From NCBI GenBank assembly GCA_037129925.1, contig JBAXTZ010000015.1, positions 1 to 64,000 of the forward strand: a stretch of 64,000 bases of DNA, in the 5' to 3' direction. The notes under the pieces were generated by a model. It saw nothing but the letters and a program-made list of their open reading frames with translations. It did not search any database and was not told where the DNA came from. Of the stretch, positions 1 through 64,000 are shown in pieces (within the stretch, counting starts at the first letter, position 1; each line of letters begins with the position of its first letter). Source of the stretch: Bacillota bacterium (GTDB lineage: Bacteria > Bacillota > Negativicutes > JBAXTZ01). The position numbers were made by a program, and so were the translations under genes.

Positions 1-400
1 CATGCTTGGTTTCCATCCGCACATAATCCATATCCGCAGGACCAATGCCAACATCTTCCGCAGTGATATACCGGCCACCGAGACTCTGGACGTAGCGTCC
101 AAACGATCTGAACAACGACTCGCTCTTATCTTTTTTGGAATTGCCGATAATAACAGCTTTGCCGCCGCCGAGATTCAATCCCGCGACTGCCGCTTTATAA
201 GTCATGCCGCGTGCCAACCGCAAAACGTCGGTTAGCGCGTCTTCCTCACATTCATAATCCCACATCCGGGTACCGCCTAACGCCGGTCCGAGCGTGGTAT
301 CGTGGATACAAATGATAGCTTTTAATCCTGAAGTCGCGTCATGACAAAACATCAGTTGCTCGTAATGATACTCCTGCAGTTTTTGAAAAATTTCCATCAT
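1..400 (-). CDS. Leucine dehydrogenase (Glu/Leu/Phe/Val dehydrogenase family), N-terminal ~133 aa; gene continues beyond the window start
   Basis: Minus-strand translation from 400 downward reads [86 protein letters not shown]..., which matches bacterial leucine dehydrogenase including the GGGK dinucleotide/active-site region. An AGGAG RBS (rc of 402-408) precedes the ATG. It is absent from the ORF track because it has no in-window stop. Confidence 0.8.
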
Positions 401-406
401 TTCTCC

Positions 407-1078
407 TTAGTATTGTCCGGCCTTGGCCTCGCCGGTAGTAACTAATGCAACACCGGAACTCGTTCCGAGACGGGTAGCTCCGGCTTCGACAAACGCTTCG
501 GCATCAGCCAAATTACGCACGCCGCCGGCAGCTTTGATTCCGATTTTTCCGCCGCAATGATCATTCATAATCTTTAACGCCGCCAAAGTTGCCCCGCCGG
601 TCGAGAAACCGGTCGAAGTTTTGATATAGTCAGCGCCGGATTCCAATACAATGTCCGCAACTTTATTTTGCTCTTCTTCGGTCAACAGGCAAACTTCAAC
701 GATAACTTTAAGAATTTTACCATGTTTATGAACGACATTGGCTACTGCAGTAATGTCTTCGAGAACATATTCCCACGCGCCGCCTTTGGCTGCGCCGATA
801 TTTATAACCATGTCGATTTCATCGGCGCCGTTCAAAATTGCATTTTCCGCTTCAAAAACTTTGGTGGCAATAGTATTCATGCCCAACGGGAAGCCGATAA
901 CTGTGCAAACTTTCACATCGCTGTCTTTCAACAGGTACGAACACATACCTACGAACGACGGATTGATGCATACTGCTGCAAAATTGTTTTCGATGGCCTC
1001 GTCGCAAAGTTTTTCAATTTTGTCGATAGTTGTTTCCGGTTTTAGCACGGTGTGGTCAATGTACTTGTTTAGTTCCAT
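407..1078 (-). CDS. deoC: Deoxyribose-phosphate aldolase
   Basis: 223 aa. The motifs CTVIGFPLG, VINIG and the IKTSTGF Schiff-base lysine region are typical of class I DeoC. Confidence 0.85.
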   Translation of the reverse strand: MELNKYIDHTVLKPETTIDKIEKLCDEAIENNFAAVCINPSFVGMCSYLLKDSDVKVCTVIGFPLGMNTIATKVFEAENAILNGADEIDMVINIGAAKGGAWEYVLEDITAVANVVHKHGKILKVIVEVCLLTEEEQNKVADIVLESGADYIKTSTGFSTGGATLAALKIMNDHCGGKIGIKAAGGVRNLADAEAFVEAGATRLGTSSGVALVTTGEAKAGQY

Positions 1079-1086
1079 TTTTCCTC

Positions 1087-3561
1087 CTAAAAATTATGTT
1101 TCGGTAATTTCCAGATTTTGCTGTTATATTCTTCGATTGTACGATCACTTGAGAACCAGCCGGCATTGGCGATGTTTAAGATTGCTTTACGCCACCACAA
1201 CTTCTTGTTTACGTAATCACGGGAAACTTGCGCCTGCGCTTTGACATATGGATCGAAATCAGCAAAATGATAGTACGGATCGGCATTCGGGGCTTTTAAC
1301 AGACTGTAGTACAAGTCTTGGAACAGATTTTCCGCCTCGCCTTCCAAATGCGCGCCACGCCACATTTGTTCCATCAACCGTTTTAGCGGCGGATTTCCGG
1401 CAACTATCTCTTTTGGGCGGTACGCCGAGCGATTCCGGTCATAGGCTTCGACCTCGTTGGCGCGCAATCCGAAGATGTAAATGTTTTCCTCGCCGACGCA
1501 GTCGTGCATTTCAACGTTAGCGCCATCCAGTGTTCCAATAGTAAGCGCGCCGTTTAGCATAAACTTCATGTTACCGGTTCCGCTTGCCTCTTTACCGGCA
1601 GTGGAAATTTGTTCAGACAAGTCTGTTGCCGGGATGATTTTTTCCGCCAGCGACACCCGGTAATTTTCCAAAAATACCACTTTGAGTTTGTCTTTTATCG
1701 ACTTGTCATTGTTGATTTTGGTTGCCAATGTATTGATTAATTTAATGATTTTCTTGGCTGCATAATAGGAAGGCGCCGCTTTTGCACCAAAAATAAACGT
1801 GCGCGGGTAAATAGGCAAATTCGGATTGTCGCGCAAGTGGTTATATAGATACATAATATGCATAGCGTTCAGTAATTGCCGCTTATATTCATGTAACCGC
1901 TTAATCTGGACATCAAAAATCGAATCCGGATCAACGACAATACCATTATGCCAGAGAATGTAATCGGCCATCTTCTTTTTGTTTTGATAGCGGATACCTG
2001 CCAACCGCCCTTGAACTTCGGTGTCATCGGCATAGCGCTCCATTTTTTTCAGCTCGGTCGCATCGGTTAACCACTTATCCGAACCAATGCACTCGGTCAG
2101 CATCGTAGCTAATTCCGGATTGGCTTTGGCCAGAAACCGGCGATGAGTTACACCGTTGGTTATGCCGATAATTTTGTTCGGATAAAAATCGTTGAAGTCT
2201 TTGAAAGTAATCGCCTTTAAGATGTCGGCGTGCAACCCGGAAACACCGTTGACCGAGAAGGCAGCGACAATCGCCATATTTGCCATTTTTATCTGTTCGT
2301 TGCTGATAATTGACATCGTTGACAACCGCTCATAATCGCCAGGGTACTGCTCCCAGATTTCATTGCAAAACCGCTCGTTTATTTCGCAAATAATCAGATA
2401 AATGCATGGCAACAGCTTTTCAAACAACTTTACCGGCCATTTTTCCAGCGCTTCGCTCATAACTGTATGATTAGTATAAGCAAATGTCTTAGTGGAAACC
2501 GTCCAAGCCTCATCCCAAGTCATTCCCTCTTCCATGAACAACCGCATCAATTCCGGCACAGCCAGCGTCGGATGGGTGTCGTTCATGTGAATGCAGGTGT
2601 GTTCATGGAACTCATACAACGACATCTCGGTAGTCTTGTATTTGCGAATCATGTTTTGCAATGCCGCTGAAACGAAGAAATACTGTTGTTTTAGCCGCAG
2701 CATTTTACCGAGCTCGTGTTCATCTGCAGGATACAGCACCCGCGAGATTACTTCCGCTAATTCTTTTTCAGCAATAGCGGTCATATAGTCGCCCTTGTTG
2801 AAGGAAGCCATATCGATTTCGTCATCATCGGAAATATCCGCGCTCCACAACCGCAGGGTATTTACCACCGATGACTTGTAGCCGACAATCGGCACATCGT
2901 GCGGCACCGCACGCACAAAATTATAGTCATAGTGCCGGAACGCCGGCCCGTTTTCAGTGTCGATACGTTCGGCATTACCGCCATAGCGAATGTTTTCTGA
3001 TTCCTCCGGTTTGGCTACTTCCCAAACGAAACCGTTACGCAACCAACTGTCCGGATGTTCTACCTGATAGCCGTCGACAATCCGCTGTTTGAACAAACCG
3101 TATTCATAGAGAATACCGTGTCCGTGTCCAACATAACCAAGCGTGGCAATCGAATCCAGAAAACAAGCTGCTAGTCGTCCCAAACCGCCATTTCCAAGTC
3201 CGGGGTCAGCTTCAGCTTCGCGGACGTCTTCAAAATCGATACCCAATTCGCGACAAGCTTCACAATATTCAGCCATCAACCCAAGATTCATTACGTTATT
3301 GCCGAGCAACCGCCCGGGTAAGAATTCCATTGATAAATAGTAAACGCGTTTTCCGCCGCGATCCATTATTTCATCTTTGGAATTTGCCCACAACTCCATA
3401 ATGTCCCGACGAACACAAGTTGCTACTGCTTTGAACTTTTGCAAACGCGACGCATTTTCGACATTTACGCCGTATACACCACGCAAATATTCAACGATTC
3501 GCTCCTTGAGTTGGCCGGACTTTAGTTTTGGATCAACGCTGTTGTTAAAATCTGCAATCAT
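1087..3561 (-). CDS. glgP: Glycogen/alpha-glucan phosphorylase
   Basis: 824 aa. The pyridoxal-phosphate site EASGTGNMKFMLNGALTIGTLDGANVEM is present and the N-terminal region is GT35-like. Confidence 0.9.
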   Translation of the reverse strand: MIADFNNSVDPKLKSGQLKERIVEYLRGVYGVNVENASRLQKFKAVATCVRRDIMELWANSKDEIMDRGGKRVYYLSMEFLPGRLLGNNVMNLGLMAEYCEACRELGIDFEDVREAEADPGLGNGGLGRLAACFLDSIATLGYVGHGHGILYEYGLFKQRIVDGYQVEHPDSWLRNGFVWEVAKPEESENIRYGGNAERIDTENGPAFRHYDYNFVRAVPHDVPIVGYKSSVVNTLRLWSADISDDDEIDMASFNKGDYMTAIAEKELAEVISRVLYPADEHELGKMLRLKQQYFFVSAALQNMIRKYKTTEMSLYEFHEHTCIHMNDTHPTLAVPELMRLFMEEGMTWDEAWTVSTKTFAYTNHTVMSEALEKWPVKLFEKLLPCIYLIICEINERFCNEIWEQYPGDYERLSTMSIISNEQIKMANMAIVAAFSVNGVSGLHADILKAITFKDFNDFYPNKIIGITNGVTHRRFLAKANPELATMLTECIGSDKWLTDATELKKMERYADDTEVQGRLAGIRYQNKKKMADYILWHNGIVVDPDSIFDVQIKRLHEYKRQLLNAMHIMYLYNHLRDNPNLPIYPRTFIFGAKAAPSYYAAKKIIKLINTLATKINNDKSIKDKLKVVFLENYRVSLAEKIIPATDLSEQISTAGKEASGTGNMKFMLNGALTIGTLDGANVEMHDCVGEENIYIFGLRANEVEAYDRNRSAYRPKEIVAGNPPLKRLMEQMWRGAHLEGEAENLFQDLYYSLLKAPNADPYYHFADFDPYVKAQAQVSRDYVNKKLWWRKAILNIANAGWFSSDRTIEEYNSKIWKLPKHNF

Positions 3562-3599
3562 TTCGAATTTTTTCTCCTATATTTCGTGACAAAATTGTT

Positions 3600-5036
3600 T
3601 TACGCGCAGGTCCAATCGTACAACTCAACGTACTCTTTCGCGGAATGTTTCCAGGAAAAATCGCTGTTCATTGCATTTTTTTGAATCTGTTCCCAATGAG
3701 CCGGATTATGGAAGAAGCTCACAGCGCGCCTGATAGTATATAACATATCGTGAGCATTTACAAATGCAAACGAGAAACCGTTGCCTTCGCCATTTTTTTC
3801 ATTATAAGCGCGAACAGTGTCACGCAGTCCGCCAGTTTCGCGCACGATTGGCACTGTACCATAGCGCATGGCCATAATCTGGCTCAATCCGCACGGCTCG
3901 TACAACGACGGCATCAAGAACAAATCGCAACCGGCGTATATTTGCTGGGCCAGTTTCGCGTCAAAATACATGTGAACCGACAATTTGTGCGGATACATGT
4001 TTTGGGCGTTGCGGAATAATTCTTCAAATTTCGGATCGCCGGTGCCAAGAATTACTAGCTGGACATTATCATACTCCATCATTTCCCACAGCACTTGCTC
4101 AACTAACCCAAACCCTTTGGCAGCAATCAAGCGGCTTACCATGCCAATAACTGGAATATCCTTATTGACTGGCAGTCCCAGTCGTTCCTGGAGCGCCAGC
4201 TTGTTCCCGACTTTTTTCTCCAGCGTGGTTACGTCATAATTGACCGCGATCATTTTATCGGTTTTAGGGTTGTACAAATCATAGTCGATACCATTGACGA
4301 TACCAAACAAATCATTGCTGCGCGCCCGCAACAAGCCCTCAAGTTTTTCGCCATATTGGGCTTCCTGAATTTCGTAAGCGTAGCTGTTGCTGACGGTGCT
4401 GATTATATCCGCGTAAGTAAGCCCGCCCTTCATGAAGCTGGCATTGCCATGGAACTCAAGCTTGTCAGCGGCTAACCATTCATTGCCAAAATGGAGCAGA
4501 TGGGTTGCCACTGTTGGCGCGCAAATACCTTGGTACTTCATGTTATGCACAGTGTATAAAGTACGAATATTGGCATAGAACGGATAGCGTTTGTAATGAG
4601 CGTGTAACAATGGCGGAACCATGCCGGTCTGCCAGTCGTTACAATGAATGAGATCCGGTTGAAAATCGACATGCGGTAAAAATTCCAAAATCGCCCGGCT
4701 GAAAAACGCAAACCGTTCGTAATCATCAGCATAACCATACAAATCCGGACGATCGAAATACTCCATATTGTCCAGAAAATAAAAGGTCACGCCCTCGTAT
4801 TCGTATTGCTCAATACCGCAATATTTCACTTCATGACCAAGCGGAATACCAATGTTTTTCTTCCAAACCATTGCGTTACGATACTTTTCGGGAATTTTCG
4901 AGTATTTCGGAATAACTACCCGAACATCAACGCCTTGCTTAATCAGTTCTTTTGGAAGGGCGCCAATGACATCTGCCAATCCGCCGGTTTTGACAAATGG
5001 CACACATTCTGCTCCGGCTAATAGTACTTTTTTCAT
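3600..5036 (-). CDS. glgA: Glycogen synthase (ADP-glucose type)
   Basis: 478 aa. The N-terminal KTGGLADV motif is present and the protein has a GT5 GT-B fold signature. Confidence 0.9.
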   Translation of the reverse strand: MKKVLLAGAECVPFVKTGGLADVIGALPKELIKQGVDVRVVIPKYSKIPEKYRNAMVWKKNIGIPLGHEVKYCGIEQYEYEGVTFYFLDNMEYFDRPDLYGYADDYERFAFFSRAILEFLPHVDFQPDLIHCNDWQTGMVPPLLHAHYKRYPFYANIRTLYTVHNMKYQGICAPTVATHLLHFGNEWLAADKLEFHGNASFMKGGLTYADIISTVSNSYAYEIQEAQYGEKLEGLLRARSNDLFGIVNGIDYDLYNPKTDKMIAVNYDVTTLEKKVGNKLALQERLGLPVNKDIPVIGMVSRLIAAKGFGLVEQVLWEMMEYDNVQLVILGTGDPKFEELFRNAQNMYPHKLSVHMYFDAKLAQQIYAGCDLFLMPSLYEPCGLSQIMAMRYGTVPIVRETGGLRDTVRAYNEKNGEGNGFSFAFVNAHDMLYTIRRAVSFFHNPAHWEQIQKNAMNSDFSWKHSAKEYVELYDWTCA

Positions 5037-5055
5037 ATATTATCCTTTCTTTCTT

Positions 5056-5148
5056 GAGGTAAGAAGTAGGAAGTAGGAGGTAGGATGTAAAAGGCATGAC
5101 GTGGAACTCTCCCAACATCTTACTTCTTACATCTTACTTCCTACTTCT
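5056..5148. promoter_or_regulatory. Long imperfect inverted repeat (about 32-nt arms built from AGTAGGA-like sub-repeats) in the glgD-glgA intergenic region
   Basis: The left arm is aagaagtaggaagtaggaggtaggatgtaa. The reverse complement of the right arm is agaagtaggaagtaagatgtaagaagtaaga, matching at about 26 of 31 positions. The loop is about 25 nt. Confidence 0.55.
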
Positions 5149-5152
5149 AATT

Positions 5153-6271
5153 TCAGATTATGTAGTTTTTCTCGATGACGATCGGCATGGTGGTTTCACC
5201 CTTCATGCTTCGACCGCTGGTTATTTGCACGTTTTTATCAAAGATTACGCGATCAATATAAGCATTTTCTTCGACGCGAACTTTTTGCATCAAAATACTG
5301 TTGCGCACCACCGCGCCGCGGGCAACGTGAACGCCACGGAACAATACGCTGTTTTCAACTGTTCCTTCGATATGGCAACCATTAGCGATAACCGAGTTAA
5401 TAACTTTGGCGCTCGACGAATATTTCGCCGGAGCTTCGGAACGGGTTTTAGTGTATATCAAGCCGTTCGAAAAATACAAGTCATTGCGAACTTCGGGGTT
5501 CAAGATGTCCATGTTGTGTTTGTAATAGCTATAGACTGAGTCAACGCGGCCGATATAGCCTTCATGCTCATAGCCATATACGCGGTAAGTGTCAAGGTTA
5601 CGCAAAATTCCGTCCATCGCCAAATTGTTTTGGCCCCTGGCGATACAGTTGTCGATTATTTCAATCAACACGGTGCGTTTCATGATATACATTTCCATTG
5701 CCAGACAATCATTATGAGTTTCGCGGGCGTTGTAAGCCATGTCAGTTACCCGACCGCGCTCATCAACTGCCATTGTCAGGGCGCCCTCTAACGGATAGTC
5801 ATTGCCAACGTTTTTGTATATCACAGTAATTTCAGCATCTTTTTCCAAATGATACATAAACGCTTTTTTGTAATTGATATTGCAAACAGTGCCAGCCGGT
5901 GAAATCACAATATATTCATGGCGGCAATTACGCAAATAGTTAATATTGGCATGGAAATTTTCCAAATCCTTAGACAGCTGACCACGGCGTTTTGCGTTAC
6001 CATCAGCCGCCGGCAAAATAAACAAACCATCTTGCTGACGGTCAAGATCCCACTCTTTCCCTGAGCGAATATGATCAATCAGCGGACCGAATTTCTCCGG
6101 CATCAAAATTCCCACGTTAATTATTCCCGAATTGACCAAGTTAGACAACGCGAAATCGATCAGCCGATAGCGGCCGCCAAACGGAATTGCGGAAACCGGA
6201 CGATGTTTAGTCAATTCGTATAAATTTTCTTCGTTCTCATTTAAGTTGAGAATCGCCATTACGTTTTTCAT
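5153..6271 (-). CDS. glgD: Glucose-1-phosphate adenylyltransferase regulatory subunit GlgD
   Basis: 372 aa. It is a paralog of GlgC that lacks the GGxGxRL motif (PFGGRYRLIDF is retained). It sits between glgC and glgA, as in Firmicutes glgBCDAP operons. Confidence 0.75.
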   Translation of the reverse strand: MKNVMAILNLNENEENLYELTKHRPVSAIPFGGRYRLIDFALSNLVNSGIINVGILMPEKFGPLIDHIRSGKEWDLDRQQDGLFILPAADGNAKRRGQLSKDLENFHANINYLRNCRHEYIVISPAGTVCNINYKKAFMYHLEKDAEITVIYKNVGNDYPLEGALTMAVDERGRVTDMAYNARETHNDCLAMEMYIMKRTVLIEIIDNCIARGQNNLAMDGILRNLDTYRVYGYEHEGYIGRVDSVYSYYKHNMDILNPEVRNDLYFSNGLIYTKTRSEAPAKYSSSAKVINSVIANGCHIEGTVENSVLFRGVHVARGAVVRNSILMQKVRVEENAYIDRVIFDKNVQITSGRSMKGETTMPIVIEKNYII

Positions 6272-6302
6272 ATGTTTATATACTCCTTATCATTAACAAT
6301 TC

Positions 6303-6323
6303 GGGCGATTCGTGAATCACCCC
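6303..6323. promoter_or_regulatory. Imperfect copy of the same palindrome (gggcgattcgtgaatcacccc) in the glgC-glgD intergenic leader
   Basis: It lies 32 nt upstream of the glgD start and is followed by an AAGGAG RBS. Confidence 0.45.
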
Positions 6324-6337
6324 TCCGATTATTTAAT

Positions 6338-7534
6338 CTAAACATTATCCTTGCCAACGGTGGCATCTTTACGAATTCTCGTTCCCGCCGGAATTTTTGT
6401 ATCTTCACCAATAAGCACTACTCCGCCGTTATCGCCAAACGGACCTTCGGCTGCATCGCGCCCGATGATACAAAACTCGCCCAACTCGGTATTTTCGGCA
6501 ACGATTGCTTTTTCGACATAAGCGCCTTTACGGACAATTGTTCCAGCGTATAGCACTGAATCTTTTACGACCGCGCCTTCTTCGATTACAACGTCACTAA
6601 ACAAGATCGAATGATCGACCTTGCCGTAAATCCGGCAACCTTCGCCGACCATCGAACGGTGTACTTCGCCAGTCACACCGACATAATGCGGCGGACGTAC
6701 CGGCGATACGGAAAAGATGCGCCATTTCGGGTCATAAAGATCAAACGCCGGAATATCTTCTAACAAGTCCATGTTTGCTTCCCATAAGCTGTCCACAGTT
6801 CCTACGTCTTTCCAATAGCCTTGGAACCGGAACGCGAACATCCGTTGAGCATCGGCTAACATATTCGGCAGGATATTTTTGCCAAAATCATGGTCGGTAT
6901 CCAGAGGTGCATCGGCGATAAGATACTCGCGCAATTTGGCGTAAGAGAAAATGTACACACCCATCGAAGCCAAGTTGCTTTTCGGCTCTTTTGGCTTCTC
7001 GGCAAATTCAACGATTGCGCCAGTTTCGTCAGTCGCCATAATTCCGAAACGGGAAGCTTCAGCCCACGGCACTTCAAAAACTGCTATCGTGCAATCGGCA
7101 TTTTTTTCTTTATGGGCTGCTAGCATTTCGCTATAGTCCATTTTGTAAATATGGTCGCCGGACAAAATCAATACATATTCCGGGTCCTGGATGTCCAGAA
7201 ACTCGATGTTTTGATAGATTGCGTCAGCAGTGCCTTTGTACCATTCGCCGCCTTTTTCGTCAGCATACGGTGGCAAAGTGTACACGCCGCCATAAGTGCG
7301 GTCGAGATCCCAGGCCGTGCCGGTACCGATATAACTATGCAGCGCAAACGGTTTGTACTGAGTGAGCACGCCGACTGTATCCATACCGGAATTTTGGCAG
7401 TTGGATAATGGAAAATCGATAATGCGATACCGACCGCCGAAGCCGACTGCCGGCTTGGCAATTTTTTTGGTCAGCAGCTTCAACCGCGCGCCTTGACCAC
7501 CTGCTAAGATCATTCCTAACCATTCTTTACGCAT
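6338..7534 (-). CDS. glgC: Glucose-1-phosphate adenylyltransferase
   Basis: 398 aa. It carries the [10 protein letters not shown] motif, [14 protein letters not shown], and a C-terminal left-handed beta-helix. Confidence 0.9.
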
Positions 7535-7568
7535 AAAACCCTCCTGAATTTTTGGAAATAATTATTCT

Positions 7569-9593
7569 TTACGGTAATTCGCTTATTTGCTTGGCATCGA
7601 CCAGATCCTTGGCTTTTTTGACTTCGGCAACCTGCGGTTTCGCCACAATTAATTTTTCCGGTTTGACTCGTTTGATGTTTTTCGGTTTGAAAATAACTGT
7701 TGCCAACGGCGGCACGGTGATTTTTATTTGGAATGCGTCAGCATTGAAATCGTGTTTCTCGGTTTCGATTTTTTGAGAGTTTTTTATATCCGAACCGCCA
7801 AACTTCTCCCAATCCGAGTTGATAAGTTCTTCGTATTCGCCCGGCCCCGGCACATCAAGCTTGTAGCCTTCGCGCACTACCGGAGTGAAATTGGTTATCA
7901 CTACCAAAAAGTCGCTATCGTCTTTTCCTAGTCGCAGATAACTGAGCGTACTGCCTTCGGCATCATTGGCATCCACCCACGAAAATCCATCCCAGCTTTG
8001 TTCAATTTCCCATAAACATTTATGTTCAAGATAAATATGATTGAGTTCACGCACATAATCCTGTAATTGACGATGCTTATCGTATAGACACAATTTCCAT
8101 TCCAGACCTTCGGCAAAGCGCCATTCCACGAACTGTCCGAACTCGCCGCCCATGAACAATAGCTTTTTGCCAGGCAACGTCATCATATAGCCGAACATCG
8201 ACCGCAAGCCGGCAAATTTACGCCAATAATCGCCGTTTTGTTTATCCACCAGCGAATATTTACCATGGACAACTTCATCATGCGACAGCGGTAAAACGAA
8301 ATTCTCGGAAAAAGCATACATCATTGAAAAGGTCAATAGATTATGATGCCAGCGGCGATAGATCGGATCCATTTTGATATATTTCAAAGTGTCGTTCATC
8401 CAACCCATATTCCACTTGTAGTCAAACCCCAATCCGCCGATATAAGTCGGACGGGTGACTTGCGGCCACTCGGTAGATTCTTCCGCCATTGTCAAAATGT
8501 CCGGAAACTCCTTGTGCAGTACCTCGTTCATTTTGCGCAAAAATGCTACAGACTCAATGTTTTCCTTGCCACCATAAATATTGGGCTCCCACTCGCCTTC
8601 TTTTTTGTTGAAGCTCAAATACAGCATATTAGCCACTGCATCAACGCGCAAGCCATCGACATGGAATTTTTCCATCCAGAAAATCGCATTGGAAATCAAG
8701 AAACACTGTACTTCTGGTTTGCCGTGATCAAAATTGGCAGTACCCCATTCATTATTATCGGCACGCCATGGCACCGACCACTCATATGTAGGCGTTCCGT
8801 CAAAATAATACAGCCCGTGTGCATCCCGGCAATAATGTCCCGGCACCCAATCCATCAGCACCCCGATACCGTTTTGGTGACACTGATCCACAAAATACAT
8901 GAAGTCTTTCGGATGTCCGAAACGTGCCGATGCCGCGTAATAGCCAGTGGCTTGGTAGCCCCAGGACGCGTCCAGCGGATGCTCGTTTATCGGCATGACT
9001 TCGATATGGGTATAGCCCATCTTTTTGACATATGGCACCATATCATCCGCCAGCTCGCGATAACTCAACATCAGTCCCTGTCCGTCATCATGACGTTTCC
9101 AAGATCCCATATGTACTTCGTAAATATTTATCGGACGAGTTTTACCGCGCAACGCTTTTTGGTCGGCGTACCACTGGGTATCACTCCACTCGTAGCCCTC
9201 AATATTTGCGACTTTCGATGCAGTATCCGGGCGTAGTTCGGCAAAAAAAGCATATGGATCGGCTTTTTTTAATACTACACCAGTTTTGGAATGGATTTCA
9301 TATTTGTACGTTGTATCAATCGCTAATTCCGGCTTGAAAATAGTCCATACTCCGGAGTGCCCCAAACGCTTCATCTCGCAATCTGGAGTGCCCAACCACT
9401 GGTTCCACATCCCGATTAAATAAACTTTATCGGCATTAGGCGCCCACACAGTAAAGCGAACACCATCAACATCGTTTTCGCGTTTGAGATGCGCGCCAAA
9501 CAAATTATATGCACGATAGTTTGTACCTTGATTAAACAGATGCACATCTTCTTGTGATACTGGCCATTTGTCTTTCTCTTTTGTTTTCTTCAT
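7569..9593 (-). CDS. glgB: 1,4-alpha-glucan branching enzyme with a lysine-rich C-terminal tail
   Basis: 674 aa. GH13 catalytic motifs are present (GVLMDWVPGH, FHVDGLRVDAV, EESTEW, LSHDEV), together with an N-terminal CBM48-like region. Confidence 0.9.
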   Translation of the reverse strand: MKKTKEKDKWPVSQEDVHLFNQGTNYRAYNLFGAHLKRENDVDGVRFTVWAPNADKVYLIGMWNQWLGTPDCEMKRLGHSGVWTIFKPELAIDTTYKYEIHSKTGVVLKKADPYAFFAELRPDTASKVANIEGYEWSDTQWYADQKALRGKTRPINIYEVHMGSWKRHDDGQGLMLSYRELADDMVPYVKKMGYTHIEVMPINEHPLDASWGYQATGYYAASARFGHPKDFMYFVDQCHQNGIGVLMDWVPGHYCRDAHGLYYFDGTPTYEWSVPWRADNNEWGTANFDHGKPEVQCFLISNAIFWMEKFHVDGLRVDAVANMLYLSFNKKEGEWEPNIYGGKENIESVAFLRKMNEVLHKEFPDILTMAEESTEWPQVTRPTYIGGLGFDYKWNMGWMNDTLKYIKMDPIYRRWHHNLLTFSMMYAFSENFVLPLSHDEVVHGKYSLVDKQNGDYWRKFAGLRSMFGYMMTLPGKKLLFMGGEFGQFVEWRFAEGLEWKLCLYDKHRQLQDYVRELNHIYLEHKCLWEIEQSWDGFSWVDANDAEGSTLSYLRLGKDDSDFLVVITNFTPVVREGYKLDVPGPGEYEELINSDWEKFGGSDIKNSQKIETEKHDFNADAFQIKITVPPLATVIFKPKNIKRVKPEKLIVAKPQVAEVKKAKDLVDAKQISELP

Positions 9594-9771
9594 AAATTGC
9601 CTCCTTTCTGAAAAAAGTATAATGATTACCTTCTTTTATTCGACAAGTTTTCCAAAACTCCTTCTTGTCGGCAAATATTTTCTCGCGAACGGTTAACCTT
9701 CTAAAATCTATTTCATATTAACTCAAGCGGAATTTTTGCGCAATACAAAAAAACTTATAAAACTACCGCAG

Positions 9772-9800
9772 TTGACTAAATATCGCTCATCTCTTACAAT
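9772..9800 (+). promoter_or_regulatory. Sigma-70-like promoter for the 9824 gene, with the divergent glgB promoter region on the other strand
   Basis: TTGACT (9772-9777), a 17-nt spacer, then TACAAT (9795-9800). A GAGGTG RBS at 9813-9818 precedes the ATG at 9824. Confidence 0.4.
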
Positions 9801-9823
9801 GAATAAAAAACCGAGGTGCAACC

Positions 9824-10780
9824 ATGTCAAAATATCAACAATTCGATTTTAGCAATATCAAATCCTGTAGCATTGCCGACCGTCAAAGCAAAGTGGATAT
9901 TGATAATTTTGCTTGCATACCTGCAGACAATTCAATGACAGCGTTCCTGGACAGTCTACCGGATATTTTATTTGGTAAACAGTTCAAAGAATTCGTCGCG
10001 ATTTACAAAAACGCCATCACCAATAAAAAACCGATAATCTGGATGATGGGGGCGCACGTCCTCAAGAGCGGGTTGTCGCCGCTGATTATCGACCTGATGC
10101 AAAAGAAATTAATCTCGCATTTGGCGCTAAATGGCGCCGGCGCGATTCACGATGTTGAAATCGCCATGTGGGGTCAGACCAGCGAAGATGTCGCCGTCGC
10201 ACTGCAAGACGGCTCGTTTGGAATGTGCCGGGAAACTGCCGCTTTTATTAACGATGAACTAAACCAGCACGCTGATGATGACCTCGGCTACGGCGAAGCG
10301 ATCGGCGAGAAGTTACTGCGACTAAACCCCGCCAATATTCATCTGAGCGTTGTGGCAAACTGTGTTAAAGAAAATATTCCCCTCAGCGTCCACTCGGCAA
10401 TCGGCACCGAAATCATTCAACAGCACCCGAATTTCAACGGCGCGTCCGCCGGAAAAAAAGCCGAAATTGATTTCAAAATATTTACCAATTCAGTGGCAAA
10501 ACTCACTAAAGATTCTTTGGTAATCAGTTTTGGCTCGGCGGTAATTTTACCGGAAGTCTTCCTCAAAGCGCTGACCGTCGTCCGCAATCTCGGTCATGAC
10601 GCGTTCGGGTTTAATACCGCGGTTTTCGACATGATCCGCCACTACCGGCCGTTTGAAAATATCGTCCATCGTCCGACAATTCCTAATGGCAAAGGCTATT
10701 ATTTCATCGGTTGTCACGAATTGATGCTGCCGTTGATATATAATTTGGTTAAGGACGAAAAGTCGAGTTCAGAGTCCTGA
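9824..10780 (+). CDS. Deoxyhypusine synthase-like protein (DHS-like NAD-binding fold); function unknown
   Basis: 318 aa. GAHVLKSGLSPLIIDLMQKKLISHLALNGAGAIHDVE aligns in pattern with eukaryotic/archaeal DHS ([35 protein letters not shown]). This is a weak but recurrent resemblance. Confidence 0.4.
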   Translation: MSKYQQFDFSNIKSCSIADRQSKVDIDNFACIPADNSMTAFLDSLPDILFGKQFKEFVAIYKNAITNKKPIIWMMGAHVLKSGLSPLIIDLMQKKLISHLALNGAGAIHDVEIAMWGQTSEDVAVALQDGSFGMCRETAAFINDELNQHADDDLGYGEAIGEKLLRLNPANIHLSVVANCVKENIPLSVHSAIGTEIIQQHPNFNGASAGKKAEIDFKIFTNSVAKLTKDSLVISFGSAVILPEVFLKALTVVRNLGHDAFGFNTAVFDMIRHYRPFENIVHRPTIPNGKGYYFIGCHELMLPLIYNLVKDEKSSSES

Positions 10781-10841
10781 GTCAAGAGTTCTGAGTTCAG
10801 AGTTCAGAGTTCAGAGTTCAGAGTCCTGAGTTTTGAGTTTA
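10765..10841 (+). repeat. Tandem heptanucleotide repeat (GAGTTCA-like, 11 units) spanning the stop codon of the 9824 gene
   Basis: Units read gagttca/gagtcct/gagtcaa/gagttct/gagttca x4/gagtcct/gagtttt/gagttta. The TGA stop at 10778-10780 lies inside unit 2. Confidence 0.8.
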
Positions 10842-10845
10842 CGTC

Positions 10846-10872
10846 GCGCAGAATTATTCTGCGCTTTTTTTT
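10846..10872 (+). terminator. Rho-independent terminator
   Basis: Stem gcgcagaa / ttctgcgc with a 3-nt loop, followed by T9. Confidence 0.75.
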
Positions 10873-10939
10873 ATTAGTTTTGCAGGAAATTGAAAATATT
10901 TGCCGAATATATTGCTTATCTTATTTTGGGAGAGAGAAT

Positions 10940-12439
10940 ATGAAAAAGCTTATTGCGCTACTCTTGATTTTGGCGCTCGCTACGACATTGCTGTCCGGCT
11001 GCGGAACCAGCGTCAAGAAGGATGATTTGAAAGATGAAGTCCACCTCATCTGGTACACGCTTGGCACCACTCCGGAAGATAATGCGCTCGTAACCGAGGA
11101 AGTCAACAAATACCTTAAAGGTAAAATCAACGCCACGATTGAATTTCGCTATATTGAATGGGGCGACTACGACCCGAAAATCAAAACCATCACCACGGCC
11201 GGCGAACCGTTTGATTTTATGTTCACCAGCACTTGGATAAACGACTTTACCCAAAACGTCGCTGCTGGAAAACTATTGCCGCTGAACGATTTAATTGACC
11301 AATATGGCAAAGAAATGAAAGCTGCCATCGACCCGGTATATCTTGAATACACTCGCATTAACGGCATTAATTACGCCATTCCGACCAATAAAGAGCAAGG
11401 CACCATCATGAACTACGCGCTCAACAAAAACATTGCCAGCAAATATAACATCGATATTACAAAAATACTAAAAACTGAGGATTGGGAGCCGGTATTTGCC
11501 AAGATAAAGCCTGACCACATTTATGGCTTCAGTATCGACAAGAACAACGGCTTTGTCATGCCGGAATACGATTTTATCATCGACTCCAAATACCCCGGCG
11601 CAGTTAGAATGGATGACCCGACTTGCAAGGTAATTAATCAATTTGAAAGTCCGGAATTTATTAACGAGTTGAAAACCTATCGAAGATTTTACCAAAAAGG
11701 CTACATCCGCCCAGATGCGTTCACAATCGATTGGGCAACAGCGATAAATGATTTTTCTACCGGTAAATCTGCCGTTATGTTTGCCGAAGATATTCATACC
11801 GCCATAGAACTTTTGCCAAACAATGTTGATTGGCTGGAAAAACAGCGCAAAGCGCCACTCGAGCTTCAACCCTGTTTCCCGAAACCGATTATCAACACCC
11901 GCTCGTTGTCAGTATCAATGATCGGAATTTCCGCGACCAGCCAGCATCCGGAGCGGGCGATGATGTTTTTGAACCTGCTAAACTCCGATAAATATCTCCG
12001 CAATCTGGTCGGCTTTGGCATTGAAAACGTGCATTATAAGAAAATCGATGCCGACACCATTGATTTGTTGCCACGTTCAACAAAGTACACCACTAACCAA
12101 GGCGCATTTGGCAACTGCTTAATTCTCTACGGCACACTGGACAGCAAAACCGGCAAGAAAACTTACGAGGGCGACTACAGCATCAAGGTTAAAGCCGTGA
12201 ATGCCAACAGCATAAAATCTCCATTGTTGGGATTTTATTTCAACCCCACTCCGGTAAAAACTGAAATCGCCGCCATCGTCAACAACGCTCATGAATTCAC
12301 TTCACCGCTCTATACCGGCGCCATTGATCCCGAAGAAGGCATCAAAAACTATATGGCAAAAGCCCGTGATGCCGGTATGGATAAAGTACTTGCCGAGATG
12401 CAAAAACAAATCGACGAGTGGAAAAAGACACGCAAGTAA
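10940..12439 (+). CDS. Extracellular solute-binding lipoprotein (ABC transporter substrate-binding protein, family 1-like)
   Basis: The lipoprotein signal MKKLIALLLILALATTLLSGCG follows a GGGAGAGAG RBS. The ORF track starts earlier, at 10880. The protein is about 500 aa with an SBP fold. Confidence 0.6.
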   Translation: MKKLIALLLILALATTLLSGCGTSVKKDDLKDEVHLIWYTLGTTPEDNALVTEEVNKYLKGKINATIEFRYIEWGDYDPKIKTITTAGEPFDFMFTSTWINDFTQNVAAGKLLPLNDLIDQYGKEMKAAIDPVYLEYTRINGINYAIPTNKEQGTIMNYALNKNIASKYNIDITKILKTEDWEPVFAKIKPDHIYGFSIDKNNGFVMPEYDFIIDSKYPGAVRMDDPTCKVINQFESPEFINELKTYRRFYQKGYIRPDAFTIDWATAINDFSTGKSAVMFAEDIHTAIELLPNNVDWLEKQRKAPLELQPCFPKPIINTRSLSVSMIGISATSQHPERAMMFLNLLNSDKYLRNLVGFGIENVHYKKIDADTIDLLPRSTKYTTNQGAFGNCLILYGTLDSKTGKKTYEGDYSIKVKAVNANSIKSPLLGFYFNPTPVKTEIAAIVNNAHEFTSPLYTGAIDPEEGIKNYMAKARDAGMDKVLAEMQKQIDEWKKTRK

Positions 12440-12444
12440 CGCTT

Positions 12445-12538
12445 GACAAGTTATCAAGTTATCAAGTTGTCAAGTTGTCGAGTTATCAAGTTATAAAGTT
12501 ATCGAGTTGTCGAGTAGTCGAGTAGTCGAGTGGTCGAT
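12445..12538 (+). repeat. Tandem octanucleotide repeat (CAAGTTAT-like, about 12 units) in a 3' intergenic region
   Basis: Units read caagttat/caagttat/caagttgt/caagttgt/cgagttat/caagttat/aaagttat/cgagttgt/cgagtagt/cgagtagt/cgagtggt. The tract begins 6 nt after the TAA stop. Confidence 0.8.
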
Positions 12539-12548
12539 AGAATTGGAA

Positions 12549-12594
12549 CATCCCCGACCGGTGCAAAATGCGGCGAGCGGGGATGTTTTTGTTT
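12549..12594. terminator. Bidirectional rho-independent terminator between convergent genes
   Basis: Stem catccccg...cggggatg, followed by TTTTTGTTT on the plus strand and an A/T run on the other. Confidence 0.65.
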
Positions 12595-14200
12595 AAAAAC
12601 TCTTGCCGAGCTGAATACCGAGACTATTCGCCGAATATGCGCCGCCGGTGTTTAGATAATCCACCTGCACTGAAAACCCGTCCGCCAGAATCAGCTTGCC
12701 GCCACCACCGGCAGTATAAATATACTGTCCGAGCGCCGCGCTTGCAGTTTCGTCAGTTACACTGATTGTTGCAGCATTGCCCAACCGGCTGGCAGCACTG
12801 GTATCCAGCCAGATACTTACGAGTTTACTGTCATTTCGATAGAAATCTTTCTGCAATTTGAGCCCGGCACCAGCCAGACCGGTGTTCCAGGTCGTGGTGT
12901 TTACCGTTGCACCAAGCCCATCTCCAAAAGCGCCGATATAATAATTATCCATCCCGGCAAACAGCTGCGGCTGCAGTAGCCAGCCGTTGCCAAAATCACA
13001 ATCCAGTCCGCCCTGAATTCCGGCGACAAAATGGTTACCGGAATAATTCACCGTGAAATTCTGCGCGCTACCACCACTCCAGCTGTTAACGGTATTGGAA
13101 AAAGAATTTCGTCCAAATGCCAGTTCGGCTGACAGATACGGCGATACCACCCGCTTCAACGGCGCCTGCCAAGCCAGATAAGCGCCACCGCGCCAGTCGT
13201 TTACCACGTTGTTGATAGTACCGCTGCTGTCAGTCTGATTGATATTGCCGTAATTAAAAAACACGCCGCTAAATACCGAACTGCGTTTATCGTCTTTGCC
13301 GGCAAGCTTGGCATCCCAACCGACAGTTACACCATAATCGTTGCTGTTATAGTTGAAGTTGCCGTTATAAGTACTCTTTTGAATATAATAGTTGGTGCCG
13401 ATTTTAATAACATTGCTGACTATCATCTCGTTGTTCGTGGCGTTGTCCGTGTAGGACGACTGGCTGCCATATAAAGATGCCCAGATGCCATCGGCGGTCA
13501 CACCATTGCGGCGTACCGAATCAACATGTCCGCGCACAACCACTTCAACATCGTCACTCAACAGTTGTGCGGCGTTAAGCGCTGATGCATAACTCTCCAA
13601 ATACGCCGGCGAGTACAGCGCATAGACCAGCCAACCGTTTATTTCCTTGCTATCGTTAAGTAACCAATACTGCGCCGGTCCGCCCGGACGCACCGTTCCG
13701 TCCGGCTCGGTGAACGCTGCGCCGGATCCGGTAATTATCAATTGTCCTGCTGGAATTTCTATCCAGTACATTCCCGTCATCGGATTATTCCATTGTTCCA
13801 GAACCGCCATATCCATACGCTGGTCGTATAGCGATTCATATTTCCCGCCATACCAGTGCCCCAATCCGTACTGCTTCGCTGCCTCATTATTTACTGACCG
13901 ACGGAATACTTTCATCGAATTAGAGGTTTCCATAATTTGAATTTTCGTATCCACAAACGAAGAAAAGTCACTAAAAGCACTATCGGTGCCGTTGAAAGTA
14001 AAACCAGCCGCAACCAGCACCGCTTTCTTGGCAGCTAGCATATCGGCGTAAACAATCGTCCCGTTCTTATATTGTTGATCCAGCGTCGTCAATTGCTGAT
14101 TCCAAACAGCAACCTGCGCCGGGGTGACCGGTCCGGGTTTCGCGTAGCACACGCTTGTAACAAATAGCACGAGCACAGTTATGCAAAGCCACTTTTTCAT
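12593..14200 (-). CDS. Outer-membrane beta-barrel protein (autotransporter-like), secreted
   Basis: 535 aa with a signal peptide (MKKWLCITVLVLFVTSVCYA). The C-terminal ~250 aa are rich in G/N/S/T/Y and end in ...GIQLGKSF, a C-terminal Phe typical of OM beta-barrels. Confidence 0.5.
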   Translation of the reverse strand: MKKWLCITVLVLFVTSVCYAKPGPVTPAQVAVWNQQLTTLDQQYKNGTIVYADMLAAKKAVLVAAGFTFNGTDSAFSDFSSFVDTKIQIMETSNSMKVFRRSVNNEAAKQYGLGHWYGGKYESLYDQRMDMAVLEQWNNPMTGMYWIEIPAGQLIITGSGAAFTEPDGTVRPGGPAQYWLLNDSKEINGWLVYALYSPAYLESYASALNAAQLLSDDVEVVVRGHVDSVRRNGVTADGIWASLYGSQSSYTDNATNNEMIVSNVIKIGTNYYIQKSTYNGNFNYNSNDYGVTVGWDAKLAGKDDKRSSVFSGVFFNYGNINQTDSSGTINNVVNDWRGGAYLAWQAPLKRVVSPYLSAELAFGRNSFSNTVNSWSGGSAQNFTVNYSGNHFVAGIQGGLDCDFGNGWLLQPQLFAGMDNYYIGAFGDGLGATVNTTTWNTGLAGAGLKLQKDFYRNDSKLVSIWLDTSAASRLGNAATISVTDETASAALGQYIYTAGGGGKLILADGFSVQVDYLNTGGAYSANSLGIQLGKSF

Positions 14201-14270
14201 GACGTTCCCCCGTTCGCGATTTTTTCACCTGCGTTACTCAAATTATATACCCACAGTTGCAGCTTTTCCA

Positions 14271-14906
14271 CTATTGCCACAGCAGTTGGATGCATTCCCA
14301 GAGAAATTTCAAAGCAAAAACGATTATCACCGCGCCACAGATTTTGTTAATGACACCAAAAATTCGCGCAGATATCAGATGCCGCAGTAGCGCGACCGCA
14401 ATAGTCAACCCCGCAAACCACAACAGCGAGGCGCTGCACATCCCGAGGAAGAAAACATTCTTCGCCGCTTCGGGCAATCCAGCGTTAACCGTCCCGAAAA
14501 GAATCGAGCCATCGATCAGTGCGTGCGGATTGAGCCAGGTTACGACGAACAAGTCACGACAGACACTCCAGAAGGAATAGTTTTTGGTACCGGCATCAGT
14601 TTTTATAACGACTGCTGTACGAATCAGCTTGATACCGATAATCAGCAACATTATAAATCCGGCAAACAAAATCAATGATTTCAGCCAGGAAAACCGATCA
14701 ATCAACGCGCCTAACCCAAGAAAACAAGCCGTCGCAAGCGAAATGTCCATAAACGAAACGATTAGTATGGTAATGATATGGCAACGCCAACCACCCCGCA
14801 GCGCCGCGTTAATCACATAAATATTCTGTAGACCAATCGGCACAACATAGGCGATGCCGAGTAAAAGACCTTGAAGAAAATACATAATTACTAAGTCCTC
14901 TATCAA
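14271..14906 (-). CDS. LysE/ArgO family amino-acid exporter
   Basis: 211 aa, six TM helices, and a LysE-type N-terminus (LLGIAYVVPIGLQNIYVINAALRGG). Confidence 0.75.
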   Translation of the reverse strand: MIEDLVIMYFLQGLLLGIAYVVPIGLQNIYVINAALRGGWRCHIITILIVSFMDISLATACFLGLGALIDRFSWLKSLILFAGFIMLLIIGIKLIRTAVVIKTDAGTKNYSFWSVCRDLFVVTWLNPHALIDGSILFGTVNAGLPEAAKNVFFLGMCSASLLWFAGLTIAVALLRHLISARIFGVINKICGAVIIVFALKFLWECIQLLWQ

Positions 14907-15008
14907 AAATCGGCTACACAGGTAATTCGCGTCTCATACTTTAAACACAATCAATTATTGACGTTTGCCATATATTCTTTGTTGTTTTGCCATTATCAAC
15001 TTGCGTAC

Positions 15009-15401
15009 TCATTTTTTCATACGATCACAGGCTTGCCACGCGACACAATAGACCACTACAGGAATAATGAACAACACTAAGTGTAGAAATTTATCCAAGT
15101 CATAAACACCTAGCCTCCAAACTGCCAGATAAAAAGTGTACAAGGAAAATACCGCTGCACCTACGATCGCTATTTTACTATTTTGATAGATTCCTATAGC
15201 TGTGCTCATAAGCAAAACCAGCGTGAAATACTCCAATAATCCTGCTGTGTGTAAATTAAAGAATACCAATAATACATATCCTACTACTAGGATAACGTTA
15301 TAGATAACTGCAGGAATTAACAACTGCTTGTTTTGCCAGTTTTGTTCTTCTTTCTTTTCTTCAAGCGTCAAATTAGCGAATTGTTTACGATATTCATTCA
15401 T
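15009..15401 (-). CDS. Membrane protein fragment homologous to the C-terminal module of the zinc-ribbon membrane protein family (split from the 15450..17669 ORF)
   Basis: 130 aa. NWQNKQLLIPAVIYNV...VVYCVAWQACDRMKK aligns with the C-terminus of the 25281..27155 protein (FRQNKQLLIPAILFNV...ITVYSVAWQAAGRIKK). Confidence 0.55.
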   Translation of the reverse strand: MNEYRKQFANLTLEEKKEEQNWQNKQLLIPAVIYNVILVVGYVLLVFFNLHTAGLLEYFTLVLLMSTAIGIYQNSKIAIVGAAVFSLYTFYLAVWRLGVYDLDKFLHLVLFIIPVVVYCVAWQACDRMKK

Positions 15402-15449
15402 CGATTTCCCGGCAAAAACTGCACTGATTATCCCGGCACATATAAATAC

Positions 15450-17669
15450 CTATCCCGTCACTACTCCAAAAGCCACAAACCCTGCCGCTGCACCGCAAAA
15501 GAGAAAAAAATAAGCCGGAAATATCACGACCGCAGCAATTTTGCTTTTTTCTATCAAACCAACATTAAGCATCAAAAGCAACAAAACAGAAACTATGAAA
15601 AACGCATTAACAAACTCCGTTTCCCGAAAAAACATCAAACCCGAACAAATAATCAAAATGCAATGATTTATCCAAACCGACCTTGATATTGCTAAGCGGT
15701 TTTTTAAAAAACTATCTACTGAATTAACTTGAACACCTTCAATTTCCGAAGAAACGTCCAGTTTGCTCGGTTTAATTAAAGTCGATTTTGCCTGAACCAC
15801 ATCTCTTACAGAAGCCATTTGCTTTTCCGTTTGAACATTATCAACTTTTAACATTTCATAAACTACTGCAAGTGTCGGTAAATAAAGCAAACAATACAAA
15901 ATATGTCCCAATATCAAAGAACAATACAAAAGTACTTTCAGCAGAATTTTCTCAACAGGACTTTTTTGAAAAAACAAAAATACTACTATCACGCCAATAA
16001 AAAACGCCGTACCTGCCGCAAGAACAGATGTAGCAACATAGCGTAAATTCAACAAGAATAGCTTCCACTTATACCCTTTCACGAGCCTGCGGCTTTCTTG
16101 CATACAATCATCGGACGACATTTCTGGACAATCATTCATAATAAAAACCGATAAAGAGTATTCAAGATACGCAACAATTCCCGGCACAACGAATAATACC
16201 GTCCAAAATGCCGTCTTGATAAACGTCGAAAAAACTATCAAAAAGGATTTACGAAAATCTTTTATTCCGACAAATAATACGCTATAAATTGGCAAGCTAT
16301 CTTTCGCAATTTTACTAAGTAAAATGGCATAGCCCTTACTACTGACTATAATAAAAAATAATGAGCACAAGAGCGAAATTAAAAATAGCGGAAACAACCA
16401 ACCATAAGGCAATTTGTCGCGAAATGTTGATGAAAAAAACAAAAGATAAATCACCGGCAAAAAAACAAACACTGATTGCAAGATGAAAATTGAAACCAAT
16501 CCTTTAAAATGCGATTTTGCCGCAAGCATCCCATTTTTTCGAATTTCCAAATTGTCTTTGTTTATCCAAACAGCACTACGCTTTGTTTGCAACACCACCT
16601 GTGAATCTAGCATTTCCAATGTTTCAATGCAATGTTTACTCTGCCGGGGTTCGATTTCACTCACGCCAATTTCGACAGCTTTCACGCCCTCTTTCAACAG
16701 TCTATGATATTCCCATGCTGCAATAATAGACCGATAATACAGAAAAGCCGAAGCAATTATCAAGACACTTGAACCAATCAAGACTGTCCATTTGCTGACG
16801 GCAACTAACGCTGCAAGTAGCAAAATATACATTAACGAGGAGATCAATACGCAAATTCGATTACCCCGGAATATCCCAAATCCAATTAAAGCAACACCAA
16901 CGGAGACTAATAACCCGCCGAGATATGCTCCCATGCTAATAATTGCATATCCGGCTATCCCCCAGTGCATGATGGCCAATATTTGGAAGGAATTTTTTAC
17001 AGCTCTAATGCGCACTTTGTACTCAGATCCCATGATGCTGGTTTCCGAAAAATCTACAGATTTACCGCAACGCACGCAGAACAATGCCGTCTGATCCGAG
17101 GTGTCTTTTGTTTGAATTATCTCAATAACGTAATAACAAACCAGAAGGCACACCGATGCTGAAAGAACAAACTGCCCTTGTCCGATACAAACTAGCAACA
17201 TAAAGATCGCTAAAACGCAAAAATATACAAATATCTTGAAGAAATTTGCGCCTTTAGCTAGCTGACCAGCTAAGCGTAATTGTTTTTCACTGGTTTGTAC
17301 ACTATGTCTTGCAAAATCATCTTCAACGCAGTCTCGACAAAACAACAAGAATACCTGCTTCCTGTTCTTGAACAGGGAGTAAATACATAAGCCAAGCATG
17401 ATGAACAGCAATAATACGTTCAAATACTCGTTCTTGGCTCCGATTGCTAACACAACCATAAGCATTGGCATCAGTACAAACGCCAACGCCAAAAATGAAC
17501 TCCTGCGATGTTCCTTGACCAATATATCAACGCCGTTGTTTTCTGCCATTATGCTAAAATCGCTGCTGGCAGTCAGGTCATTACCGCATTTCATACAACA
17601 CGTTGGATTATCGTCGATACCCGCACCGCATTTTATACAATACATTTTTCTCTCCATGATAGTTTTCAT
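15450..17669 (-). CDS. Zinc-ribbon polytopic membrane protein (paralog family, member 1); probably truncated/split
   Basis: 739 aa. An N-terminal C4 zinc ribbon (MYCIKCGAGIDDNPTCCMKCGND) is followed by more than 15 predicted TM helices with interspersed CxDC and CVRCG motifs. It is a paralog of the 25281, 24153, 22056 and 20590 ORFs. Confidence 0.6.
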   Translation of the reverse strand: MKTIMERKMYCIKCGAGIDDNPTCCMKCGNDLTASSDFSIMAENNGVDILVKEHRRSSFLALAFVLMPMLMVVLAIGAKNEYLNVLLLFIMLGLCIYSLFKNRKQVFLLFCRDCVEDDFARHSVQTSEKQLRLAGQLAKGANFFKIFVYFCVLAIFMLLVCIGQGQFVLSASVCLLVCYYVIEIIQTKDTSDQTALFCVRCGKSVDFSETSIMGSEYKVRIRAVKNSFQILAIMHWGIAGYAIISMGAYLGGLLVSVGVALIGFGIFRGNRICVLISSLMYILLLAALVAVSKWTVLIGSSVLIIASAFLYYRSIIAAWEYHRLLKEGVKAVEIGVSEIEPRQSKHCIETLEMLDSQVVLQTKRSAVWINKDNLEIRKNGMLAAKSHFKGLVSIFILQSVFVFLPVIYLLFFSSTFRDKLPYGWLFPLFLISLLCSLFFIIVSSKGYAILLSKIAKDSLPIYSVLFVGIKDFRKSFLIVFSTFIKTAFWTVLFVVPGIVAYLEYSLSVFIMNDCPEMSSDDCMQESRRLVKGYKWKLFLLNLRYVATSVLAAGTAFFIGVIVVFLFFQKSPVEKILLKVLLYCSLILGHILYCLLYLPTLAVVYEMLKVDNVQTEKQMASVRDVVQAKSTLIKPSKLDVSSEIEGVQVNSVDSFLKNRLAISRSVWINHCILIICSGLMFFRETEFVNAFFIVSVLLLLMLNVGLIEKSKIAAVVIFPAYFFLFCGAAAGFVAFGVVTG

Positions 17670-17680
17670 TTCCTCGTCGG

Positions 17681-18457
17681 CTATTTGCCCAATTTCGCCA
17701 CTGAATTCACCAACGCCTGCACTGATTTTGTTTCAATTACTACGCTGCAATTCAATTCCGAACTTAACGCTAGAAATTTTCGTAAATCAATCTCGCCCTC
17801 GAAAAATTCCAAATGGCATTTTTCGCCGATAGCATCGTGCAAATGGAAATGAGTGATTTTGTCAGAATACTTTTCAAACACTGCGCTATCAGAATAACCA
17901 GCCGCATGATCATGTCCGACATCCCAAGTCAAAAATACATTGTCGTATTCCAGCAATAATTCCAACGCTTTGCGAATGTGCGGCATAGAAAAATTCCCGG
18001 TGTTTTCAACGCAGATTTTCGCCCGTTTTTCACGGGCAACCGGCAGAATGATTTCCAGCGATTGCTGCAAGTTACGAATAAAATCATCGCAATATTCATC
18101 GTACAGCCATACTTTCTTGTCCGGCAACTTAAAATGAACCCCATTATTCAAATGAATATTCAAAATATCAATCATCCCGGTCGGAACAGCGTTCAAAGTA
18201 TTATTTAGCAAATTGACGAAGCCATTACGAATGTCATCGTGAAACGATGCCAGATCAAGTTCTTCCGGCGCATGGATATTAAACCGCACCCCCTGCTCAG
18301 CAAAATTACGATAGTCAATTTTCGCAAGGTTGGCAACCGAATAATCCGGCAGATTCATGTTCAGTTCAACAAAACTCAGCCCAAGCTGCTTGCATAAAGC
18401 CACCTGCTGTTGCAGGGTTTTTAACTCGATTAATGTTGGCATACCGAAGTGTTGCAT
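17681..18457 (-). CDS. Sugar phosphate isomerase/epimerase (xylose-isomerase-like TIM barrel)
   Basis: 258 aa with metal-binding His/Asp/Glu patterns (NIHAPEE, VENT, WDVGHD, FHLHDA). Confidence 0.6.
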   Translation of the reverse strand: MQHFGMPTLIELKTLQQQVALCKQLGLSFVELNMNLPDYSVANLAKIDYRNFAEQGVRFNIHAPEELDLASFHDDIRNGFVNLLNNTLNAVPTGMIDILNIHLNNGVHFKLPDKKVWLYDEYCDDFIRNLQQSLEIILPVAREKRAKICVENTGNFSMPHIRKALELLLEYDNVFLTWDVGHDHAAGYSDSAVFEKYSDKITHFHLHDAIGEKCHLEFFEGEIDLRKFLALSSELNCSVVIETKSVQALVNSVAKLGK

Positions 18458-18484
18458 AAATTAACTCCTTGTTTAGTCAATAGT

Positions 18485-19294
18485 TCACTGATTACAATCA
18501 ATTGCTCGTTTCAAATTCCGGGAGTGCGTAATCCGGTCCAACAGCCAACCGTCTGAGTGGCGGATGAAGCGCCACTCTTCTTCAAACCGCGTCGGTGCGG
18601 ATTTGTTGCCGTCGACAACTTCGTTCGTCTCTGTGTCAACGGTGTAGTCAATCATCTCGCCGAGGATGTACGCAGTAAAAGCGCTAATACCGTATTTCGG
18701 ATTGGACACCTTGATAATTTCGCACTTTAGCAGCCTGATATCTTTGAGAATGTTGTGCTCATGCTGATTGTCCATATCGCGGTATGAATCCTGCCATTCT
18801 TCCTGCAGCCGCTCCGTCATGCAATCACGCAGACAACGGTTATCATGTTTCGCCCAGGCATCCTGCGCTTTAAAATAAGTATCGGTCACAACCTCAATCA
18901 GATATTGTTTGTCCCAGTTGATATCGGCTGCTGCATGACGTTGCAGCCGAAAATGACTCCACCTGCTTTGCAGTGGCCGGAGCATTTTGGCAACCGTCTG
19001 GCTAGTGCGGGTTTTGTACCAGATATAAAACGCAACCATCAGAAAAAAGATAATTATGAGCAGATAATCAAATGGCGTCCACGGTCCTGTCGAGCCTCCT
19101 GCGCCACCAGCATGTCCGCCAACAAAACCGCCGCCAAAACCGTGCGACCCACCACCGCCGCCATGTCCACCGCCCCCGCCACCGTGACCACCGCCACCGC
19201 CGCGGGCGAAGACAGACGAAGAACTTATTTTTAAAAAACCCAACAGAACCCAAGCATTAACATAGTATCTGATTGTTTTCATTATTTTCACCAT
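18485..19294 (-). CDS. Tim44-like (NTF2-fold) membrane-anchored protein with a Gly/His-rich segment
   Basis: Signal peptide, then GGGGGHGGGGGGHGGGGGSHGFGGG, one TM helix, and a C-terminal Tim44-like region (WRFIRHSDGWLLDRI). Confidence 0.45.
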   Translation of the reverse strand: MVKIMKTIRYYVNAWVLLGFLKISSSSVFARGGGGGHGGGGGGHGGGGGSHGFGGGFVGGHAGGAGGSTGPWTPFDYLLIIIFFLMVAFYIWYKTRTSQTVAKMLRPLQSRWSHFRLQRHAAADINWDKQYLIEVVTDTYFKAQDAWAKHDNRCLRDCMTERLQEEWQDSYRDMDNQHEHNILKDIRLLKCEIIKVSNPKYGISAFTAYILGEMIDYTVDTETNEVVDGNKSAPTRFEEEWRFIRHSDGWLLDRITHSRNLKRAIDCNQ

Positions 19295-19303
19295 TACATA
19301 ATT

Positions 19304-20566
19304 CTATAGCCCGTAGCGAAGAACGACCAGTAACTGCCATATGCCATCCAACGCTACAAAATTTCTCGACCAATTATCTACTTCCACGCCTATCCCCTCA
19401 AAAACCATTTTGCTGGCTTTGTTCTTGTCAGTATCCATTTTCCAAACCACTCCAACAGATTTTGGATAGAAGAACCCGCAACCGCTGTTGGATGTAATCC
19501 AGCCATTGTTGTTTTGCATGCCGGATGCGGCAAAGCCACCGAGACCAAAGCCAAAATAGGCATCAACATCTCCGATATGTATACCAGCCAACCCCTCAAC
19601 TGCTAATGTGCCCAACACCAAATCTGTAGTTATTTCATTATTGCGAGTTGATGCAATTGTATTAGGGAATAATCCATAAAAAAGTGTCGTATAAAATCCT
19701 GCTGTAGCGCGGGCACCAGCATAAAAACCGGGAGCGAGTTCAGTTTCATGGACCAAACCAACACGCACTCCCGCAGGCAAAGGATCAAAACCAACCTCAA
19801 GATAGTTGACGGATGCTTTGCTTTTCGGATCGGTTTTTGCTATTACTTTCTTGTCATCAGTCGACAAAATAGATTCTACTACAGCCAGTTTGGTTTGAGC
19901 TTCTGTTGATTCAGGATTTATTTTCAACACCGACTTATAATCAGCACTGGCTTTTTCGTATTCCCACAGACCATATTCGGCATTGGCTTTTTCCAGCAAC
20001 GCACCTGGCGCGCGCGGGTCTATTTTCAGCGCATCTTCGCAATCTGTCAATGCTTCCGAATACTGCAATAGCAGATTATGTAACCGGGCAAGTTTGATAT
20101 AGGCTTGAGCGTTGGTTTTATCAGCAGCGACAATGACATAAAAGTCTCCCAGCGCAACATAATATTTTTTCATTTCCATATAAGTACAACCGCGATAATA
20201 GCGTGCGTCGTTATTTGCGCCATCTTTCGCAAGCAACATAGAAAAATCTTTTATTGCTGAATCATATTCGCCCAACCAGTAATAAGCTTGTCCGCGGATG
20301 TTCAGCGCTTGAATATTACTAGCATCAATTGCCAAAATGCGATCAGCGAAATTTATCGCGTGACGATAGTTTCCTGCCACTATATTGTCGCGTGCATTTT
20401 CGCAATATTGTGCAATTTTGTTCTGTTGCTCCACAGCATCAATCGTATTGCCGTTTTCGGACACAAAAGCATGATTGGAAAATATTATCAAACATAATGC
20501 CAGTAATATACATGTTCGCAACATACTACCTCCAGAGCCGTCTATCTTCATGATATTGCCAACCAT
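19304..20566 (-). CDS. Secreted TPR-repeat protein
   Basis: 420 aa with a signal peptide and multiple TPR units (AQAYIKLARLHN, YYRGCTYMEMKKYYVALGDF). Confidence 0.6.
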   Translation of the reverse strand: MVGNIMKIDGSGGSMLRTCILLALCLIIFSNHAFVSENGNTIDAVEQQNKIAQYCENARDNIVAGNYRHAINFADRILAIDASNIQALNIRGQAYYWLGEYDSAIKDFSMLLAKDGANNDARYYRGCTYMEMKKYYVALGDFYVIVAADKTNAQAYIKLARLHNLLLQYSEALTDCEDALKIDPRAPGALLEKANAEYGLWEYEKASADYKSVLKINPESTEAQTKLAVVESILSTDDKKVIAKTDPKSKASVNYLEVGFDPLPAGVRVGLVHETELAPGFYAGARATAGFYTTLFYGLFPNTIASTRNNEITTDLVLGTLAVEGLAGIHIGDVDAYFGFGLGGFAASGMQNNNGWITSNSGCGFFYPKSVGVVWKMDTDKNKASKMVFEGIGVEVDNWSRNFVALDGIWQLLVVLRYGL

Positions 20567-20589
20567 TTATTTTTTGTTAGCTTCCGAAG

Positions 20590-22074
20590 CTACATTTCGT
20601 CCCGGTTATTCGCGTCCCGACAAAGATACTTCTTCCACACCGCAAAAACGAGTAAAACCGATGCTACCATCACTAAATCGCTACGCCAACCAGAAACATC
20701 CAGAAAGTATTCCTTTGTTTGTGTTCTGTCCAAAATCGCGAGCGCTTGCGAAAAATTCCAGCCAAACGCTATTCCGATAGCAGCCGCTAGATGCTTGGTC
20801 TTAAATACAGCAAGCACAATAAACATTGCAAATAAATACTGACCAATCCAATCTAATACAGTGTAATAATCAGAGAAGCAAACATTTAAAATCATAAAAA
20901 ATGACGCTACTATGAATGCCGCGCCGTACTTACTAAAGCCTTTTCGCTGAATGCTTGCAACGAAAGAAAACATCCCAATGCCTACAAGAATCGAAGCGGA
21001 CAAATAATAAATAAACGAAAGGCCAAAATATTTCCAGAAATTCACGCCGCTGTAATCAGGAAGATGCGTACTGCTAACAAACGCTAATCTTCCAAGAAAA
21101 CTAAGTGCAAAGACGGCAAATCCTAATAACGTGTATATCAGTAATATTCTCCACGCCCTTTTATTGTCGAAAAACACATAGCTTGGGCTACCGTTCTGAC
21201 GGTGCTCAAACCACATTACACAAATAACGCCACCAGCTATCGCAAACCAGTTCTCACCTAACATCCTAAACAAAGCCAAATATTCCACAGAAGTTTTGCT
21301 GAATTTCAGAACGTCAAAAGTGACTTTTTTTAATCCGAACAGTGAAAAGATCAGACTCACTGCAATACTTATAACAGAAAAAATGACGATAAATAACAGA
21401 CTTTTGCCAATCGCTTTTAATGCAGCCCGGTTATTCTTTTCTGGAACTGCAACCAGCTCATCCTTTGTTGACACTTCAACAGTGTTTTTGCTTATTGCAG
21501 TTTGAACCGAGTTGTTTTGTTCTTCTTCAAATGCTATTTGATTTTTGATTTCTTTTGCCAGTCTGTCATAGACTAAACTAGCCTTTATTCCCTTATAATA
21601 GCAGTAGACAATAAAAAAGATAATAGTAATCTGAATCCAAATTAGTCCGGAGGTCGCGGCAGTTAATCCGGCCAACAACACAATGAACACCAATAACGAC
21701 AGGAACAATGCGGTTTGATATTTGCGATATATACCCCACCCCAGTATCAAAAAAATCAACCCAACCACTATATCGAACATTTGTCCATCACAGTCGTAAA
21801 CAAACCACCAGGCAAGAAACCAATTCATCCAAGCTAAACTCTTCAACTTTGCAATCGCTTCTTTGAGCTGCGCTTTCTTATTCGAACCAAGAATTCGCGC
21901 TTCGGAGTAATCAATCTCCTGACCGCAGCGAACACAGTATATCGCTTGCTGATTTTTTGGTTTTCTGGTTCTTCTATACTCAGAATAAGCAAAAGCAAAA
22001 TAAATCAATGCCGTCACGGCGGCAAAATAATAGCCAGTCACTATGTCCACAATAATTATTCCGACGGCAAACAT
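20590..22074 (-). CDS. Polytopic membrane protein, paralog-family member (distal part; probably one gene with the 22056..22502 ORF)
   Basis: 494 aa. It contains the family motif AIYCVRCGQEIDYSEARILGS about 45 aa from its N-terminus. It overlaps the upstream ORF by 19 nt in a different frame. Confidence 0.5.
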   Translation of the reverse strand: MFAVGIIIVDIVTGYYFAAVTALIYFAFAYSEYRRTRKPKNQQAIYCVRCGQEIDYSEARILGSNKKAQLKEAIAKLKSLAWMNWFLAWWFVYDCDGQMFDIVVGLIFLILGWGIYRKYQTALFLSLLVFIVLLAGLTAATSGLIWIQITIIFFIVYCYYKGIKASLVYDRLAKEIKNQIAFEEEQNNSVQTAISKNTVEVSTKDELVAVPEKNNRAALKAIGKSLLFIVIFSVISIAVSLIFSLFGLKKVTFDVLKFSKTSVEYLALFRMLGENWFAIAGGVICVMWFEHRQNGSPSYVFFDNKRAWRILLIYTLLGFAVFALSFLGRLAFVSSTHLPDYSGVNFWKYFGLSFIYYLSASILVGIGMFSFVASIQRKGFSKYGAAFIVASFFMILNVCFSDYYTVLDWIGQYLFAMFIVLAVFKTKHLAAAIGIAFGWNFSQALAILDRTQTKEYFLDVSGWRSDLVMVASVLLVFAVWKKYLCRDANNRDEM

Positions 22075-22502
22075 TGAAAACAGAACGCAGGCCTCAGAAT
22101 ATTGAATTTTTTATGAAATGCTCCGGCTTTTCGAAACAGCCGTTCACTGACCACCACATTATGATGCTGCAAATCTGCAGTCACACAGTCTTTGCAATAC
22201 ATCAGTAACTCATGCTCAGGATGTTTAAACCTCGAATTAATAAGTATTCCTAGCAAATATACTACACATAGTGTGGTAGCAATGATATTTTTAAATATTA
22301 TCGGTGCGATCACAGCAAACATCGCCAATAGCTCCAACATAATGGTCAACAGCCAATGTTCGGAACTGCAGCTGATTATTTTTAATACACCGTTCGTCGC
22401 CACCGCATTGCAAAAATCATGGCTGGCTGTCATATCGTTGCCGCATTTCTCACAATATAGTGAATTAGAATCAACAACACAGCCGCATTTTATGCAATAC
22501 AC
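22056..22502 (-). CDS. Zinc-ribbon membrane protein, paralog-family member (proximal part)
   Basis: 148 aa. It carries MYCIKCGCVVDSNSLYCEKCGNDMTASHDF, two TM helices and a CKDC motif, co-linear with the first 150 aa of the 15450..17669 protein. Confidence 0.6.
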   Translation of the reverse strand: MYCIKCGCVVDSNSLYCEKCGNDMTASHDFCNAVATNGVLKIISCSSEHWLLTIMLELLAMFAVIAPIIFKNIIATTLCVVYLLGILINSRFKHPEHELLMYCKDCVTADLQHHNVVVSERLFRKAGAFHKKFNILRPAFCFQCLPSE

Positions 22503-22529
22503 GCTTCTCTCCTTTAGCTTGTCATACGA

Positions 22530-22640
22530 TTATTTCTTTTCATCTACAACCGGCGCAGCAATTTCCTTCACGCCCGATTTCTTATCCATCAACGTCGAAA
22601 TATACGCCGTCAGCATACCAATGCCACCGTTGTCGTGCTC
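22530..22640 (-). pseudogene. Remnant of an SPFH/flotillin gene 3' end (duplicate of 27181..27290)
   Basis: About 90% nucleotide identity to the 3' end of the SPFH gene. It would encode ...NGGIGMLTAYISTLMDKKSGVKEIAAPVVDEKK*, versus ...GGMGMLTAYISTLMDKKSGATEIVAPVMDEKK* in the intact gene. Confidence 0.7.
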
Positions 22641-22745
22641 CTAAATCTTCCTTAAATTCCGGATTTAAGTACCTTGAGAGAAAACTTCTGGCAATTCTCC
22701 GCTATCGCTTTGGCCGCATCAGAATCATAAAGTTCGTTATTAATT

Positions 22746-23882
22746 TCATTTAACCAAAAAATCATACCAATTTTTGCGATCAATACATACTACATTCGCA
22801 TTTTCGTAAGCATCCAGAAACTCTTGCGGCGCACGGAACGCCCGCGATGGTGCGCTCCACTTGAATTCATAGCCGTGTAGTTGCCCGTCACGTTCTTCGA
22901 TATAATCAATCTCTTTGCCGGCATGGGTGCGCCAGAAATAACTGTTAACCAAATAATTACAGTTGATGTTGCGTTTCATCCGCTCGGCGATACAGAAATT
23001 TTCCCATAGCGCGCCTTTATCATTGCGCAGTTCCGGCGGCGCAAAATTCTGAATCAGGCTGTTTCGCACGCCGATATCATAGAAGTAAATTTTCTTTTTG
23101 CGACTCAGTTCATTGCGCAGATTTCTTGAAAACGGCGACAAGCGGAAAATCACAAAACACTTTTCCAACAAATCGATATAGTTTTCAACAATAGTCTTGG
23201 AAACTCCCAGCAAACCGCAAAGCTCATTGACCGAAACCTCGCTGCCAATTTGCAGTGCTAGCGCTTGTAATAATTTTAACAGGATTTCCGGCCGCCTGAC
23301 CCGTTCGTGTTCCAATACATCTTTGTATAAATAACCGCCGGTCAATTCATCCAACTCCTGCCGCGCTTCATCATCGCTGCTGGTAAATATTTGCGGATAA
23401 AAGCCAAAGCGCATTATTTTGTCACTCACAGCTTCAAACGGTAATATTTGCACCTGACTCTCAATTTCAGCCAGAGCCAGCGGCGGCAACAAAAAGTGTC
23501 GCGCCCTGCCGGTAAGCGGTTCGCCGGTTTTATTCGCCAGGTCGAAGCTGGACGAACCAGTTGCAATAACCTGAATATCTGGCAGTTCATCCGCGATGAT
23601 CTTCAAAATCATCCCGATGTTTTCTACCCGCTGCGCTTCATCAAGAACAATCAGCCGGTAGTTCCCCAAATAATCCCGCAGTGTTTCTTTATTCTGATTA
23701 GCAAGCGCAATCTGGTTCGGCAATAGGTCACAGTTGATATAACGGCTGGTGCCTGGATGTTTGGCGAGAATCGACTTGACAAGTGTGGTTTTCCCCACGC
23801 GCCGCGCACCAAACAGCACTACAACGCGGCCTTTGAATAATTGTTTCTCAATCTGAACGCCAAGCAATCTTTCAAAAAACAT
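22746..23882 (-). CDS. AAA ATPase, AAA_14 + DUF4143 family
   Basis: 378 aa. It has a Walker A (GARRVGKTT) and Walker B (LIVLDEAQ), and a C-terminal DUF4143-like region. Confidence 0.7.
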   Translation of the reverse strand: MFFERLLGVQIEKQLFKGRVVVLFGARRVGKTTLVKSILAKHPGTSRYINCDLLPNQIALANQNKETLRDYLGNYRLIVLDEAQRVENIGMILKIIADELPDIQVIATGSSSFDLANKTGEPLTGRARHFLLPPLALAEIESQVQILPFEAVSDKIMRFGFYPQIFTSSDDEARQELDELTGGYLYKDVLEHERVRRPEILLKLLQALALQIGSEVSVNELCGLLGVSKTIVENYIDLLEKCFVIFRLSPFSRNLRNELSRKKKIYFYDIGVRNSLIQNFAPPELRNDKGALWENFCIAERMKRNINCNYLVNSYFWRTHAGKEIDYIEERDGQLHGYEFKWSAPSRAFRAPQEFLDAYENANVVCIDRKNWYDFLVK

Positions 23883-23980
23883 TTGTCTTTCTCCGATATT
23901 ATGTCAAATTTGGGATTTATACATCCCGAATTCATTATAATTTAGATCGTTTGATTGTTCAAACAAAATCGCCTGACGGA

Positions 23981-24049
23981 TTACCACCACCGTCGCATTG
24001 CAAAAATCACGGCTGGCGGCTGGTCATTGCCGCATTTCAAGCAATACAT
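23981..24049 (-). pseudogene. 22-aa remnant of a zinc-ribbon family gene 5' end
   Basis: The minus strand reads MYCLKCGNDQPPAVIFAMRRWW*. Its nucleotide sequence matches the conserved 5' ends of the zinc-ribbon paralogs, with an internal deletion fusing the first CxxC to the CGND half-site. Confidence 0.55.
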
Positions 24050-24152
24050 ACAATCTCCATAATTTGATTTGCGTCGCCAACACTTATTTCAAGCTTTCTT
24101 CAGGTAGAACCATAAATTTCCCGCCCGCTTCAAGGTGGTTTTCCAGAAACCA

Positions 24153-25262
24153 TCAAATCTCTTTATCGATAATTATTTTTCGATAGACATCTCGCTTTAG
24201 ATTTTTGTATCGAGCATAAGACTTTAATCCTCGCACATAGGTCAAAACAATAACTGCCTTTAGAAAGATTACACTATTAAAAATATAAACAATGCCGGTC
24301 GCTTTGACCATTACCCAAGCATAAAAAATAACCATAACCAACGAAACTATCATTGCTATTCGGGAAAACTTGGATATTCTCCAAGCTAGCAAACCGAAAA
24401 GTAACGCAGTCACTAATTCAACGACTCTCAGCTGCTCCCCTGATATTAACGCGTAAAACATGAATGCCACATTGAATAGAGCTAAAATCTTCATGTTCCA
24501 CGCTTCATACATACTACTATCCAGTTTGTCTGGATCAATGTATTCAAGACCTTCAAGCGTCACAAATCGACCGCAGGCACAACAATGAGTCGCAACCGCA
24601 TCCTTTTGTATCCGTTGTAATTTTTGACGCTCCAGAGCTTTGAAAGTGGTCAGCATGTTCTTATTATCAAATACCAAATACATCATCAGTAATAAACATG
24701 GTGCATACAATGATAAACTTTGCAAGCTGAAAAGGCTGTCGTAACGCCAGCCATATTTCAAGTTTTCATAAAAAAAATCAAACATTACGACAAAGACTAT
24801 CACCAAATATTCTAAATTGCTTTTGTATGAATATAAATTGTCGTAATACCATTCAACATATTTTTTCTCAACATTAATAATATTTTTTGCCACAGCCCCG
24901 CTCAATTTGCTTTTAAAACAATCCGGGCAGACCATCAGCGGCTCTTGAAACCTTAGTTTTCCACGCGATACAACCGCCAGCAATATCACCAAATACACGG
25001 TTAGGAGTATCGAAAGATAAACATTGATATAACACCAATTCAGAATCAATGCGCCAATTGCGCTGAAAATAATCCATTTCTTTTCAGCACTCTTATGCTT
25101 TACAGTAGTGTACATTTCACTTGGCGTTGAAATCAGAAATTTTTCCAGGCATCGCTTAGCGACTCGCAAATCGGTTCCGCACTGAACACAATTAATTGCT
25201 TCAACTGAATTTTCACTTCCACATTCAGGACAATACATACCGCACCTCATCAAACTTGTCAA
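24153..25262 (-). CDS. Zinc-ribbon polytopic membrane protein (paralog family)
   Basis: 369 aa. It carries MYCPECGSENSVEAINCVQCGTDL, a CPDC motif and CCACGRFVTLEGLEYIDPD between TM helices. Confidence 0.6.
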   Translation of the reverse strand: MTSLMRCGMYCPECGSENSVEAINCVQCGTDLRVAKRCLEKFLISTPSEMYTTVKHKSAEKKWIIFSAIGALILNWCYINVYLSILLTVYLVILLAVVSRGKLRFQEPLMVCPDCFKSKLSGAVAKNIINVEKKYVEWYYDNLYSYKSNLEYLVIVFVVMFDFFYENLKYGWRYDSLFSLQSLSLYAPCLLLMMYLVFDNKNMLTTFKALERQKLQRIQKDAVATHCCACGRFVTLEGLEYIDPDKLDSSMYEAWNMKILALFNVAFMFYALISGEQLRVVELVTALLFGLLAWRISKFSRIAMIVSLVMVIFYAWVMVKATGIVYIFNSVIFLKAVIVLTYVRGLKSYARYKNLKRDVYRKIIIDKEI

Positions 25263-25280
25263 CTCTGGCTGTCCATAACA

Positions 25281-27155
25281 TTACCCGTTCTCTGACGCAT
25301 TGATCTTTTTAATCCGCCCAGCTGCCTGCCATGCAACCGAGTACACCGTAATCGGAATAAGAAACAGCGCCAACTCCAGATAATATTCTGGATGATGTAT
25401 TATTATTCCGATGTCGAAATAATCACGGACAAACGTGTACGCAAGGAAGGCAGCCGAAGCTACAACACAAATCCTCATTCTGCGACAGATTCCAAACGCC
25501 GCCACTAAAAACAACGCTGCAACCAGATAATAGAAGTCGAATATTCCCACACGCTCATAGACTGCCGCAACAATATACCACGTCGCATATACCACGTTGA
25601 ACAGTATCGCCGGTATCAGCAACTGTTTGTTTTGCCGGAATTGCAGTTCATGTTGCTCTGATTCGGTTAATTGCGGAAACAACAGCTTATATTCTAGTAG
25701 TGCCTTGATGGCAGCTATCCCCGCGACCGCTCCTATCGCCGTGAATGCAACACCGAAGATTAAAGCTTTTGGATGAAAGACCTGAATCGATCCAACAAGC
25801 AGGATTAAATAAGTTGGTAATAGCGCGTATGCGCTTAATTTGCTTTTCTGCAACAAGCCAATATTTGTAATCATCAACAAACTTACAGCAAAGAAAAATA
25901 AGGTGTCCGAAAACTGCCTGCTCCAGAAATACATCAAGCAGGCGCAAACGGTGAGAATGAAATAATTTATCCGGACAGTTTTTTCGACATCCCTTGAACA
26001 ACGAGTTGCTTTACTGTAAACACTGTCAATGGCGTTTTCTCTAGTGCTTCCCATGGCGCTCTTTGCGTTCCCGCTATACCATAACGCTTTGATCGCCCGA
26101 TAGTAGCCAACAGCCATAGCAACTGTCAACGATAGTTCCAATGGCAGGTTTCCTTTTATTGCAAAACTTACCGCCATCAATAAAAATATAATCAAGAATA
26201 CAACCGCGGAAATAGCAACACAAACCCGCTTACGGCGATAAATACCAAAACCGCAAGCGGCGATTATTGCAGCAATACCAATTTCCAGAATATCAACCTT
26301 TACGAAGACCGACAGTAATATCCATACAGCTATGCCCCAGTGTGCATAAGCCAAAAATCGCGTCTCGTTGCCTTTTTCGGAATCATCCGTTTCGCTCGCA
26401 CCATCAACTTCTGTTTCCTCTGTTTCTTGAATGTCGTCAATTCCTGATTCTTTCTTTTTGCGCTCGATGCTGCTTTCCAAATCGTTCAGTTTGCAAAGAC
26501 TACCCGCTTCCGAATAATCTGCTGGCATACCGCACTTCATACAGTATAGCGCGAGCATCTCTTCATATCTTTTGGAGTTTTTCCGATATAAATACAGATA
26601 CGCAAAAAACAACAGCCCCGGCAACGCGTCTAAAAAGTATTCTTCTATAAAAAGTGTTATGATTGGCAAGTGATTATAAAAATATGTGGTTACAATAATC
26701 ACAAATACTATTGGCAGAATAATTCCCAAAATTGACACATTGCCGCTGCACTTCGAATACAAATTGCGCCAGTCGCTCAGGTTTGATGCGATGTCGCTAT
26801 TCGCGACACCGCATCTTTTCAATTCGACCACAGCACAGTTCGGACATAATAGAAGCGGATAGTATCCCGGCAATTTGTTCAAAACGGCGAGAAACGCCAA
26901 AACCAACATGCCAAGACAATAGCACAACGACACAATTTCGTTGTGTGCTAACCAGGGAACGATTACCGCCGAGGCTGCGATTGCCACCACCACTAATCTT
27001 GTTGTGCAGTTTTTTTTGTTTACGCGCAACATATCTGCAACATTAACTGAATCCGCTGTCTCATAGTATGTACGCTGTTCAGCCAATGCATAGCCGCACT
27101 TCGAACAACTAAGACTCATATAGCTGGTGCTAGCGCCGCATTTTATGCAATACAT
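25281..27155 (-). CDS. Zinc-ribbon polytopic membrane protein, apparent full-length family member
   Basis: 624 aa. It carries MYCIKCGASTSYMSLSCSKCGYAL, CPNC and YCMKCGMPADYSEAGS motifs and an acidic loop (ETEETEVDGASETDDSE). Its C-terminal module is homologous to the separate 15009..15401 ORF. Confidence 0.65.
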   Translation of the reverse strand: MYCIKCGASTSYMSLSCSKCGYALAEQRTYYETADSVNVADMLRVNKKNCTTRLVVVAIAASAVIVPWLAHNEIVSLCYCLGMLVLAFLAVLNKLPGYYPLLLCPNCAVVELKRCGVANSDIASNLSDWRNLYSKCSGNVSILGIILPIVFVIIVTTYFYNHLPIITLFIEEYFLDALPGLLFFAYLYLYRKNSKRYEEMLALYCMKCGMPADYSEAGSLCKLNDLESSIERKKKESGIDDIQETEETEVDGASETDDSEKGNETRFLAYAHWGIAVWILLSVFVKVDILEIGIAAIIAACGFGIYRRKRVCVAISAVVFLIIFLLMAVSFAIKGNLPLELSLTVAMAVGYYRAIKALWYSGNAKSAMGSTRENAIDSVYSKATRCSRDVEKTVRINYFILTVCACLMYFWSRQFSDTLFFFAVSLLMITNIGLLQKSKLSAYALLPTYLILLVGSIQVFHPKALIFGVAFTAIGAVAGIAAIKALLEYKLLFPQLTESEQHELQFRQNKQLLIPAILFNVVYATWYIVAAVYERVGIFDFYYLVAALFLVAAFGICRRMRICVVASAAFLAYTFVRDYFDIGIIIHHPEYYLELALFLIPITVYSVAWQAAGRIKKINASENG

Positions 27156-27180
27156 TTTTCCTCACACCATCCGAATCAGA

Positions 27181-29280
27181 TTATTTCTTTTCGTCCATAA
27201 CCGGCGCAACAATTTCCGTCGCGCCCGATTTCTTATCCATCAGCGTCGAAATATACGCCGTCAGCATCCCCATGCCACCCTCTTGTCCTTGCACGAGAAT
27301 GTCCGGCACGATTTTTATATTACTGTCGGAGATGCGTTTGAACACTTCGATTACGGTAACATTTTCCGGCGATATTGCTTCGCACTGTTTGCGGTAGGCT
27401 TCGGCGGTCGAGTTACCGATGGCGAGGATTTTCTGGGCCTCGGCGTCACCGATGGCTTTGATTCCGGCGGCTTCACCTTCGGCGGTTAGTTTTCTGGATT
27501 CCTTGGCGCCCTCGGCTTTTTTGATCGACGACAGTTTTTCCTGTTCGGCTATTTTCACGCCGATTTCGGCTTGCATAAGATTCTTTTGCTGATCAGCTTC
27601 GGCGCGGGATTTCTCAGTCGCAATCCGGGTTTGCTCGGCGAGTTGCTGTTCCTTGTACATTTCCTTGCGCTGCTCGGCGATAATCCGCATGGTCTGGGTT
27701 TCCATCAATTCCTGCGGCAACTGAATCTGACAGATCAGCACCGAAACACACTCCACATGATAATCGGTCAACTCCTGACGCGCATGTAATTCGGCTTTTT
27801 TCTGTTCCTCCTGCCGGTCTTGCAGGAAGCTCATGGCTTTGGTCGATGACGCCTGGTTACGGAACGACGAGTCAATCATCGGATGAATAACATGGTCGAT
27901 GAGATTTTCTACCGAGCCGATTTTTGCCACCATGTACGGCGCCTGATCCGGACGCACCCGGATAATTACTTTCACCGATACCATAATCAGGAAGCCGTCT
28001 TTAGATGTAACTTGCAACGAATTGAATTTGGTGTCCTTATCGTTGTCGTTCCAGTCGATTGTGATATTGGTAGTGTTTACAACGTATGGAATAAATGCCA
28101 GCGGATTGAGATAGTATATTCCCGGCCCGACTACTTCGCGCTGAATACCGCGATAGCCCTGCGGCACTACATAGCGCTCGATACCCGGCAACAACTGAAC
28201 TTCCGGCTTGCCTGCTTCCGTTCCCATTTCGGTTTGATCCGGTTCCCGGCCGACATTGGAAACGATTACTGCGACCTCGCCGCGTTCAACCTTGGCAACA
28301 TTATGCAACTGAACGGAAAACATGTAGGGATTGATATAGTAAGTACCGGGGCGCAGAACTTCCAATTGCGGTCCACGCTGACCGCCTGCGTTCAGAAAAG
28401 CCGAAGCATTCTGGAAATTATCATGTTCACAGACACTGGCAGCAACATATTCGTTGGGCGGCAATTCCTTACCGTCCAGCGCTGTAACCAAACCGACCTT
28501 TTCCGAAGGCACGATCAGCGCATCAGCTACCGCTACCACAAACAATGAAGTGTTCACCCGATAGGTTCCGGGAAACATGATGTTAATTTGCGGGCCTTTT
28601 TGGCCGCCCGCTGCCAGGAAAGTTTCGCCGTCCTGAAAGGACTTGTGTCCTTCCACGCTCTTGGCCAATAACCGGCCGCTGTCAATCGGCAATCCGTCCA
28701 TCGCCGTCACAATTCCGATTTTACCTTTGGGGATATGCAGCGAATTAATCTTGTTTACGCGAAACAACACCGGGTTTATCCGATATTGTCCCGGTGTCAG
28801 ATATTCAATCTGTGGACCTTTCTGACCACCGTTGTTGAGAAACGCCTCGGCATCTTGAAACGAATTGTGACCGCTGATAACCTTGGCAAATATTCGGTCC
28901 GGCGGTAGTGATTCGCCGTCAATTGCTTCGACCAAACCGACTTCGTCTTCGGCAATTTCTACGAAACCACTTTTATTGGTTACGTACAAAAACGGTATCA
29001 GAAAATGCAAGCCCGGTCCCAAAGTTTTCGCGCGTACGCCGACCTCACTGTTACGGGCTACAACCTGACCGCTGGGCATTTTTTTACCGAACCAACGGCG
29101 CTCAATGATTGCAATCTGACGGCCGTTGACCACCACGATAGAATTTCTTATGATGATCAACAGCACAATCAACGCTACAACCACCCAGATAATCGTGAAG
29201 ATTGTTGACAATGAGAGTGTTCCATTAAGTAGTGATGACATTTTTTCCTCCTCGAATTTTATTAATCCTTCCATAGCCAA
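27181..29280 (-). CDS. SPFH/band-7 (flotillin/YqiK-like) membrane protein with a triplicated N-terminal repeat
   Basis: 699 aa. An N-terminal TM helix is followed by three ~75-aa repeats (HNSFQDAEAFLNNGGQKGPQ / HKSFQDGETFLAAGGQKGPQ / HDNFQNASAFLNAGGQRGPQ), an SPFH core, and a flotillin-like EA-rich coiled coil. Confidence 0.8.
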   Translation of the reverse strand: MAMEGLIKFEEEKMSSLLNGTLSLSTIFTIIWVVVALIVLLIIIRNSIVVVNGRQIAIIERRWFGKKMPSGQVVARNSEVGVRAKTLGPGLHFLIPFLYVTNKSGFVEIAEDEVGLVEAIDGESLPPDRIFAKVISGHNSFQDAEAFLNNGGQKGPQIEYLTPGQYRINPVLFRVNKINSLHIPKGKIGIVTAMDGLPIDSGRLLAKSVEGHKSFQDGETFLAAGGQKGPQINIMFPGTYRVNTSLFVVAVADALIVPSEKVGLVTALDGKELPPNEYVAASVCEHDNFQNASAFLNAGGQRGPQLEVLRPGTYYINPYMFSVQLHNVAKVERGEVAVIVSNVGREPDQTEMGTEAGKPEVQLLPGIERYVVPQGYRGIQREVVGPGIYYLNPLAFIPYVVNTTNITIDWNDNDKDTKFNSLQVTSKDGFLIMVSVKVIIRVRPDQAPYMVAKIGSVENLIDHVIHPMIDSSFRNQASSTKAMSFLQDRQEEQKKAELHARQELTDYHVECVSVLICQIQLPQELMETQTMRIIAEQRKEMYKEQQLAEQTRIATEKSRAEADQQKNLMQAEIGVKIAEQEKLSSIKKAEGAKESRKLTAEGEAAGIKAIGDAEAQKILAIGNSTAEAYRKQCEAISPENVTVIEVFKRISDSNIKIVPDILVQGQEGGMGMLTAYISTLMDKKSGATEIVAPVMDEKK

Positions 29281-29297
29281 AATATTAAGGTTTTTAT

Positions 29298-30695
29298 CTA
29301 TAGTTCACAAAGCGCCAGCAACCATAGCGGTACGACTGAAACGGCGCCAGCCAGCCGAAATTCCCGCTTGCTGACCATAAGTGCTTCGGGCGCGGCAAAT
29401 TCGGTGGCGAATGCATTCAACCCGCGCAGGTCTTTGGTAGTCACTTCATTGCGATATTTTGTTTCTACCGGAACCAGCCGGTTGCGTTTGCAAATCACCG
29501 CATCCACCTCGTATGTCTTTTCGCGCCAATAATATGTCTTGAAGAATTTCTTCTCGGCATAGTCCACTGCCATCCGGGCAACAACGGTTTCAGCGAGCAT
29601 TCCCTCGCGAACGGAGTCGAATTCCGTCTCCCGCACAATGGCATTCCGCAATCCATTGTCAATCACAAATATTTTTCGGTTTTTCCGGATGACTTTTCCG
29701 GTATTTGGCGAATAATTTTCCAAAGAGCACAGCAAACAGGCGCGTTCTAAATAACCGGCATAATTCATCGCAGTTATTGTTTCTACACCGACGGTTTGCC
29801 CAATCGATGCCCAGGAAAACGCCTGACCGTTGTTTGCTGCAACATAAGCTATAATTCTTTCGAGTACCAACGGGCTTTTTACATCAAAGAAACTTACAAT
29901 ATCCCGATACAGACCCGATGCCAAAATATCCACAGCCAGACGGTTTTGCCATAGGTCGATATTCTTGTGTTCAAAGTATTCCGGATATCCGCCTGCCAAT
30001 AAATATTCCTGCAACAAATTAGTTGTCTGGTTTTCAAATAATGATAATTTGAGATAATCAGGCGCGATCGTCTGATAGAAAGCCGCCGGGCTGTCGAAAC
30101 AGCAGGGAGCGACTACTTCTGGCAGCGCTTCGGACTGCTTATACCGGCTGTGAAAACGTGCGAACTGCCGGAAATTCAGCGGAAATATATGCAAGTAATC
30201 GATTCTGCCCAAAAGCGATTCTTTAGCGCCTTCGAACAAGTGTGCTGCCGAAGAACCACTAACTACAAATTTTATATCGAACTGTTTGTCGTAATAACTC
30301 TTGATATAGGTTTGCCAGCCAGTAAGTTGATGCACTTCATCAATAAACACGTAGATCTTGGCGCTCAACATCCGGACATCTTCACCAACTATTTCGCGTA
30401 AAAACAGCTCAATTACAGTTGCCAAATCGTTCTTGGCATTGAAAATCAGCGGATCGTCACCGCTAAACAGCAAAATCCGTCGCGGTTCAATACCGGACGC
30501 AATGAGTTTTTGGATCGCCTGAAAAATCAGCGTCGATTTACCAACCCGGCGCGGCCCGCTGATTGCCAGGATCCGCCGCTCGCTAAAATGCGTTTGAATA
30601 TCTTGCAGTTCGGAGCGTTCAATTTTGTCAGCCAACTCTTTGTTTGGCGGTAACCCAACCCACCACGGATTGCTGCGCGCTAAAAATTCCAACAT
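29298..30695 (-). CDS. AAA ATPase, AAA_14 + DUF4143 family
   Basis: 465 aa. It has a Walker A (GPRRVGKST) and Walker B (VFIDEVHQ), and a DUF4143-like C-terminal domain. Confidence 0.7.
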   Translation of the reverse strand: MLEFLARSNPWWVGLPPNKELADKIERSELQDIQTHFSERRILAISGPRRVGKSTLIFQAIQKLIASGIEPRRILLFSGDDPLIFNAKNDLATVIELFLREIVGEDVRMLSAKIYVFIDEVHQLTGWQTYIKSYYDKQFDIKFVVSGSSAAHLFEGAKESLLGRIDYLHIFPLNFRQFARFHSRYKQSEALPEVVAPCCFDSPAAFYQTIAPDYLKLSLFENQTTNLLQEYLLAGGYPEYFEHKNIDLWQNRLAVDILASGLYRDIVSFFDVKSPLVLERIIAYVAANNGQAFSWASIGQTVGVETITAMNYAGYLERACLLCSLENYSPNTGKVIRKNRKIFVIDNGLRNAIVRETEFDSVREGMLAETVVARMAVDYAEKKFFKTYYWREKTYEVDAVICKRNRLVPVETKYRNEVTTKDLRGLNAFATEFAAPEALMVSKREFRLAGAVSVVPLWLLALCEL

Positions 30696-30858
30696 CTCAA
30701 TACCGCCTTTTTGTCTAGTGTACTACACATATTTTACGTTTTTTGTGTAGCGCAGTCAACATAATCGCGAATTTGGTCGTAACAGTCAGTCTGAACTGTG
30801 CAATTCATACTCAATTCCAATCTGAACTTCTTGTAATATTGAATTGCGATATGCCTCA

Positions 30859-32478
30859 TTATTCACTTAATTTTGCATCGCCATATGGCTGACTGGCCGG
30901 TGAATTTTCAATCAAAATCAAATACTGTCCAACTGTGCTTGCCGCTGGATTGCTGGTACGTTCAGCATAATCAAAATCCCGAATCACCGTATATGCCGGA
31001 ATTTCGAAAAACGGAGAGTGAGCTGAGTTTAACTTAAACAGTGTCAATTTTCCGAGACTGTTGTTTGTGAAAGGATCAATATATGTTGATTCCTCTTTCC
31101 CACTGTAATATTTGCCATTGACGGAATACATTCCATAACTATCCTTCGACAAAGAGTTGCAGACGATAACTTTTCCCTTCACAGGTGACAGCGGCTCATC
31201 AGCAATCATTTCTGCGAATCGGGCGCTATTCGGAGTTTTTAGAATTGTATGATAACTGCCGAACTGTCCACACCATTTTTCGCCCGGATATTTGGCAATA
31301 TTGCGCATAAAGCTAGTAAACATAAAATTATCGCGTAAATCGCTGACGTCCTGTTCCCGGGCATAAAAATCATAGGCTTGCTTGCAAGCGTCCACAATCA
31401 GGGAAGTCTCAAACCATTTATCACCCAGCATAGTTCGATACAACCCAGCGTGTTCTGAATTCATGTCGGCCTGTAATATTTCGATCGCTTCCCGGCCATT
31501 GTTATCATCTGTGACGCTGCGAACCGTAGCGACATTCTGGGCAATCGGCGCCGGAATACTATCACAAGCCAGCAATTCATTGAGACAAGCAAATCCGGTA
31601 GAAAGCTGATGCTGGACATCGAGACCGGCTATACACAGCTTGCTGTTCGGCGGCAGGTTGTCATTATAAATTTTCAGTTTTAACCAGAATTCATAGTTGT
31701 CCTTGTTATACGCCGATGTTTCACAATAATTTGCGAACACCAGCTTGAGCGCAGCCGTATCCCCAGTGCGCAGAAATTTATTATAGTAGTAACTGTCTGC
31801 CGGTCCCATCTCCATAAGTATTCGCTGAATTCCGGCTTTCTCATTGAAATATTTGATCGCAGCTAATTCCAGCTCATAGGCTTCGCGTGTACCGTGAAAT
31901 TCACCCAACAGAAACACGCGGTTCGTAACAATATCGCTATCCATCAACTTAAACCCGCTCTGAGCGATGCTATCCGACGCGCCGATCTTCCCACGATTCT
32001 TTGACAGATACTCACTAACAAGTTCTTGCTGATTATTCCACCAGCTATTTTCACTAACTGCTTTCTTAATGATATTATTGTCTTTGCGCGATGACTGATA
32101 AAATTGTTTCGTTTGTGCGTCAAATACAATCCAGTTCATATCCTGATAAGGATCGCTGCTTACAAATCCCTGATCGAAATTCAACTTGTAAAATTCGCCA
32201 GTAGTGTCAGCCTGGTGATAGCGGACATTTTTATAATCGACATACTTAAGCAGATGATATTCACCGGGCGAGGTTATTAATAGCCGGGCTATTCCCTGCG
32301 CGTCGGCGACATAGCTTTTGGTGACTCCGTCAGGAAATTGAAGATACCAGGTAATTCCGGCAATCGGTTGATTATCCGCCGGAGACAACGCATACAAATC
32401 CAGTTCACCGGCACTAACCATAGCGGTACCGATGCTGATTGCAAATATTAGTAACATTGACGCTAACAGTTTTTTCAT
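30859..32478 (-). CDS. Secreted protein with a C-terminal erythromycin-esterase/ChaN-like domain
   Basis: 539 aa with a signal peptide. LLGEFHGTREAYELELAAIKYF resembles the Ere/ChaN family motif GEATHGT.EF. Confidence 0.35.
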   Translation of the reverse strand: MKKLLASMLLIFAISIGTAMVSAGELDLYALSPADNQPIAGITWYLQFPDGVTKSYVADAQGIARLLITSPGEYHLLKYVDYKNVRYHQADTTGEFYKLNFDQGFVSSDPYQDMNWIVFDAQTKQFYQSSRKDNNIIKKAVSENSWWNNQQELVSEYLSKNRGKIGASDSIAQSGFKLMDSDIVTNRVFLLGEFHGTREAYELELAAIKYFNEKAGIQRILMEMGPADSYYYNKFLRTGDTAALKLVFANYCETSAYNKDNYEFWLKLKIYNDNLPPNSKLCIAGLDVQHQLSTGFACLNELLACDSIPAPIAQNVATVRSVTDDNNGREAIEILQADMNSEHAGLYRTMLGDKWFETSLIVDACKQAYDFYAREQDVSDLRDNFMFTSFMRNIAKYPGEKWCGQFGSYHTILKTPNSARFAEMIADEPLSPVKGKVIVCNSLSKDSYGMYSVNGKYYSGKEESTYIDPFTNNSLGKLTLFKLNSAHSPFFEIPAYTVIRDFDYAERTSNPAASTVGQYLILIENSPASQPYGDAKLSE

Positions 32479-32502
32479 AACGGCTCCTTTAATTATTTGC
32501 GC

Positions 32503-32522
32503 GGGCGATTCGCGAATCGCCC
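32503..32522. promoter_or_regulatory. Perfect 10+10 palindrome gggcgattcg/cgaatcgccc in the 5' leader of the 30859..32478 gene
   Basis: It lies 25 nt upstream of the start codon, followed by an AAGGAG RBS. A near-identical motif occurs at 6303..6323. Confidence 0.5.
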
Positions 32523-32718
32523 CGTGTCAAATACAAATTTATTTTACTGTTTATATTTTATTGTGTCAATTTATACTTTCGCAACATATTTTTACAAGAG
32601 CCACGATGTTTAGCCCGCCATATACAATAAGGCTGCACCTGACCTGTACAGGAGACAAAAAAAATACCGCCGGCATTGCAAATTTTGCAAAACCGACGGC
32701 ACCGTTTTTGGTGTCCAT

Positions 32719-34413
32719 TTACTGGACTATATCAATTTTACCTTTACCACTCACAATTAGCACCAACGTTTTAACGATTTTGCCGTTATGATATTTTTCA
32801 ACATACGCTGCGCGGTAATTTTCGGCTTGAATTTCTGCTTCGGCAACCACCCGTTCGTATTCCTTAAGCGTTTTTTTCTTGAGATATTTCAGTTCGATAA
32901 CCCACTCATAGTTCGAGCTGCCAGGATTCGCCGGATTTTCTTGCAAAAGGATATCGGCGTAGCCACCGCCCAGTTCACGCTCACTGTCTACGAGATAATC
33001 TCCGATTGTAAATAGCAGCGCCAACAGTGCCATTTTGATATGTTTTTCGTCAATCGCGATAAGATCGCGAAACGACAGCGCCTTGGTAAGCAGTTTGCCA
33101 AACGCTCCGATAAACTCGGCCGCGTCACCTGTCAACCGCATCTTGCGCATTGAATCATAATATTCCGCCGGGCGGAGAATTTTCTTGTCCGCGCTCATCC
33201 GCATCGCGAAGTTTTCCCAAAACATCGACTTTATGGCATAATTCGGCACAGCTAACTCAACTTTAGCAATATCAGCGCTTTTTATCGTTAGCAACCCCAA
33301 ATAATACATCAACGACCAGTAGTTTTCCTGACTTTCATAGATGGTATTCAAGTCAAAGCGGTCTACCAGCCGGGTCATTATCGTACCGCCACTAGCGATT
33401 TGCTGCAAACTTTCGTAAGCGTCAAACTTCCGGGCGAGCATTTCGGTCTTGCGATAATCGGTCACGACATTGCGGTCCAGAATATATTGCGGATAGATAC
33501 CGTGCTGTCTAACGGCTTCGAGAAAATATATCACCATATTAGTGTTATATACTCGTTCGCTAGCACGCGTTGAAAACTTGTAACCGTTAAAATATTCCCG
33601 AAGATCGTCCTGCAACTTTTGCAAGCCCATGCTCGCGGCACATACCTCGGCGGCCAGCGCTTGCACTTCTGTTTCGGTTAATCCCAACATCGCATTCAAT
33701 GCCGGTTCCAAGGTAAGATTGCTGGTGATATTAAAACCACTGGTCAAGTCGTCCAGCATGACCGGACTGACCCCGGTCATGAACAGCCGCTCAATACTCG
33801 AAGAAGTTCCTTCTTTAATAGCCTTGTAGAACGCTTTTACATATCCCTCGCCACTGATAAGATCATAATACATAGCTTTGTCGTCGCTGGCGATTAACTC
33901 GTTGGCAAAATTATCGTATTCGTCGATAATCAGATAGATATTCTTTGAAAGTGTCCGTGTCAAATCAAAACACATCCGGAGCGACTGAATCGCCGACAGT
34001 TTTCCAACTTCCCGGTCAGGTGAATACCTGTCGAAAAAATCTCGCGCCCCCTCGCGCACCGCACCGTCGAAATCGCTAACCAGCACGTCTTGGCCTTTAT
34101 CTGTCGTAATTCCGGCGAAACTAAGCCGCAATATCAGAAAACTGTTTTTCAAAGCCGTTGGCTGCTTGCCGATATATAAATCACCGAATAGTGCGTCAAA
34201 CTTATCTGCCCTGTTAATATCATAATAATTTTCCAGCACCGACAGCCACAGCGTTTTTCCAAACCGCCGCGGGCGAATAAAAAACTGAAACTTTGGTTGT
34301 TGTTCCAACTCCGCGATATATTTAGTTTTATCGACAAAAACCGACCCTTCGGCTCTAATGATCTCGAAATTCGTCTCGCCATAAGGAAATCTGCGCATCG
34401 CACACCTCAACAA
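32719..34413 (-). CDS. AAA-ATPase_like domain protein with a C-terminal PD-(D/E)XK nuclease-like domain (DUF1703 type)
   Basis: 564 aa. An N-terminal FVDKTKYI...RPRRFGKT P-loop region and the overall architecture are typical of the predicted AAA-ATPase family. Confidence 0.6.
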   Translation of the reverse strand: MLRCAMRRFPYGETNFEIIRAEGSVFVDKTKYIAELEQQPKFQFFIRPRRFGKTLWLSVLENYYDINRADKFDALFGDLYIGKQPTALKNSFLILRLSFAGITTDKGQDVLVSDFDGAVREGARDFFDRYSPDREVGKLSAIQSLRMCFDLTRTLSKNIYLIIDEYDNFANELIASDDKAMYYDLISGEGYVKAFYKAIKEGTSSSIERLFMTGVSPVMLDDLTSGFNITSNLTLEPALNAMLGLTETEVQALAAEVCAASMGLQKLQDDLREYFNGYKFSTRASERVYNTNMVIYFLEAVRQHGIYPQYILDRNVVTDYRKTEMLARKFDAYESLQQIASGGTIMTRLVDRFDLNTIYESQENYWSLMYYLGLLTIKSADIAKVELAVPNYAIKSMFWENFAMRMSADKKILRPAEYYDSMRKMRLTGDAAEFIGAFGKLLTKALSFRDLIAIDEKHIKMALLALLFTIGDYLVDSERELGGGYADILLQENPANPGSSNYEWVIELKYLKKKTLKEYERVVAEAEIQAENYRAAYVEKYHNGKIVKTLVLIVSGKGKIDIVQ

Positions 34414-34515
34414 AAAATAGCAACAACTTTAGTTGCTGCTATTTTAGCATAATCAAAATTATTTAGCTATCGTCGTGATTGCAAACGAAGTTGCAACGAA
34501 GAAAATGCGCGTTTT

Positions 34516-35301
34516 TCAGCGGTTTATCAAGTCTTTTACGACTTCGCCGGCCAAAATCAACCCACACACCGCCGGTACAAAAGATATACTGCCAGGTATC
34601 TTCCGCCTAGTAGTACATTTCCGGGTCGTACCCGGCGGGCAGACACAATTAATCGCGCAACTGGTTTCATCTGATTCCTGCGGTTCGAGCGGCAGTTCTT
34701 CGGAGTAGACGACTTTTAACGCTTTGATGCCCCGCTTACGTAATTCTTGGCGCATTATCCGCGCCAACGGGCAACTGGTAGTTTTGTAGATATCGGTAAC
34801 CTTGAAGCCGCTAGCCTCGATTTTGTTCCCGGCGCCCATGCTGCTGATGATCGGAATCCCCAGTTCCTGGGCGGTCACGACCAGCGAGATTTTCCCGGTC
34901 ATCGTGTCGATAGCATCGACAATGTAATCATAATCGCTGCGAATAAGTTGCCGGGGATTATCCGGCAGGTAAAATTCTTGAAATATCTCCACTTCGGCCT
35001 TGGGATTAATTTCCAAAATCCGCTCACGCATCGCTTCAACTTTTGGCTGGCCAATAGTTTTGCGGGTGGCGTGCAACTGGCGGTTGATATTGGTCAGGCA
35101 GATGCAATCATCGTCTATCAACACCAACTTGCCGACACCGGCACGCACCAAGCCCTCGACGACATAAGTGCCGACACCGCCGATTCCGAATACCGCCACC
35201 CGGCTGTGCTTTAACTTTTCTAAAGCAAGTTTTCCAATCAATAGTTCCGTCCGTGAAAATTCATGTAACATTTCTACCTCATTATTTTTGCCAGTTTTCA
35301 A
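34516..35301 (-). CDS. tcdA: tRNA threonylcarbamoyladenosine dehydratase (ThiF/MoeB E1-like)
   Basis: A Rossmann motif (VAVFGIGGVGTYVVEGLVRAGVGKLVLIDDD) is present and the length is right for the TcdA/CsdL family. Confidence 0.7.
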   Translation of the reverse strand: MKTGKNNEVEMLHEFSRTELLIGKLALEKLKHSRVAVFGIGGVGTYVVEGLVRAGVGKLVLIDDDCICLTNINRQLHATRKTIGQPKVEAMRERILEINPKAEVEIFQEFYLPDNPRQLIRSDYDYIVDAIDTMTGKISLVVTAQELGIPIISSMGAGNKIEASGFKVTDIYKTTSCPLARIMRQELRKRGIKALKVVYSEELPLEPQESDETSCAINCVCPPGTTRKCTTRRKIPGSISFVPAVCGLILAGEVVKDLINR

Positions 35302-36649
35302 TAGCTTTTGCGTACAGCCGCAAAAAGAATTCCGTAGCCGTCAATAACACCCGCTCGTCAAAATCAAACAATTTGTTGTGATGACCGCCACTTGTCGCTG
35401 TGGCAAACACCGCAAATAACGCTTGTCCGCCCCGGGCCTTGGTCTGTTCCATAAAATATGTCGCATCTTCTGAACCTTCGAACGTTGCCAGTCTGACGGC
35501 GTGTTCTGCGCCAATGGTTTCGACCGCCACGCCGAACGCCAGTTCAACGAGTTCCGGCGAATTTGTTGATGTAACCAACTCAGCCTCGGGTCTGATTTCA
35601 CATTCCAGCTCATACATCACCGCAGCAGACTTAATAACTATTAGCGCCCGCTCTGCCATATATTCACAAACTTCCTTAGTCGCGCCGCGCACCTCTACCG
35701 TGAAATAGGCCTGCTCAGCAACCACGTTCCACTCACTGCCGGCTTGCAGTTTCCCAATATTTAGCTGCGTCGAGCCATTACCATGCCGGGAAATAGCGTA
35801 GATATTTTGTGTGGCGACACAGGCGGCCAGTAACGCGTTCCGTCCGAAATGCGGATTGTTAGCAGCATGTGCCGCGCGGCCGGTATAACGGACTTCATAG
35901 CGTTTGACGGCCATGATGCCGCGCGGATCAACGACAATAACATCATCAACTGTCGGTACAATCCCGATATGACCGCAGAAAAAAAAGTTGGCATCGTCCA
36001 CCAGCCCGGCAGAAGTCATCGTACCGGCGCCAACGCCGCCTTCTTCGCCCGGTTGGAAAATCAACCGCACAGTACCGGTAATATCATTGCGATGCTCGGC
36101 AAACCATTTAGCCAGCAATAAACCATAAGCCATGTGACCGTCATGCCCGCAAGCGTGCATATAGCCGGGAATTAACGAGCCAAAACCCTCACGAACCGGC
36201 AAATGTTCCGCGCTGTCACTCTCAGTTATTGTCAACCCGTCAATGTCAAAGCGAAAGACCACAACCGGACCGGGCTGAGCGCCTGTCAGTTCAGCGACCA
36301 AACCAGTGTAGCCGCCCCGTCCCGGTCCAATAAACCGTTCCTCGATACCAGCCGCCAATGCTCGTTGATATTCGTCCTCGATTATTTCTGCGGCTGGCAA
36401 CTTGAACCGTTTTGCCGCGCCATGAATAGTCTCCCCTAATTTGATATTGTAACCCCATTTTTCCAGCAACTGTGCAATGTAGCCAGTGGCATAGAACTCA
36501 GTCCAGGCTACTTGCGGGAATTTGTGCAAATCGCGTCGCCAACTGACCATCTCGTTTTTGTTTGTCACCAGCCATGTTTCCAAATTCATATCAACCTCCA
36601 AAACAGCACAGCTCTCCAAATGCGCAATCGCGATTGAAGAGCTGTTCAA
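35282..36649 (-). CDS. M20D family amidohydrolase (hippurate hydrolase / AbgB-like)
   Basis: Metal-binding motifs (MHACGHDGH, GEEGG) are present. The likely start is at MNLETW (36589). Confidence 0.7.
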   Translation of the reverse strand: MNSSSIAIAHLESCAVLEVDMNLETWLVTNKNEMVSWRRDLHKFPQVAWTEFYATGYIAQLLEKWGYNIKLGETIHGAAKRFKLPAAEIIEDEYQRALAAGIEERFIGPGRGGYTGLVAELTGAQPGPVVVFRFDIDGLTITESDSAEHLPVREGFGSLIPGYMHACGHDGHMAYGLLLAKWFAEHRNDITGTVRLIFQPGEEGGVGAGTMTSAGLVDDANFFFCGHIGIVPTVDDVIVVDPRGIMAVKRYEVRYTGRAAHAANNPHFGRNALLAACVATQNIYAISRHGNGSTQLNIGKLQAGSEWNVVAEQAYFTVEVRGATKEVCEYMAERALIVIKSAAVMYELECEIRPEAELVTSTNSPELVELAFGVAVETIGAEHAVRLATFEGSEDATYFMEQTKARGGQALFAVFATATSGGHHNKLFDFDERVLLTATEFFLRLYAKAIENWQK

Positions 36650-37876
36650 TTATATTCGATTAATCACCATACCATCCCGCAACTTCGGTTCGAACCAAGT
36701 TGACTTTGGCGGCATGATTTCATTATTGTCGGCAATTGCCAGTAATTCATCCATTGATGGCGGAAACAACGAAAATGCCACCGCGTAGTCGCCGCTATCG
36801 ACCAGTTTTTCTAGTTCGCTCATGCCGCGGATACCACCGACAAAATCGATGCGCTTGGCAGTGCGCGGGTCGTCGATCGCTAACAGCGGTTGTAAAATGT
36901 TACGTTGGAGAATATTGACATCCAACCGCGCCTGACAATCATTTTCATCGACGATATCACTGTTAGCACGCAATACGTACCACTCGTTATCAATATACAT
37001 TCCGAATACATGTCGGGTCTGTGGTTTTCCGGATACATCGCTACCCTTACCAATGTTGCTCACCCGGAAATTTTCCGCTACGGCCGCCATAAATTCAGCC
37101 TTGGTCAGACCGTTTAAGTCCTTGACCACCCGGTTATAGTCCATGATTGCCAATTGGTCATGAGGAAAGGCTACCGCCAAAAACACTTGCGCGGCAGCAT
37201 TTTCTGGTTGCTGACCGGCCAGCAATACGGCAGCCGCTGAGCGATGATGCCCGTCGGCGATATATAAGTCCGGAATGTTGGCAAACGCCGTTTTAATATT
37301 GCTGCAGTCTTCCGGCGCATCAACCACCCACATAGTGTGGCGAACGCCGTCTTCGGCAACAAAATCATACTCGGGTATACGGCAGGTAAACCCGGCAACC
37401 AGGTCGTCTAGTTTCGCTTCGGCGCGATACGCCAAAAATACCGGTCCGGTCTGGGCCCGGGTAATGCGGATATGCATGGCCCGGTCATTTTCTTTGTCGG
37501 GGCGGGTCAACTCGTGTTTCTTGATTTTATTGCCGCGATATTCAGCAGCCGAATAAGCGGCGGCAATGCCCGTCTGGCGGTGCGCCCCCTTGGTCAACCG
37601 GTAGATGTAGTATGCCGGTTGAGCTTCTTCAAACAACAGCTCCGCTTCAACCATCGCTTGCAGACGGTCGGCCGCGCATTTATATATCTCCGGCGCGTAC
37701 GGGTCAACATTTGGATGTTCAGCCTCAGCTTTGGTCACCCGCAATAAACTACTCGGGTTAACGGCGATTTTCGCCGCCGCCTCAAGGCTGTTCATAACAT
37801 CATAGGGCGGCGCCGAAACCTCAGCGACTTTATCTTTTGCCGAGCGCAATGCCCGAAACGGTAATACTTGTGCCAT
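36650..37876 (-). CDS. DUF1015 family protein
   Basis: 408 aa. DUF1015 proteins frequently neighbour serA, which is the case here. Confidence 0.55.
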   Translation of the reverse strand: MAQVLPFRALRSAKDKVAEVSAPPYDVMNSLEAAAKIAVNPSSLLRVTKAEAEHPNVDPYAPEIYKCAADRLQAMVEAELLFEEAQPAYYIYRLTKGAHRQTGIAAAYSAAEYRGNKIKKHELTRPDKENDRAMHIRITRAQTGPVFLAYRAEAKLDDLVAGFTCRIPEYDFVAEDGVRHTMWVVDAPEDCSNIKTAFANIPDLYIADGHHRSAAAVLLAGQQPENAAAQVFLAVAFPHDQLAIMDYNRVVKDLNGLTKAEFMAAVAENFRVSNIGKGSDVSGKPQTRHVFGMYIDNEWYVLRANSDIVDENDCQARLDVNILQRNILQPLLAIDDPRTAKRIDFVGGIRGMSELEKLVDSGDYAVAFSLFPPSMDELLAIADNNEIMPPKSTWFEPKLRDGMVINRI

Positions 37877-39507
37877 TAAAATATAATCACTTTCGGCTGA
37901 GCCACACCGTCAATCGCGGCAATCATTTGCAACACTTCCTCGCCTGGTTCAACTTCCAGAGCGATCAGCATGATATTATTCCCCGGTATCGCCATCTGCT
38001 CCAGCTGCATCCCGCCAATGTTGATTTTGTTCTGACCAAGAACAGTAGCTACTTTACCAATCATTCCCGGACGGTTGACGTGCGGGCAGATCAGCAATAT
38101 GCCTTTGGGCGCAATATCCACCCGGTAGTTATCCAGACGGACAATTCGCGCATCGCGTTCACCCAACAGCGTCCCTGCCACAACATGGCGGTTTTCCGCT
38201 GAACCGACGGCTACGGTGATTAAATTGGCAAATTCCTTTTTGTCTTCGCTCTTAATTTCACGGACATGGATGCCGCGGTCTTTTGCCAAATGATAGGCGT
38301 TTACAAAATTCACACTATCCTCGGTCATCGGCGCTAACACACCTTTGATAACCGCTGCCGTCAGCAATCGCAAATCATAGCCGCCGACTTCGCCATTATA
38401 CTCAACTTGAATTTCTTCAACGCCGCCTTCGAGTAATTGAACTGCTAACGTTCCCATTTTCTCAGCCAGTGTAAAATACGGTTTAATAGCATCAAGCGTG
38501 GCGCTCGAAACCATTGCCATGTTGACGGCGGTCTGCGCGGTTTTGCCTTTGAGCACCTGAATAATGCCGTGCGCTACATCTACCGAAACACCCACTTGCG
38601 CCTCTTCAGTCGATGCGCCGAGGTGCGGGGTGAACAAAATCCGTTCCGCTGTTAACAACGGGTTGTCGGCCAAGATTGGCTCTTTGGAAAAAACGTCGAC
38701 TGCCGCTCCGGCGATTTGGCCGCTATTCAATGCCGCAGCCAAATCGGCTTCATTTACTACGCCACCCCGGGCGCAATTGACGATTCGCGCCGTCGGTTTC
38801 ATTTTGGCAAATGCTGCCTTGTTCAACATTCCTTTAGTATCCGGGGTCTGCGGGAGATGCAACGTAATAAAGTCCGCTTCGGCGAAAATTTCCGCCAATT
38901 GGGCTTTTTTGATTCCGGCAATCCGCGCTTGTTCTTCGGTTACGTAAGGATCATAGCCAAGAATCTTCATTTCCATCGCCGCAGCGCGTTTGGCAACACC
39001 CCGTCCGATGCGTCCCAGTCCGAGGATACCAATCGTCTTACCACGCAATTCCACGCCGACAAATTTAGCCCGTTCCCACTTGCCTTCTTTCATCGACATA
39101 TACGCTTGGGGAATGTTGCGGGCAAGCGCCAGCATCATCGCCATCGTGTGTTCTGTCGCAGCGATCGTATTCCCTTCCGGCGCGTTCAGAACGACAATTC
39201 CTTTTTGAGTAGCAGCTTCAACATCAATATTATCGATACCAACACCGGCACGGCCAATGGCTTTGAGCTTATCGGCTTTGGCGATAATATTCTTTGTAAC
39301 TTTCGTTTCACTGCGGACGACCAACGCGTCATATTGACCAATAATTTCGATTAGTTGTTCTTCGGTTTGCTTGATGATAATATCCACCTGATGGTCAATT
39401 TTCAGGATATCAATCCCCTCTTGAGCCACCGGATCAGCGATTAAAATTCTCATGGTCAGTCTCCTTATCATTGTAAAAATTGTACCTATTATCTCTGAAA
39501 AAGCCAA
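37876..39507 (-). CDS. serA: D-3-phosphoglycerate dehydrogenase with a C-terminal ACT domain
   Basis: A 2-hydroxyacid dehydrogenase NAD site (GILGLGRIGRGVAKRA) is present, together with catalytic R/E/H residues and a C-terminal ACT domain. The true start is probably MRILIADP (about 39453). Confidence 0.85.
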   Translation of the reverse strand: MAFSEIIGTIFTMIRRLTMRILIADPVAQEGIDILKIDHQVDIIIKQTEEQLIEIIGQYDALVVRSETKVTKNIIAKADKLKAIGRAGVGIDNIDVEAATQKGIVVLNAPEGNTIAATEHTMAMMLALARNIPQAYMSMKEGKWERAKFVGVELRGKTIGILGLGRIGRGVAKRAAAMEMKILGYDPYVTEEQARIAGIKKAQLAEIFAEADFITLHLPQTPDTKGMLNKAAFAKMKPTARIVNCARGGVVNEADLAAALNSGQIAGAAVDVFSKEPILADNPLLTAERILFTPHLGASTEEAQVGVSVDVAHGIIQVLKGKTAQTAVNMAMVSSATLDAIKPYFTLAEKMGTLAVQLLEGGVEEIQVEYNGEVGGYDLRLLTAAVIKGVLAPMTEDSVNFVNAYHLAKDRGIHVREIKSEDKKEFANLITVAVGSAENRHVVAGTLLGERDARIVRLDNYRVDIAPKGILLICPHVNRPGMIGKVATVLGQNKINIGGMQLEQMAIPGNNIMLIALEVEPGEEVLQMIAAIDGVAQPKVIIF

Positions 39508-40747
39508 TTAACGCAAGTCCAAGCCGGTCGGCCAATTCTACTGCGGCATAACTCGGAGCGCTTACGGCGCACACCAGTCCCACTGGTACACGGCGAATTT
39601 TTTCCAGCAGTTCGACACTGACGCGCGACGATAACAACAGGATTTTCGCCTCCTGAACAACATCGTTGATAACCAAAGCACCGATTGCCTTATCGAGCGC
39701 GTTATGCCGGCCGATATCTTCAAAAAAACTTAACAAATTCCCCTTATCGTCAAAAAAACCAGCGGCGTGGGCAGCGCCGGTACGGCGAAAAATCACTTGC
39801 TGCTCAAAAAACTTTTGTTGAAGTTGTTGCATAAAAGAAATTTCCGGACGGATAAATTCACGAGGACGTTCCAACAGCTCCTGCTCGTTACGAAATAACG
39901 CCTGATATTCGCAGTTGTTATTCCGTTCCAAGTGCATTATATCTTTCATATCCGCCAACCGCCCTGTTGAATAACCCCAGCCAATCAGCAGTTCGCGGAC
40001 ATTTACCGGCGTACATAAAAACCGCTGTTCGTCCGGTGTGTGGAGTACTACCGTTTGTTCGACAATCAATTCATCCTGCGCAACCGTTGTTATGCCGTTC
40101 CGGTAGCGACTGATTTTGCGGGCGACAACCGCTGACGGTTCAGCTTGACAAAAGTTGTTGTAATCAGCTGGCGTATTAATATTTTCGATACTGCGCCCGT
40201 TTTGCAAGACAACACGCTTGACCAAGCCGCTGTCAGCAAGCGCCTTCGCCCGGCGAATGTTGTTCTGCATCAATTCATTGATAACCACTAGCGACCGTTT
40301 GCTATATAGCGCATATAACGGTTCCAAACGACCATTGTTTTCCGGCATAACCGCGATACAATCGCAGGTATTTGCCGCTAACAGCTGTTTGAACAAACTC
40401 ACGTCGATTTTCGGCGAGTCCACGGCTACGACAAACACCGTTTCGTGCTTTGCCGCCCGCAATCCAGCGCTCATTCCTGCAAGTGGTCCAAAATCAACCC
40501 GCTCATCAACCACCATTCGACAACCTGCAACCACGAAATTCTGGTTTTGATTGATACTTATTATAATGTCCGTAAACAAGCTTTTTAATTGCTCGCTCAG
40601 GTATTCTACCGCAATTTTACCATCGTATTCCAACAGCGCTTTGTCGCTCCCCATCCGTGAGCTTCGCCCGCCAGCGAGAATGACTACTGAGCAATTATCG
40701 AAAGCTAACATTTTGCACGCTCCAATAAAATAATAAAGCAACGCCAA
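39434..40747 (-). CDS. fdhD: MobA-like molybdenum-cofactor guanylyltransferase fused to formate dehydrogenase accessory sulfurtransferase FdhD
   Basis: The N-terminus is MobA-like (VVILAGGRSSRMGSDKALL). The C-terminus is FdhD-like (EDIGRHNALDKAIG and the Cys-containing loop FLCTPVNV). Confidence 0.7.
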   Translation of the reverse strand: MALLYYFIGACKMLAFDNCSVVILAGGRSSRMGSDKALLEYDGKIAVEYLSEQLKSLFTDIIISINQNQNFVVAGCRMVVDERVDFGPLAGMSAGLRAAKHETVFVVAVDSPKIDVSLFKQLLAANTCDCIAVMPENNGRLEPLYALYSKRSLVVINELMQNNIRRAKALADSGLVKRVVLQNGRSIENINTPADYNNFCQAEPSAVVARKISRYRNGITTVAQDELIVEQTVVLHTPDEQRFLCTPVNVRELLIGWGYSTGRLADMKDIMHLERNNNCEYQALFRNEQELLERPREFIRPEISFMQQLQQKFFEQQVIFRRTGAAHAAGFFDDKGNLLSFFEDIGRHNALDKAIGALVINDVVQEAKILLLSSRVSVELLEKIRRVPVGLVCAVSAPSYAAVELADRLGLALIGFFRDNRYNFYNDKETDHENFNR

Positions 40748-40865
40748 TGATCTACAGCATCAGCGTTGCAATTACTAGCTTCTTATACTTGCAGTTCTTT
40801 AACCAGTCTCTTGCGTTTCTGCTTTCAACTTTTACATATCAGCTTTTATCATGCTTTCAGTATTA

Positions 40866-42017
40866 TTATGCTTGCAGCCATTCTATCTGCGCTGCCCGCA
40901 CACCGGCACCCAGTTCAATTTTTTCGCCCAATTCCAGCAAGGTCATTTCTAACATCGTAATCGTCACCATCACATCACTGATAGCGCAAAAACCCATATG
41001 CCCGATGCGGAAAATTTTGCCTTCCAAGGCCTTTTGACCGCCCGCCATCGTCACGCCATAAGTTTCCCGCATGATTTTTTGGATTTTTTTGGCTTCGATA
41101 CCTACCGGCGGATAGATGCCGGTAACAGCGTTCGACGCGCAATAATCTTCGGCGAGCAATCGCAACCCGAGCGCTTTGGCAGCGGCGCGGATACAGTTGC
41201 GCAATTTACGATGACGCAAGAAAATCGTTGTCAGCCCTTCTTCTTCAATCATTTTTAAGGCTTCTTGCAAACCAAACAGCAAACTGACCGGCGGCGTGTA
41301 GGGGTTTTGCCATTTTTCCAGCGCCTTACGCGCCGCTTTGGCATCCCAATAAAATTTAGGATTGTCCGTGGCATCAGCCTTAGTCCAAGCTTTGGCGCTG
41401 ACCGCCATAACACCAATACCCGGAGGAATCATCAACGATTTCTGACTGCCGGCTACCACAACATCCAAGTTCCAATCATCCATTTTTAACTCAATCGCGC
41501 CCAGACCGCTCACCGAATCGACCATAAACAGCGCCGGATGCTGACCGCGTGCCGCGCTAATCGCTTGGACATCATTAGTAACCGATGCCGAAGTTTCGTT
41601 ATGTGTAACCAAAATTACTTTGATTTCATGGTTGGTATCCGCTGCCAAGCGAGCGGCAACCGCCTTGGGGTCAATCGCCTGACCGACTTCGACCGACATT
41701 ACTTCGACATCCGCGCCATAGCGCCGGGCAATTTCCGCCCAGCGGTCACCAAATACACCGACCGTTAACGCCAGCACTTTTTCATTCTTGCCGACAAAAT
41801 TAGCAATCGCCGCTTCCATCACGCCGGTGCCGCTTGACGGAAACAATATTACATCGTTATTCGTCTGATAAACCGCCTTCAGGCGCGTGGTGCAGTCTTT
41901 GAGCAACCCTTCAAATAAAACACCGCGATGGTTAATAACCGGACGGGTCATTGCCTGAATCACTCGTTCCGGAACCATCGTCGGACCGGGAATCATCAAA
42001 AATTGTTTTTTTAGCAC
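40866..42017 (-). CDS. Class V aminotransferase (serine-pyruvate / alanine-glyoxylate / phosphoserine aminotransferase-like)
   Basis: 383 aa with a PLP-lysine region (VVAGSQKSLMIPPG), positioned next to serA. Confidence 0.75.
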   Translation of the reverse strand: MLKKQFLMIPGPTMVPERVIQAMTRPVINHRGVLFEGLLKDCTTRLKAVYQTNNDVILFPSSGTGVMEAAIANFVGKNEKVLALTVGVFGDRWAEIARRYGADVEVMSVEVGQAIDPKAVAARLAADTNHEIKVILVTHNETSASVTNDVQAISAARGQHPALFMVDSVSGLGAIELKMDDWNLDVVVAGSQKSLMIPPGIGVMAVSAKAWTKADATDNPKFYWDAKAARKALEKWQNPYTPPVSLLFGLQEALKMIEEEGLTTIFLRHRKLRNCIRAAAKALGLRLLAEDYCASNAVTGIYPPVGIEAKKIQKIMRETYGVTMAGGQKALEGKIFRIGHMGFCAISDVMVTITMLEMTLLELGEKIELGAGVRAAQIEWLQA

Positions 42018-42162
42018 TTAATTCTTCAGCTCCTATCATTAATTTTTACCCGCGCATTATATCATTCAAGAAGATTTTTTGCAAACCAAGCAATAGCTTG
42101 CAGGAATAACCGCTCTTGATATAGAATATAACTATGACAAAATTTTCGAGAGGAGTTTAGTA

Positions 42163-42855
42163 ATGAATTATTCACACGAAGTTGAACAAATGATTTGTGT
42201 TGCCAAAGGCTGCAAACACGATTCAGCGCCAATTCCCCAAGAAGGAAAATGGACGGTATCCCGGGAAATCAAAGACATCAACGGTCTGACCCACGGTGTG
42301 GGCTGGTGCGCTCCCCAACAAGGCGCATGTAAGTTAACCTTAAACGTAAAAGAAGGCATCATTCAGGAAGCGCTTATTGAAACCTTAGGTTGTTCAGGCA
42401 TGACCCACTCCGCGGCAATGGCAGCGGAAATTATGCCCGGTAAAACTATTTTGGAAGCATTAAATACTGACTTGGTCTGTGATGCCATCAATACCGCTAT
42501 GCGCGAATTGTTTTTGCAAATCGCTTATGGTCGCACGCAAACTGCTTTTTCGGATGACGGACTGCCAATCGGCGCCGGCTTGGAAGATTTAGGCAAAGGC
42601 TTGCGCAGCCAAATTGGCACTACCTATGGGACTATCGCCAAAGGTCCGCGCTATTTGGAATTAGCTGAAGGCTACATTACCGAAATCGGACTAGATGAAG
42701 AAGATCAAATCATCGGTTATCGGTTCGTCAATCTGGGCAAAATGATGGAAAGCATCCATAAAGGCGTTGACGCCAACGAAGCTTTGACTAAGGCATCCGG
42801 AAAATACGGCCGCATTGATGAAGCTGTTAAGACTATCGACCCGAGACATAAATAA
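42163..42855 (+). CDS. NifU/IscU-like Fe-S scaffold-domain protein
   Basis: The three-Cys pattern of the IscU fold is present (GWCAPQQGACKL, TLGCSGMTHSAAMAAE, LVCDAINTA). A C-terminal extension of about 100 aa follows. Confidence 0.5.
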   Translation: MNYSHEVEQMICVAKGCKHDSAPIPQEGKWTVSREIKDINGLTHGVGWCAPQQGACKLTLNVKEGIIQEALIETLGCSGMTHSAAMAAEIMPGKTILEALNTDLVCDAINTAMRELFLQIAYGRTQTAFSDDGLPIGAGLEDLGKGLRSQIGTTYGTIAKGPRYLELAEGYITEIGLDEEDQIIGYRFVNLGKMMESIHKGVDANEALTKASGKYGRIDEAVKTIDPRHK

Positions 42856-42880
42856 TTCGAAAGTGAAGGAGTGAAATATA

Positions 42881-43879
42881 ATGGCATTGTTCGAAAGTTA
42901 TGACCGCCGCATTGCGACCATCCAAAAAACTTTGGATAAGTATGGCATTGCCTCATTAGAAGAAGCCCGACAAATTTGCACTGATAAAGGTATGGACGTT
43001 TACAATATCGTCAAAAACATTCAGCCAATCTGCTTTGAAAACGCCTGCTGGGCATACATTCTCGGCGCAGCAATCGCAGTAAAAAAAGGCTGTACCAAAG
43101 CCGCTGATGCCGCTGTTGCACTCGGCGAAGGTTTGCAAGCATTCTGTATCCCCGGTTCAGTAGCCGATAGCCGCAAAGTCGGTATCGGACATGGTAATCT
43201 TGCCGCGATGTTGTTGCGCGAAGAAACCCTCTGTTTTGCTTTCCTTGCCGGTCACGAATCATTCGCTGCCGCTGAAGGCGCGATTGGTATCGCCCGCTCG
43301 GCAAACAAAGTTCGCACCGCGCCGCTCAAAGTTATTTTGAACGGTCTTGGCAAAGATGCCGCGATGGTTATCGCCCGCATCAATGGTTTCACCTATGTAC
43401 AAACTAAATTCGATTATTATACCAGCACCCTGAACATCGTTCGTGAAATCAGCTATTCCAAAGGCGAACGCGCATTAGTCCGTTGCTACGGCGCCGACGA
43501 CGTTATGGAAGGCGTTGCCATCATGACCCTGGAAGATGTCGACGTATCCATCACCGGTAACTCCACTAACCCAACCCGCTTCCAGCATCCGGTCGCTGGT
43601 ACCTACAAAAAAGAATCCAACGAGCGCGGCAAAAAATATTTCTCAGTAGCTTCCGGCGGCGGTACCGGTCGCACTCTGCACCCAGATAACATGGCAGCTG
43701 GTCCGGCATCCTACGGTATGACCGACACCATGGGTCGGATGCACTCAGATGCCCAATTTGCCGGTTCATCTTCAGTACCGGCACACGTTGAAATGATGGG
43801 ACTGATCGGCATGGGTAACAACCCGATGGTCGGCGCCAGTGTTTCCGTAGCCGTGGCAATTGAAGAGGCTTCACGCTAA
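42881..43879 (+). CDS. GGGtGRT family protein (function unknown)
   Basis: 332 aa containing the eponymous motif FSVASGGGTGRTLHPDNMAAG. Confidence 0.7.
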   Translation: MALFESYDRRIATIQKTLDKYGIASLEEARQICTDKGMDVYNIVKNIQPICFENACWAYILGAAIAVKKGCTKAADAAVALGEGLQAFCIPGSVADSRKVGIGHGNLAAMLLREETLCFAFLAGHESFAAAEGAIGIARSANKVRTAPLKVILNGLGKDAAMVIARINGFTYVQTKFDYYTSTLNIVREISYSKGERALVRCYGADDVMEGVAIMTLEDVDVSITGNSTNPTRFQHPVAGTYKKESNERGKKYFSVASGGGTGRTLHPDNMAAGPASYGMTDTMGRMHSDAQFAGSSSVPAHVEMMGLIGMGNNPMVGASVSVAVAIEEASR

Positions 43880-43911
43880 CAGCCAAAAGGCTTCAAACCA
43901 CAATTTGCAAA

Positions 43912-43957
43912 ACATTATTCTACAGAGTATAATTCTCTGTAGAATAATGTTTTTTTG
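43912..43957 (+). terminator. Rho-independent terminator (perfect 15-16 bp stem plus T7)
   Basis: acattattctacagag / ctctgtagaataatgt, followed by TTTTTTT. It ends 8 nt before the GGAGG RBS of the next gene. Confidence 0.75.
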
Positions 43958-43968
43958 TTGGAGGCTGT

Positions 43969-45387
43969 ATGAAATTCATAAACCGCGAGCGCGAACTGGC
44001 TTTTTTGGAAAGTGAATTCCACCGCGAAGGTTCCTCGCTGGTAATAATCTATGGACGGCGGCGGTTGGGAAAGACTACGCTTATCAAGGAGTTTTTGCGT
44101 GGCAAACGCGCCGGTTTTTTTCTGGCAACTGAGGAACTAGAGAACGATAACCGCGCATCGTTCCGGCAGATAATCGCCGATTTGACCGGCAACGATTTGT
44201 TGCGTAACAGCATTGCCAGCTGGGAAGATATATTCAAGGTGATTTCCGACAGTTCGCCGGACGAAAAACTGATTGTAGTAATCGATGAGTTTCAAAATCT
44301 TGGCAAATCCAATCCGGCATTTCCGTCGATAATGCAAAAAGTCTGGGATAATTTGCTGATAAATTCGAACATCATGCTGATACTATGCGGTTCGTTAATC
44401 AGCATGATGGAAAGTCAGACGTTAAACTATACCAGTCCACTCTACGGGCGGCGCACCGGACAAATAAAACTAAAACAAATTGAATATCGTTTTTTCCATA
44501 AATTCTTCGAGAAAAAAACCAATCAAGAATTACTCGATATTTACGCCGTCACCGGCGGCGTGCCAAAATATGCCGAAATGTTCCCGATGCGCGCGGGCGT
44601 TGATTTGTTTACCACGCTGCGGCAGGCGGTGCTGTCGCCGGATGCGATGCTGTATGACGAACCGGTGTTTTTGCTCAGCCAAGAGCTGACCGACAGCCGA
44701 ACCTACTTCTCGATCCTCAAAGCGCTGGCGGCCGGAAATCGCAAAATAAGTTCGTTAGCGACAATATTGGAAATAAAGCAGACCAGTCTTCCAAAATACC
44801 TGAAAACGTTAATCGAGCTGGATGTGTTAGAACGACGCACGCCGGTCACCGAAGTATCTCCGGAAAAGAGCAAGCGTGGTTTGTACTATTTCAAGGACAA
44901 TTTCCTGGAGTTTTGGTTCAAATTCGTGTTCCCGCGCAAAAGTGACCTCGAAGCCGGTTATGTGGACGATGTCGAAAACGGCATCAAGCAGCGTTTTGCA
45001 GAAAACCACGTTGCATTTGTTTTCGAAGAAATTTGTCGGAAATATGCGCAGCAGTTGAGCGCTTGCGGAAAGCTGCCATTCAAATTAGCGAAAGTCGGTG
45101 CATGGTGGAACAATAACGCCGAGATTGACATCGTCGGTTTTGACGAGACTCGTTCGGCTTGGTTGTTCGGTGAATGTAAATACACGAACGAGCCAGTCAG
45201 CGAACGAGTGTTATATGCGCTGATCGACAAGTGTGCGCTACAGTCAATCTGCCCCGACACTGCAGAAAAAGTTTACGTTCTGTTTGCCAAAACCGGTTTT
45301 ACCAAAAAACTGGCGTCATTGGCTAAAGAGCGCAAAGATGTGCTTCTGATAGCACTTGAAACTATGGATTTTGAGCGGGCGGTTTAA
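43969..45387 (+). CDS. ATPase of the 'archaeal ATPase' (PF01637-like) + DUF234 family
   Basis: 472 aa. Walker A (GRRRLGKTT), Walker B (IVVIDEFQ) and a C-terminal DUF234-like region. Confidence 0.6.
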   Translation: MKFINRERELAFLESEFHREGSSLVIIYGRRRLGKTTLIKEFLRGKRAGFFLATEELENDNRASFRQIIADLTGNDLLRNSIASWEDIFKVISDSSPDEKLIVVIDEFQNLGKSNPAFPSIMQKVWDNLLINSNIMLILCGSLISMMESQTLNYTSPLYGRRTGQIKLKQIEYRFFHKFFEKKTNQELLDIYAVTGGVPKYAEMFPMRAGVDLFTTLRQAVLSPDAMLYDEPVFLLSQELTDSRTYFSILKALAAGNRKISSLATILEIKQTSLPKYLKTLIELDVLERRTPVTEVSPEKSKRGLYYFKDNFLEFWFKFVFPRKSDLEAGYVDDVENGIKQRFAENHVAFVFEEICRKYAQQLSACGKLPFKLAKVGAWWNNNAEIDIVGFDETRSAWLFGECKYTNEPVSERVLYALIDKCALQSICPDTAEKVYVLFAKTGFTKKLASLAKERKDVLLIALETMDFERAV

Positions 45388-45432
45388 CGCAGCAAACTCT
45401 ACCGCCGGATGAATATATGAGTCATCAACAAT

Positions 45433-45475
45433 AACGCCGCCTGAACGATTAATTTCGTCCGAGCGGCGTTTTTAC
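45433..45475. terminator. Bidirectional terminator between convergent genes
   Basis: Stem aacgccgc...gcggcgtt, followed by TTTT on the plus strand. Confidence 0.55.
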
Positions 45476-45486
45476 GCTTACAATAC

Positions 45487-46803
45487 CTATTCGTTACCGT
45501 TCACCAATTTAAAACAATACTTTTCCAATTCTTCTGCAACCTTTTCCAGCGGTGTGTCCCAGTCTCCCGGCGTCGGCTGGCGGAATATCCGCATTATCGG
45601 GTACCAGTAGCTTTTATCAGTGTTTAATCCCCAGCGCCATTCCGACTCATAAAACAACAACAGCCAGACCGGTTTACCCATTGCTCCGGCCAAATGTGCA
45701 ATCGCCGTATCAACAGTGATTATCAGATCACAGGCATCGACTAGCGCTGCAGTATCGTTGAAATTCTGAGATAATCCGATCTCGTTGACTACATTCGGAC
45801 CGAAGTCACGCTCTTTCAAATTCATGTTGAGGTTGACCCAGCAGTAACCTTCTTTGCCGATAAGTTTCAGGGAATATTCTAGAGGACAATCTCGCCATAG
45901 GGTATCCTGCTTCGTAGGCCTTCCGCTGGAACAAAAACCGATTTTCGGTTTATCGATCAATATCAATCTTGCAACAACTGTAGCAATTTCCGGACAAATT
46001 TCTTCTTCGCCAACTGCGAGATATTTGTCAATCGAATAATCTTCAAAAGGTACGTTCATTTTGAATGGCAAACTCATTATTGCTACCGCATAATCATATC
46101 TGCAGATATTCCGAAATTCCACGCCAGCGCGGAGTTCCATGATTTCATCCTCCTTCACCAATTGCTTGAGTAGCGAAACTAGGGGCTTTTTCACCACCAG
46201 AATTATCCTGCCGCCAAACATTTTTTTTACCAGTGGCACAAATCGAGCAAACTGAATTACATCACCCATACCCTGCTCATGATAAATTATCAATGTTTTA
46301 ACGTGTGAATTTTCCCCCTGCCACTGAGGCAAATGCTTAGGACATAGTTGTATTGCCTTTTCGTAATCTAACCGCGCTTCGTACAATTTGCGGCCTTCAA
46401 CATTTTCTCCCAACAGACACAGAAATACACTGTACTCCCATAACAATTGAGCTTCATCCGAGGATCCTTTTACCAGCGCGATTGCGCTTCTAAAAGCTGA
46501 CATAGCATCCGAAATAAAACCATTATTCAAGAGCGCTCTCGCGGCCTCCGCAAGAAATAAATAATTCCTTGGCATCATGTCAAGCACCCGCTGATATGCT
46601 CTCGCTGCAGCAGATATGTTCCTGGCGTTTGCATAACACACGGCGATATCTCGTTGTAAATCAACATTATCCGGAAATAATTTATCCAGAGCAACCAAAA
46701 ACTCACCGGCCATAATCCATTCACCTGCCTTTGCAGCTTCTATTGCCTGACTTTTCAGCTTTTCGCTTTGTTCAATTGGCTTCTCTGTTACGCAAAATAT
46801 CAT
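45487..46803 (-). CDS. TPR-repeat protein fused to a glycosyltransferase family 9 (heptosyltransferase-like) domain
   Basis: N-terminal TPRs are followed by GT9-like motifs (TLIIYHEQGMGDVIQFARF, VDTAIAHLAGAMGKPVWLLL). Confidence 0.6.
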   Translation of the reverse strand: MIFCVTEKPIEQSEKLKSQAIEAAKAGEWIMAGEFLVALDKLFPDNVDLQRDIAVCYANARNISAAARAYQRVLDMMPRNYLFLAEAARALLNNGFISDAMSAFRSAIALVKGSSDEAQLLWEYSVFLCLLGENVEGRKLYEARLDYEKAIQLCPKHLPQWQGENSHVKTLIIYHEQGMGDVIQFARFVPLVKKMFGGRIILVVKKPLVSLLKQLVKEDEIMELRAGVEFRNICRYDYAVAIMSLPFKMNVPFEDYSIDKYLAVGEEEICPEIATVVARLILIDKPKIGFCSSGRPTKQDTLWRDCPLEYSLKLIGKEGYCWVNLNMNLKERDFGPNVVNEIGLSQNFNDTAALVDACDLIITVDTAIAHLAGAMGKPVWLLLFYESEWRWGLNTDKSYWYPIMRIFRQPTPGDWDTPLEKVAEELEKYCFKLVNGNE

Positions 46804-47003
46804 TCATGCACCATCACAGATAACAACATGAAAAAGTATTGCATCTATCCACCTATTATCCTACATAAATTTGCAAATGTTTTGATTGTTTCCTAGTTTT
46901 CAATTACTGTACTAAACTACTGCCGCTTATCGTCGCATTACTAACCGTAGCATCGCTGAGTAATTTGAAATCGCGTATTATTTGCACAAACTTCTTTTTG
47001 TTC

Positions 47004-47039
47004 ATTTAAATAATGTTTCATGTGAAACATTATTTAAAT
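47004..47039. promoter_or_regulatory. Perfect AT-rich palindrome (17-bp arms, 2-nt spacer)
   Basis: atttaaataatgtttca tg tgaaacattatttaaat. It is not followed by a T-tract on either strand. It lies between the manA stop and the promoter region of the TPR-GT9 gene. Confidence 0.5.
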
Positions 47040-47048
47040 ATCTTGTCA

Positions 47049-47969
47049 TTAGTTTGCCCGCAAAATTTTCATGTTGCCGTGCAACTGAACTGCACCGACT
47101 GCCGCCGGGATTAGTATTGTTTCGCCTTTAGTCAGGTTTTCAGTTTCACCGACATTCCAGGAAATAGTACCGCAACCATCCAGAACTATATAGATCAGGT
47201 AACCGCCGTTGGTGTTGTCGCTATGCTCACCATCTACTACAATTTCTCCCATCGAAAAAAACGGTGTCAGAATGGATCGCTTAGAAAAATCAACCGCTGG
47301 TTGCTCGCCGAAATCAATAACTCGTAGCGCTGCATCAACGTGTAGTTCGCGGCCTTTGCCGTCCGTGCCAACGCGGTTATAATCATAGATGCGGTAAGTA
47401 GTGTCCGAATTCTGTTGAACTTCGGCGACAACCACGCCGCTGGTCAGCGCATGTACGATGCCCGCCGGAACTGAGATAATATCACCAGTTTTCACTGGCA
47501 CCTGACGTAACGCCTGTTCAACCGAGCCAGTAGCCACCAACGCAGCAAACTGCTCTTTGGTCGTGCCGTCGATTAGACCAAAAATCAACTTCGCGCCCGG
47601 CTCCGCTGCCAAAATATACCAAGCCTCGGTTTTACCATTCTCGCCTTTGGCGCGGTCGGCATTATCATCGTTAGGATGAACCTGTACCGACAAATTATCG
47701 TTCGCATCAATCAATTTTACCAGTAGCGGAAACTGCTTGGGCTGGGCACCGCTGCCAAATATTTCTTGCGGGTACTCGGCCAGTAATTGCTCCAGCGTCT
47801 TACCGGCCAATGCGCCGTTGCTGACAACACTCATGCCGCTGCGGTGACAGCTCAAGTCCCAGCTTTCGCCGGTATCGGCGCCGGGAATTTCCCGATTATA
47901 TAACGACTGAAATTTGCTTCCACCCCAGAGCATTTGTTTGTAGATCGGTTGAAATTTTAATGGATACAT
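47049..47969 (-). CDS. manA: Mannose-6-phosphate isomerase, class I (cupin)
   Basis: PIYKQMLWGG, the QVHPND zinc site and GKTEAWYIL are present. Confidence 0.7.
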   Translation of the reverse strand: MYPLKFQPIYKQMLWGGSKFQSLYNREIPGADTGESWDLSCHRSGMSVVSNGALAGKTLEQLLAEYPQEIFGSGAQPKQFPLLVKLIDANDNLSVQVHPNDDNADRAKGENGKTEAWYILAAEPGAKLIFGLIDGTTKEQFAALVATGSVEQALRQVPVKTGDIISVPAGIVHALTSGVVVAEVQQNSDTTYRIYDYNRVGTDGKGRELHVDAALRVIDFGEQPAVDFSKRSILTPFFSMGEIVVDGEHSDNTNGGYLIYIVLDGCGTISWNVGETENLTKGETILIPAAVGAVQLHGNMKILRAN

Positions 47970-48046
47970 CTTGCCTCCAAAATCGATATTTGTGAATAGT
48001 TAAATTGTGGGTAGTGAAAGTTTGCAGTAGTAAACTAAAGCGAATC

Positions 48047-48448
48047 CTACAGCTTCGTCGCGACATACATTCCCAAAAGCGTCAGCCCAAACCCGACGAC
48101 CATATTAAAGCCGATATTCAGCCCGCCCAGCCAAAATTCGCCGCTTTGAATTAATCGCAACGACTCGTAGCTAAATGACGAAAACGTTGTCAGTCCGCCG
48201 CAAAACCCAGTCACTACTAACAGTCGCCAATAGGGACTGATTTCCAAACGCTCTAGCACCAGCGTCATGAACAAACCGATAATAAAACAGCCGACGAAGT
48301 TCGCTACCATCGTACCATAGGGAAACATTGCCCCCCAGCGCCCGACAGCCAGCAGTCCGATCAAGTAGCGACTGACAGCTCCGAGCGCGCCGCCGATTGC
48401 TACTACTGCCAGCTCAGACATGTTTATCCAGGAAACTGTGCGCGCCAT
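48047..48448 (-). CDS. crcB: Fluoride ion channel CrcB/Fluc
   Basis: 133 aa, four TM helices, and a GGLTTFSSF motif. Confidence 0.8.
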   Translation of the reverse strand: MARTVSWINMSELAVVAIGGALGAVSRYLIGLLAVGRWGAMFPYGTMVANFVGCFIIGLFMTLVLERLEISPYWRLLVVTGFCGGLTTFSSFSYESLRLIQSGEFWLGGLNIGFNMVVGFGLTLLGMYVATKL

Positions 48449-48770
48449 AGCGAATGACTTGCACTTGGTCGATAGTCACCAGCCCCTGGGTGACCGCCTC
48501 GTTCACAAATGGAACGATCTTGGCAATATGCTCGGGATTATCAATGATTTCAATCACTATCGGTAAATCGGCTATCACATCGGCAAGGATATTTGTCTGC
48601 ATCCGTTCTTCATGCGCAAATCCCGCGACACCGCGAAATACTGAGCATCCCGCCAAGTCGAGCTCTTTCGCCTTTTGCATAATATACTTATACACTATTT
48701 TGCCTTGATATTTGTCGCGTTCGCCGACGTATATCCGCAACCGCTCGCAGTGCATCGCAATTTTCGACAT
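48414..48770 (-). CDS. DUF190 (PII-like) protein commonly paired with crcB
   Basis: 118 aa. Its 3' end overlaps the crcB start. Confidence 0.55.
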   Translation of the reverse strand: MSKIAMHCERLRIYVGERDKYQGKIVYKYIMQKAKELDLAGCSVFRGVAGFAHEERMQTNILADVIADLPIVIEIIDNPEHIAKIVPFVNEAVTQGLVTIDQVQVIRYGAHSFLDKHV

Positions 48771-48798
48771 CCACTCCCCCTGTCTTAAAGAACTTTAG

Positions 48799-49434
48799 CT
48801 ACGCTTCAATTTGCTTAACCATTCTCACAAAAACGATTCCATTTTCGACAGACCGCTCCCCCATTCGGACAAAACCCAAATGTTCATAGGCCGCAATGGC
48901 ATATAACGAGGAATTGACCGAAATTTCACTACAACCTTTTTTGCGGGCGCGTTTGACCACAAAATCCAGCAACTGGCGGGCGACACCCTGTTTTTGCATA
49001 TGCAACGTTACATATAACAGCGAAATGTGATTTACATTTCTGGCATTTATCAAACCGACGATTTTGCCTTTGTTGATAGCAACATAAGTATAGTTGTCAC
49101 ACAACCGCGCATGAAACTGCTCCGGTGTAGTGTATTTCATAAACTCTTCGCGTCCGAGCGGTTTAAGTGACGGAGCAATGAACATTCGGAACACTCCGCG
49201 AACGAATATTGATGCTTCTTCAGTTTCAGTTTTCTTCAAAACCCGATAGCGAATGTAATCAGCCGCCTCGACTTCAACAGCAGGCTCCGTTTCAATTTGA
49301 TTATCTTCAATTTCAAGTGCCTCCATCTCAGCTTCATCAACCGCTATTTCTAGTAGCTCGACCGCTGCCGCTTTTTCCCTGCGGGGCGGCTTGAAATATA
49401 CTGTTTTCATTATCGGTTCACGTGGATCTCTCAT
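48799..49434 (-). CDS. GNAT family N-acetyltransferase with an acidic N-terminal extension
   Basis: A GNAT core is present (LLYVTLHMQKQGVARQLL). Confidence 0.6.
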   Translation of the reverse strand: MRDPREPIMKTVYFKPPRREKAAAVELLEIAVDEAEMEALEIEDNQIETEPAVEVEAADYIRYRVLKKTETEEASIFVRGVFRMFIAPSLKPLGREEFMKYTTPEQFHARLCDNYTYVAINKGKIVGLINARNVNHISLLYVTLHMQKQGVARQLLDFVVKRARKKGCSEISVNSSLYAIAAYEHLGFVRMGERSVENGIVFVRMVKQIEA

Positions 49435-49439
49435 TCACT

Positions 49440-50282
49440 TTACCCCAATTCAAACGTTGTTACGCCAAAAATTTTTTCAATAGCCAACGCCGGTTCGCCA
49501 TTATTATACATTCGCGCAGTCGCAAATACCGGTTGCAACTGGTGCTGCTCCGCCAATTTTACCGCTGCCGCGTTGGTTTCCGGTACATCGAGAAATATCT
49601 GTTCCCCGGACCTGTCTTTGGTCAGCGCCAAAAACAACTGTTCGGCAATATCCGCATTATCGGCGAATAGCGGTCCGATTTTATAGCCACTGCGGCACCG
49701 GCGAATAACGCCATAACCGCAAATGCCGTCATCTATATACACAACAGTCTGTGTTCCCGGTTGGCAAAACCACTTATCGAGAAAACTCTCCCGCCCTGCC
49801 GGAAAACACTGGCGATCGTAAGCACAAATATCAGCAAAGTTTTCTTGCCCGATTACCCGAACTGCCGGGTTTTGAAAGCTGGTAGAATTACCCGCCAGCC
49901 CGCCATAACGAAAATTGCTATAAGCCAATTTGAAACCGGCGGTAGCATAGTTTTTCACCTTCGCCAGCACTCCGTCTTGACCGATATTATAGCCGTGCAA
50001 ATATTTTAACGCCACTTCGGCTAACGCCGGACCAACCGTTCCGCCGCGCTTATCACTTACGACAATAAAAAAACCAACGAAACCAAATTTTTCCGGGCCA
50101 TAGCGCACCGCCGAAATCGCCCCGATTGGCCGCTCGTCTTCCCACGCCATGAAAAATCCGTTCGGGTCGGTCGCAAAAAATACTTCCGCGTCAGATAGTC
50201 CGGGATTCCAGCCCTCAGTTGCCGCCCAATCAATGGCAACATCCATGTCGGCTCTGGTCATGTTTTTAATAGTAAAGCTCAT
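49440..50282 (-). CDS. GNAT family acetyltransferase (two-domain, YitH-like)
   Basis: 280 aa with GNAT motifs in the N-terminal half. Confidence 0.5.
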   Translation of the reverse strand: MSFTIKNMTRADMDVAIDWAATEGWNPGLSDAEVFFATDPNGFFMAWEDERPIGAISAVRYGPEKFGFVGFFIVVSDKRGGTVGPALAEVALKYLHGYNIGQDGVLAKVKNYATAGFKLAYSNFRYGGLAGNSTSFQNPAVRVIGQENFADICAYDRQCFPAGRESFLDKWFCQPGTQTVVYIDDGICGYGVIRRCRSGYKIGPLFADNADIAEQLFLALTKDRSGEQIFLDVPETNAAAVKLAEQHQLQPVFATARMYNNGEPALAIEKIFGVTTFELG

Positions 50283-50390
50283 GTTAACCTCGAATTTTCC
50301 TTTTCATTATAGCATTATCCACCCCGAACGACTTCTTTTTTTTACAGTAATGCTATATAATGATGGAGAAATAATTTGAAGTGAGGAAAA

Positions 50391-50813
50391 ATGAAAAAAA
50401 TAATTGCACTTATCCTGTTTTGTTTATTCGCTTTTTCAACAACAGCAGTATTCGCCGAAAGCCCGACCATAGGCTATATGAATCGCGAAACCATTATTTC
50501 CCAAAGCAAACGAATCAGTGCAGGCGCTCAAGAACTAATTAACTTTAGTAATCAAATGGTAGCTGATTTTGAACGTGAGAAAGTCGGTTTATCCAATAGT
50601 GACTTGCAAGTAAAAGCTCAAGCCTATCAAGCTCAAATCGATATGCATGTTCAAGCCGCTGAAGAGCAACTAAACATCAACCTGCGCATGGCTTCGAGAA
50701 CAGTTGCCAAGAAACTTGGTTTAAGCGTAGTTACCGTAGCGAGCGTCATGGTATATGGTGGACGCGATATTACTCAGGATATAATCGACACGATTGATGC
50801 CGTACAGGATTAA
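50391..50813 (+). CDS. skp: OmpH/Skp-like periplasmic chaperone
   Basis: 140 aa with a signal peptide and a coiled-coil-rich OmpH-like sequence. Confidence 0.6.
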   Translation: MKKIIALILFCLFAFSTTAVFAESPTIGYMNRETIISQSKRISAGAQELINFSNQMVADFEREKVGLSNSDLQVKAQAYQAQIDMHVQAAEEQLNINLRMASRTVAKKLGLSVVTVASVMVYGGRDITQDIIDTIDAVQD

Positions 50814-50826
50814 TGCCAAAATAAAT

Positions 50827-50862
50827 CCCGCTTTGAAAAAATCAAAGCGGGTATTTTTTTTT
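50827..50862 (+). terminator. Rho-independent terminator
   Basis: cccgctttga aaaaa tcaaagcggg, followed by T10. Confidence 0.8.
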
Positions 50863-50881
50863 GTTGCACAAGTACGGGTAT

Positions 50882-51901
50882 TTATTTCGGGGTATATAGC
50901 ACCTCGTTTACCAAAGGTCGGCCATCGATATAACAGCGGATATTCTCCATCGTAGTATCGGCGATGTTCGTTAACGCTTCCTGGGTGAAGAAGGCTTGAT
51001 GCGCGGTTACGATAACATTTGGAAAGGTCATCAGCCGCGACAACACGTCGTCGGTGATAACGTCATCCGAGCAGTCTTCAAAAAAATAATCGCTCTCTTC
51101 TTCATAAACATCCAATCCGGCAGCGCCGATTGCGCCGCTTTTCAAACCTTCGACAAAATCTTTCGTATTGACTAATTGGCCGCGACTGGTATTGATGAGC
51201 ATAACGCCCGGTTTCATCTTGCTGATGCTTTCAGCGCTGACCAGATATTCCGTTTCTTTAGTCAGTGGGCAGTGCAGACTGATAATGTCCGAATCGCGAT
51301 ATAGCTCCGGCAACGTAACATACTCAAAGCCAATAGCTTTGGCGGCTTGCTCATCCGGATAAACATCATAGCCCAGCACTTTCACGCCTAAGCCGACCAA
51401 ACTCTTAATCAACACTTTGGCAATCTTGCCGGTGCCGATAATCCCGCAGGTTTTGCCATTCATATCAAACCCCAGCAACCCACCCAACGCAAAGTTCCCT
51501 TCCCGGGTACGGTTGTAGGCGCGATGGATGTGGCGGTTGAGCGCCAACATCAAACAAAGCGCGTGTTCGGCAACCGCATACGGCGAGTATGCCGGCACTC
51601 GCACGATTTTTAGTTTATTTTGCGCCGCCCGTAAGCTAACATTGTTAAAACCGGCGCAGCGCAGCGCCAAAATCCGCACGCCATTCGCATAAAGCGCATC
51701 GACTATCTCACGGTCCACCCGGTCGTTTACAAACACGCACACCGCGTCACTGCCTTTAGCTAACGATACGTTGTCCAGACTCAAACGACCTTCGAAAAAC
51801 TTAAAGGAAAACCCATAGCTGGCATTTTCTGGCGCATCCAACTGCTTCTTGAAAAACTCAATATCATACTGTTTACTGCTGAAAAATGTTACCTTAAACA
51901 T
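50882..51901 (-). CDS. ldhA: D-lactate dehydrogenase / D-isomer-specific 2-hydroxyacid dehydrogenase
   Basis: 339 aa. It has an NAD site (GIIGTGKIAKVLIKSL) and the catalytic Arg/Glu/His triad (INTSRG...AHQA). Confidence 0.7.
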   Translation of the reverse strand: MFKVTFFSSKQYDIEFFKKQLDAPENASYGFSFKFFEGRLSLDNVSLAKGSDAVCVFVNDRVDREIVDALYANGVRILALRCAGFNNVSLRAAQNKLKIVRVPAYSPYAVAEHALCLMLALNRHIHRAYNRTREGNFALGGLLGFDMNGKTCGIIGTGKIAKVLIKSLVGLGVKVLGYDVYPDEQAAKAIGFEYVTLPELYRDSDIISLHCPLTKETEYLVSAESISKMKPGVMLINTSRGQLVNTKDFVEGLKSGAIGAAGLDVYEEESDYFFEDCSDDVITDDVLSRLMTFPNVIVTAHQAFFTQEALTNIADTTMENIRCYIDGRPLVNEVLYTPK

Positions 51902-51917
51902 ATCGGCCCCCCCAAAA

Positions 51918-52718
51918 TTATTTCACGTAGCTTTTGTAGATTTTAGTGTATGTACCGTCACTTTTAATTTTCAATAACGCCTCGTCAATTTTATCAATCA
52001 ACTCCTGATCTGCTTTGGCACTTTTCTTGGAAAAAGCGATGAAAAATTTAACAGCTGGACTTGCCGACGGGGTCAGTTTTTTTAACGTATTGACCGGTTT
52101 ATCCATTGCCTGAATTTCAAATTCGTAAGCCATGTCATATTCCAATAGCATATCGGCTTGTTTATCAACCACTTTTTGGATGTTTTCGCGCAGCGAGTTG
52201 CTTTGTTCTACATGAATAATACCATCATCGATGGCGCTGTCGCAAGCCCCGTTGCCAAAACAATAGCCCTTAATCGTAGCCACTTTGTTATTTCCCAGTT
52301 TCGTAAAATCGCCGCTGAAACTGATTTTCGAATCTGGAAGTACAAAGAAACTGGCATTATCTTCGGCCAAAGCGGTTTTAGTATAAGTCATAAACGTAGC
52401 GCGCTCATCGGTATATACCGGACTTAACAAACCGTCGATTTCACCAGCCTGCGCCATCCGCATCAAGTCAGCCCATGGGTAGAGTTTGAAGTTAACTTCC
52501 ACACCGACACGCTTACAAGCTTCGGTTACTGTTTCCACAAATACGCCTTTCGCCACGCCGTCTGTTGTATAGGTAAACGGCTTGGAATCTTCAATTCCTA
52601 CAAGCAGCGTTACCGGTTTTGACGTAACATCCGGCACCGTGCCGCAGCCCGCCAGTATTGCAACGCAACAACAAACAGCCATCAATCCCAGCCATAACGA
52701 ATATGGTTTTTTAGTCAC
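51918..52718 (-). CDS. Amino-acid ABC transporter substrate-binding lipoprotein (family 3)
   Basis: A GTG start is proposed at rc 52716-52718, preceded by a GGAGGA RBS. The lipobox LAGCG is present. The ORF track extends to 52820. Confidence 0.55.
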   Translation of the reverse strand: MTKKPYSLWLGLMAVCCCVAILAGCGTVPDVTSKPVTLLVGIEDSKPFTYTTDGVAKGVFVETVTEACKRVGVEVNFKLYPWADLMRMAQAGEIDGLLSPVYTDERATFMTYTKTALAEDNASFFVLPDSKISFSGDFTKLGNNKVATIKGYCFGNGACDSAIDDGIIHVEQSNSLRENIQKVVDKQADMLLEYDMAYEFEIQAMDKPVNTLKKLTPSASPAVKFFIAFSKKSAKADQELIDKIDEALLKIKSDGTYTKIYKSYVK

Positions 52719-52752
52719 GATAATCTTCCTCCATTTCCGCAATCTATTTGAT

Positions 52753-55437
52753 TCATGATTGGATTTTTTCGATACGCACTGCGCAGACCTTGTATTCGGG
52801 AATTTTGGCGATTGGATCAATTGTTGAATTGGTCAGCACATTCGCGCTACCTTGGGCAAAATGAAATGGCATAAACACAATGTCTTGTTCAATAATATCC
52901 GTAACTCGTACAGTTGTTTCAATCTGCCCGCGCCGGGACAGTACCCGCACCAATTCACCGTCAATCAAGCCCATTTTGCCGGCTGTCGCCGGATTGATTT
53001 CAATATAGGAAGCTGGCGACAACTCGTTCAATCCGGCAACTCTGCCAGTCATCGAGCGGGTATGGTAGTGGTAGAGATTTCTTCCGGTTGTCAATAGAAG
53101 CGGATATTCAGCGTCCGGCAATTCTTTACTTGGAACATATTCAGCCGGAACAAATACGCCTTTACCACGCGAAAAACTACCGACATGCAAAACCTTTGTC
53201 CCCTTGTGCTGTTTGTCCGGGCAGGGCCACTGTAAACCCTTTTGCTCCAACCGGTGATAGTTTATGCCGCCGTAAATTGGCGTGAGCGCGGCAATTTCAT
53301 CCATGATTTCCGAGGCATCGGCGTATTCCGTCGGATAGCCGAGCGCGTTCATCAATTCAATAAGAATCCGATAATCAGTTTTCGCGGTGCCGGGCGGCAA
53401 CACTGCCGGGCGTATTTTCTGCACCCGCCGTTCAGTGTTGGTAAATGTTCCGTCTTTTTCCGCCCAAACCGCTGCCGGCAATACCACATCGGCTAACTTT
53501 GCGGTCTCGGTCAGGAAGATGTCTTGTACTACCAGAAGCTCCAAAGCTCCCAGTGCCTTCGCCACATGGTTAGTGTCCGGATCGGATACCATCGGATTTT
53601 CACCCATGATATATAACAATTTAATCTCACCCTGTACCGCAGCCGTCAACATTTCCGTTAAGGTCAATCCGGGGACGCCAGATAAGTTCACACTCCAGGC
53701 TTGTGCGAATTTTGCCAGAACTTCCGGATTCGCCACTTTTTGATAACCCGGAAAATCACCCGGTAACGCGCCCATATCGCATGACCCTTGCACGTTATTC
53801 TGTCCCCGTAATGGATTAACACCAGAATATTCTTTGCCGATCTGCCCGCAGAGCAGCGCCAGATTAGAAGTCGACATTACCCCCTGGGTACCGGTAGAAT
53901 GTTGAGTTATGCCCATAGCATAATAGATTGCAGCATTGTTAGCAGTGGCATACATAATCGCCGCTTCACGCAACTTGGCTTCATCGATCCCGCAAATTTC
54001 CGCGACAAGTTCCGGCGGGTAGTTCTTGACAATCGCCTCAAGTTCAGAAAAATTTTCGGTTCGCTCGGCGATAAATTGCCGGTTGTGCAAGTTTTCTGCG
54101 ATGATAATATTCATCAGACCATTAAATAGCGCAACATTTGTTCCCGGCCTGATTTGCAAAAACACATCGGCATTTTCCGCCAGTTCGATTTTTCGCGGTT
54201 CAGCGACGATTAATTTTGCGCCGCGTTTCTTGGCTTGTTTTATCTTGGCGCCAATTACCGGATGAGTTTCGGTCGTATTCGAGCCGCAGACAAAAATCAC
54301 ATCCGCGCCGGTAACTTCCTCGATGCTGTTAGTCATTGCGCCGCTGCCCAGAGTAGTTGCCAGACCGGCTACGGTCGACGCGTGGCACAACCGGGCGCAA
54401 TGATCGACGTTGTTTGTACCAATGACCGCGCGAAATAATTTCTGGAACAAATAGTTTTCTTCATTAGTAACCCGCGCCGAAGACAATCCGGCACAGGCAT
54501 CCGCGCCATTCGCCTGCTTAATACTACGGATTTTTTTTACCACCAGTTCCAGCGCTTCTTCCCAGCTACTTTCTTCGAGAACGCCATTTTTCCGAATCAG
54601 CGGCTGTGTCAGCCGATCCGGATGGTTGATAAATTCATAGCCAAACTTGCCTTTGACACACAACATTCCATTGTTCGCCGGGCCATTCGCCGGAACAACA
54701 TCGACCACCGTATTGCCTTTTACCCGCAGATACAGTTCACAACCGACACCGCAGTATGGGCAAATTGTCCGGGTTGATTTCACTTCCCATTCGCGAAACT
54801 TGGTTTTTTTCTTGGGACTGAGCGCCCCGACCGGGCAATTGGAGACACAGTTACCACAGGATACGCAAGTAGATTGTTCAATATTTTTATCATTATCGGC
54901 GCCGACAAAGGTGTCGAAGCCGCGGTTCACCAAACCAATGGCATTAGAGCATTGCAACGACGAGCAGACAGCGACACAGCGCTGGCAGAGTATGCATTTG
55001 TTGTTGTCGCGAAAATAAAACGGATTACTGCTGTCTATAGCATACTCAATATTTTTGCCGGAATAAACAACGGTATCTACCTCGTACTCATAACAGTAAT
55101 CCTGCAATTTGCAATTACCGGCTTTTTCACAGGTCAAACAGTCGATTTTATGAGTGGACATAATCAGTTGCAACACATTTTTGCGGGCGTTCCGCACCGC
55201 CACAGTGTCGGTATGCACAACCATATTAGCGCTCACCGGATAAACGCAAGCCGTTTGGAAGCCGCGCACCCCCTCAACTTCTACGATACACATCCGGCAG
55301 GCGCCGATTTCGTTAATATCTTTTAAGTAACACAAAGTCGGAATACCGATACCGGCGCTACCGGCGGCACGCAGTACTGTATAGTCCGCTGGTACCGAAA
55401 GCATCCTTCCGTCTATTTCTATTGATACTTTATTCAT
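52753..55437 (-). CDS. fdhA: Formate dehydrogenase catalytic (alpha) subunit, Cys-type, molybdopterin/tungstopterin
   Basis: An N-terminal 2Fe-2S region plus 4Fe-4S clusters, and the NVDHCARLCHASTVAG motif with Cys where FdhF carries Sec. The likely start is MNKVSIEIDG (55437) after a GGAGG RBS. Confidence 0.85.
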   Translation of the reverse strand: MNKVSIEIDGRMLSVPADYTVLRAAGSAGIGIPTLCYLKDINEIGACRMCIVEVEGVRGFQTACVYPVSANMVVHTDTVAVRNARKNVLQLIMSTHKIDCLTCEKAGNCKLQDYCYEYEVDTVVYSGKNIEYAIDSSNPFYFRDNNKCILCQRCVAVCSSLQCSNAIGLVNRGFDTFVGADNDKNIEQSTCVSCGNCVSNCPVGALSPKKKTKFREWEVKSTRTICPYCGVGCELYLRVKGNTVVDVVPANGPANNGMLCVKGKFGYEFINHPDRLTQPLIRKNGVLEESSWEEALELVVKKIRSIKQANGADACAGLSSARVTNEENYLFQKLFRAVIGTNNVDHCARLCHASTVAGLATTLGSGAMTNSIEEVTGADVIFVCGSNTTETHPVIGAKIKQAKKRGAKLIVAEPRKIELAENADVFLQIRPGTNVALFNGLMNIIIAENLHNRQFIAERTENFSELEAIVKNYPPELVAEICGIDEAKLREAAIMYATANNAAIYYAMGITQHSTGTQGVMSTSNLALLCGQIGKEYSGVNPLRGQNNVQGSCDMGALPGDFPGYQKVANPEVLAKFAQAWSVNLSGVPGLTLTEMLTAAVQGEIKLLYIMGENPMVSDPDTNHVAKALGALELLVVQDIFLTETAKLADVVLPAAVWAEKDGTFTNTERRVQKIRPAVLPPGTAKTDYRILIELMNALGYPTEYADASEIMDEIAALTPIYGGINYHRLEQKGLQWPCPDKQHKGTKVLHVGSFSRGKGVFVPAEYVPSKELPDAEYPLLLTTGRNLYHYHTRSMTGRVAGLNELSPASYIEINPATAGKMGLIDGELVRVLSRRGQIETTVRVTDIIEQDIVFMPFHFAQGSANVLTNSTIDPIAKIPEYKVCAVRIEKIQS

Positions 55438-55448
55438 CTTCGCCTCCG

Positions 55449-57338
55449 TCAATTTATCTCGATAGCTTTCGGCGGGCATTTGCCGATACATACACCGCAC
55501 TTCACACACTTATGGGTATCAATTAAATAACCGCGCTCGCGGTCACCGCTGATCGCGCCGACTGGACAGAACTTGGCGCACAGACCGCATTTTTTGCATG
55601 TTTCGGCAATTATCCGGTAATTGATCAACTGCTTGCATACTTTAGCAACGCACTTCCGGTCGTTGATGTGCTGCTCATATTCATCGCGAAAAAATCGCAG
55701 GGTACTCAACACCGGATTTGGCGCTGTTTGTCCAAGTCCGCACAACGAGGTTGATTTGATAACTTCGGCAAGTTCTTGCAAACTCTCAATGTCACCGGCT
55801 TTACCTTCGCCGTTGGTAATTCGCTCCAGTATTTCCAGCATCCGCTTAATCCCAATCCGGCACGGCGGACACTTCCCGCAGGATTCCTCGACAGTAAACT
55901 CCAAAAAGAATTTGGCGATATCCACCATACAGGTATCTTCGTCCATAACTATCAAGCCGCCCGAACCCATCATCGAACCGATAGCTATAAGCGAATCATA
56001 ATCCATCGGCGTGTCCAGCAATGCCGCTGGAATACAACCGCCGGACGGGCCGCCGGTTTGCGCCGCTTTAAATTGCTTACCATTCGGAATGCCGCCGCCG
56101 ATATCAAAAATAATTTCCCGCAAGGTCGTACCCATGGGTATTTCTACCAAACCGGTATTATTTATTTTACCACCGACTGCAAAAACTTTGGTTCCTTTGC
56201 TTGTTTCTGTCCCAAAAGCGCTGTACCACTGGCTGCCCCGCAGGATAATACTGGCAATATTGGCATAAGTTTCGACGTTGTTAATCAACGTCGGCTTTTG
56301 CCATAACCCCTTAATCGCCGGGAAAGGCGGGCGCGGGCGCGGCGTTCCCCGCTGGCCTTCAATCGAAGCAATGAGCGCCGTTTCTTCACCACAGACGAAT
56401 GCTCCAGCGCCCAATCGGATGCCCAGATTAAAAGCAAAGCCTGAACCCATAATATTATCGCCCAGTAAGCCATAGTTTTTGGCTTGAAGAATGGCAAGAC
56501 TTAAGCGCTCCAGTGCAATCGGATACTCAATCCGCACATAAACATAACCCTGATGCGCCCCAATTGCATAACCGGCAAGAATCATTGCCTCAATCAACGC
56601 GTGCGGGTCGCCTTCAAGTACGCTGCGATCCATGAATGCACCCGGGTCGCCCTCGTCAGCGTTGCAAAGCACAAACTTCTCACTTGCACTGCTATTTGCG
56701 GCAAATTGCCATTTTCGGCCGGTCGGAAAACCACCGCCGCCCCGACCGCGCAGCCCGGATGCTGATATTTCCTCAATAACCGCAGCCGGAGTCATGGCAA
56801 ATAGCGCTTTTGCCAGCGCCTTGTAACCGTCAAAAGCAATATATTCATCGATATTTTCCGGATTTATCAGTCCGCAGTTTTTCAACGCCACGCGCATTTG
56901 GTTACTGAAAAATTTGGTGATTTCTGTAGGGTGCTCTGTTTCATCGAGATGCCCGCCGAAGATTCGCTGTACCGGCTGACCGTTTAGCAAATGTTTTTCA
57001 ACGATCTCAGCGACATCGGCAACTTGAACCATTTTATACAGGCAATTTTCCGGATAGATAATAACTACCGGCCCTTGGGCGCACAGCCCCAGACAGCCGC
57101 ATTTTACGATCGCGATACGGTCAGCCAACCCGTGTTTTACAATCTGTTGATTAAATTCATCGATGATTGCCGCCGAATTAGATGAGGCGCAACCAGTACC
57201 GGCGCAAACCATGATATGCGACAAACCATTTGCGGCGATCGTACCGGTTGTACCATCAATAATCGCTTGCGCTCGTCTCAGACCGATTACGGCAAGTGTT
57301 TCACGGCGAATGGTCTCTAATTGTTGTTGTGTTTTCAT
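55449..57338 (-). CDS. NuoF-like flavoprotein (beta) subunit with an N-terminal thioredoxin-like 2Fe-2S domain and a C-terminal 2x[4Fe-4S] domain
   Basis: GGGGFPTG FMN/NADH motifs, the SLCGLG 4Fe-4S region, and a C-terminal CKKCGLCAKFCP...CVKCGVCIGKCP. The likely start is MKTQQQ (57338) after AGGGGGA. Confidence 0.8.
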   Translation of the reverse strand: MKTQQQLETIRRETLAVIGLRRAQAIIDGTTGTIAANGLSHIMVCAGTGCASSNSAAIIDEFNQQIVKHGLADRIAIVKCGCLGLCAQGPVVIIYPENCLYKMVQVADVAEIVEKHLLNGQPVQRIFGGHLDETEHPTEITKFFSNQMRVALKNCGLINPENIDEYIAFDGYKALAKALFAMTPAAVIEEISASGLRGRGGGGFPTGRKWQFAANSSASEKFVLCNADEGDPGAFMDRSVLEGDPHALIEAMILAGYAIGAHQGYVYVRIEYPIALERLSLAILQAKNYGLLGDNIMGSGFAFNLGIRLGAGAFVCGEETALIASIEGQRGTPRPRPPFPAIKGLWQKPTLINNVETYANIASIILRGSQWYSAFGTETSKGTKVFAVGGKINNTGLVEIPMGTTLREIIFDIGGGIPNGKQFKAAQTGGPSGGCIPAALLDTPMDYDSLIAIGSMMGSGGLIVMDEDTCMVDIAKFFLEFTVEESCGKCPPCRIGIKRMLEILERITNGEGKAGDIESLQELAEVIKSTSLCGLGQTAPNPVLSTLRFFRDEYEQHINDRKCVAKVCKQLINYRIIAETCKKCGLCAKFCPVGAISGDRERGYLIDTHKCVKCGVCIGKCPPKAIEIN

Positions 57339-57372
57339 CTGTTCCCCCTGTTTCTCACAAACGCTATCCGGA

Positions 57373-57855
57373 TCATTCATAAAGAGCGAGTATTCGGTCG
57401 ACATCTTTGGGTTCCAACCGTCCATGCACATCTTTGTTTATCGTCAAAACCGGCGCCAAACCACAGGCGCCGATGCACCGGCAAGCTTCGAGCGAAAACT
57501 TTTTGTCCGGCGTGCAATCGCCAACGTTGATACCGAGTTTCTCTTTGAATTTATCCAGCAACGGACCGGAGCCTTTTACATAACAAGCCGTTCCCATACA
57601 AACCGAAATTCGATACTTACCTTTTTCTTTCAATGAAAACTGGCCATAGAAAGTTATGACCCCATATATCTCCGTCATCGGCACGCCATAATGCTCCGAG
57701 ATTATTTCCTGCGCCTCAACCGGCAAATAGCCATACAGCTCTTGCGCCTCGTGTAACACCGCAATCAAGGAGCCTTTGGTGCTTTTGTAGTTTTTGGCAA
57801 TTTCAATCAGTCTTGCCTTTCGTTCATCATAAGTATTTTTACAACAGCAACTCAT
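57373..57855 (-). CDS. NuoE-like 2Fe-2S (gamma) subunit
   Basis: 160 aa with CMGTACYVKG...CRCIGACGLAPV. Confidence 0.8.
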   Translation of the reverse strand: MSCCCKNTYDERKARLIEIAKNYKSTKGSLIAVLHEAQELYGYLPVEAQEIISEHYGVPMTEIYGVITFYGQFSLKEKGKYRISVCMGTACYVKGSGPLLDKFKEKLGINVGDCTPDKKFSLEACRCIGACGLAPVLTINKDVHGRLEPKDVDRILALYE

Positions 57856-57870
57856 TTGTTCACCTTCACA

Positions 57871-59103
57871 TTAATTTTGTTCGGTAGCTACTAGTTTTTT
57901 ACCCCGCCCGACTAGTAACGGGAAGACCATGGCAATGATCAGCGATACACCAGTGATCACGAAAGCTGTCGAATAACCATAAGAACCATGCATACTCGAA
58001 TAAAGAATCGGACCGACAATTGAGCCAACACTCCAAGCAGTCAGGATAAACCCGTAAATTGTACCAAGATATTTGCTGCCGAAGGAATCGGCGACAAATG
58101 CCGGCATCGTCGAAAAACCACCACCATAGCAAGAGTAAATGTAGCAAGCCACGACCATAAAGACCGCGAGATTGGAAATATAGGGCAGCACCAAGAACAG
58201 TAGCGCTTGTGATGCAAAGAAAATCAAAAACACATTTCTACGCCCAATCGCATCCGACATCCACGACCAGAACAAGCGTCCCAGTCCGTTAAATACTGAG
58301 AATACGCCGATGATGATGCCGGCTTGAGTGGGCGTTTGTTTGAATATCTCCTGAACCATCGGTGATGCTTGTGAGATTAAAGCAATTCCCGCCGAGATAT
58401 TCAAAAACAATGTTATCCAAAACAACCAAAAATCTTTGGATGCGACTGCAACAGCTGGTTTGACCGAGGCTGCGGTCGCTATTTTCTTTTTCCCAGCCGG
58501 TGCCGCTACCGCATAGCCTTCCGGTGGATTAACCATGAATTGCGCGGCAATCAATGTCAGCACAACGAAGATTGCACCGAGCAAGTAAAAAGTCGCGCTC
58601 ATCCCGATAACTTTCAGTACCATCGGCACCAAAGTTGTCATAATAAAAGCGCCGATCCCAAAACCCATGACCGCGATACCGGTAATCATCCCGCGCTTAT
58701 CCGGGAACCACTTGACCAAGACCGATATCGGTGTGATGTAACAAAGTCCGTTACCTAAACCGGCCAGTACACCGTAGGCAATATAAATCGTCCAAATCGA
58801 AACATTGGTAACGCCCCAACCAGTTAGCAGCGTACCCAATCCAAACAGCAGCGCGCCGATTGTTGCCACAAACCGCGGCCCTTTTCTGTCGACAACCATT
58901 CCGCCAAGTGCGGCAGCTATTCCCAAACTTCCGATAGCGATTGTAAAAACTATCGTAACCTCAGTCAGCGACCAGTGTCCCAACTGTTGCAACGGCTTGG
59001 TGAAAATGCTCCAACCATATACCGTACCGAGACAAATTTGCATTATCACTCCGAATGTTGCTATCAGCCAGCGATTGGGGTAGCTTTTGTTGTTTTTATC
59101 CAC
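57871..59103 (-). CDS. MFS transporter, oxalate/formate antiporter (OFA) family
   Basis: 410 aa, 12 TM helices, and an OFA-like N-terminus. Confidence 0.65.
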   Translation of the reverse strand: MDKNNKSYPNRWLIATFGVIMQICLGTVYGWSIFTKPLQQLGHWSLTEVTIVFTIAIGSLGIAAALGGMVVDRKGPRFVATIGALLFGLGTLLTGWGVTNVSIWTIYIAYGVLAGLGNGLCYITPISVLVKWFPDKRGMITGIAVMGFGIGAFIMTTLVPMVLKVIGMSATFYLLGAIFVVLTLIAAQFMVNPPEGYAVAAPAGKKKIATAASVKPAVAVASKDFWLFWITLFLNISAGIALISQASPMVQEIFKQTPTQAGIIIGVFSVFNGLGRLFWSWMSDAIGRRNVFLIFFASQALLFLVLPYISNLAVFMVVACYIYSCYGGGFSTMPAFVADSFGSKYLGTIYGFILTAWSVGSIVGPILYSSMHGSYGYSTAFVITGVSLIIAMVFPLLVGRGKKLVATEQN

Positions 59104-59288
59104 GTCATTTTCTCCTTTGTTTATGGATTGTTAATCCTTTGTCCAAATTGTAGCACAAGCCACTCAACAAATTCTCAACAACAACAAAACTCACATAAAT
59201 CAGCAGTATTAATGAGAACGCTTTCATTTACTGAAGATTTTCTGTGAGTTTTCGGTATCGGTATAACTGCGAACAACCGCCCGTCAAG

Positions 59289-60458
59289 CTAAAAAAATTC
59301 AGCTTCGACTTTCTTCAGGTGCTTTTCCGTTAATAATTTAATCATCTTTTTAACAACAGTTTTTCTGATTTCCAGCTCGATCGGCAAATCCGGGTCAAAA
59401 TGCGACATATTGAACTTGGCACCGACCAAAAACTCAATACAATCCGAATTAAGCAACAAGTTACACAGCAAACCTGCCGGATCCTCATTGTTTTCAATTC
59501 CGTTTTCCAAGTAGTCAGCAGTACGGCTCAAGGTCAGTATTCCTTCGGTAACCAAATCGATTCCGTCGATTAGCGAACAGGGCGGCAAATCGCCAACTCC
59601 GCGCACCATCCCTTTTATCGGCCGCTTCAACTCGCGGGCGATCATATTGGCGGTCGAACCGCCGCACACTGCCTTTTTGCCTTGAAAGTCAGCCAACCGT
59701 TCGGCATATTCGCTGTCCCGGCTTTCATAATACGGTAAGCCGGTAAACACCATCGCTTTACGCGGCTGGCGAAAATGCAACACCATCGCCGCGGCATCGT
59801 CTTTGAGCTTATAATCTCTTTCTTTTGTAGTAGCTGTTTCCACCATTGCTTTAGCCAGCTGATTACTGGGTACAAATGGATTCTTAATTATTTCCTCGAC
59901 TAAAAACCTGATCAAACCTTCCCGCTTCCAGCCAAGTGGTAGCGCCCGGCTACCCATACCGGCTTGAGTCACGCCGTCCGAACAAAAAATCAATCGGTCG
60001 CCCGGCTGTAACTGGAGACGATAGAGTTGTAATTGGCGATTGGAAAAATTTTTAGATTCAATTATTTCGGCTTCCGGTTCAAACACCGAGGCGCCGCGCA
60101 GCCAAATAAACTGCGGATTGCCTTCCTCGATTATACGGACAGCGCCATTATCATAACAATCGATAATTGAAAAAGTGGCGTAACTAATTTTCCGCACCTG
60201 ACAAATTGGCAGCGAGTTCATTATTACTTCGGATGCCCGCAAAATATCTTTACCAGCCGCGACAAATTTCAGTAACATCGTCGCGGTCATCTGCGACAAA
60301 ATATTAGCCTTGATTCCCGAACCCAGACCATCGGACAAAGTTGCAATCAACCGGCCTTGTTCGGGGTATCTTTTGGACATATAGGTATCGCCAAAGGCGT
60401 TTTGCCCCCACTTTTTGAGTTGATAACAACTAATATCAATAAATAGCGGTTCTTTCAT
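59289..60458 (-). CDS. PP2C/SpoIIE-like serine phosphatase with a C-terminal uncharacterised domain (HfsC-like)
   Basis: The N-terminal 230 aa are a PP2C fold (ATLSDGLGSG, FCSDGV). The C-terminal ~150 aa are unknown. Confidence 0.5.
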   Translation of the reverse strand: MKEPLFIDISCYQLKKWGQNAFGDTYMSKRYPEQGRLIATLSDGLGSGIKANILSQMTATMLLKFVAAGKDILRASEVIMNSLPICQVRKISYATFSIIDCYDNGAVRIIEEGNPQFIWLRGASVFEPEAEIIESKNFSNRQLQLYRLQLQPGDRLIFCSDGVTQAGMGSRALPLGWKREGLIRFLVEEIIKNPFVPSNQLAKAMVETATTKERDYKLKDDAAAMVLHFRQPRKAMVFTGLPYYESRDSEYAERLADFQGKKAVCGGSTANMIARELKRPIKGMVRGVGDLPPCSLIDGIDLVTEGILTLSRTADYLENGIENNEDPAGLLCNLLLNSDCIEFLVGAKFNMSHFDPDLPIELEIRKTVVKKMIKLLTEKHLKKVEAEFF

Positions 60459-60466
60459 AACGGCGA

Positions 60467-60973
60467 TTAACTCTCCTTATCAGAATCGTAGCTCTCAGCT
60501 ATCGAACTAAGCAGCAGTTCGGTATCAACCATATGCTCACCTAATAAAAATGCGATATTCTGAACCACCGCGATGTTCTTGGCGATAACTTCGCGGGCTT
60601 GCTTGGCAATTTCTTCGCGGGGTTGCTCAAATTTGGTGATGTCGGTAGCTTGAATACCGACTATCCGGTTTAACTCAATGGAGAATATCTTTAAATCATA
60701 TATTTTGTCGTTATAGCTATAGCGCTTTATGTGGATATTTTCACCGGTAGCCAGCACTTCACGCAAATTATCTACACTGGGAAATATTCGTTCGACTGAA
60801 GCTCCCTGAATTCCTTCATCGAACGAATTAAAAACATCCAGCATATCAATCGCCCACATTTTCACAAACGCCTCGTTGGCTTCGATTACTTTAAGTCGTT
60901 CATCTACAACCACCATCGCTGACGGGATTTTTTGCAACAAAGCCGAGGAATAATCGTCAAAGTCTTTTTTCAT
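60467..60973 (-). CDS. PAS-domain sensor protein (no kinase domain)
   Basis: 168 aa with an N-terminal PAS-like fold. Its start overlaps the upstream ferredoxin gene by 4 nt. Confidence 0.45.
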   Translation of the reverse strand: MKKDFDDYSSALLQKIPSAMVVVDERLKVIEANEAFVKMWAIDMLDVFNSFDEGIQGASVERIFPSVDNLREVLATGENIHIKRYSYNDKIYDLKIFSIELNRIVGIQATDITKFEQPREEIAKQAREVIAKNIAVVQNIAFLLGEHMVDTELLLSSIAESYDSDKES

Positions 60974-61221
60974 TTCCGCCTCAATTCTTCAAATATTTCT
61001 TCTAACTTAAGGGCATCCACCTCGAAAAACTCCTTTTGATTTACGGTAATATACGGCCCTTTATCACATTTGCCGGTGCATAACGAGCCGACGAGATCGA
61101 TTGCGATATTCAGTTTGTTGGCGCTGATAAAGTCCTCGATCATTTTCAGGTTTTCGGCATTGCCCCGCGCATAGCAAGCGCTACCAAGGCAAATTGATAT
61201 TTCACTTTTTTCAATACTCAT
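60970..61221 (-). CDS. Thioredoxin-like [2Fe-2S] ferredoxin (NuoE-fold, HfsA-like)
   Basis: 83 aa with CLGSACYARG...CTGKCDKGP. Confidence 0.6.
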   Translation of the reverse strand: MSIEKSEISICLGSACYARGNAENLKMIEDFISANKLNIAIDLVGSLCTGKCDKGPYITVNQKEFFEVDALKLEEIFEELRRK

Positions 61222-61300
61222 TTACTCACTCCTAAATTTATTTGCCTAACGGTCGGTCTACTGCACAAATTATAACAAAATATATTTATTGGTTCAATCA

Positions 61301-62260
61301 TTATTGGCCGGTTATTTCAGTGGTACGCTGGGTTATTCCAACAGCAGCACGACTATCGTTGGATGCCGAAAAATACTCCGCGATGGATTTCGAAAACTGA
61401 CGATACTGATTTTCCAGCGCCAACTTAATTTTTCTCGCCCATGGATAGTGCTTGTCCGCCAAAAATTGACCGGTATAGGTATAAAATGCTTGCACCGCCT
61501 GCTCAACATTGTCGGGGTCGATAACGCCAAAACGGTCTACCGCCTCGACAAAGTTGCGACAATCTAACTTTATCCCGGCGCTTGACAGTTTATATTCACC
61601 ATCGGCTATTGCAAGGGCGCTGGCAAAACCATAATTCATTAACTCTTTTTTGACATAATAGATATTAAGCTGCAATAATTTTTCCGCTTTATCGTCTTCC
61701 TGGTCAGCAAACAAATCAGCGATTATTTGTTGTTTGGATGCAGTTTGGTTATAAAGCAAATATATCAACAACTCCTCGGCTTTAGGCGTCCAGGCTATCG
61801 ACTGCTCAACACCATTTATTGAGTAAGCGGTATATCCAAAAGTCTTTATTTCTAATATTTTTCGTCGCCGGGTGACACTAGTATCACTGTTTTTCCCCAG
61901 CAATCGCCCCAGCCGCTCTAACACTGGCGCCAATTTGCCCGGTTCAAGCGGCTTCATTAAATAACTGATAGCGTTTAATTCAAACGCTTCGATTACAAAC
62001 TGATTGTGCGCGGTTACAAAAACTATTTCTATCTGCTCGAGTGCTGAAAGTAATGCTGCCGCCAATTCCAGACCAGTCATATGCGGCATGTCGATGTCTA
62101 GGAAAGCCACATCGGCGACCAAGCCGTTGTTCACTTCTTTCAACGCTTTAGTCGGACTAATAAATCTACCCACAATCTCCACTAAACCAGTTCGCATTAA
62201 ATGAAAACATAAAAATTCCATTGCGATTGGCTCGTCATCAACTACTATTGCCCTGATCAT
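61301..62260 (-). CDS. Response regulator (CheY-like receiver) with an uncharacterised C-terminal output domain
   Basis: The receiver domain has DD...D...K residues (VVDDEP, FLDIDMP). The C-terminal 190 aa are not recognised. Confidence 0.6.
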   Translation of the reverse strand: MIRAIVVDDEPIAMEFLCFHLMRTGLVEIVGRFISPTKALKEVNNGLVADVAFLDIDMPHMTGLELAAALLSALEQIEIVFVTAHNQFVIEAFELNAISYLMKPLEPGKLAPVLERLGRLLGKNSDTSVTRRRKILEIKTFGYTAYSINGVEQSIAWTPKAEELLIYLLYNQTASKQQIIADLFADQEDDKAEKLLQLNIYYVKKELMNYGFASALAIADGEYKLSSAGIKLDCRNFVEAVDRFGVIDPDNVEQAVQAFYTYTGQFLADKHYPWARKIKLALENQYRQFSKSIAEYFSASNDSRAAVGITQRTTEITGQ

Positions 62261-62303
62261 TGCTCCTCCACTGTTAACTATTTACTGACAACTGCTAACC
62301 GGC

Positions 62304-64000
62304 TCAGCACATCGGTATTTTAGGGTCGCAAGGTGGTTTCAGGCAGCATTTGCCACGAGTGCGGATCCAGGCAACGCGTTGTTGAACGTTTTGCGATGGT
62401 TCGATATTATAATGGCTGGCGCTGTAGTCGGCGTTCTCAACCGGATTGATTGTATTTCCCACGGCAACTGCCGCCATTGGCGCCGAACTGCGCATCATCC
62501 GCGAACGTTGTGTGCCATTACCCGAATTGTCGTCTTCTTCCGTACCGTTGTTGGAATTGTTATTGCTGTCAGCAGCGGCGCTCAAGGTCATTAATCCGGG
62601 AACCGGGTCACTGCCCCCCGATGGTGTCGCGCCGACAACGGTCAAGGAGCCGTTGACATAGTTAAAAGCGTAATTCGGCGAACCCGCGCCTTCGGGCGTG
62701 ATGGCATAGCGTCCGGCGCCGCTGGATTGGCTGGCAGTTGTGGAGAACTGCACTTGAGGATCCAGGTCGGACGGTCCGTCACCGTTCACAAAACCATTGT
62801 AGCTGGCGCTAAACTGCGGATTTGGGTAACCAACCAACCGTAATGCGTTATTCGCAGTAACTGTAAGCGTTGCCGGGGTTACCGTAAACTGAGCCGCTAC
62901 GCCACCGATTGTATAATATTCTGCGCTTAGACCACTAATATATGTTGTATCATATTTACCGGCATTGGTAGTCTGAGCAATTTCCGTAGTGTAAACCGGC
63001 GAACCGCTGGCAGTTATCGTCTCGAGCGTAACCGGGTCAACCACTTTGTAGCCGGTGCCTTGAAGATGTAGTCGGTCATAAATAGTGCTGTCGCCATAAA
63101 CCGAAGTGCTGATAAGCGGCATAAATTCCGCCAGCTCCAGCGCGGTAGCCGAATACTGATATATTCCCTCGGCTCCGGCGGTTCCGGGATGATTATTGAC
63201 ATAAGTAGCCATATTAGCAATCGCCGAACCCAGTGTCCGGGCGCCGGTTTTGCCATAGTCAGTTGCCGTTAACGACTGGCTAAATGCGCTATTTGCGGTA
63301 GCATCTTCATAGATGAACAACACTCCGCCAGCGCTCCTGGTAACAGTGCCATAATTTTCGTGATTAGCGAAAACCAGTCCATTTGCAGTGCCGTTCAAAT
63401 CAGTAGTTGTTGCCAATAAAATGTTGTTAGTGGCACCAGTCGCGGTAATTGCAGCTCCGTTAGCAACAATAATGCTGTCATCTGCCTTCAGCGTAATGTT
63501 ACCAGCGGCAGTAAGCGTACCGTCAACTCTGACACTCCCAGTTGTTGCTCCGGTTTGGGCAGTGAGTGTCAGCGCTTTTACAGCGCTAACATCATTAATT
63601 TCAACGTCCCCGCTGTTAGAAATAGTGAGATTTCCGGCTGAACTAATATTTAATTCTTCACCGGCGCTAATATTGTTCAGTGTGATATCGCCAGTTGTCG
63701 ATGAAAGGTTTATGTATCCGGATAAATTGCGATTGCTCAGACTTATGCTGGCAGAAGTTATTGAAAGATTGGTAGTGGTTTGAATTGCTTCGTAGTTATC
63801 AAATGAAGCTGTTTGGATAATTGCCGAGTCGGCGCTGACGATCTTTCCGGCGGCAACATCCAAGCTGTTGTTGGCGGTCAGCGCTACATTCGCCAATGAT
63901 GACAGATCGTCAGTAACATTAATATCATTCGCTATTAAGTTGACATTTCCAGTAAAAGGCACATGATTCGCTAATCCTAGATTAGTCGTATCGATAGTGT
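62304..64000 (-). CDS. Large repetitive secreted/surface protein (C-terminal part; gene continues beyond the window end), with a filamentous-haemagglutinin-like repeat region and a Cys-rich C-terminal tail
   Basis: The reading frame stays open to the window edge. It has degenerate Thr/Ser/Asn/Gly-rich repeats (NITLKADDSIIVANGAAITATG...) and ends ...RTRGKCCLKPPCDPKIPMC. Confidence 0.4.
   Translation of the reverse strand, partial: TIDTTNLGLANHVPFTGNVNLIANDINVTDDLSSLANVALTANNSLDVAAGKIVSADSAIIQTASFDNYEAIQTTTNLSITSASISLSNRNLSGYINLSSTTGDITLNNISAGEELNISSAGNLTISNSGDVEINDVSAVKALTLTAQTGATTGSVRVDGTLTAAGNITLKADDSIIVANGAAITATGATNNILLATTTDLNGTANGLVFANHENYGTVTRSAGGVLFIYEDATANSAFSQSLTATDYGKTGARTLGSAIANMATYVNNHPGTAGAEGIYQYSATALELAEFMPLISTSVYGDSTIYDRLHLQGTGYKVVDPVTLETITASGSPVYTTEIAQTTNAGKYDTTYISGLSAEYYTIGGVAAQFTVTPATLTVTANNALRLVGYPNPQFSASYNGFVNGDGPSDLDPQVQFSTTASQSSGAGRYAITPEGAGSPNYAFNYVNGSLTVVGATPSGGSDPVPGLMTLSAAADSNNNSNNGTEEDDNSGNGTQRSRMMRSSAPMAAVAVGNTINPVENADYSASHYNIEPSQNVQQRVAWIRTRGKCCLKPPCDPKIPMC

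Follow-up and report, generated by a model that had tools for sequence, protein, structure and literature searches.

Why should two genes of an uncultured groundwater Negativicutes bacterium each end in a run of short tandem repeats that stops just ahead of an intrinsic terminator? We addressed this question in a 64-kb window, the whole stretch of DNA that was analysed. The answer that we favour, and consider reasonably probable, is that the arrays are slippage-born microsatellites filling an unconstrained gap that extends from the last constrained codon to the terminator. The features that bear on this question are as follows.

3600–5036 and 5153–6271: glgA and glgD, respectively, which flank a third element
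5059–5148, minus strand: the third element, an intercistronic hairpin between glgD and glgA (TRF and folding)
9824–10780, plus strand: upstream gene, 318 aa, of a deoxyhypusine-synthase-like family (about 312 aa; ORF list and homologues)
10765–10841, plus strand: tract 1, eleven GAGTTCA-type heptamers (TRF and reading by eye)
10846–10872, plus strand: intrinsic terminator 1, GCGCAGAA-TTA-TTCTGCGC, then T8
10940–12439, plus strand: lone extracellular solute-binding lipoprotein (SBP) gene, SBP_bac_1 and DUF3502 (Pfam)
12447–12542, plus strand: tract 2, about twelve CAAGTTAT/CGAGTNGT octamers (TRF and reading by eye)
12547–12594, plus strand: intrinsic terminator 2, a long GC-rich hairpin at about 12547–12587, then the U-tract TTTGTTT
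12593–14200, minus strand: convergent autotransporter gene, which has terminator 2 in common with the SBP gene (Pfam and ORF list)

Anatomy of the two tracts

TRF reported tract 1 at 10765–10832 (period 7, 9.7 copies, 81% matches, score 87, unit GAGTTCA), and reading by eye gives the eleven units GAGTTCA, GAGTCCT, GAGTCAA, GAGTTCT, GAGTTCA four times, GAGTCCT, GAGTTTT and GAGTTTA. The four perfect units occupy 10793–10820 and the edges are degenerate. The stop codon of the upstream gene (TGA, 10778–10780) lies across units 2 and 3, and units 1 and 2 encode the end of the protein (…SSES*), including the stop codon. The tract contains TGA at 10778, 10792 and 10827, one in each reading frame.

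The product of the upstream gene gave no match in a Pfam scan of eight neighbouring proteins; it has more than 7,500 homologues, some of which are annotated with PF21570 or PF01916. C-terminal alignments place the tract 1-encoded residues outside the conserved part of the protein. Members of the wider family end at most a few residues past a conserved …LPL motif, the Negativicutes homologues have …LVKDE in common (one differs), and the residues beyond …LVKDE are variable and repeat-encoded.

Tract 2 begins 8 nt past the TAA of the SBP gene (12437–12439). TRF placed it at 12447–12537 (period 8, 11.1 copies, 87% matches, scores 80–89) and also found higher-order periods of 24 (score 101) and 32 (score 113). 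It has twelve units, the last degenerate, that follow a gradient from CAAGTTAT through CGAGTTGT to CGAGTAGT/CGAGTGGT, and units differ more the further apart they lie (mean distance 1.27 for neighbours and 5 at lag 11). The super-periods of 24 and 32 nt indicate block duplications.

Each tract stops 4 nt short of its terminator. Terminator 1 has a GC-rich 8-bp stem at 10846–10864 followed by T8, and it is kept in two related contigs, L003 and L005, despite a different array ahead of it. The other terminators within the 64-kb window are without an array. An earlier, sequence-only reading of this DNA had placed both tracts between a stop codon and a strong terminator. That placement holds for tract 2, with a terminator 4 nt beyond each tract, and needs amending for tract 1, which is not purely 3′ UTR, its first two units being coding. 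The same reading had argued that the repeats are neither coding nor CRISPR, and here we agree. We rejected a coding repeat because neither period (7 or 8) is divisible by 3 and translation covers no more than units 1 and 2 of tract 1, and a CRISPR array because the units are 7–8 nt long and lie head to tail without spacers (CRISPR arrays have repeats of about 24–48 nt and unique spacers of similar length).

The arrays are genuine and identical in a close strain

As a null model, we shuffled the window 100 times, preserving its dinucleotides, and ran TRF for periods 5–9 each time. No shuffle scored above 41, compared with 87 for tract 1 and 80–113 for tract 2, which confirms that both are genuine short tandem repeats, far above chance. 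An independent NCBI assembly (L001) contains both arrays in identical form, with 99.66% identity to the window, 25 SNPs over 7.4 kb and no indels in either array. A Logan assembly (L002) equals the window up to its contig end, which falls inside tract 1. Given the identity in the first assembly and the agreement of the second up to its break, the arrays are not assembly artefacts. A gap between L001 and the window at 15450–15497 was considered as a repeat polymorphism and rejected, as it is a run of N in L001.

Copy number did not change among the window, L001 and L002, which are 99.66–99.97% identical. The comparison across strains that had been suggested therefore gave no difference, although two or three assemblies weigh little. 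The identity of the arrays in a strain at 99.66% indicates that, over such a time scale, they do not behave as hypermutable sequences. Arrays occupy 3 of about 24 intergenic gaps of the window, all three within 8 kb, and each unit type occurs at one locus within the 64 kb.

One slot, changing repeats

Among relatives, the flanks of the arrays align at 80–89% identity and the slot between them varies. The alignment of L005 to the window (89% identity) is interrupted exactly at 10758–10844 and picks up again at the terminator. The tract 1 slot holds about six GAGTTCT-type units in L662, about six GAGTCCA/GAGTTCT-type units in L003, GCTGAAA ×3.4 in L004, TTAGGGG ×3 in L005 and no repeat in L006; the arrays of L003, L004, L005 and L662 are likewise placed close to the stop codon. 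The L662 array (GAGTTCT, CAGTCTT, GAGTCAA, GAGTTCT, GAGTTTG) corresponds to window units 1–4 plus the tail, so the window has about five additional central units, including the perfect four-unit core. The distance from stop codon to terminator stem is not conserved among relatives (about 32 to 108 nt), and the arrays of L004 and L662 lie about 100 nt from the terminator.

At the place orthologous to tract 2, L003 has a single CAAGTTGT copy, compared with twelve units in the window. The simplest reading is that tract 2 was not imported from tract 1 and that a local CAAGTTGT copy such as that of L003 would have been its seed. The SBP gene has two close orthologues on record in all, a number that also limits the comparison of its 3′ region. 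Between species, then, the arrays behave as the slippage-type length variants that had been suggested from the window's sequence: tract 1 has 11 units here and about 6 in two relatives, and tract 2 has 12 here and 1 in L003.

GAGTT-core heptamer arrays are found in at least 120 stretches of metagenomes, on contigs of 31–69% GC. In viral contigs, period-7 arrays with the core GAGTT (at least 120 stretches) are matched by those with TGGAT (at least 120) and GATGT (116). We therefore rejected AGTT or GAGTT as a special motif: the control cores are equally frequent, relatives carry unrelated units and L003 has the local seed. On the same grounds we abandoned the common functional [CG]AGTT[AGC]T core proposed in the sequence-only reading, as the relatives' slots hold GCTGAAA, TTAGGGG or no array.

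Period-7 arrays near stop codons are found further afield too, in other phyla, in many metagenome contigs and in viral contigs. A period of 7 is the dominant one among short tandem repeats in protein-selected loci of Calditrichaceae, Zixibacteria and Ignavibacteriales; the majority of the arrays at these loci have a stop codon no more than about 30 nt away.

RNA folding and the glgD–glgA hairpin

Folding of the array RNAs alone gave z = −1.9 for tract 1, z = −0.2 for the L662 array (not significant) and z = −5.2 for tract 2. Sense-strand array RNAs fold better than antisense ones, owing to G–U pairs. We rejected a conserved RNA structure of the arrays, because folding is weak in tract 1 and L662, local palindromes explain tract 2 and the folds are not conserved. 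An E-value search of 4500–13500 against Rfam 15 returned three sub-threshold chance matches, none in tract 1 or tract 2, and a promoter scan found no site in 10765–10841 or 12445–12540.

The third element is also built from heptamers. The arms of the hairpin at 5059–5148 are inverted heptamer arrays, GTAGGAA-type ×4.4 and TCTTACT-type ×4.4. Its orthologues in L003, L005 and L006 vary in arm length and unit sequence, and all of these hairpins fold well (z between −4.5 and −6.4), so the structure is conserved in four lineages.

Relation to described repeats

Heptamers are the commonest long simple sequence repeats (SSRs) in most prokaryotic genomes, and polymerase slippage has been proposed for them (Mrazek 2007, as relayed in PMC4679880). 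As described in the same source, the LSSR category of Mrazek, Guo & Shah 2007 comprises motifs of 5–11 nt in runs above chance, and motifs whose length is not divisible by 3 are excluded from coding sequence. This definition fits the tracts, but LSSR as presented there is a genome-statistics category, with neither the stop-to-terminator anatomy nor the turnover seen in Negativicutes. The tracts fit the long-motif, heptameric SSR class, with units of 5–11 nt repeated beyond chance, a stop-proximal position on the coding strand, often across the stop codon, and variation between relatives. They are members of this already described and widespread bacterial class of 7-base repeats, and look like filler from replication slippage, not like a regulatory device.

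Individual families show the same likenesses and several differences. The GGGAATC heptamers of Xanthomonas and GGGGAYT heptamers of Nostoc/Anabaena are 89–93% intergenic and lie a mean of 28 nt from the 5′ ORF (the percentages are those for Xanthomonas; Rehm et al. 2015, PMC4692102). They occur between the same gene pairs in related species with extensive variation in length and sequence, no function was found for them, and heptamer-repeat loci lie in regions with fewer rearrangements (PMC4692102). Like the tracts, they are tandem and intergenic, and lie far nearer to where the upstream ORF ends than to the ORF that follows. Unlike the tracts, their units are G4-forming and a single family occupies about 90–190 loci per genome (PMC4692102), whereas the units of the window and its relatives are not G4-prone except TTAGGGG in L005, tract 2 has a period of 8 and the host is a Negativicutes metagenome-assembled genome. 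The STRR heptamers of heterocystous cyanobacteria (Calothrix PCC 7601), as cited in PMC4692102, are likewise tandem and intergenic; there, a few specific units recur at very many loci per genome. Within our 64 kb, each unit type was seen at one locus.

The TAACTGA heptamers of marine Beggiatoaceae, some Cyanobacteria and Bacteroidetes are intergenic arrays of 2 to 43 copies (MacGregor 2015, PMC4679880). They differ between strains by 7-nt indel steps, are missing from close relatives with the same neighbourhood, and contigs end inside them (PMC4679880). In Beggiatoaceae they lie directly 5′ of start codons in the sense orientation, from which translational control was suggested and binding by S1, Csp or CsrA proposed (PMC4679880). 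They resemble the tracts as intergenic heptamer arrays but precede starts, whereas tracts 1 and 2 follow stops. Read on the opposite strand, as (TCAGTTA)n, the TAACTGA repeat is one base per unit away from tract 2 (TCAAGTTA)n, a likeness that is most likely coincidental. Contingency SSRs of Haemophilus, Neisseria and Moraxella share with the tracts a proneness to slippage and length change in unit steps. However, their units are mostly 1–5 nt long, they occupy the promoter, the 5′ UTR or the 5′ coding region of genes for surface structures, and they vary among sibling cells. The tracts, by contrast, sit at the 3′ ends of genes for metabolism and transport and are strain-identical.

A proposed slippage model for the arrays

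We propose that both tracts and the 5059–5148 hairpin are long-motif microsatellites (5–11-nt units, with 7 nt favoured). Slipped-strand mispairing during replication would add or remove whole units, at times in blocks of three or four, and arrays would last and grow only in sequence that is free to vary, that is, the slot between a gene end and a terminator stem. The 5′ edge of an array would be set by purifying selection on coding sequence and the 3′ edge by selection on the terminator hairpin. Since neither 7 nor 8 is a multiple of 3, the repeat itself would soon supply a stop codon to an array intruding into a gene, which we propose as the reason that tract 1 straddles its TGA. As side effects of the arrays, the C-terminal tail varies, the 3′ UTR lengthens and assemblies break. 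We infer slippage and near-neutrality from features that are themselves observed: the anatomy, the flanks, the turnover of units, the change in copy number, the duplication signatures and the wide occurrence. The arrays probably have no sequence-specific function.

Several observations count against this model. Neither array has gained or lost a unit in a strain with 25 SNPs over 7.4 kb, and no more than 3 of about 24 intergenic gaps in the window have arrays, all three within 8 kb. We know of no mechanistic explanation for the preference for 7 nt. A GAGTT-type array is retained across lineages with about 12–14% protein divergence and different downstream neighbours; this persistence could reflect constraint, although the array is partly coding. 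Finally, GAGTT arrays after stop codons in the metagenome sample have the G-rich strand in the mRNA sense in 34 cases and in antisense in 11 (among the matches listed), and plain neutral slippage does not predict a sense bias of about 3:1.

The locus offers a clean comparative case, in a new lineage, for the unsolved abundance of 7-nt repeats beside bacterial stop codons, with array birth, expansion and replacement in one fixed slot, the series needed to tell mutational bias from function. In practical terms, such arrays alter annotated C-termini, break short-read contigs (as in L002) and can pass for regulatory motifs.

Alternative explanations

The sequence-only reading had offered binding arrays for RNA- or DNA-binding proteins and tuned terminator spacing as candidate roles. 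None of these gained support, the stop-to-stem distance being variable, the folds weak or not conserved and the arrays strain-identical. The alternative that fares best, which we nonetheless regard as unlikely, is a functional 3′-UTR RNA module, in which the array as a spacer or semi-structured element would set the distance from ribosome to terminator or shield the 3′ end, with copy number tuning termination or mRNA stability. Both tracts do end 4 nt before a terminator stem, sense RNAs fold better than antisense (tract 2 z = −5.2), the metagenome arrays show the 34 to 11 sense bias among the matches listed, and the related heptamer-armed glgD–glgA hairpin is conserved in four lineages. Against such a module, the stop-to-stem distance is anywhere between about 32 and 108 nt in relatives, L006 has no array, the arrays of L004 and L662 are about 100 nt off the terminator, the folds of tract 1 (z = −1.9) and L662 (z = −0.2) are not significant, and the window's other terminators lack arrays.

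A broader version, to which we give slightly less credence again, holds that stop-anchored heptamer arrays are a cross-phylum functional 3′-end module instead of neutral filler. It draws what plausibility it has from the combination of unrelated units in the same slot, one type persisting across species and contexts, and the roughly threefold sense bias. Such a module would fit transcription- or translation-coupled 7-nt duplication at gene ends, a selected cassette of three-frame stops and spacer, or a platform for a putative 3′-UTR-binding factor. Were a function of this kind real, it would matter for 3′-end biology across many phyla.

In Bacillus, TRAP binds 11 (G/U)AG triplets with 2–3-nt spacers, and HutP binds two sets of three UAG triplets with 4-nt spacers beside a terminator. 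These precedents raise the idea of a multimeric platform for an RNA-binding protein that reads (G/A)AG or AGUU, whether TRAP- or HutP-like, CsrA, Csp or S1 (the last three having been proposed for TAACTGA; PMC4679880), for example on (GAGUUCA)n or (CAAGUUAU)n, and that would control termination or translation. The resemblance is regular NAG triplets next to an intrinsic terminator: tract 1 has 11 GAG triplets, the TRAP number, and tract 2 has 12 (A/G)AG triplets, both just 5′ of terminators. The idea is improbable all the same. The spacers of 4 nt (tract 1) and 5 nt (tract 2) are wrong for TRAP, the triplets are lost at orthologous slots (GCTGAAA, TTAGGGG or no array), control cores are as abundant as GAGTT, and the terminator of tract 2 is shared with the facing convergent gene, which leaves nothing downstream to regulate.

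More improbable still is a role at the level of DNA, as arrays for DNA-binding or nucleoid proteins or as an influence on replication, recombination or local stability. Heptamers three units apart (21 bp) and octamers four units apart (32 bp) would present the same helix face, tract 2 has super-periods of 24 and 32 nt, the three arrays lie within 8 kb and heptamer loci elsewhere lie in low-rearrangement regions (PMC4692102); however, unit sequence changes between close relatives, each unit type has one locus in 64 kb and the bias in strand with respect to transcription speaks against a role purely at the level of double-stranded DNA. Phase variation, in which the upstream protein's C-terminal tail or stop codon would be turned on and off by slippage in tract 1, we consider extremely unlikely: a unit change 5′ of the TGA would indeed shift the frame, as the tract overlaps the stop and its period is not a multiple of 3, but only two degenerate units lie 5′ of the stop and the slippage-prone perfect core 3′ of it, TGA in three frames closes every frame, the tail falls outside the part of the protein that the family conserves, copy number does not differ among the two or three assemblies at 99.66–99.97% identity, and both tracts are at 3′ ends, with tract 2 wholly non-coding.

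Arrays of other periods also occur elsewhere. In a semi-quantitative count by period, viral contigs contain at least 120 stretches of period 7, 56 of period 8 and 102 of period 10, and some metagenome contigs of other organisms carry several arrays of one unit (L042, L073, L075 and L084, among the matches listed).

Short-period arrays at two gene ends

The minus strand carries a glgB-glgC-glgD-glgA cluster, which is followed by a divergent gene of a deoxyhypusine-synthase-like (DHS-like) family (about 312 aa) and, further along, by a lone SBP_bac_1/DUF3502 lipoprotein gene encoding a solute-binding protein (SBP), a convergent autotransporter gene and a LysE gene. Among labelled genomes, a groundwater Negativicutes MAG comes closest, at 88% protein identity. 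Two tandem arrays lie at gene ends here, each separated from an intrinsic terminator by 4 nt:

10765–10841, plus strand: tract 1, 11 heptamers (GAGTTCA GAGTCCT GAGTCAA GAGTTCT, GAGTTCA ×4, GAGTCCT GAGTTTT GAGTTTA)
10846–10872, plus strand: terminator 1, GCGCAGAA-TTA-TTCTGCGC then T8
12447–12542, plus strand: tract 2, about 12 octamers grading from CAAGTTAT through CGAGTTGT to CGAGTAGT plus CGAGTGGT
about 12547–12594, plus strand: terminator 2, a long GC-rich hairpin with a U-tract, common to the convergent autotransporter gene

Tandem Repeats Finder (TRF) reported period 7, 9.7 copies and a score of 87 for tract 1, and scores of 80–89 at period 8 for tract 2, in which super-periods of 24 and 32 nt scored 101 and 113. 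When the window was shuffled 100 times with dinucleotides preserved, the best period 5–9 score was at most 41. Both arrays are identical at every base in L001, an independent NCBI assembly, and a Logan assembly (L002) agrees with them until its contig ends within tract 1. The arrays are thus real and non-random, and the sequence-only description of a 7-mer ×11 and an 8-mer ×12 between stop codon and terminator was borne out by sequence, TRF and shuffles. Such arrays occupy three of about 24 intergenic gaps of at least 40 nt in the window: tracts 1 and 2 and a hairpin between glgD and glgA. Two further repeats, at 19149–19203 (CCACCG/CCACCACCG-type, period 6/9/21, in minus-strand ORF 18485–19294) and at 60578–60627 (a 24-nt unit ×2.1 in ORF 60467–60973), are coding, and their periods are multiples of 3, whereas those of the intergenic arrays are not.

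The stop codon of ORF 9824–10780 (TGA, 10778–10780) falls within tract 1, so units 1–2 are coding (…KSSSES*); further TGAs, at 10792 and 10827, close the other two frames. Tract 2 begins 8 nt past the TAA of the SBP gene (10940–12439; SBP_bac_1 + DUF3502, aldouronate/LplA-like), which is flanked by the two terminators and has no adjoining permease or ATPase genes. Across 9824–12439, the SBP reading frame lies in the frame of the DHS-like gene, with a single in-frame stop (TGA 10778) between them as far as an upstream TTG at 10880, since no stop codon occurs within GAGTTCA units; the shared frame is probably a coincidence.

A variable slot between conserved flanks

The comparison used fetched contigs that carry genes for close homologues of the 9824–10780 protein. 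The upstream coding sequence is kept to …LVKDE except in L003, whose tail departs a few codons sooner, and the terminator and SBP-gene leader are conserved wherever the SBP gene exists, but the intervening stretch is not. In L005 (89% identical to the window), the alignment stops at 10758 and resumes at 10844, leaving the array unaligned.

Content of the slot between the last constrained codon and the terminator stem in relatives (locus; amino acid identity; units)
L662; 88%; GAGTTCT CAGTCTT GAGTCAA GAGTTCT GAGTTTG
L003; 86%; GAGTCCA ×2 then GAGTTCT ×3
L004; 92%; GCTGAAA ×3.4
L005; 94%; TTAGGGG ×3 then ATTTGG ×2 (6298–6330)
L006; 88%; repeat absent

In all array-bearing cases the stop codon sits within the array, and alignment of family members places the end of the protein family proper upstream of the variable tails. 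L662 has window units 1–4 in the same order and then the tail, so that the difference amounts to about five additional central units in the window, among them its perfect four-unit core. For tract 2, L003 carries one copy of CAAGTTGT after the SBP gene, compared with twelve in the window, and the inter-unit distance within the tract climbs steadily with separation (1.27 to 5), a gradient that reads as the signature of stepwise local duplication. The sequence-only reading had advised a strain-level comparison of copy number: between the window and L001 (99.66% identical) there are 25 SNPs over 7.4 kb, no indels and no change in either array, which argues that the arrays, although different between species, are not hypermutable. 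Most of these SNPs lie in three patches (8076–8178, 9421–9471 and 10966–11006, with 12, 5 and 6 SNPs), which suggests recombination tracts rather than evenly spread mutation.

The SBP gene is found at this place in L003 and L005 and is missing there in L004, L006 and L662. Its leader (10873–10939, from terminator 1 to the start codon; GCAGGAA…TTGCCGAATATATTGCTTA…GGGAGAGAGAATATG) is kept in L003 and L005 despite the non-conserved array upstream. As a promoter scan found no sigma-70-like promoter in the leader, another type of promoter or operator, or read-through control, may be present. The TTAGGGG unit of L005 is telomere-like and G-quadruplex-prone.

A known class of simple sequence repeat

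Heptanucleotides top the long simple sequence repeats (SSRs) by abundance in most prokaryotic genomes according to Mrazek et al. 2007, as summarised in PMC4679880, where the proposal is that the length of polymerase-contacting DNA favours slippage in a 7-nt register. In two Xanthomonas genomes, 89–93% of the heptamers studied are intergenic, with a mean of 28 nt to the 5′ ORF in Xanthomonas versus 160 nt to the next ORF; part of these GGGAATC and GGGGAYT heptamers of Xanthomonas and Nostoc form inverted-repeat pairs, and a regulatory role could not be demonstrated (Rehm et al. 2015, PMC4692102). TAACTGA heptamers show strain indels in 7-nt steps, are missing from close relatives and have contigs breaking off within them (MacGregor 2015, PMC4679880). 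The anatomy of the window tracts agrees point for point with these repeats. The tracts are heptameric SSRs, a widespread class without an explained function, now in a Negativicutes MAG, with a rarer octameric sibling; the locus offers a clean comparative series of array origin, expansion and replacement.

TRF was also applied to all loci fetched by protein homology, with no selection for repeats. Period 7 is the leading short tandem repeat class in Calditrichaceae, Zixibacteria and Ignavibacteriales as well, and for the majority of arrays in these loci a stop codon is no more than about 30 nt away. A Calditrichaceae MAG contig (L015, JABWBP010000023.1) carries six arrays in 7 kb (9790–16876), far denser than the window: AAAATGC ×6, TCCCCAT ×7.3, GTGAATA ×4.9, CAAGAGC ×4.3, the 8-mer TCCATTAA ×12.8 and CACTTCT ×3.4. 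All six are intergenic, and four have a stop codon at most about 30 nt away.

The sequence-only reading had noted a degenerate core, [CG]AGTT[AGC]T, common to both tracts and had suggested candidate roles for the repeats; a functional core shared by the tracts is not supported. In viral contigs at period 7, the control cores GATGT (116 stretches) and TGGAT (at least 120) were as frequent as GAGTT (at least 120), so the core is not special; GAGTT at period 8 gave 56 stretches, making period 7 the commoner. A metagenome scan with four GAGTTNN units returned at least 120 matches. Among the matches listed, contigs span 31–69% GC and many have an inverted partner array close by; stop-proximal arrays carry GAGTT in the mRNA sense in 34 cases versus 11 antisense, and start-proximal arrays in 9 and 9. 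Pairs of a GAGTT-core array and a nearby reverse-complement array are frequent in L031, L038, L055, L058, L060, L069, L084, L093, L101 and L147; located after stop codons, such pairs would fold into very long, imperfect hairpins. On contigs L042, L073, L075 and L084 one unit recurs in multiple arrays and is thus a dispersed family in those organisms.

Origin of the arrays

On balance, we favour the view that the arrays are slippage-born microsatellites filling the sole unconstrained stretch, which runs from the final constrained codon as far as the stem of the terminator. Replication-slippage arrays would occupy this gap, a reading frame running into one would be closed by the repeat's own stop codons, and a variable C-terminal tail, a lengthened 3′ UTR and assembly breaks would probably be incidental effects. 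Observed directly are flanks that stay conserved around a slot that varies, units that turn over between relatives, a tract 1 expanded at its centre, a local seed for tract 2 and local-duplication gradients. In addition, folding of the 3′-UTR RNAs, which the sequence-only reading had advised, found no conserved array-only structure, an Rfam search found no family for the arrays and a promoter scan found no promoter-like site in them. We infer slippage itself and near-neutrality. Plain neutrality fits poorly with the roughly 3:1 sense-strand bias among the metagenome matches listed, the persistence of a GAGTT-type array over about 12–14% protein divergence and differing downstream contexts, and the clustering of three arrays in 8 kb. 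The bias may come partly from gene-end arrays having to supply a sense-frame stop codon.

It is unlikely that the arrays tune termination or stability as a 3′-UTR spacer or structure. Unit number does differ between species, as the proposal of slippage-prone variants tuning terminator spacing had it, but the stop–terminator spacing is not conserved (about 32–108 nt), and some relatives have no array or one distant from the terminator. An RNA-binding platform of the TRAP/HutP/CsrA type is more doubtful still: the proposed protein sites fail on spacer length and conservation, and no gene lies downstream of tract 2 for regulation. A DNA-level role, including the suggested arrays for a DNA-binding protein, is very improbable and phase variation even more so, neither having found support in this analysis.

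An inverted heptamer array between glgD and glgA

The third array is of the same kind as the tracts:

5153–6271, minus strand: glgD
5037–5152, minus strand: glgD–glgA spacer, a long hairpin, 116 nt, its arms inverted heptamer arrays (GTAGGAA-type ×4.4 and complement)
3600–5036, minus strand: glgA

The hairpin was found in all four lineages examined (window, L003, L005 and L006) and folds strongly in each (z −4.5 to −6.4), although its arms range from about 15 to 30 bp and are built of different units (GTAGGAA, GTAAGAG, GTTGGAA); both arms have therefore changed together. It has no U-tract, the glgA ribosome-binding site comes immediately after it, and it may serve mRNA stability or processing in the glg operon.

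Follow-up and report, generated by a model that had tools for sequence, protein, structure and literature searches.

A strain-variable locus around a conserved SPFH gene, with zinc-ribbon membrane proteins as its possible accessory partners

The locus described here, within a window of 64,000 nucleotides (the whole stretch of DNA analysed), varies between strains as a mosaic rather than forming a system of three repeated units. The explanation we favour, tentatively and by comparison with other SPFH operons, is a recombination hot spot around the conserved SPFH gene K, with a family of polytopic zinc-ribbon membrane proteins (ZnR) acting as possible accessory membrane partners of the SPFH protein. 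All ORFs that a preliminary description had reported between 15009 and 30695 are present where it placed them, all on the minus strand, and its SPFH and DUF4143 ATPase assignments agree with Pfam, with Band_7 found in K, and AAA_14 and DUF4143 in H and L. The TPR, Tim44-like, and TIM-barrel AP_endonuc_2 genes are three members of the span missing from that description. The features are as follows, with the supporting evidence in brackets.

29298..30695, minus strand: L, AAA_14 + DUF4143 ATPase, 465 aa (Pfam AAA_14 8.9e-32, DUF4143 4.4e-28; PADLOC PDC-S01 3.9e-63)
27181..29280, minus strand: K, SPFH/Band_7 protein (Pfam Band_7 1.8e-25)
25281..27155, minus strand: J, intact ZnR polytopic membrane protein, 624 aa (alignment, CxxC positions, TM count)
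24153..25262, minus strand: I, shortest ZnR member, 369 aa (alignment, CxxC positions)
~23990..24048, minus strand: remnant of a ZnR 5' end (repeat families D6 and D10; translation and alignment)
22746..23882, minus strand: H, AAA_14 + DUF4143 ATPase, 378 aa (Pfam DUF4143 3.9e-42, AAA_14 1.5e-26; PADLOC PDC-S01 8.6e-144)
22528..22628, minus strand: orphan SPFH 3' end (repeat D1, translation, tblastn)
20590..22502, minus strand: G (22056-22502) and F (20590-22074), one frameshifted GF-type ZnR gene (intact orthologues)
19304..20566, minus strand: E, TPR protein, 420 aa (Pfam TPR_1 1.7e-15 and related families)
18485..19294, minus strand: D, Tim44-like domain protein, 269 aa (Pfam Tim44 3.3e-17)
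17681-18457: TIM-barrel AP_endonuc_2 protein (Pfam)
15009..17669, minus strand: B (15450-17669) and A (15009-15401), one J-like ZnR gene with an in-frame TAG (alignment to J)

From its N-terminus, K has a TM helix (~residues 26-44), three beta-rich repeats of ~75 aa each, the core SPFH domain, and an extended coiled coil, with the true start probably the ATG at 29241 (MSSLL..., 686 aa), as in its orthologues. Foldseek matches include structures of HflK/C, QmcA, prohibitin, erlin, stomatin, and flotillin, solved SPFH cages among them. K has 5404 homologues across phyla at 53-65% identity, and is 94-98% identical in amino acid sequence to its counterparts in close relatives.

Despite a relatively low mutual identity (24-38%), the ZnR proteins are homologous on alignment, with pairwise E-values of 1e-4 to 1e-26 (B-G 1e-26, B-F 1e-20, B-J 8e-16 plus 1e-12, I-B 1e-4, A-J 8e-25, F-J 4e-12, G-J 7e-7, I-J 3e-8), and a profile of their shared module matches only ZnR ORFs in the 64-kb window. 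The five ORFs of one architecture proposed earlier do share a ~350-aa N-terminal module, however the family's five to six ORFs resolve into four gene loci (B/A, G/F, I, and J), not five independent genes, plus an unlisted 5' stub. CxxC pairs lie at ~residues 3, 17, 104, and 200 in all four genes; every zinc-ribbon Pfam match falls below the gathering score (16-22 bits against 25-27). The loops bearing the CxxC pairs are long and K/R-rich, with hairpin-length (two-helix) hydrophobic stretches between them, and the full module order is ribbon, two TM helices, CxxC, two TM helices, CxxC, and a 3-TM unit. Against the 10-20 TM helices proposed, the counts are roughly 14 for J and for GF, 8 for I, and 20+ for B+A.

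Beyond the common module the members differ. J has the 3-TM unit in triplicate and an acidic insert, and B+A one 3-TM unit, a DUF975-like insert (residues 392-565; 27-29 bits, under the 34.8 cutoff), and two more 3-TM units. The conserved C-terminal module suggested previously is common to J and B+A only, whereas GF has a single 3-TM unit followed by a distinct C-terminal domain of ~7 TM helices, and I has one 3-TM unit only. I probably starts in truth at the ATG at 25238, which would make it 361 aa long, like P0132; its AF2 model is poor (pLDDT 57.6).

Lesions disable two of the four ZnR genes, in keeping with their earlier description as split. G/F is a single gene with a frameshift at an A6 run (22107-22118), as its intact orthologues demonstrate (P0133, 637 aa, in contig L001, and a 645-aa gene in L093), and the frameshifted 148-aa G product recurs in a second sample (P0005). 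B/A is interrupted by a lone in-frame TAG at 15450-15452, across which J aligns with 34% identity over 257 aa; P0131, from another assembly, terminates at the same TAG as B. Some copies have therefore decayed as was proposed, however the paralogues, judged by their low amino acid identity, are old rather than a recent expansion homogenised by gene conversion, with DNA likeness confined to ~25-150 nt at the 5' end.

The orphan SPFH 3' end at positions 22528-22628 is 91% identical to the end of the SPFH gene at 27179-27279 over 101 nt, confirming the remnant noted previously. This fragment retains the last 32-33 codons, still coding for GGIGMLTAYISTLMDKKSGVKEIAAPVVDEKK, and the stop codon (84% over 32 aa by tblastn). 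Together with the adjoining ZnR 5' end it forms a direct repeat of ~147 nt with a spacing of 4651 nt. What has been duplicated is a junction made up of the SPFH 3' end, a spacer, and the ZnR 5' end. Between the 101-nt repeats lies a 4.65-kb segment with J, I, the ZnR remnant, and H. The remnant (MYCLKCGND..., with its two CxxC knuckles collapsed before running out of frame) is nearest to the G type, with 24 nt at 96% identity to 22404-22427. In L001 the SPFH gene continues directly into the position of the orphan 3' end without the segment. The older operon appears to comprise SPFH, ZnR (GF), TPR, and Tim44-like genes, co-directional and tightly spaced; it is intact in L001, and its order is common to L001 and the window (gaps of 9-28 nt). 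E, whose N-terminal segment is hydrophobic and whose C-terminal region is rich in Gly and aromatic residues, starts 23 nt past GF. D begins 9 nt past E; its signal-like N-terminus is followed by a Gly/His-rich stretch, a single TM helix, and the Tim44 domain. In L001 their orthologues share 74% (E, in the same position) and 75% (D) identity, and D is a remnant in L091; dN/dS is 0.24 for E and 0.13 for D. In this genome the 4.65-kb segment has been joined into the operon, leaving the orphan SPFH 3' end before GF, and the further paralogue B/A occupies a separate site beside the TIM-barrel gene.

Five related contigs present the same locus in five configurations, with SPFH the constant element in four of them, ZnR genes present, absent, IS-interrupted, or relocated, and the DUF4143 ATPases missing or surviving only as a remnant. 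In three independent configurations the start of a ZnR gene lies 25-28 nt past the SPFH stop codon, and this slot holds two paralogue types: J in the window (25 nt after the stop codon), GF in L001, and a J-type fragment (P0134, 74% identity) directly after SPFH in L088-92. The second ZnR location, between the TIM-barrel gene and LysE, is occupied by B/A in the window, vacant in L002 and L091, and holds in L093 a gene of the GF type, which elsewhere (L001 and the window) follows SPFH. This swapping of positions between strains lends some support to cassette-like exchange, and the variation in copy number among relatives shows that this is no housekeeping operon of fixed content. Nearby are an IS3 insertion and a replisome-organiser gene of phage type.

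In our model, the ZnR proteins would be N-in inner-membrane proteins with the C4 ribbon and the two further CxxC loops all cytoplasmic, the latter perhaps forming a putative second, split zinc site, and with variable C-terminal TM modules set on the common N-terminal module. They may be partners or clients of a membrane-anchored SPFH oligomer, with the zinc knuckles a possible docking surface, much as the Bacillus membrane proteins YdjG and YdjH (SamG/SamH) bring the SPFH protein YdjI to the membrane (PMC8581546; bioRxiv 10.64898/2026.02.06.704340; bioRxiv 10.1101/2021.02.15.431232). The parallel with B. subtilis pspA-ydjGHI (samGHI) drawn previously holds only as an analogy: both place an SPFH/Band-7 gene beside integral membrane proteins, one with a zinc ribbon, however Pfam identifies no PspA/IM30 gene in or beside the present locus, K carries a TM helix of its own at the N-terminus plus three additional beta-rich repeats where YdjI is soluble, and the ZnR proteins combine four conserved CxxC pairs with ~8 to 20+ TM helices. 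A more general precedent is provided by SPFH-partner operons (stomatin/QmcA-NfeD, HflK/C-FtsH, YqiK-YqiJ), where the gene for an oligomeric scaffold shares a transcript with that for the membrane protein which the scaffold encloses or regulates. K and ZnR follow this logic of a scaffold gene with a membrane-partner gene, but Pfam detects no NfeD or protease domain in the neighbours of K, K itself scores 22 bits against the HflC cutoff of 134, and the proposed ZnR partners form a new, dispensable family confined to one lineage.

A less likely explanation, though the strongest of the alternatives, is that the ZnR proteins are independent of SPFH, being lineage-specific membrane proteins (e.g. 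sensors, transport-related, or membrane-homeostasis factors) brought together with it only by a shared hot spot with conserved flanks (ThiF ... TIM-barrel/LysE). Across 22 kb, L093 has an intact GF-type gene but no SPFH, L002 retains SPFH with no ZnR gene, and B/A lies away from SPFH at a different site, all of which also count against a partnership, as does the broken state of half of the window's ZnR copies. Furthermore, 80 SPFH orthologues in other phyla all lack a nearby ZnR module and are mostly solo genes with unrelated, unconserved downstream neighbours (those of Ignavibacteria are followed by a DUF6159 7-TM protein, and the variable ZnR C-terminal domains show no significant similarity to DUF6159), and small proteins unrelated to the family (P0158, P0193, P0196, P0215, P0231) contain the 3-TM unit too. 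However, with two paralogue types in one slot in three configurations and the SPFH-3'/ZnR-5' junction itself the duplicated unit, an ancestral operon is an easier explanation than chance.

It is slightly less likely still that the locus is a defence or conflict island, in which ZnR, possibly with SPFH, would serve to exclude phages, abort infection, or confer bacteriocin immunity alongside further defence genes (the PDC-S01-like DUF4143 genes and an AAA-ATPase_like/PDDEXK_9 gene). Presence, absence, and rearrangement in close relatives, diverged paralogues, pseudogenes, and the nearby mobile and phage genes are compatible with such an island. H (over its full length) and L match PDC-S01, DUF4143 is classed in the PD-(D/E)XK superfamily (PMC3424549), and a PD-(D/E)XK ATPase lies at 32719-34413. 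The defence-like role raised previously nevertheless gains no direct support: PADLOC returned no matches for the SPFH, ZnR, TPR, or Tim44 proteins, PDC-S01 is itself only a single-gene candidate, searches of 50,697 phage and 72,556 plasmid records turned up no relatives, and a literature search combining SPFH with anti-phage defence yielded no SPFH-based defence system. Additionally, the dN/dS of intact ZnR genes (0.12-0.29, the range also seen for GF) indicates purifying selection with no gene-wide sign of diversification, and SPFH is conserved in a housekeeping-like manner.

The DUF4143 ATPases, previously counted as system components, are full-length AAA_14 + DUF4143 members (COG1373) by both Pfam and PADLOC, only 22% identical to each other. 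H lies within the 4.65-kb insertion and is absent between SPFH and GF in L001; L is absent upstream of SPFH in L001 and L088-92, and is a 46-aa C-terminal remnant in L002; and no DUF4143 gene occurs within 8 kb of any of the 80 SPFH orthologues. As they are not conserved neighbours and match PDC-S01, we judge them stand-alone, independent single-gene insertions outside the SPFH/ZnR module. Three tandem cassette units, each headed by such an ATPase and/or SPFH in a gene-converting array, are accordingly very improbable: an AAA gene does precede both K and the SPFH remnant, and the paralogues share short, highly similar 5' tracts, but B/A follows the TIM-barrel gene with neither head, and the paralogues are not homogenised.

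Bacterial proteins very commonly have TM helices after an N-terminal C4 ribbon, and most of the ~400 weak matches to the ZnR family are proteins of this kind. By contrast, the full ~350-aa module was found in this lineage alone among 1.84 billion representative proteins. The occurrence of SPFH orthologues in other phyla without the module means that the scaffold does not need such a partner. With dN/dS values of 0.017-0.032 for K against its relatives, compared with the higher range of the ZnR genes, both SPFH and ZnR are maintained by selection, and their partnership would be a facultative one, specific to this lineage.

Every gene between 12.6 and 34.4 kb of the window lies on the minus strand. 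The locus comprises an SPFH gene, zinc-ribbon polytopic membrane proteins (ZnR), two DUF4143 ATPases and associated genes.

Gene order of the locus, 5' to 3' on the minus strand
29298-30695, minus: L, AAA_14+DUF4143 ATPase
27181-29280, minus: K, SPFH protein
25281-27155, minus: J, ZnR membrane protein
24153-25262, minus: I, ZnR membrane protein
about 23990-24048, minus: ZnR 5' stub
22746-23882, minus: H, AAA_14+DUF4143 ATPase
22528-22628, minus: orphan SPFH 3' end
20590-22502, minus: G+F, frameshifted ZnR membrane protein
19304-20566, minus: E, TPR protein
18485-19294, minus: D, Tim44-like protein
17681-18457, minus: C, TIM-barrel AP_endonuc_2 protein
15009-17669, minus: B+A, ZnR membrane protein with in-frame TAG
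after B+A: LysE, then an autotransporter

The autotransporter beta-domain gene beside the locus suggests that the host is a diderm Firmicute. Scanning the region for Rfam families, tRNAs and tandem repeats revealed nothing relevant, the sole tandem repeat being a Gly/His-coding one within D, with promoter-like sites (50, against 37 ± 6.5 in shuffled sequence) and terminator-like sites (21, against 17.5 ± 3.8) both near expectation. D carries a Tim44-like domain (PF04280, 63.4 bits, cutoff 29.6), falls below the cutoff of the NCBIfam model Tim44_TimA_adap (29.5 against 80), and runs from a signal-like N-terminus through a Gly/His-rich tract (GGGGGHGGGGGGHGGGGGSHG), whose coding sequence is a 21-nt tandem repeat at 19152-19201, to one transmembrane (TM) helix. 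The ~185-residue C-terminal region of E (residues about 235-420) is rich in Gly and aromatic residues, with alternating hydrophobic residues, and could be an outer-membrane beta-barrel anchor given a diderm Firmicute host; it is kept in the related contig L001 and in none of 80 other SPFH loci. Beyond L lie genes for a 539-aa protein that looks secreted and matches no family in Pfam or NCBIfam (30859-32478) and for an AAA-ATPase_like + PDDEXK_9 protein (32719-34413), an ATPase-nuclease near H and L; together with L, these genes stand where the related contig L002 has an SBP/DUF4855 pair.

The ZnR ORFs are mutually homologous, as previously claimed, with all-against-all BLASTP giving E-values of 1e-4 to 1e-26 at 24–38% identity, and a profile of their shared ~350-residue N-terminal module matching these ORFs only when searched against all six frames of the window. 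CxxC pairs lie at about residues 3, 17, 104, and 200 in all four ZnR genes, with the first and second pairs forming a C4 ribbon (C-x2-C-x11-C-x2-C) that is likewise conserved in all four. The N-terminal zinc ribbon of the preliminary description is present as this C4 pattern but lies below the Pfam thresholds, with Zn_Ribbon_1, Zn_ribbon_3, and DZR scoring 16–22 bits on these proteins against gathering cutoffs of 25–27. The third and fourth pairs are situated in long loops rich in Lys and Arg (3–12 Lys+Arg per loop), each preceded by a hydrophobic stretch of ~45 residues that fits a helical hairpin. Given the positive-inside rule and the even number of helices between pairs, the four CxxC pairs are all expected on the cytoplasmic side, and pairs three and four may constitute a second, split zinc site.

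A recurring membrane unit of three helices (3-TM unit) follows the fourth CxxC pair, marked by the motifs G-[WF]-G-I-[YF]-R and Y-Y-[RK]-[GA]-I-K-A...Y, with J carrying three copies (i-E 8e-33, 7e-6, and 2e-7). B+A is collinear with J, plus an inserted domain whose likeness to DUF975 (PF06161, B residues 392-565) is a sub-threshold resemblance only, at 27.2–29.4 bits against a gathering threshold of 34.8. The C-terminal domain of GF differs, with ~7 TM helices, and I ends after its first 3-TM unit, so that the supposedly conserved C-terminal module is common to J and B+A and limited to them. The middle of B and the C-termini of GF and J show no significant similarity to each other or to an Ignavibacteria DUF6159 protein, and AlphaFold2 modelling of I (8-row alignment) gave a pLDDT of 57.6 and a pTM of 0.37. 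Small unrelated proteins (P0158, P0193, P0196, P0215, and P0231) likewise contain the 3-TM unit, either by itself or following a zinc ribbon, and in these the motif reads G-[WF/Y]-G-I-Y-[RK]-K-S-R ... Y-Y-[RK]-G-[IV]-[KR]-[GA]-T..Y-H-[RK]-[LF]; none of these proteins has a Pfam family, and the unit could represent a small membrane domain not described so far.

Two of the ZnR genes are disrupted, such that half of the family copies in the window are broken. The reading frames of G and F overlap over 19 nt, and adding back a single A to the run CATAAAAAATTC fuses them, with intact GF orthologues of 637 aa and 645 aa present in L001 and L093, respectively; the truncated 148-aa G product recurs in a second sample (P0005), one substitution apart. 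The dN/dS of the frameshifted copy (0.19, compared with 0.18 for the intact pair) indicates that this break is recent. B and A share a frame and are parted by a single TAG (15450-15452), with P0131, a near-identical protein from another assembly, stopping at the same residue as B; ORF A has its own ATG, and a separate 4-TM protein is possible. The SPFH remnant is a 101-nt copy of the last 32–33 codons of K, to which it is 91% identical, and with the A-run frameshift and in-frame TAG it confirms that the split ZnR genes and the SPFH remnant noted earlier are real. A ZnR 5' stub between I and H had been overlooked. The orphan SPFH tail speaks against a polymorphic-toxin-like arrangement of orphan C-terminus plus immunity, since it is 84% identical to the resident tail and resembles those of other strains, and so does not behave as a variable toxin tip.

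Five related configurations were compared, namely the window and the four listed below, with the flanks common to all (PGDH, DUF1015, M20, and ThiF on one side; TIM-barrel, LysE, autotransporter, and SBP on the other) enclosing content that differs among contigs.

Content of the locus in related contigs
L001: SPFH, intact GF, TPR, Tim44-like; no ATPase; an 88-aa F-type C-domain remnant upstream
L002/L003: 46-aa remnant of ATPase L, SPFH, small unrelated ORFs over ~3 kb, TIM-barrel, LysE; ZnR, TPR and Tim44 genes all lacking
L088-L092: Peptidase S41, SPFH, J-type ZnR (interrupted at 106 aa by an IS3-family element), Tim44 remnant, URO-D, PNP, TIM-barrel, LysE
L093: TIM-barrel, 515-aa orphan, duplicated 3' remnant of the TIM-barrel gene, intact ZnR of GF type, LysE; no SPFH on the contig

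The region around the conserved SPFH gene is a mosaic that varies from strain to strain, and the possibility of a fixed housekeeping array, raised in the preliminary description, can be set aside. The SPFH gene of L001 continues unbroken into the point at which the orphan SPFH end lies in the window, so that positions 22629-27178 (J, I, the stub, and H) represent an insertion relative to L001, bounded by a ~147-nt repeat of the SPFH 3' end, spacer, and ZnR 5' end. In the simplest history, a foreign allele (SPFH-J-I...H) would have entered by recombination through SPFH homology, with an illegitimate join near the resident SPFH 3' end. DNA similarity among the ZnR paralogues is confined to the first 25–150 nt, and judging from their 24–38% identity the paralogues are old. 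The GF-type ZnR of L093 occupies the site held by B/A in the window; directly upstream of it lies a 35-aa TIM-barrel 3' remnant (9858-9962), with the full TIM-barrel gene 1.7 kb further up (7329-8123) and the orphan ORF between. This remnant and the SPFH remnant of the window are both duplicated 3' ends of the upstream gene, which hints at a common insertion mechanism. Directly after its SPFH-GF-TPR-Tim44 operon, L001 carries a phage replisome-organiser / RepL-like gene (14405-15376), suggesting that a mobile element abuts the locus there.

K is an SPFH protein, matching Band_7 (PF01145) at 90.5 bits (cutoff 23.6, E 1.8e-25) and no other Pfam family even at E<=5, and scores below the cutoffs for HflC/HflK (TIGR01932, 22.2 bits against 134.4; NF008259, 18.2 against 427). 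In Foldseek searches with a low-confidence model of K, flotillin structures come after those of major vault protein (MVP), prohibitin, erlin, and HflK/C, and the JGI label 'YqiK' on its homologues applies at COG level only. An N-terminal hydrophobic helix is found in K and all aligned orthologues. Between this helix and the Band_7 core lie three ~75-aa beta-rich repeats (3–5 in orthologues P0011-P0130), with the family consensus ...GHNSFQDGEAFL.NGGQKGPQ...PG.YRINP.LF.... Homologues number more than 5,400 at 53–65% identity across the Ignavibacteriota, Bacteroidota, Acidobacteriota, Nitrospirota, Desulfobacterota, Spirochaetota, Elusimicrobiota, and Negativicutes. Among 80 genomes carrying SPFH orthologues the downstream gene is not conserved, and neither the ZnR module, the TPR/Tim44 pair, nor DUF4143 genes occur within 8 kb of SPFH. 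The only recurring neighbours are an Ignavibacteria DUF6159 7-TM protein, following SPFH in L005-L010, and an acidobacterial CxxC protein; in L047, L051, and L059 (Acidobacteria), a soluble ~350-aa protein with eight CxxC pairs lies 5–9 nt past the SPFH stop. It seems that this one SPFH family has acquired different partners in different lineages, some of the partners being zinc-rich.

Amino-acid identity to relatives and dN/dS
SPFH: 94-98%, 0.017-0.032
GF-type ZnR: 74-79%, 0.12-0.29
TPR: 74%, 0.24
Tim44-like: 77%, 0.13
TIM-barrel: 84-86%, 0.08-0.09

These ratios mark the ZnR genes as genuine, with purifying selection acting on them less tightly than on SPFH. Word-indexed searches with J and the module profile recovered nothing beyond the query itself and near-identical proteins, hence an exhaustive HMMER scan of the profile over 1.84 billion representative proteins was required. 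The full module was found only in P0131 (B), P0132 (I), P0133 (intact GF), and the J-type fragment P0134, with about 400 further matches limited to the ribbon (plus two TM helices in some) or, for a few, to the 3-TM unit by itself. Scanning metagenomes with P0133 yielded one locus, L093. The ZnR proteins have no model in Pfam, NCBIfam or PADLOC, and tblastn against phage and plasmid collections gave no match, leaving such an origin unsupported. The family has not been described before and seems restricted to a single group of uncultured Bacillota.

The gene order, spacing, conservation pattern, and domain anatomy of the locus are direct observations, and lead us to propose, with slightly less than even confidence, that the ZnR proteins are accessory membrane partners or clients of a K scaffold. 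K would form a membrane-attached oligomeric scaffold, like SPFH proteins of solved structure, to which ZnR proteins in the inner membrane would show their cytoplasmic zinc knuckles. The main support is the position of two paralogue types 25–28 nt after SPFH in three configurations, together with the SPFH/ZnR junction being the duplicated unit. The main weakness is that SPFH and ZnR each occur without the other, as might be expected of functionally independent genes in a hot spot, a reading that the recurrent spacing and duplicated junction make less likely.

The best analogue of a ZnR-K partnership is found in B. subtilis, where YdjG/YdjH (SamG/SamH) recruit the SPFH protein YdjI/SamI (PMC8581546; bioRxiv 10.64898/2026.02.06.704340). 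The parallel with PspA-YdjGHI (SamGHI) drawn in the preliminary description holds only as a generic theme, a zinc ribbon plus TM protein beside SPFH: the ORFs of 125 aa or more from 10.8 to 34.4 kb include no PspA_IM30 match, and the SPFH protein of that system is soluble and located to the membrane via its partners, whereas K has its own TM anchor. The locus is therefore not a member of that system, nor is it an SPFH-NfeD pair, with no NfeD domain in any neighbour of K. What it resembles is the general theme in which an SPFH scaffold and its membrane partner are encoded in one operon, the putative partner family here being new and lineage-restricted.

Both H (AAA_14 93 bits, DUF4143 144 bits, PDLC04789 477 bits) and L (AAA_14 110 bits, DUF4143 98.5, PDLC04787 212) belong to AAA_14+DUF4143 (COG1373) and match, over their full length, the PADLOC single-gene defence candidate PDC-S01 (E-values of 8.6e-144 and 3.9e-63, respectively), DUF4143 being listed in the PD-(D/E)XK superfamily with function unknown (PMC3424549). 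The two are 22% identical to each other. Formerly taken to head the units of the array, they are absent or decayed in the loci of relatives and are not found near SPFH elsewhere, which identifies them as independent insertions. A defence or conflict role of the locus is considered unlikely.

A more elaborate form of the partnership, which we regard as improbable, would make the ZnR proteins interchangeable, cassette-swapped client or adaptor subunits of a membrane-anchored SPFH cage of predicted MVP-like build, and the locus a site of 'specificity-module exchange'. K is predicted to comprise a TM anchor, beta-repeat barrel wall, SPFH shoulder, and cap helix; the client would sit beneath the cage, docked there by the zinc knuckles, with turnover at this microcompartment site driven by phage or envelope conflict. 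The top Foldseek matches of the AlphaFold2 model of K, itself of low confidence (pLDDT 57.7), are MVP chains (E 6e-11 to 1e-8, TM-scores near 0.18), with the MVP R1-R7 repeat fragment alone matching this model at E 1.2e-4. Neither K against Pfam Vault/MVP nor the K-family profile against PDB sequences gave an MVP match, and the MVP homologues so far reported from bacteria, in Myxococcales, Cytophagales, and Oscillatoriales, form a separate group with sequence similarity to MVP (bioRxiv 10.1101/872010). The modelled MVP likeness of K is a lead, not a finding. Hardly tenable is the original model of three tandem units, each headed by a DUF4143 ATPase and/or an SPFH gene, since comparison with relatives reveals a mosaic variable region and unrelated solo ATPase genes.

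The practical outcome is a correction of annotation, with two ZnR genes to be marked as disrupted and the DUF4143 ATPases not to be annotated as part of an SPFH system. The general importance of the ZnR module is limited by its lack of a Pfam or NCBIfam model and its apparent restriction to one uncultured Bacillota group. If the ZnR proteins are SPFH partners, the locus would be a natural experiment in which one near-invariant SPFH protein is combined with diverged, swappable, and dispensable clients, and could help to show how SPFH cages recognise the proteins they enclose.

What the first reader, a model, noticed from the sequence alone, without database searches (positions are those of the whole stretch)
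17560..17669. Nucleotide-level conservation of the 5' ends of the zinc-ribbon paralogs (gene-conversion signature)
The first ~20 nt of the genes at 17645, 22502 and 27155, and of the remnant at 24049, are nearly identical (atgtattg[c/t]ataaaatgcgg). The following ~60 nt are also recognisably similar (for example gaaatgcggcaacgatatgacagccagccatgatttttgcaatgcg versus gaaatgcggtaatgacctgactgccagcagcgattttagcataatgg). Downstream protein sequence, by contrast, is only moderately conserved. The artefactual plus-strand ORFs 17398, 22192 and 27127 share peptides such as PHFIQY/PHFMQY for the same reason. This pattern fits recombination or gene conversion among copies, as in contingency/variable gene families.
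Basis: seen in the sequence. Interest (0 to 1): 0.5.

Follow-up and report, generated by a model that had tools for sequence, protein, structure and literature searches.

The report
Recombination scars at zinc-ribbon gene starts
The shared first 20 bases of these membrane-protein genes are mostly what the peptide MYCIKCG dictates, but related genomes show that this gene start is where whole gene bodies were swapped and stacked beside an SPFH gene, which is ordinary flexible-island turnover and not an active variation switch.

Summary
The 20-mer ATGTATTGYATAAAATGCGG starts genes A (17645), B (22502) and D (27155) and relic R (24049). That is 5 hits against 0.05 expected by chance. The longer similarity holds only for A/B (71% over 104 nt) and B/R (81% over 54 nt). 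D drops to about 40% after nt 21.

Within this genome there is no recent gene-conversion signal. The peptide alone predicts about 18 of 21 identical bases. Unrelated MYCI[KE]CG genes share 15-19 of 21. A-B synonymous sites are near saturation (pS 0.59-0.69). B orthologues in other genomes are closer to B (83%) than paralogue A is (65%). Five near-identical assemblies show the same structure.

Four related lineages nevertheless show historical recombination at this boundary. The same SPFH 3' end, intergenic spacer and 21 nt precede a B-type body in one genome and an unrelated D-type body in another. A third genome joins A's upstream flank to a B-type body.

In the window, the block D-C-R-ATPase sits between the SPFH gene and B. 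B is left behind a 101-nt relic of the SPFH 3' end (91% identical) and carries a frameshift.

Verdict: cassette replacement and decay in a flexible, defence-island-like region. It is not a contingency system.

The parts
15450..17645 (-). Gene A, a zinc-ribbon multi-pass membrane protein of 731 aa. Its start is the ATG at 17645, preceded by GGAGAG. An in-frame ATG at 17669 is unlikely to be the start.
   Evidence: ORF and translation. Weak Zn_Ribbon_1 and DUF975 hits below the Pfam cut-offs. Invariant Cys pairs C3/C6, C17/C20, C103/C106 and C190/C193 across the family.
17552..17645 (-). The B-type 5' module of gene A (codons 1-31). This is the finding's region. It is the only part of A with DNA-level similarity to the B-type genes.
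   Evidence: 71% identity to winB over 104 nt. 74% to L021 and 80% to L022, both ending at 17552. First 40 aa are 57-65% identical to B-type against 28% in the body. pS 0.59-0.69.
17646..17786 (-). A's upstream flank: the intergenic spacer plus the 3' end of the AP_endonuc_2 gene. The same flank precedes a B-type gene in L022.
   Evidence: L022 9860-10094 matches window 17786-17552 at 80%. Flank identity is 81-90%.
20590..22502 (-). Gene B. It is split into B1 (22056-22502, 148 aa, GTG start) and B2 (20590-22074, 494 aa) by a 1-nt deletion between 22095 and 22094 (CTGA[A]GGCC). It is probably a recent pseudogene.
   Evidence: Intact 637-aa orthologues P0002 and P0003 at 78% and 75% identity. 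Three-way alignment shows a single gap column. The same frameshift is present in L023 and L024.
22503..22529 (-). Intergenic spacer 'ig1' upstream of B, with the ribosome-binding site AAAGGAGAG. It is orthologous to the SPFH-to-ZnR spacer of L021 and L044.
   Evidence: 23-24 of 27 bases identical to L021 and L044. Only 10 of 27 identical to the spacer upstream of D.
22528..22628 (-). Relic of the last ~100 nt of an SPFH gene. It marks the former SPFH-B junction.
   Evidence: 91% identical to 27179-27279. 90 of 99 bases identical to the intact copy and 83-84 of 99 to L021/L044. L021 9875-14003 is collinear with window 22628-18506.
22648..22747 (-). Relic of the 3' end of a PNP_UDP_1 gene. It lies between the ATPase gene and the SPFH relic.
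   Evidence: 86% identical to L047 4225-4324. The translation ...EINNELYDSDAAKAIAENCQKFSLKVLKSGI* matches the C-terminus of the L047 PNP_UDP_1 protein.
22746..23882 (-). AAA_14/DUF4143 ATPase (defence candidate PDC-S01). It is part of the block inserted between the SPFH gene and B.
   Evidence: Pfam hits. PADLOC PDC-S01 at E=8.6e-144. Only 22% identical to the second ATPase at 29298-30695.
23981..24049 (-). Relic R, a decayed 5' fragment of a B-type gene. It reads MYCLKCGND..., with a 1-nt deletion and a stop after 22 codons. It lacks about 42-45 nt between the two CxxC knuckles, or else is truncated at codon ~10.
   Evidence: Sequence. 81% identical to winB, 87% to L021 and 84% to L022 over 54-57 nt. 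Alignment. Identical in the 99.8% strain L050.
24153..25238 (-). Gene C, the most divergent paralogue (361 aa, MYCPECG start).
   Evidence: ORF. 20% identity to A. 15 of 21 bases match the motif.
25281..27155 (-). Gene D, a D-type paralogue of 624 aa. It shares only the first 21 nt with the A and B types.
   Evidence: ORF. 40-44% identity after nt 21. D-type orthologue P0007 found in L044-L049.
27156..27180 (-). Intergenic spacer 'ig2' upstream of D. It is unrelated to ig1.
   Evidence: 9-11 of 27 bases identical to every other SPFH-to-ZnR spacer.
27181..29280 (-). SPFH/Band_7 gene. Its 3' end (27179-27279) is the intact copy of the relic upstream of B.
   Evidence: Pfam Band_7 at 1.8e-25. 80-95% identical to the SPFH genes of L021 and L044.
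15009..15401 (-). 130-aa membrane protein gene downstream of A. It is homologous to the C-terminal module of D, which points to module shuffling within the family.
   Evidence: Protein alignment. 15295-15344 is 70% identical to 25594-25643.

Best explanation
The 5' similarity has three layers, and none of them is ongoing gene conversion.

(1) Peptide constraint. The genes encode an N-terminal zinc ribbon, MYCIKCG-x9-CxKCG. This fixes 15 of the first 21 bases, and with local codon usage it predicts about 18 of 21 identical.

(2) Shared descent of one 'B-type' 5' module. That module is present in gene B, in the dead fragment R, and as the first ~94-120 nt of gene A. A's body is as distant from B as D is. 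A is therefore an old chimera, or a gene whose body was replaced. The event is old, because synonymous sites are nearly saturated.

(3) The gene start is the left edge of a replaceable cassette slot. Related genomes carry the same SPFH 3' end, spacer and 21 nt in front of either a B-type or a D-type body. Another genome has A's flank in front of a B-type body. In this window a block (spacer ig2, D, C, R, PDC-S01 ATPase, PNP_UDP_1 relic) entered between the SPFH gene and B. It displaced B downstream behind a 101-nt relic of the SPFH 3' end, and B has since acquired a frameshift.

Shown: the repeat anatomy, the breakpoints, the relics, the codon statistics, and the stability among close strains.

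Inferred: the exchanges arose by homologous recombination anchored in the conserved upstream gene, with the other end joined illegitimately. At least one crossover fell inside the 21-nt block, because spacer ig1 is shared by B-type and D-type genes. The ZnR proteins are inferred to be exchangeable membrane partners of the SPFH protein, from the conserved order SPFH-ZnR-TPR-Tim44-like.
For: - Motif counts are.
- Peptide expectation is 17.9 of 21 identical, and P(6/6 same codons, B-D) = 0.0095.
- Unrelated MYCI[KE]CG genes share 15-19 of 21 bases. More than 600 such stretches exist in the metagenome collection.
- Same-codon test gives A-B 12/19 against 8.7 expected; all other regions are at chance.
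- NG86 for A vs B-type: codons 1-40 give pS 0.59-0.69 and dN 0.22-0.33. The body gives pS 0.72-0.86 and dN 0.70-0.75.
- N-terminal mosaic: A vs B-type is 57-65% identical in the first 40 aa against 28% in the body (Fisher p=1e-5). No such excess appears for A-D, B-D, A-C, B-C or D-C.
- Orthologues are closer than paralogues at +22..+93: winB-L021 83%, winA-L022 74%, winA-winB 65%.
- L021 has SPFH directly followed by the B orthologue, then TPR and Tim44-like genes. It is collinear with window 29252-27135 and 22628-18506.
- L044-L049 have SPFH directly followed by a D-type gene.
- Segment table: the SPFH 3' end groups by genome lineage; ig1 is shared by L044(D), winB and L021 (23-24/27); +1..21 is 20-21/21 in all; the bodies split into B-type and D-type at 37-39/99 across types.
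- L021-L044 identity is 90% at -100..-1 and 41% after +100.
- L022 informative sites switch from A-type to B-type between -1 and +45. L022 also has a 96-nt AP_endonuc_2 3' relic (96% identical) flanking an inserted gene.
- SPFH relic. PNP_UDP_1 relic. B frameshift.
- The same structure is present in L001, L002, L023, L024 and L050.
Against: - Only four lineages are available, all from metagenome assemblies. The direction and order of the events cannot be resolved.
- A 21-nt block is at or below the usual minimum for RecA-dependent exchange. A crossover inside it is therefore inferred, not demonstrated.
- B and D types could instead be very old alleles whose flanks are homogenised by recombination.
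- The A/B N-terminal similarity could partly reflect subfamily-specific constraint on the linker (NDxTASxDF...NGVD) and not mosaicism.
- 6/6 identical synonymous codons between B and D, and the rare ATA Ile codon in all six family genes, are slightly more than codon bias predicts (p about 0.01). This remains unexplained.
- The origin of spacer ig2 is unknown.
Confidence: 0.7

Rival explanations
1. Active gene conversion or a contingency system. The copies in this genome repeatedly exchange their 5' ends, or donate bodies to an expression site. This would homogenise the 5' ends and generate variants, as in pilE/pilS or vls-type families.
For: - A multi-copy family has an identical 20-mer at each start.
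- A truncated 5' relic (R) and a frameshifted copy (B) could be read as silent cassettes.
- B and D use identical codons at 6 of 6 synonymous positions (p about 0.01).
- Cross-genome junction swaps show that the boundary can recombine.
Against: - Synonymous sites of the A/B 5' ends are near saturation.
- Paralogues are less alike than orthologues at +22..+93: 65% against 83%.
- D shares nothing beyond nt 21.
- Every copy has its own start codon and ribosome-binding site, so there is no single expression site.
- There are no repeat tracts, inverted repeats or recombinase genes.
- Five assemblies at 99.8-100% identity have an identical structure.
Confidence: 0.06
2. Peptide selection plus whole-gene insertion only. 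The 21-nt identity is entirely a by-product of MYCIKCG and codon bias. Breakpoints sit near the gene starts only because genes are inserted and deleted as whole units. The motif plays no part in recombination.
For: - 17.9 of 21 identical bases are expected from the peptide.
- Unrelated genes share 15-19 of 21.
- A has only 19 of 21.
- Other relics in these loci have nothing to do with zinc ribbons: the PNP_UDP_1, AP_endonuc_2 and Tim44-like 3' ends.
- In L022 the inserted gene is not a ZnR gene.
Against: - Spacer ig1, including the ribosome-binding site, is shared at 23-24 of 27 bases by genes with unrelated bodies. The junction therefore lies downstream of the spacer and no further than +21, not in intergenic DNA.
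- The L022 switch lies inside the first 45 coding nt.
- A keeps a B-type N-terminal module on a non-B body.
Confidence: 0.2
3. A nucleotide-level functional element. The first ~20 nt are conserved as RNA or DNA and not only as codons. It could be a translation-initiation region, a small hairpin, or a protein-binding site shared by the family.
For: - All six family genes in four lineages use the rare ATA Ile codon (17% in the window) and TGC at the second Cys (codon usage).
- D-type orthologues with dS about 1.0 in codons 8-40 have zero changes in codons 1-7.
- Reduced synonymous change at gene starts is a known general phenomenon (established knowledge).
Against: - Only six synonymous sites are involved.
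- A and L022 do carry synonymous changes there.
- Folding of -30..+40 is not unusual, with z-scores from -1.8 to +0.6.
- There is no Rfam match in 14000-30000.
Confidence: 0.08

Closest known systems
Replacement-type flexible genomic islands, in which divergent cassettes occupy one slot between conserved flanks (for example capsule or O-antigen loci)
   Same: Conserved flanks at 80-95% identity (the SPFH gene, ThiF, AP_endonuc_2, LysE) surround gene bodies that are unrelated at the DNA level in different lineages, with knife-edge boundaries. Defence-candidate genes (PDC-S01) travel in the same region.
   Different: Here the slot holds a single lineage-specific membrane-protein gene. The boundary falls inside the coding sequence, after 7 codons. 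In this genome the older occupant was not lost but was displaced downstream with a relic of the flank.
Rhs/CdiA polymorphic-toxin loci with displaced 'orphan' modules (Koskiniemi et al. 2014, PMC3967940)
   Same: A newly acquired variable module sits next to the conserved part. The previous module is pushed downstream, and it still carries a fragment of the conserved upstream sequence. Here that fragment is 101 nt of the SPFH 3' end, plus the spacer. The same module can be 'main' in one genome and displaced in another (paper reading).
   Different: There is no toxin or immunity domain. The conserved part is a separate upstream gene plus 7 codons, not a long N-terminal region. The displaced gene keeps its own start and ribosome-binding site. 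No evidence exists that it can be re-fused or re-expressed.
Gene-conversion antigenic or phase variation families (pilE/pilS, vlsE, msp2) and contingency loci
   Same: A multi-copy family with conserved 5' ends and truncated copies.
   Different: The conserved block is only 21 nt, and 15 of those are fixed by the peptide. Synonymous sites are saturated. There is no expression site with silent cassettes, no repeat tract, and no variation among close strains.
SPFH proteins with membrane partners, such as the B. subtilis pspA-ydjGHI operon (Scholz et al. 2021, PMC8581546)
   Same: An SPFH gene is followed by integral membrane protein genes in one operon-like unit. Here the order is SPFH, ZnR membrane protein, TPR, Tim44-like, conserved between the window and L021. 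In B. subtilis the membrane proteins YdjG and YdjH anchor the SPFH protein.
   Different: No sequence relationship to YdjG or YdjH was tested or found. The partnership is inferred from gene order only. The SPFH protein here is about 690 aa and has its own N-terminal hydrophobic segment.

Membership tests
Gene-conversion / contingency variable gene family | High-identity conserved blocks between copies, including at synonymous sites, reflecting recent exchange | tested here: not met
   A vs B codons 1-40 give pS 0.59-0.69. Same-codon use is 12/19 against 8.7 expected, p=0.10. D is at 40% identity after nt 21.
Gene-conversion / contingency variable gene family | Concerted evolution: paralogues within a genome are more alike than orthologues between genomes | tested here: not met
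   At +22..+93, winA-winB is 65% identical, winB-L021 83%, and winA-L022 74%.
Gene-conversion / contingency variable gene family | Sequence or structural variation within a population or among near-identical strains | tested here: not met
   L001, L002, L023, L024 (99.98-100%) and L050 (99.8%) have the same arrangement, the same R and the same B frameshift. These are short-read assemblies only, so minority variants would be missed.
Gene-conversion / contingency variable gene family | Simple-sequence repeat tract or a site-specific recombinase with inverted repeats | tested here: not met
   No repeat tract in or upstream of the ZnR genes and no significant inverted repeats. The B frameshift is not in a homopolymer. 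No recombinase domain is present in the neighbouring genes.
Polymorphic toxin locus with orphan modules (Rhs/CdiA type) | A displaced module carrying a fragment of the conserved upstream sequence | tested here: met
   A 101-nt SPFH 3' relic (91% identical) plus the orthologous spacer lies in front of B.
Polymorphic toxin locus with orphan modules (Rhs/CdiA type) | A toxin domain on the variable part and a cognate immunity gene | tested here: not met
   No Pfam, NCBIfam or PADLOC hit to toxin or immunity families. The variable part is a multi-pass membrane protein.
Zinc-ribbon domain (Pfam Zn_Ribbon_1 PF13240 / DZR PF12773) | CxxC-x(9-12)-CxxC knuckles, and a score above the Pfam gathering threshold | tested here: inconclusive
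   The four Cys are invariant in all five family members. Pfam scores of 16-22 bits are below the cut-offs of 25-27.
Replacement flexible genomic island | Conserved syntenic flanks with non-homologous content in related genomes | tested here: met
   The ThiF ... LysE/glg flanks are 73-86% identical in L021, L022, L045 and L047, with different content between them.
PDC-S01 defence candidate (AAA_14/DUF4143 ATPase) | A full-length match to the PADLOC PDC-S01 models | tested here: met
   22746-23882 scores E=8.6e-144 over 1-376. 29298-30695 scores E=3.9e-63. Defence activity itself is not testable here.

The most novel reading that the evidence does not exclude
The SPFH 3' end, spacer and 21-nt zinc-ribbon start form a dedicated docking seam. 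Through it, this uncultured Bacillota lineage swaps and stacks alternative zinc-ribbon membrane partners of one SPFH scaffold. Older partners (B, R) are archived downstream, as in Rhs/CDI orphan arrays. This would be a cassette system for a membrane-associated function, possibly defence-related, and not for toxins.
Probability: 0.12. Interest if true: 0.65.

Novelty: new member of a known kind. Interest (0 to 1): 0.35.

Why it matters
The result shows how to read such a signal. A near-identical 20-mer at the start of paralogues looked like gene conversion. Fifteen of the first 21 bases are fixed by a very common N-terminal peptide, and the synonymous sites show no recent exchange.

The informative signal lay just outside the flagged coordinates. 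It consists of relics of upstream genes, and of orthologous loci in which unrelated gene bodies follow the same flank.

Biologically, the result defines an orphan family of zinc-ribbon multi-pass membrane proteins. In 1.84 billion representative proteins, only four clusters (A, B-type, C and a truncated D-type) share more than the zinc ribbon. The family is linked to an SPFH gene and turns over by cassette replacement in a defence-island-like region. If the SPFH link is functional, these proteins would be exchangeable membrane partners of a flotillin-like scaffold, and that can be tested.

Tried and rejected
1. I first placed the B frameshift at the A6 run (22107-22112) and considered phase variation or -1 frameshifting. 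Alignment with the orthologues shows the lost base is in CTGA[A]GGCC at 22095/22094, not in a homopolymer. Rejected.
2. I tested whether R's upstream DNA is a relic of one of the known flanks (AP_endonuc_2 or SPFH). Local alignments were no better than shuffles, p=0.2-0.8. Rejected.
3. The unaligned tail of L001 looked like a possible structural variant. It is Illumina adapter.
4. I considered recent duplication of the two AAA_14/DUF4143 ATPases as part of a duplicated unit. They are only 22% identical. Rejected.
5. I looked for a conserved RNA structure or an unusually open start region. z-scores ranged from -1.8 to +0.6 and there was no Rfam hit. No signal.
6. I looked for a promoter retained in the SPFH relic. 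A 9/12 sigma-70-like match (GTGGCA-17-TATATT) sits at the outer edge of both copies (22627-22599 and 27278-27250). However, the scan found 41 sites against 31 expected in the region. It is only a hint.
7. I searched for more family members. Word-based searches with A and D found only the queries themselves. The genome scan with the SPFH protein found no close relative, best 63%. The metagenome scan found only generic MYC[IP][KE]CG zinc ribbons. The exhaustive HMMER search found four clusters.
8. No SSRs or inverted repeats are associated with the gene starts.
Full report
**1. What is in the window**

All relevant genes are on the minus strand. A family of multi-pass membrane proteins with an N-terminal zinc ribbon is present in several copies:

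- A, 15450-17645, 731 aa.
- B, 20590-22502. It is split into 148-aa and 494-aa ORFs.
- C, 24153-25238, 361 aa.
- D, 25281-27155, 624 aa.
- R, a dead 5' fragment at 23981-24049.
- A 130-aa gene at 15009-15401 that matches the C-terminal module of D.

The proteins share an N-terminal core of about 320 aa with four invariant Cys pairs: C3/C6, C17/C20, C103/C106 and C190/C193. Pairwise identity in the core is 20-28%. Pfam gives only sub-threshold zinc-ribbon and DUF975 hits. NCBIfam and PADLOC give nothing.

An exhaustive HMMER search of 1.84 billion representative proteins finds only four clusters that share more than the zinc ribbon: A, B-type, C and a truncated D-type. This is a lineage-specific orphan family. 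The window is from an uncultured Bacillota MAG.

The neighbouring genes are:

- An SPFH/Band_7 gene (27181-29280).
- Two AAA_14/DUF4143 ATPases that match the defence candidate PDC-S01 (22746-23882 and 29298-30695).
- TPR (19304-20566) and Tim44-like (18485-19294) proteins.
- AP_endonuc_2 (17681-18457).
- LysE (14271-14906).

**2. Checking the observation**

The 20-mer ATGTATTGYATAAAATGCGG occurs at the starts of A, B and D and at R. A's second knuckle also matches, with 3 mismatches. That makes 5 hits against 0.05 expected. The plus-strand 'ORFs' with PHFIQY/PHFMQY are its reverse complement.

The longer similarity holds for two pairs only. A/B is 71% over 104 nt and B/R is 81% over 54 nt. 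D falls to 40-44% immediately after nt 21. C shares 15 of 21 bases.

22528-22628, upstream of B, is 91% identical to 27179-27279, the 3' end of the SPFH gene.

**3. Is the 5' identity more than the peptide?**

MYCIKCG fixes 15 of 21 bases. With local codon usage, 17.9 of 21 identical bases are expected. Nineteen unrelated metagenomic genes starting MYCI[KE]CG or MYCPKCG share 15-19 of 21 with the motif. More than 600 such stretches exist in the scanned metagenome collection. A has 19 of 21, which is inside that range.

Between B and D all six synonymous choices agree (P=0.0095). All six family genes seen in four lineages use the rare ATA codon. This is a small residual excess based on only six sites.

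For A vs B, same-codon use at identical residues in the first 36 codons is 12/19 against 8.7 expected (p=0.10). Everywhere else it is at chance.

Nei-Gojobori estimates for A vs B-type genes give the following:

| Region | pS | dN |
|---|---|---|
| Codons 1-40 | 0.59-0.69 | 0.22-0.33 |
| Body | 0.72-0.86 | 0.70-0.75 |

The extra DNA similarity of the A and B 5' ends therefore comes from amino-acid conservation. The synonymous sites are nearly saturated.

**4. Orthologues from other genomes**

A search with a repaired B protein found intact 637-aa orthologues: P0002 (78%, locus L021) and P0003 (75%, locus L022). The profile search found P0007, a D-type gene present in eight contigs (loci L044-L049).

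At +22..+93 the B orthologues are 83% identical. A and its positional counterpart in L022 are 74% identical. The paralogues A and B in this genome are only 65% identical. Paralogues are thus not homogenised within the genome.

Five assemblies of the same or nearly the same strain show the same arrangement, the same R and the same B frameshift. These are L001, L002, L023 and L024 at 99.98-100%, and L050 at 99.8%. No repeat tracts, notable inverted repeats, recombinase genes or Rfam elements are present.

Ongoing gene conversion or a contingency mechanism is therefore not supported.

**5. Evidence for historical recombination at the gene start**

(a) In L021 the SPFH gene is followed directly by the B orthologue and then by the TPR and Tim44-like genes. 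L021 is collinear with window 29252-27135 and with 22628-18506. Relative to L021, window 27134-22629 (D, C, R, ATPase, and a further relic) is extra DNA. It is flanked by the two copies of the SPFH 3' end.

(b) In L044-L049 the same SPFH gene (80-95% identical) is followed directly by a D-type gene.

(c) The segment-by-segment identities are as follows:

| Segment | Result |
|---|---|
| SPFH 3' end, 99 nt | Groups by lineage: the two window copies 90/99, L021-L044 91/99, across groups 83-84/99 |
| 27-nt spacer | Shared by L044 (D-type), winB and L021 (B-type) at 23-24/27; D in the window has an unrelated spacer (9-11/27) |
| +1..+21 | 20-21/21 in all |
| From +22 | Splits into B-type (81/99) and D-type (75/99), with 37-39/99 between types |

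L021 vs L044 falls from 90% at -100..-1 to 41% after +100. Adjacent segments therefore support incompatible groupings. That requires recombination. One junction must lie between the spacer and +22.

(d) In L022 the B-type gene sits behind A's flank. That flank is an AP_endonuc_2 3' relic plus the spacer, including the conserved upstream ATGAAAACTAT... Informative sites switch from A-type to B-type between -1 and +45.

(e) A's first 40 residues are 57-65% identical to B-type proteins, against 28% for the rest (p=1e-5). A-D, B-D and every pair involving C show no such excess. A therefore carries a B-type N-terminal module on a body that is as far from B as D is.

**6. Scars**

The loci are littered with short relics:

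- The SPFH 3' relic upstream of B.
- Immediately upstream of it, a relic of a PNP_UDP_1 3' end at 22648-22747. It is 86% identical to L047, and the C-terminal peptide is conserved.
- R, a B-type 5' fragment with a frameshift.
- In L022, a 96-nt AP_endonuc_2 3' relic (96% identical) flanking an inserted 515-aa gene.
- In L047, a Tim44-like 3' relic next to an IS element that also truncates the D-type gene.

B itself has lost one base (CTGA[A]GGCC, between 22095 and 22094) relative to both orthologues. The B orthologues evolve under purifying selection, with dN about 0.1 and dS 0.4-1.0. The window's B is therefore probably a recently inactivated, displaced copy.

**7. Mechanism**

The layering in sections 3-6 is shown. 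What follows is inferred.

New DNA from relatives with different cassette content entered by recombination anchored in the conserved upstream gene (SPFH, or AP_endonuc_2 in L022). The other end was joined illegitimately about 100 nt before the resident gene's stop codon. This rebuilds the upstream gene from donor sequence and leaves the resident 3' end as a relic in front of the displaced downstream gene.

The pairing of spacer ig1 with both B-type and D-type bodies needs at least one crossover inside, or at the edge of, the 21-nt block. This is the last stretch that all types share, because the peptide is constrained. That length is marginal for RecA-mediated exchange, so I rate a direct role of the motif as a crossover site at about 0.4. 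I rate the general cassette-replacement history at about 0.8.

The relic may persist because it carries B's promoter. A weak -35/-10 match lies at its outer edge, but the scan is not significant.

The functional link between the SPFH protein and the ZnR proteins rests on conserved gene order only. The B. subtilis YdjGHI precedent is an analogy.

**8. Comparison with known systems**

The closest process-level match is a replacement-type flexible genomic island. The displaced copy that carries a piece of the conserved upstream sequence works like the orphan modules of Rhs/CdiA loci (PMC3967940). There is no toxin or immunity content, so it is not a member of that class. It fails all tested defining features of gene-conversion or contingency families (see the membership table).

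**9. Verdict**

The 20-mer itself is largely ordinary. The locus is a well-resolved example of cassette replacement and decay in an orphan gene family: a new member of a known kind. Interest is modest at 0.35. The most novel reading not excluded is a dedicated seam for swapping SPFH membrane partners. It has a probability of about 0.12.

Noticed in passing
window 22094-22095 (minus strand), gene B 20590-22502: B is split into 148-aa and 494-aa ORFs by loss of one A in CTGA[A]GGCC, relative to two intact 637-aa orthologues. The same frameshift is present in independent assemblies. It is not in a homopolymer, so it is a probable recent pseudogene and not a phase-variable gene.
   Followed up: yes
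window 22648-22747: The ~100 nt between the ATPase gene stop and the SPFH relic is itself a relic of the 3' end of a PNP_UDP_1 gene. It is 86% identical to L047 4225-4324, and the C-terminal peptide is conserved. Two 3'-end relics therefore lie in tandem upstream of B.
   Followed up: yes
window 22746-23882, 29298-30695 and 32719-34413: Two AAA_14/DUF4143 ATPases match the PADLOC defence candidate PDC-S01 but are only 22% identical to each other. An AAA-ATPase_like + PDDEXK_9 protein lies nearby. The ThiF-to-LysE interval looks like a defence-island-like flexible region.
   Followed up: partly
window 15009-15401 vs 25281-25700; A C-terminus 15450-15700 vs the middle of D: There is module shuffling inside the family. 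The separate 130-aa gene matches D's C-terminal module (about 38% aa by eye from the alignment; 70% nt over 50 nt). A's last ~80 aa resemble a middle module of D (NxGLxxKSK...).
   Followed up: partly
L022 8015-8110 and 9860-9955: A 96-nt direct repeat (96% identical) of the AP_endonuc_2 3' end flanks an inserted gene for a 515-aa secreted protein. This is the same kind of scar as the SPFH relic in the window.
   Followed up: partly
L044-L049 (e.g. L047 1267-2204): The D-type gene of this lineage is truncated to 106 aa by an IS element (HTH_Tnp_1 transposase). It is followed by a 148-nt relic of the Tim44-like gene 3' end. The AP_endonuc_2-LysE junction has no ZnR gene in this lineage.
   Followed up: partly
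window 43909-43953 and 47004-47039; L021 14170-14233: Near-perfect palindromes of 36-45 nt are present. The one at 47004-47039 is 87-92% identical to a palindrome in L021. They may be shared terminators or REP-like elements.
   Followed up: no
window 19149-19203 (Tim44-like gene 18485-19294): A degenerate tandem repeat (units CCACCG / 21-nt) encodes a Gly/His-rich stretch, GGGGGHGGGGGGHGGGGGSHG, after the signal/TM segment.
   Followed up: no
family core, e.g. A residues 225-320 (window ~16690-16970): The membrane hairpin module with GxGIY[RK]xxR ... YYxGI also occurs as the whole of many small unrelated proteins in the representative library (P0025, P0049, P0050, P0149). It looks like a widespread membrane domain; its Pfam status was not checked.
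   Followed up: no
L001 3528-3575: The end of this public ENA contig is Illumina adapter sequence (AGATCGGAAGAGCACACGTCTGAACTCCAGTCAC...). It is not a structural variant.
   Followed up: yes
window 27181-29280; L021 8281-8347 vs 8503-8569: The SPFH protein is unusually long, at about 690 aa. Ahead of the Band_7 domain it has three internal repeats of about 75-95 aa (…SFQDAEAFLNxGGQKGPQ…).
   Followed up: no
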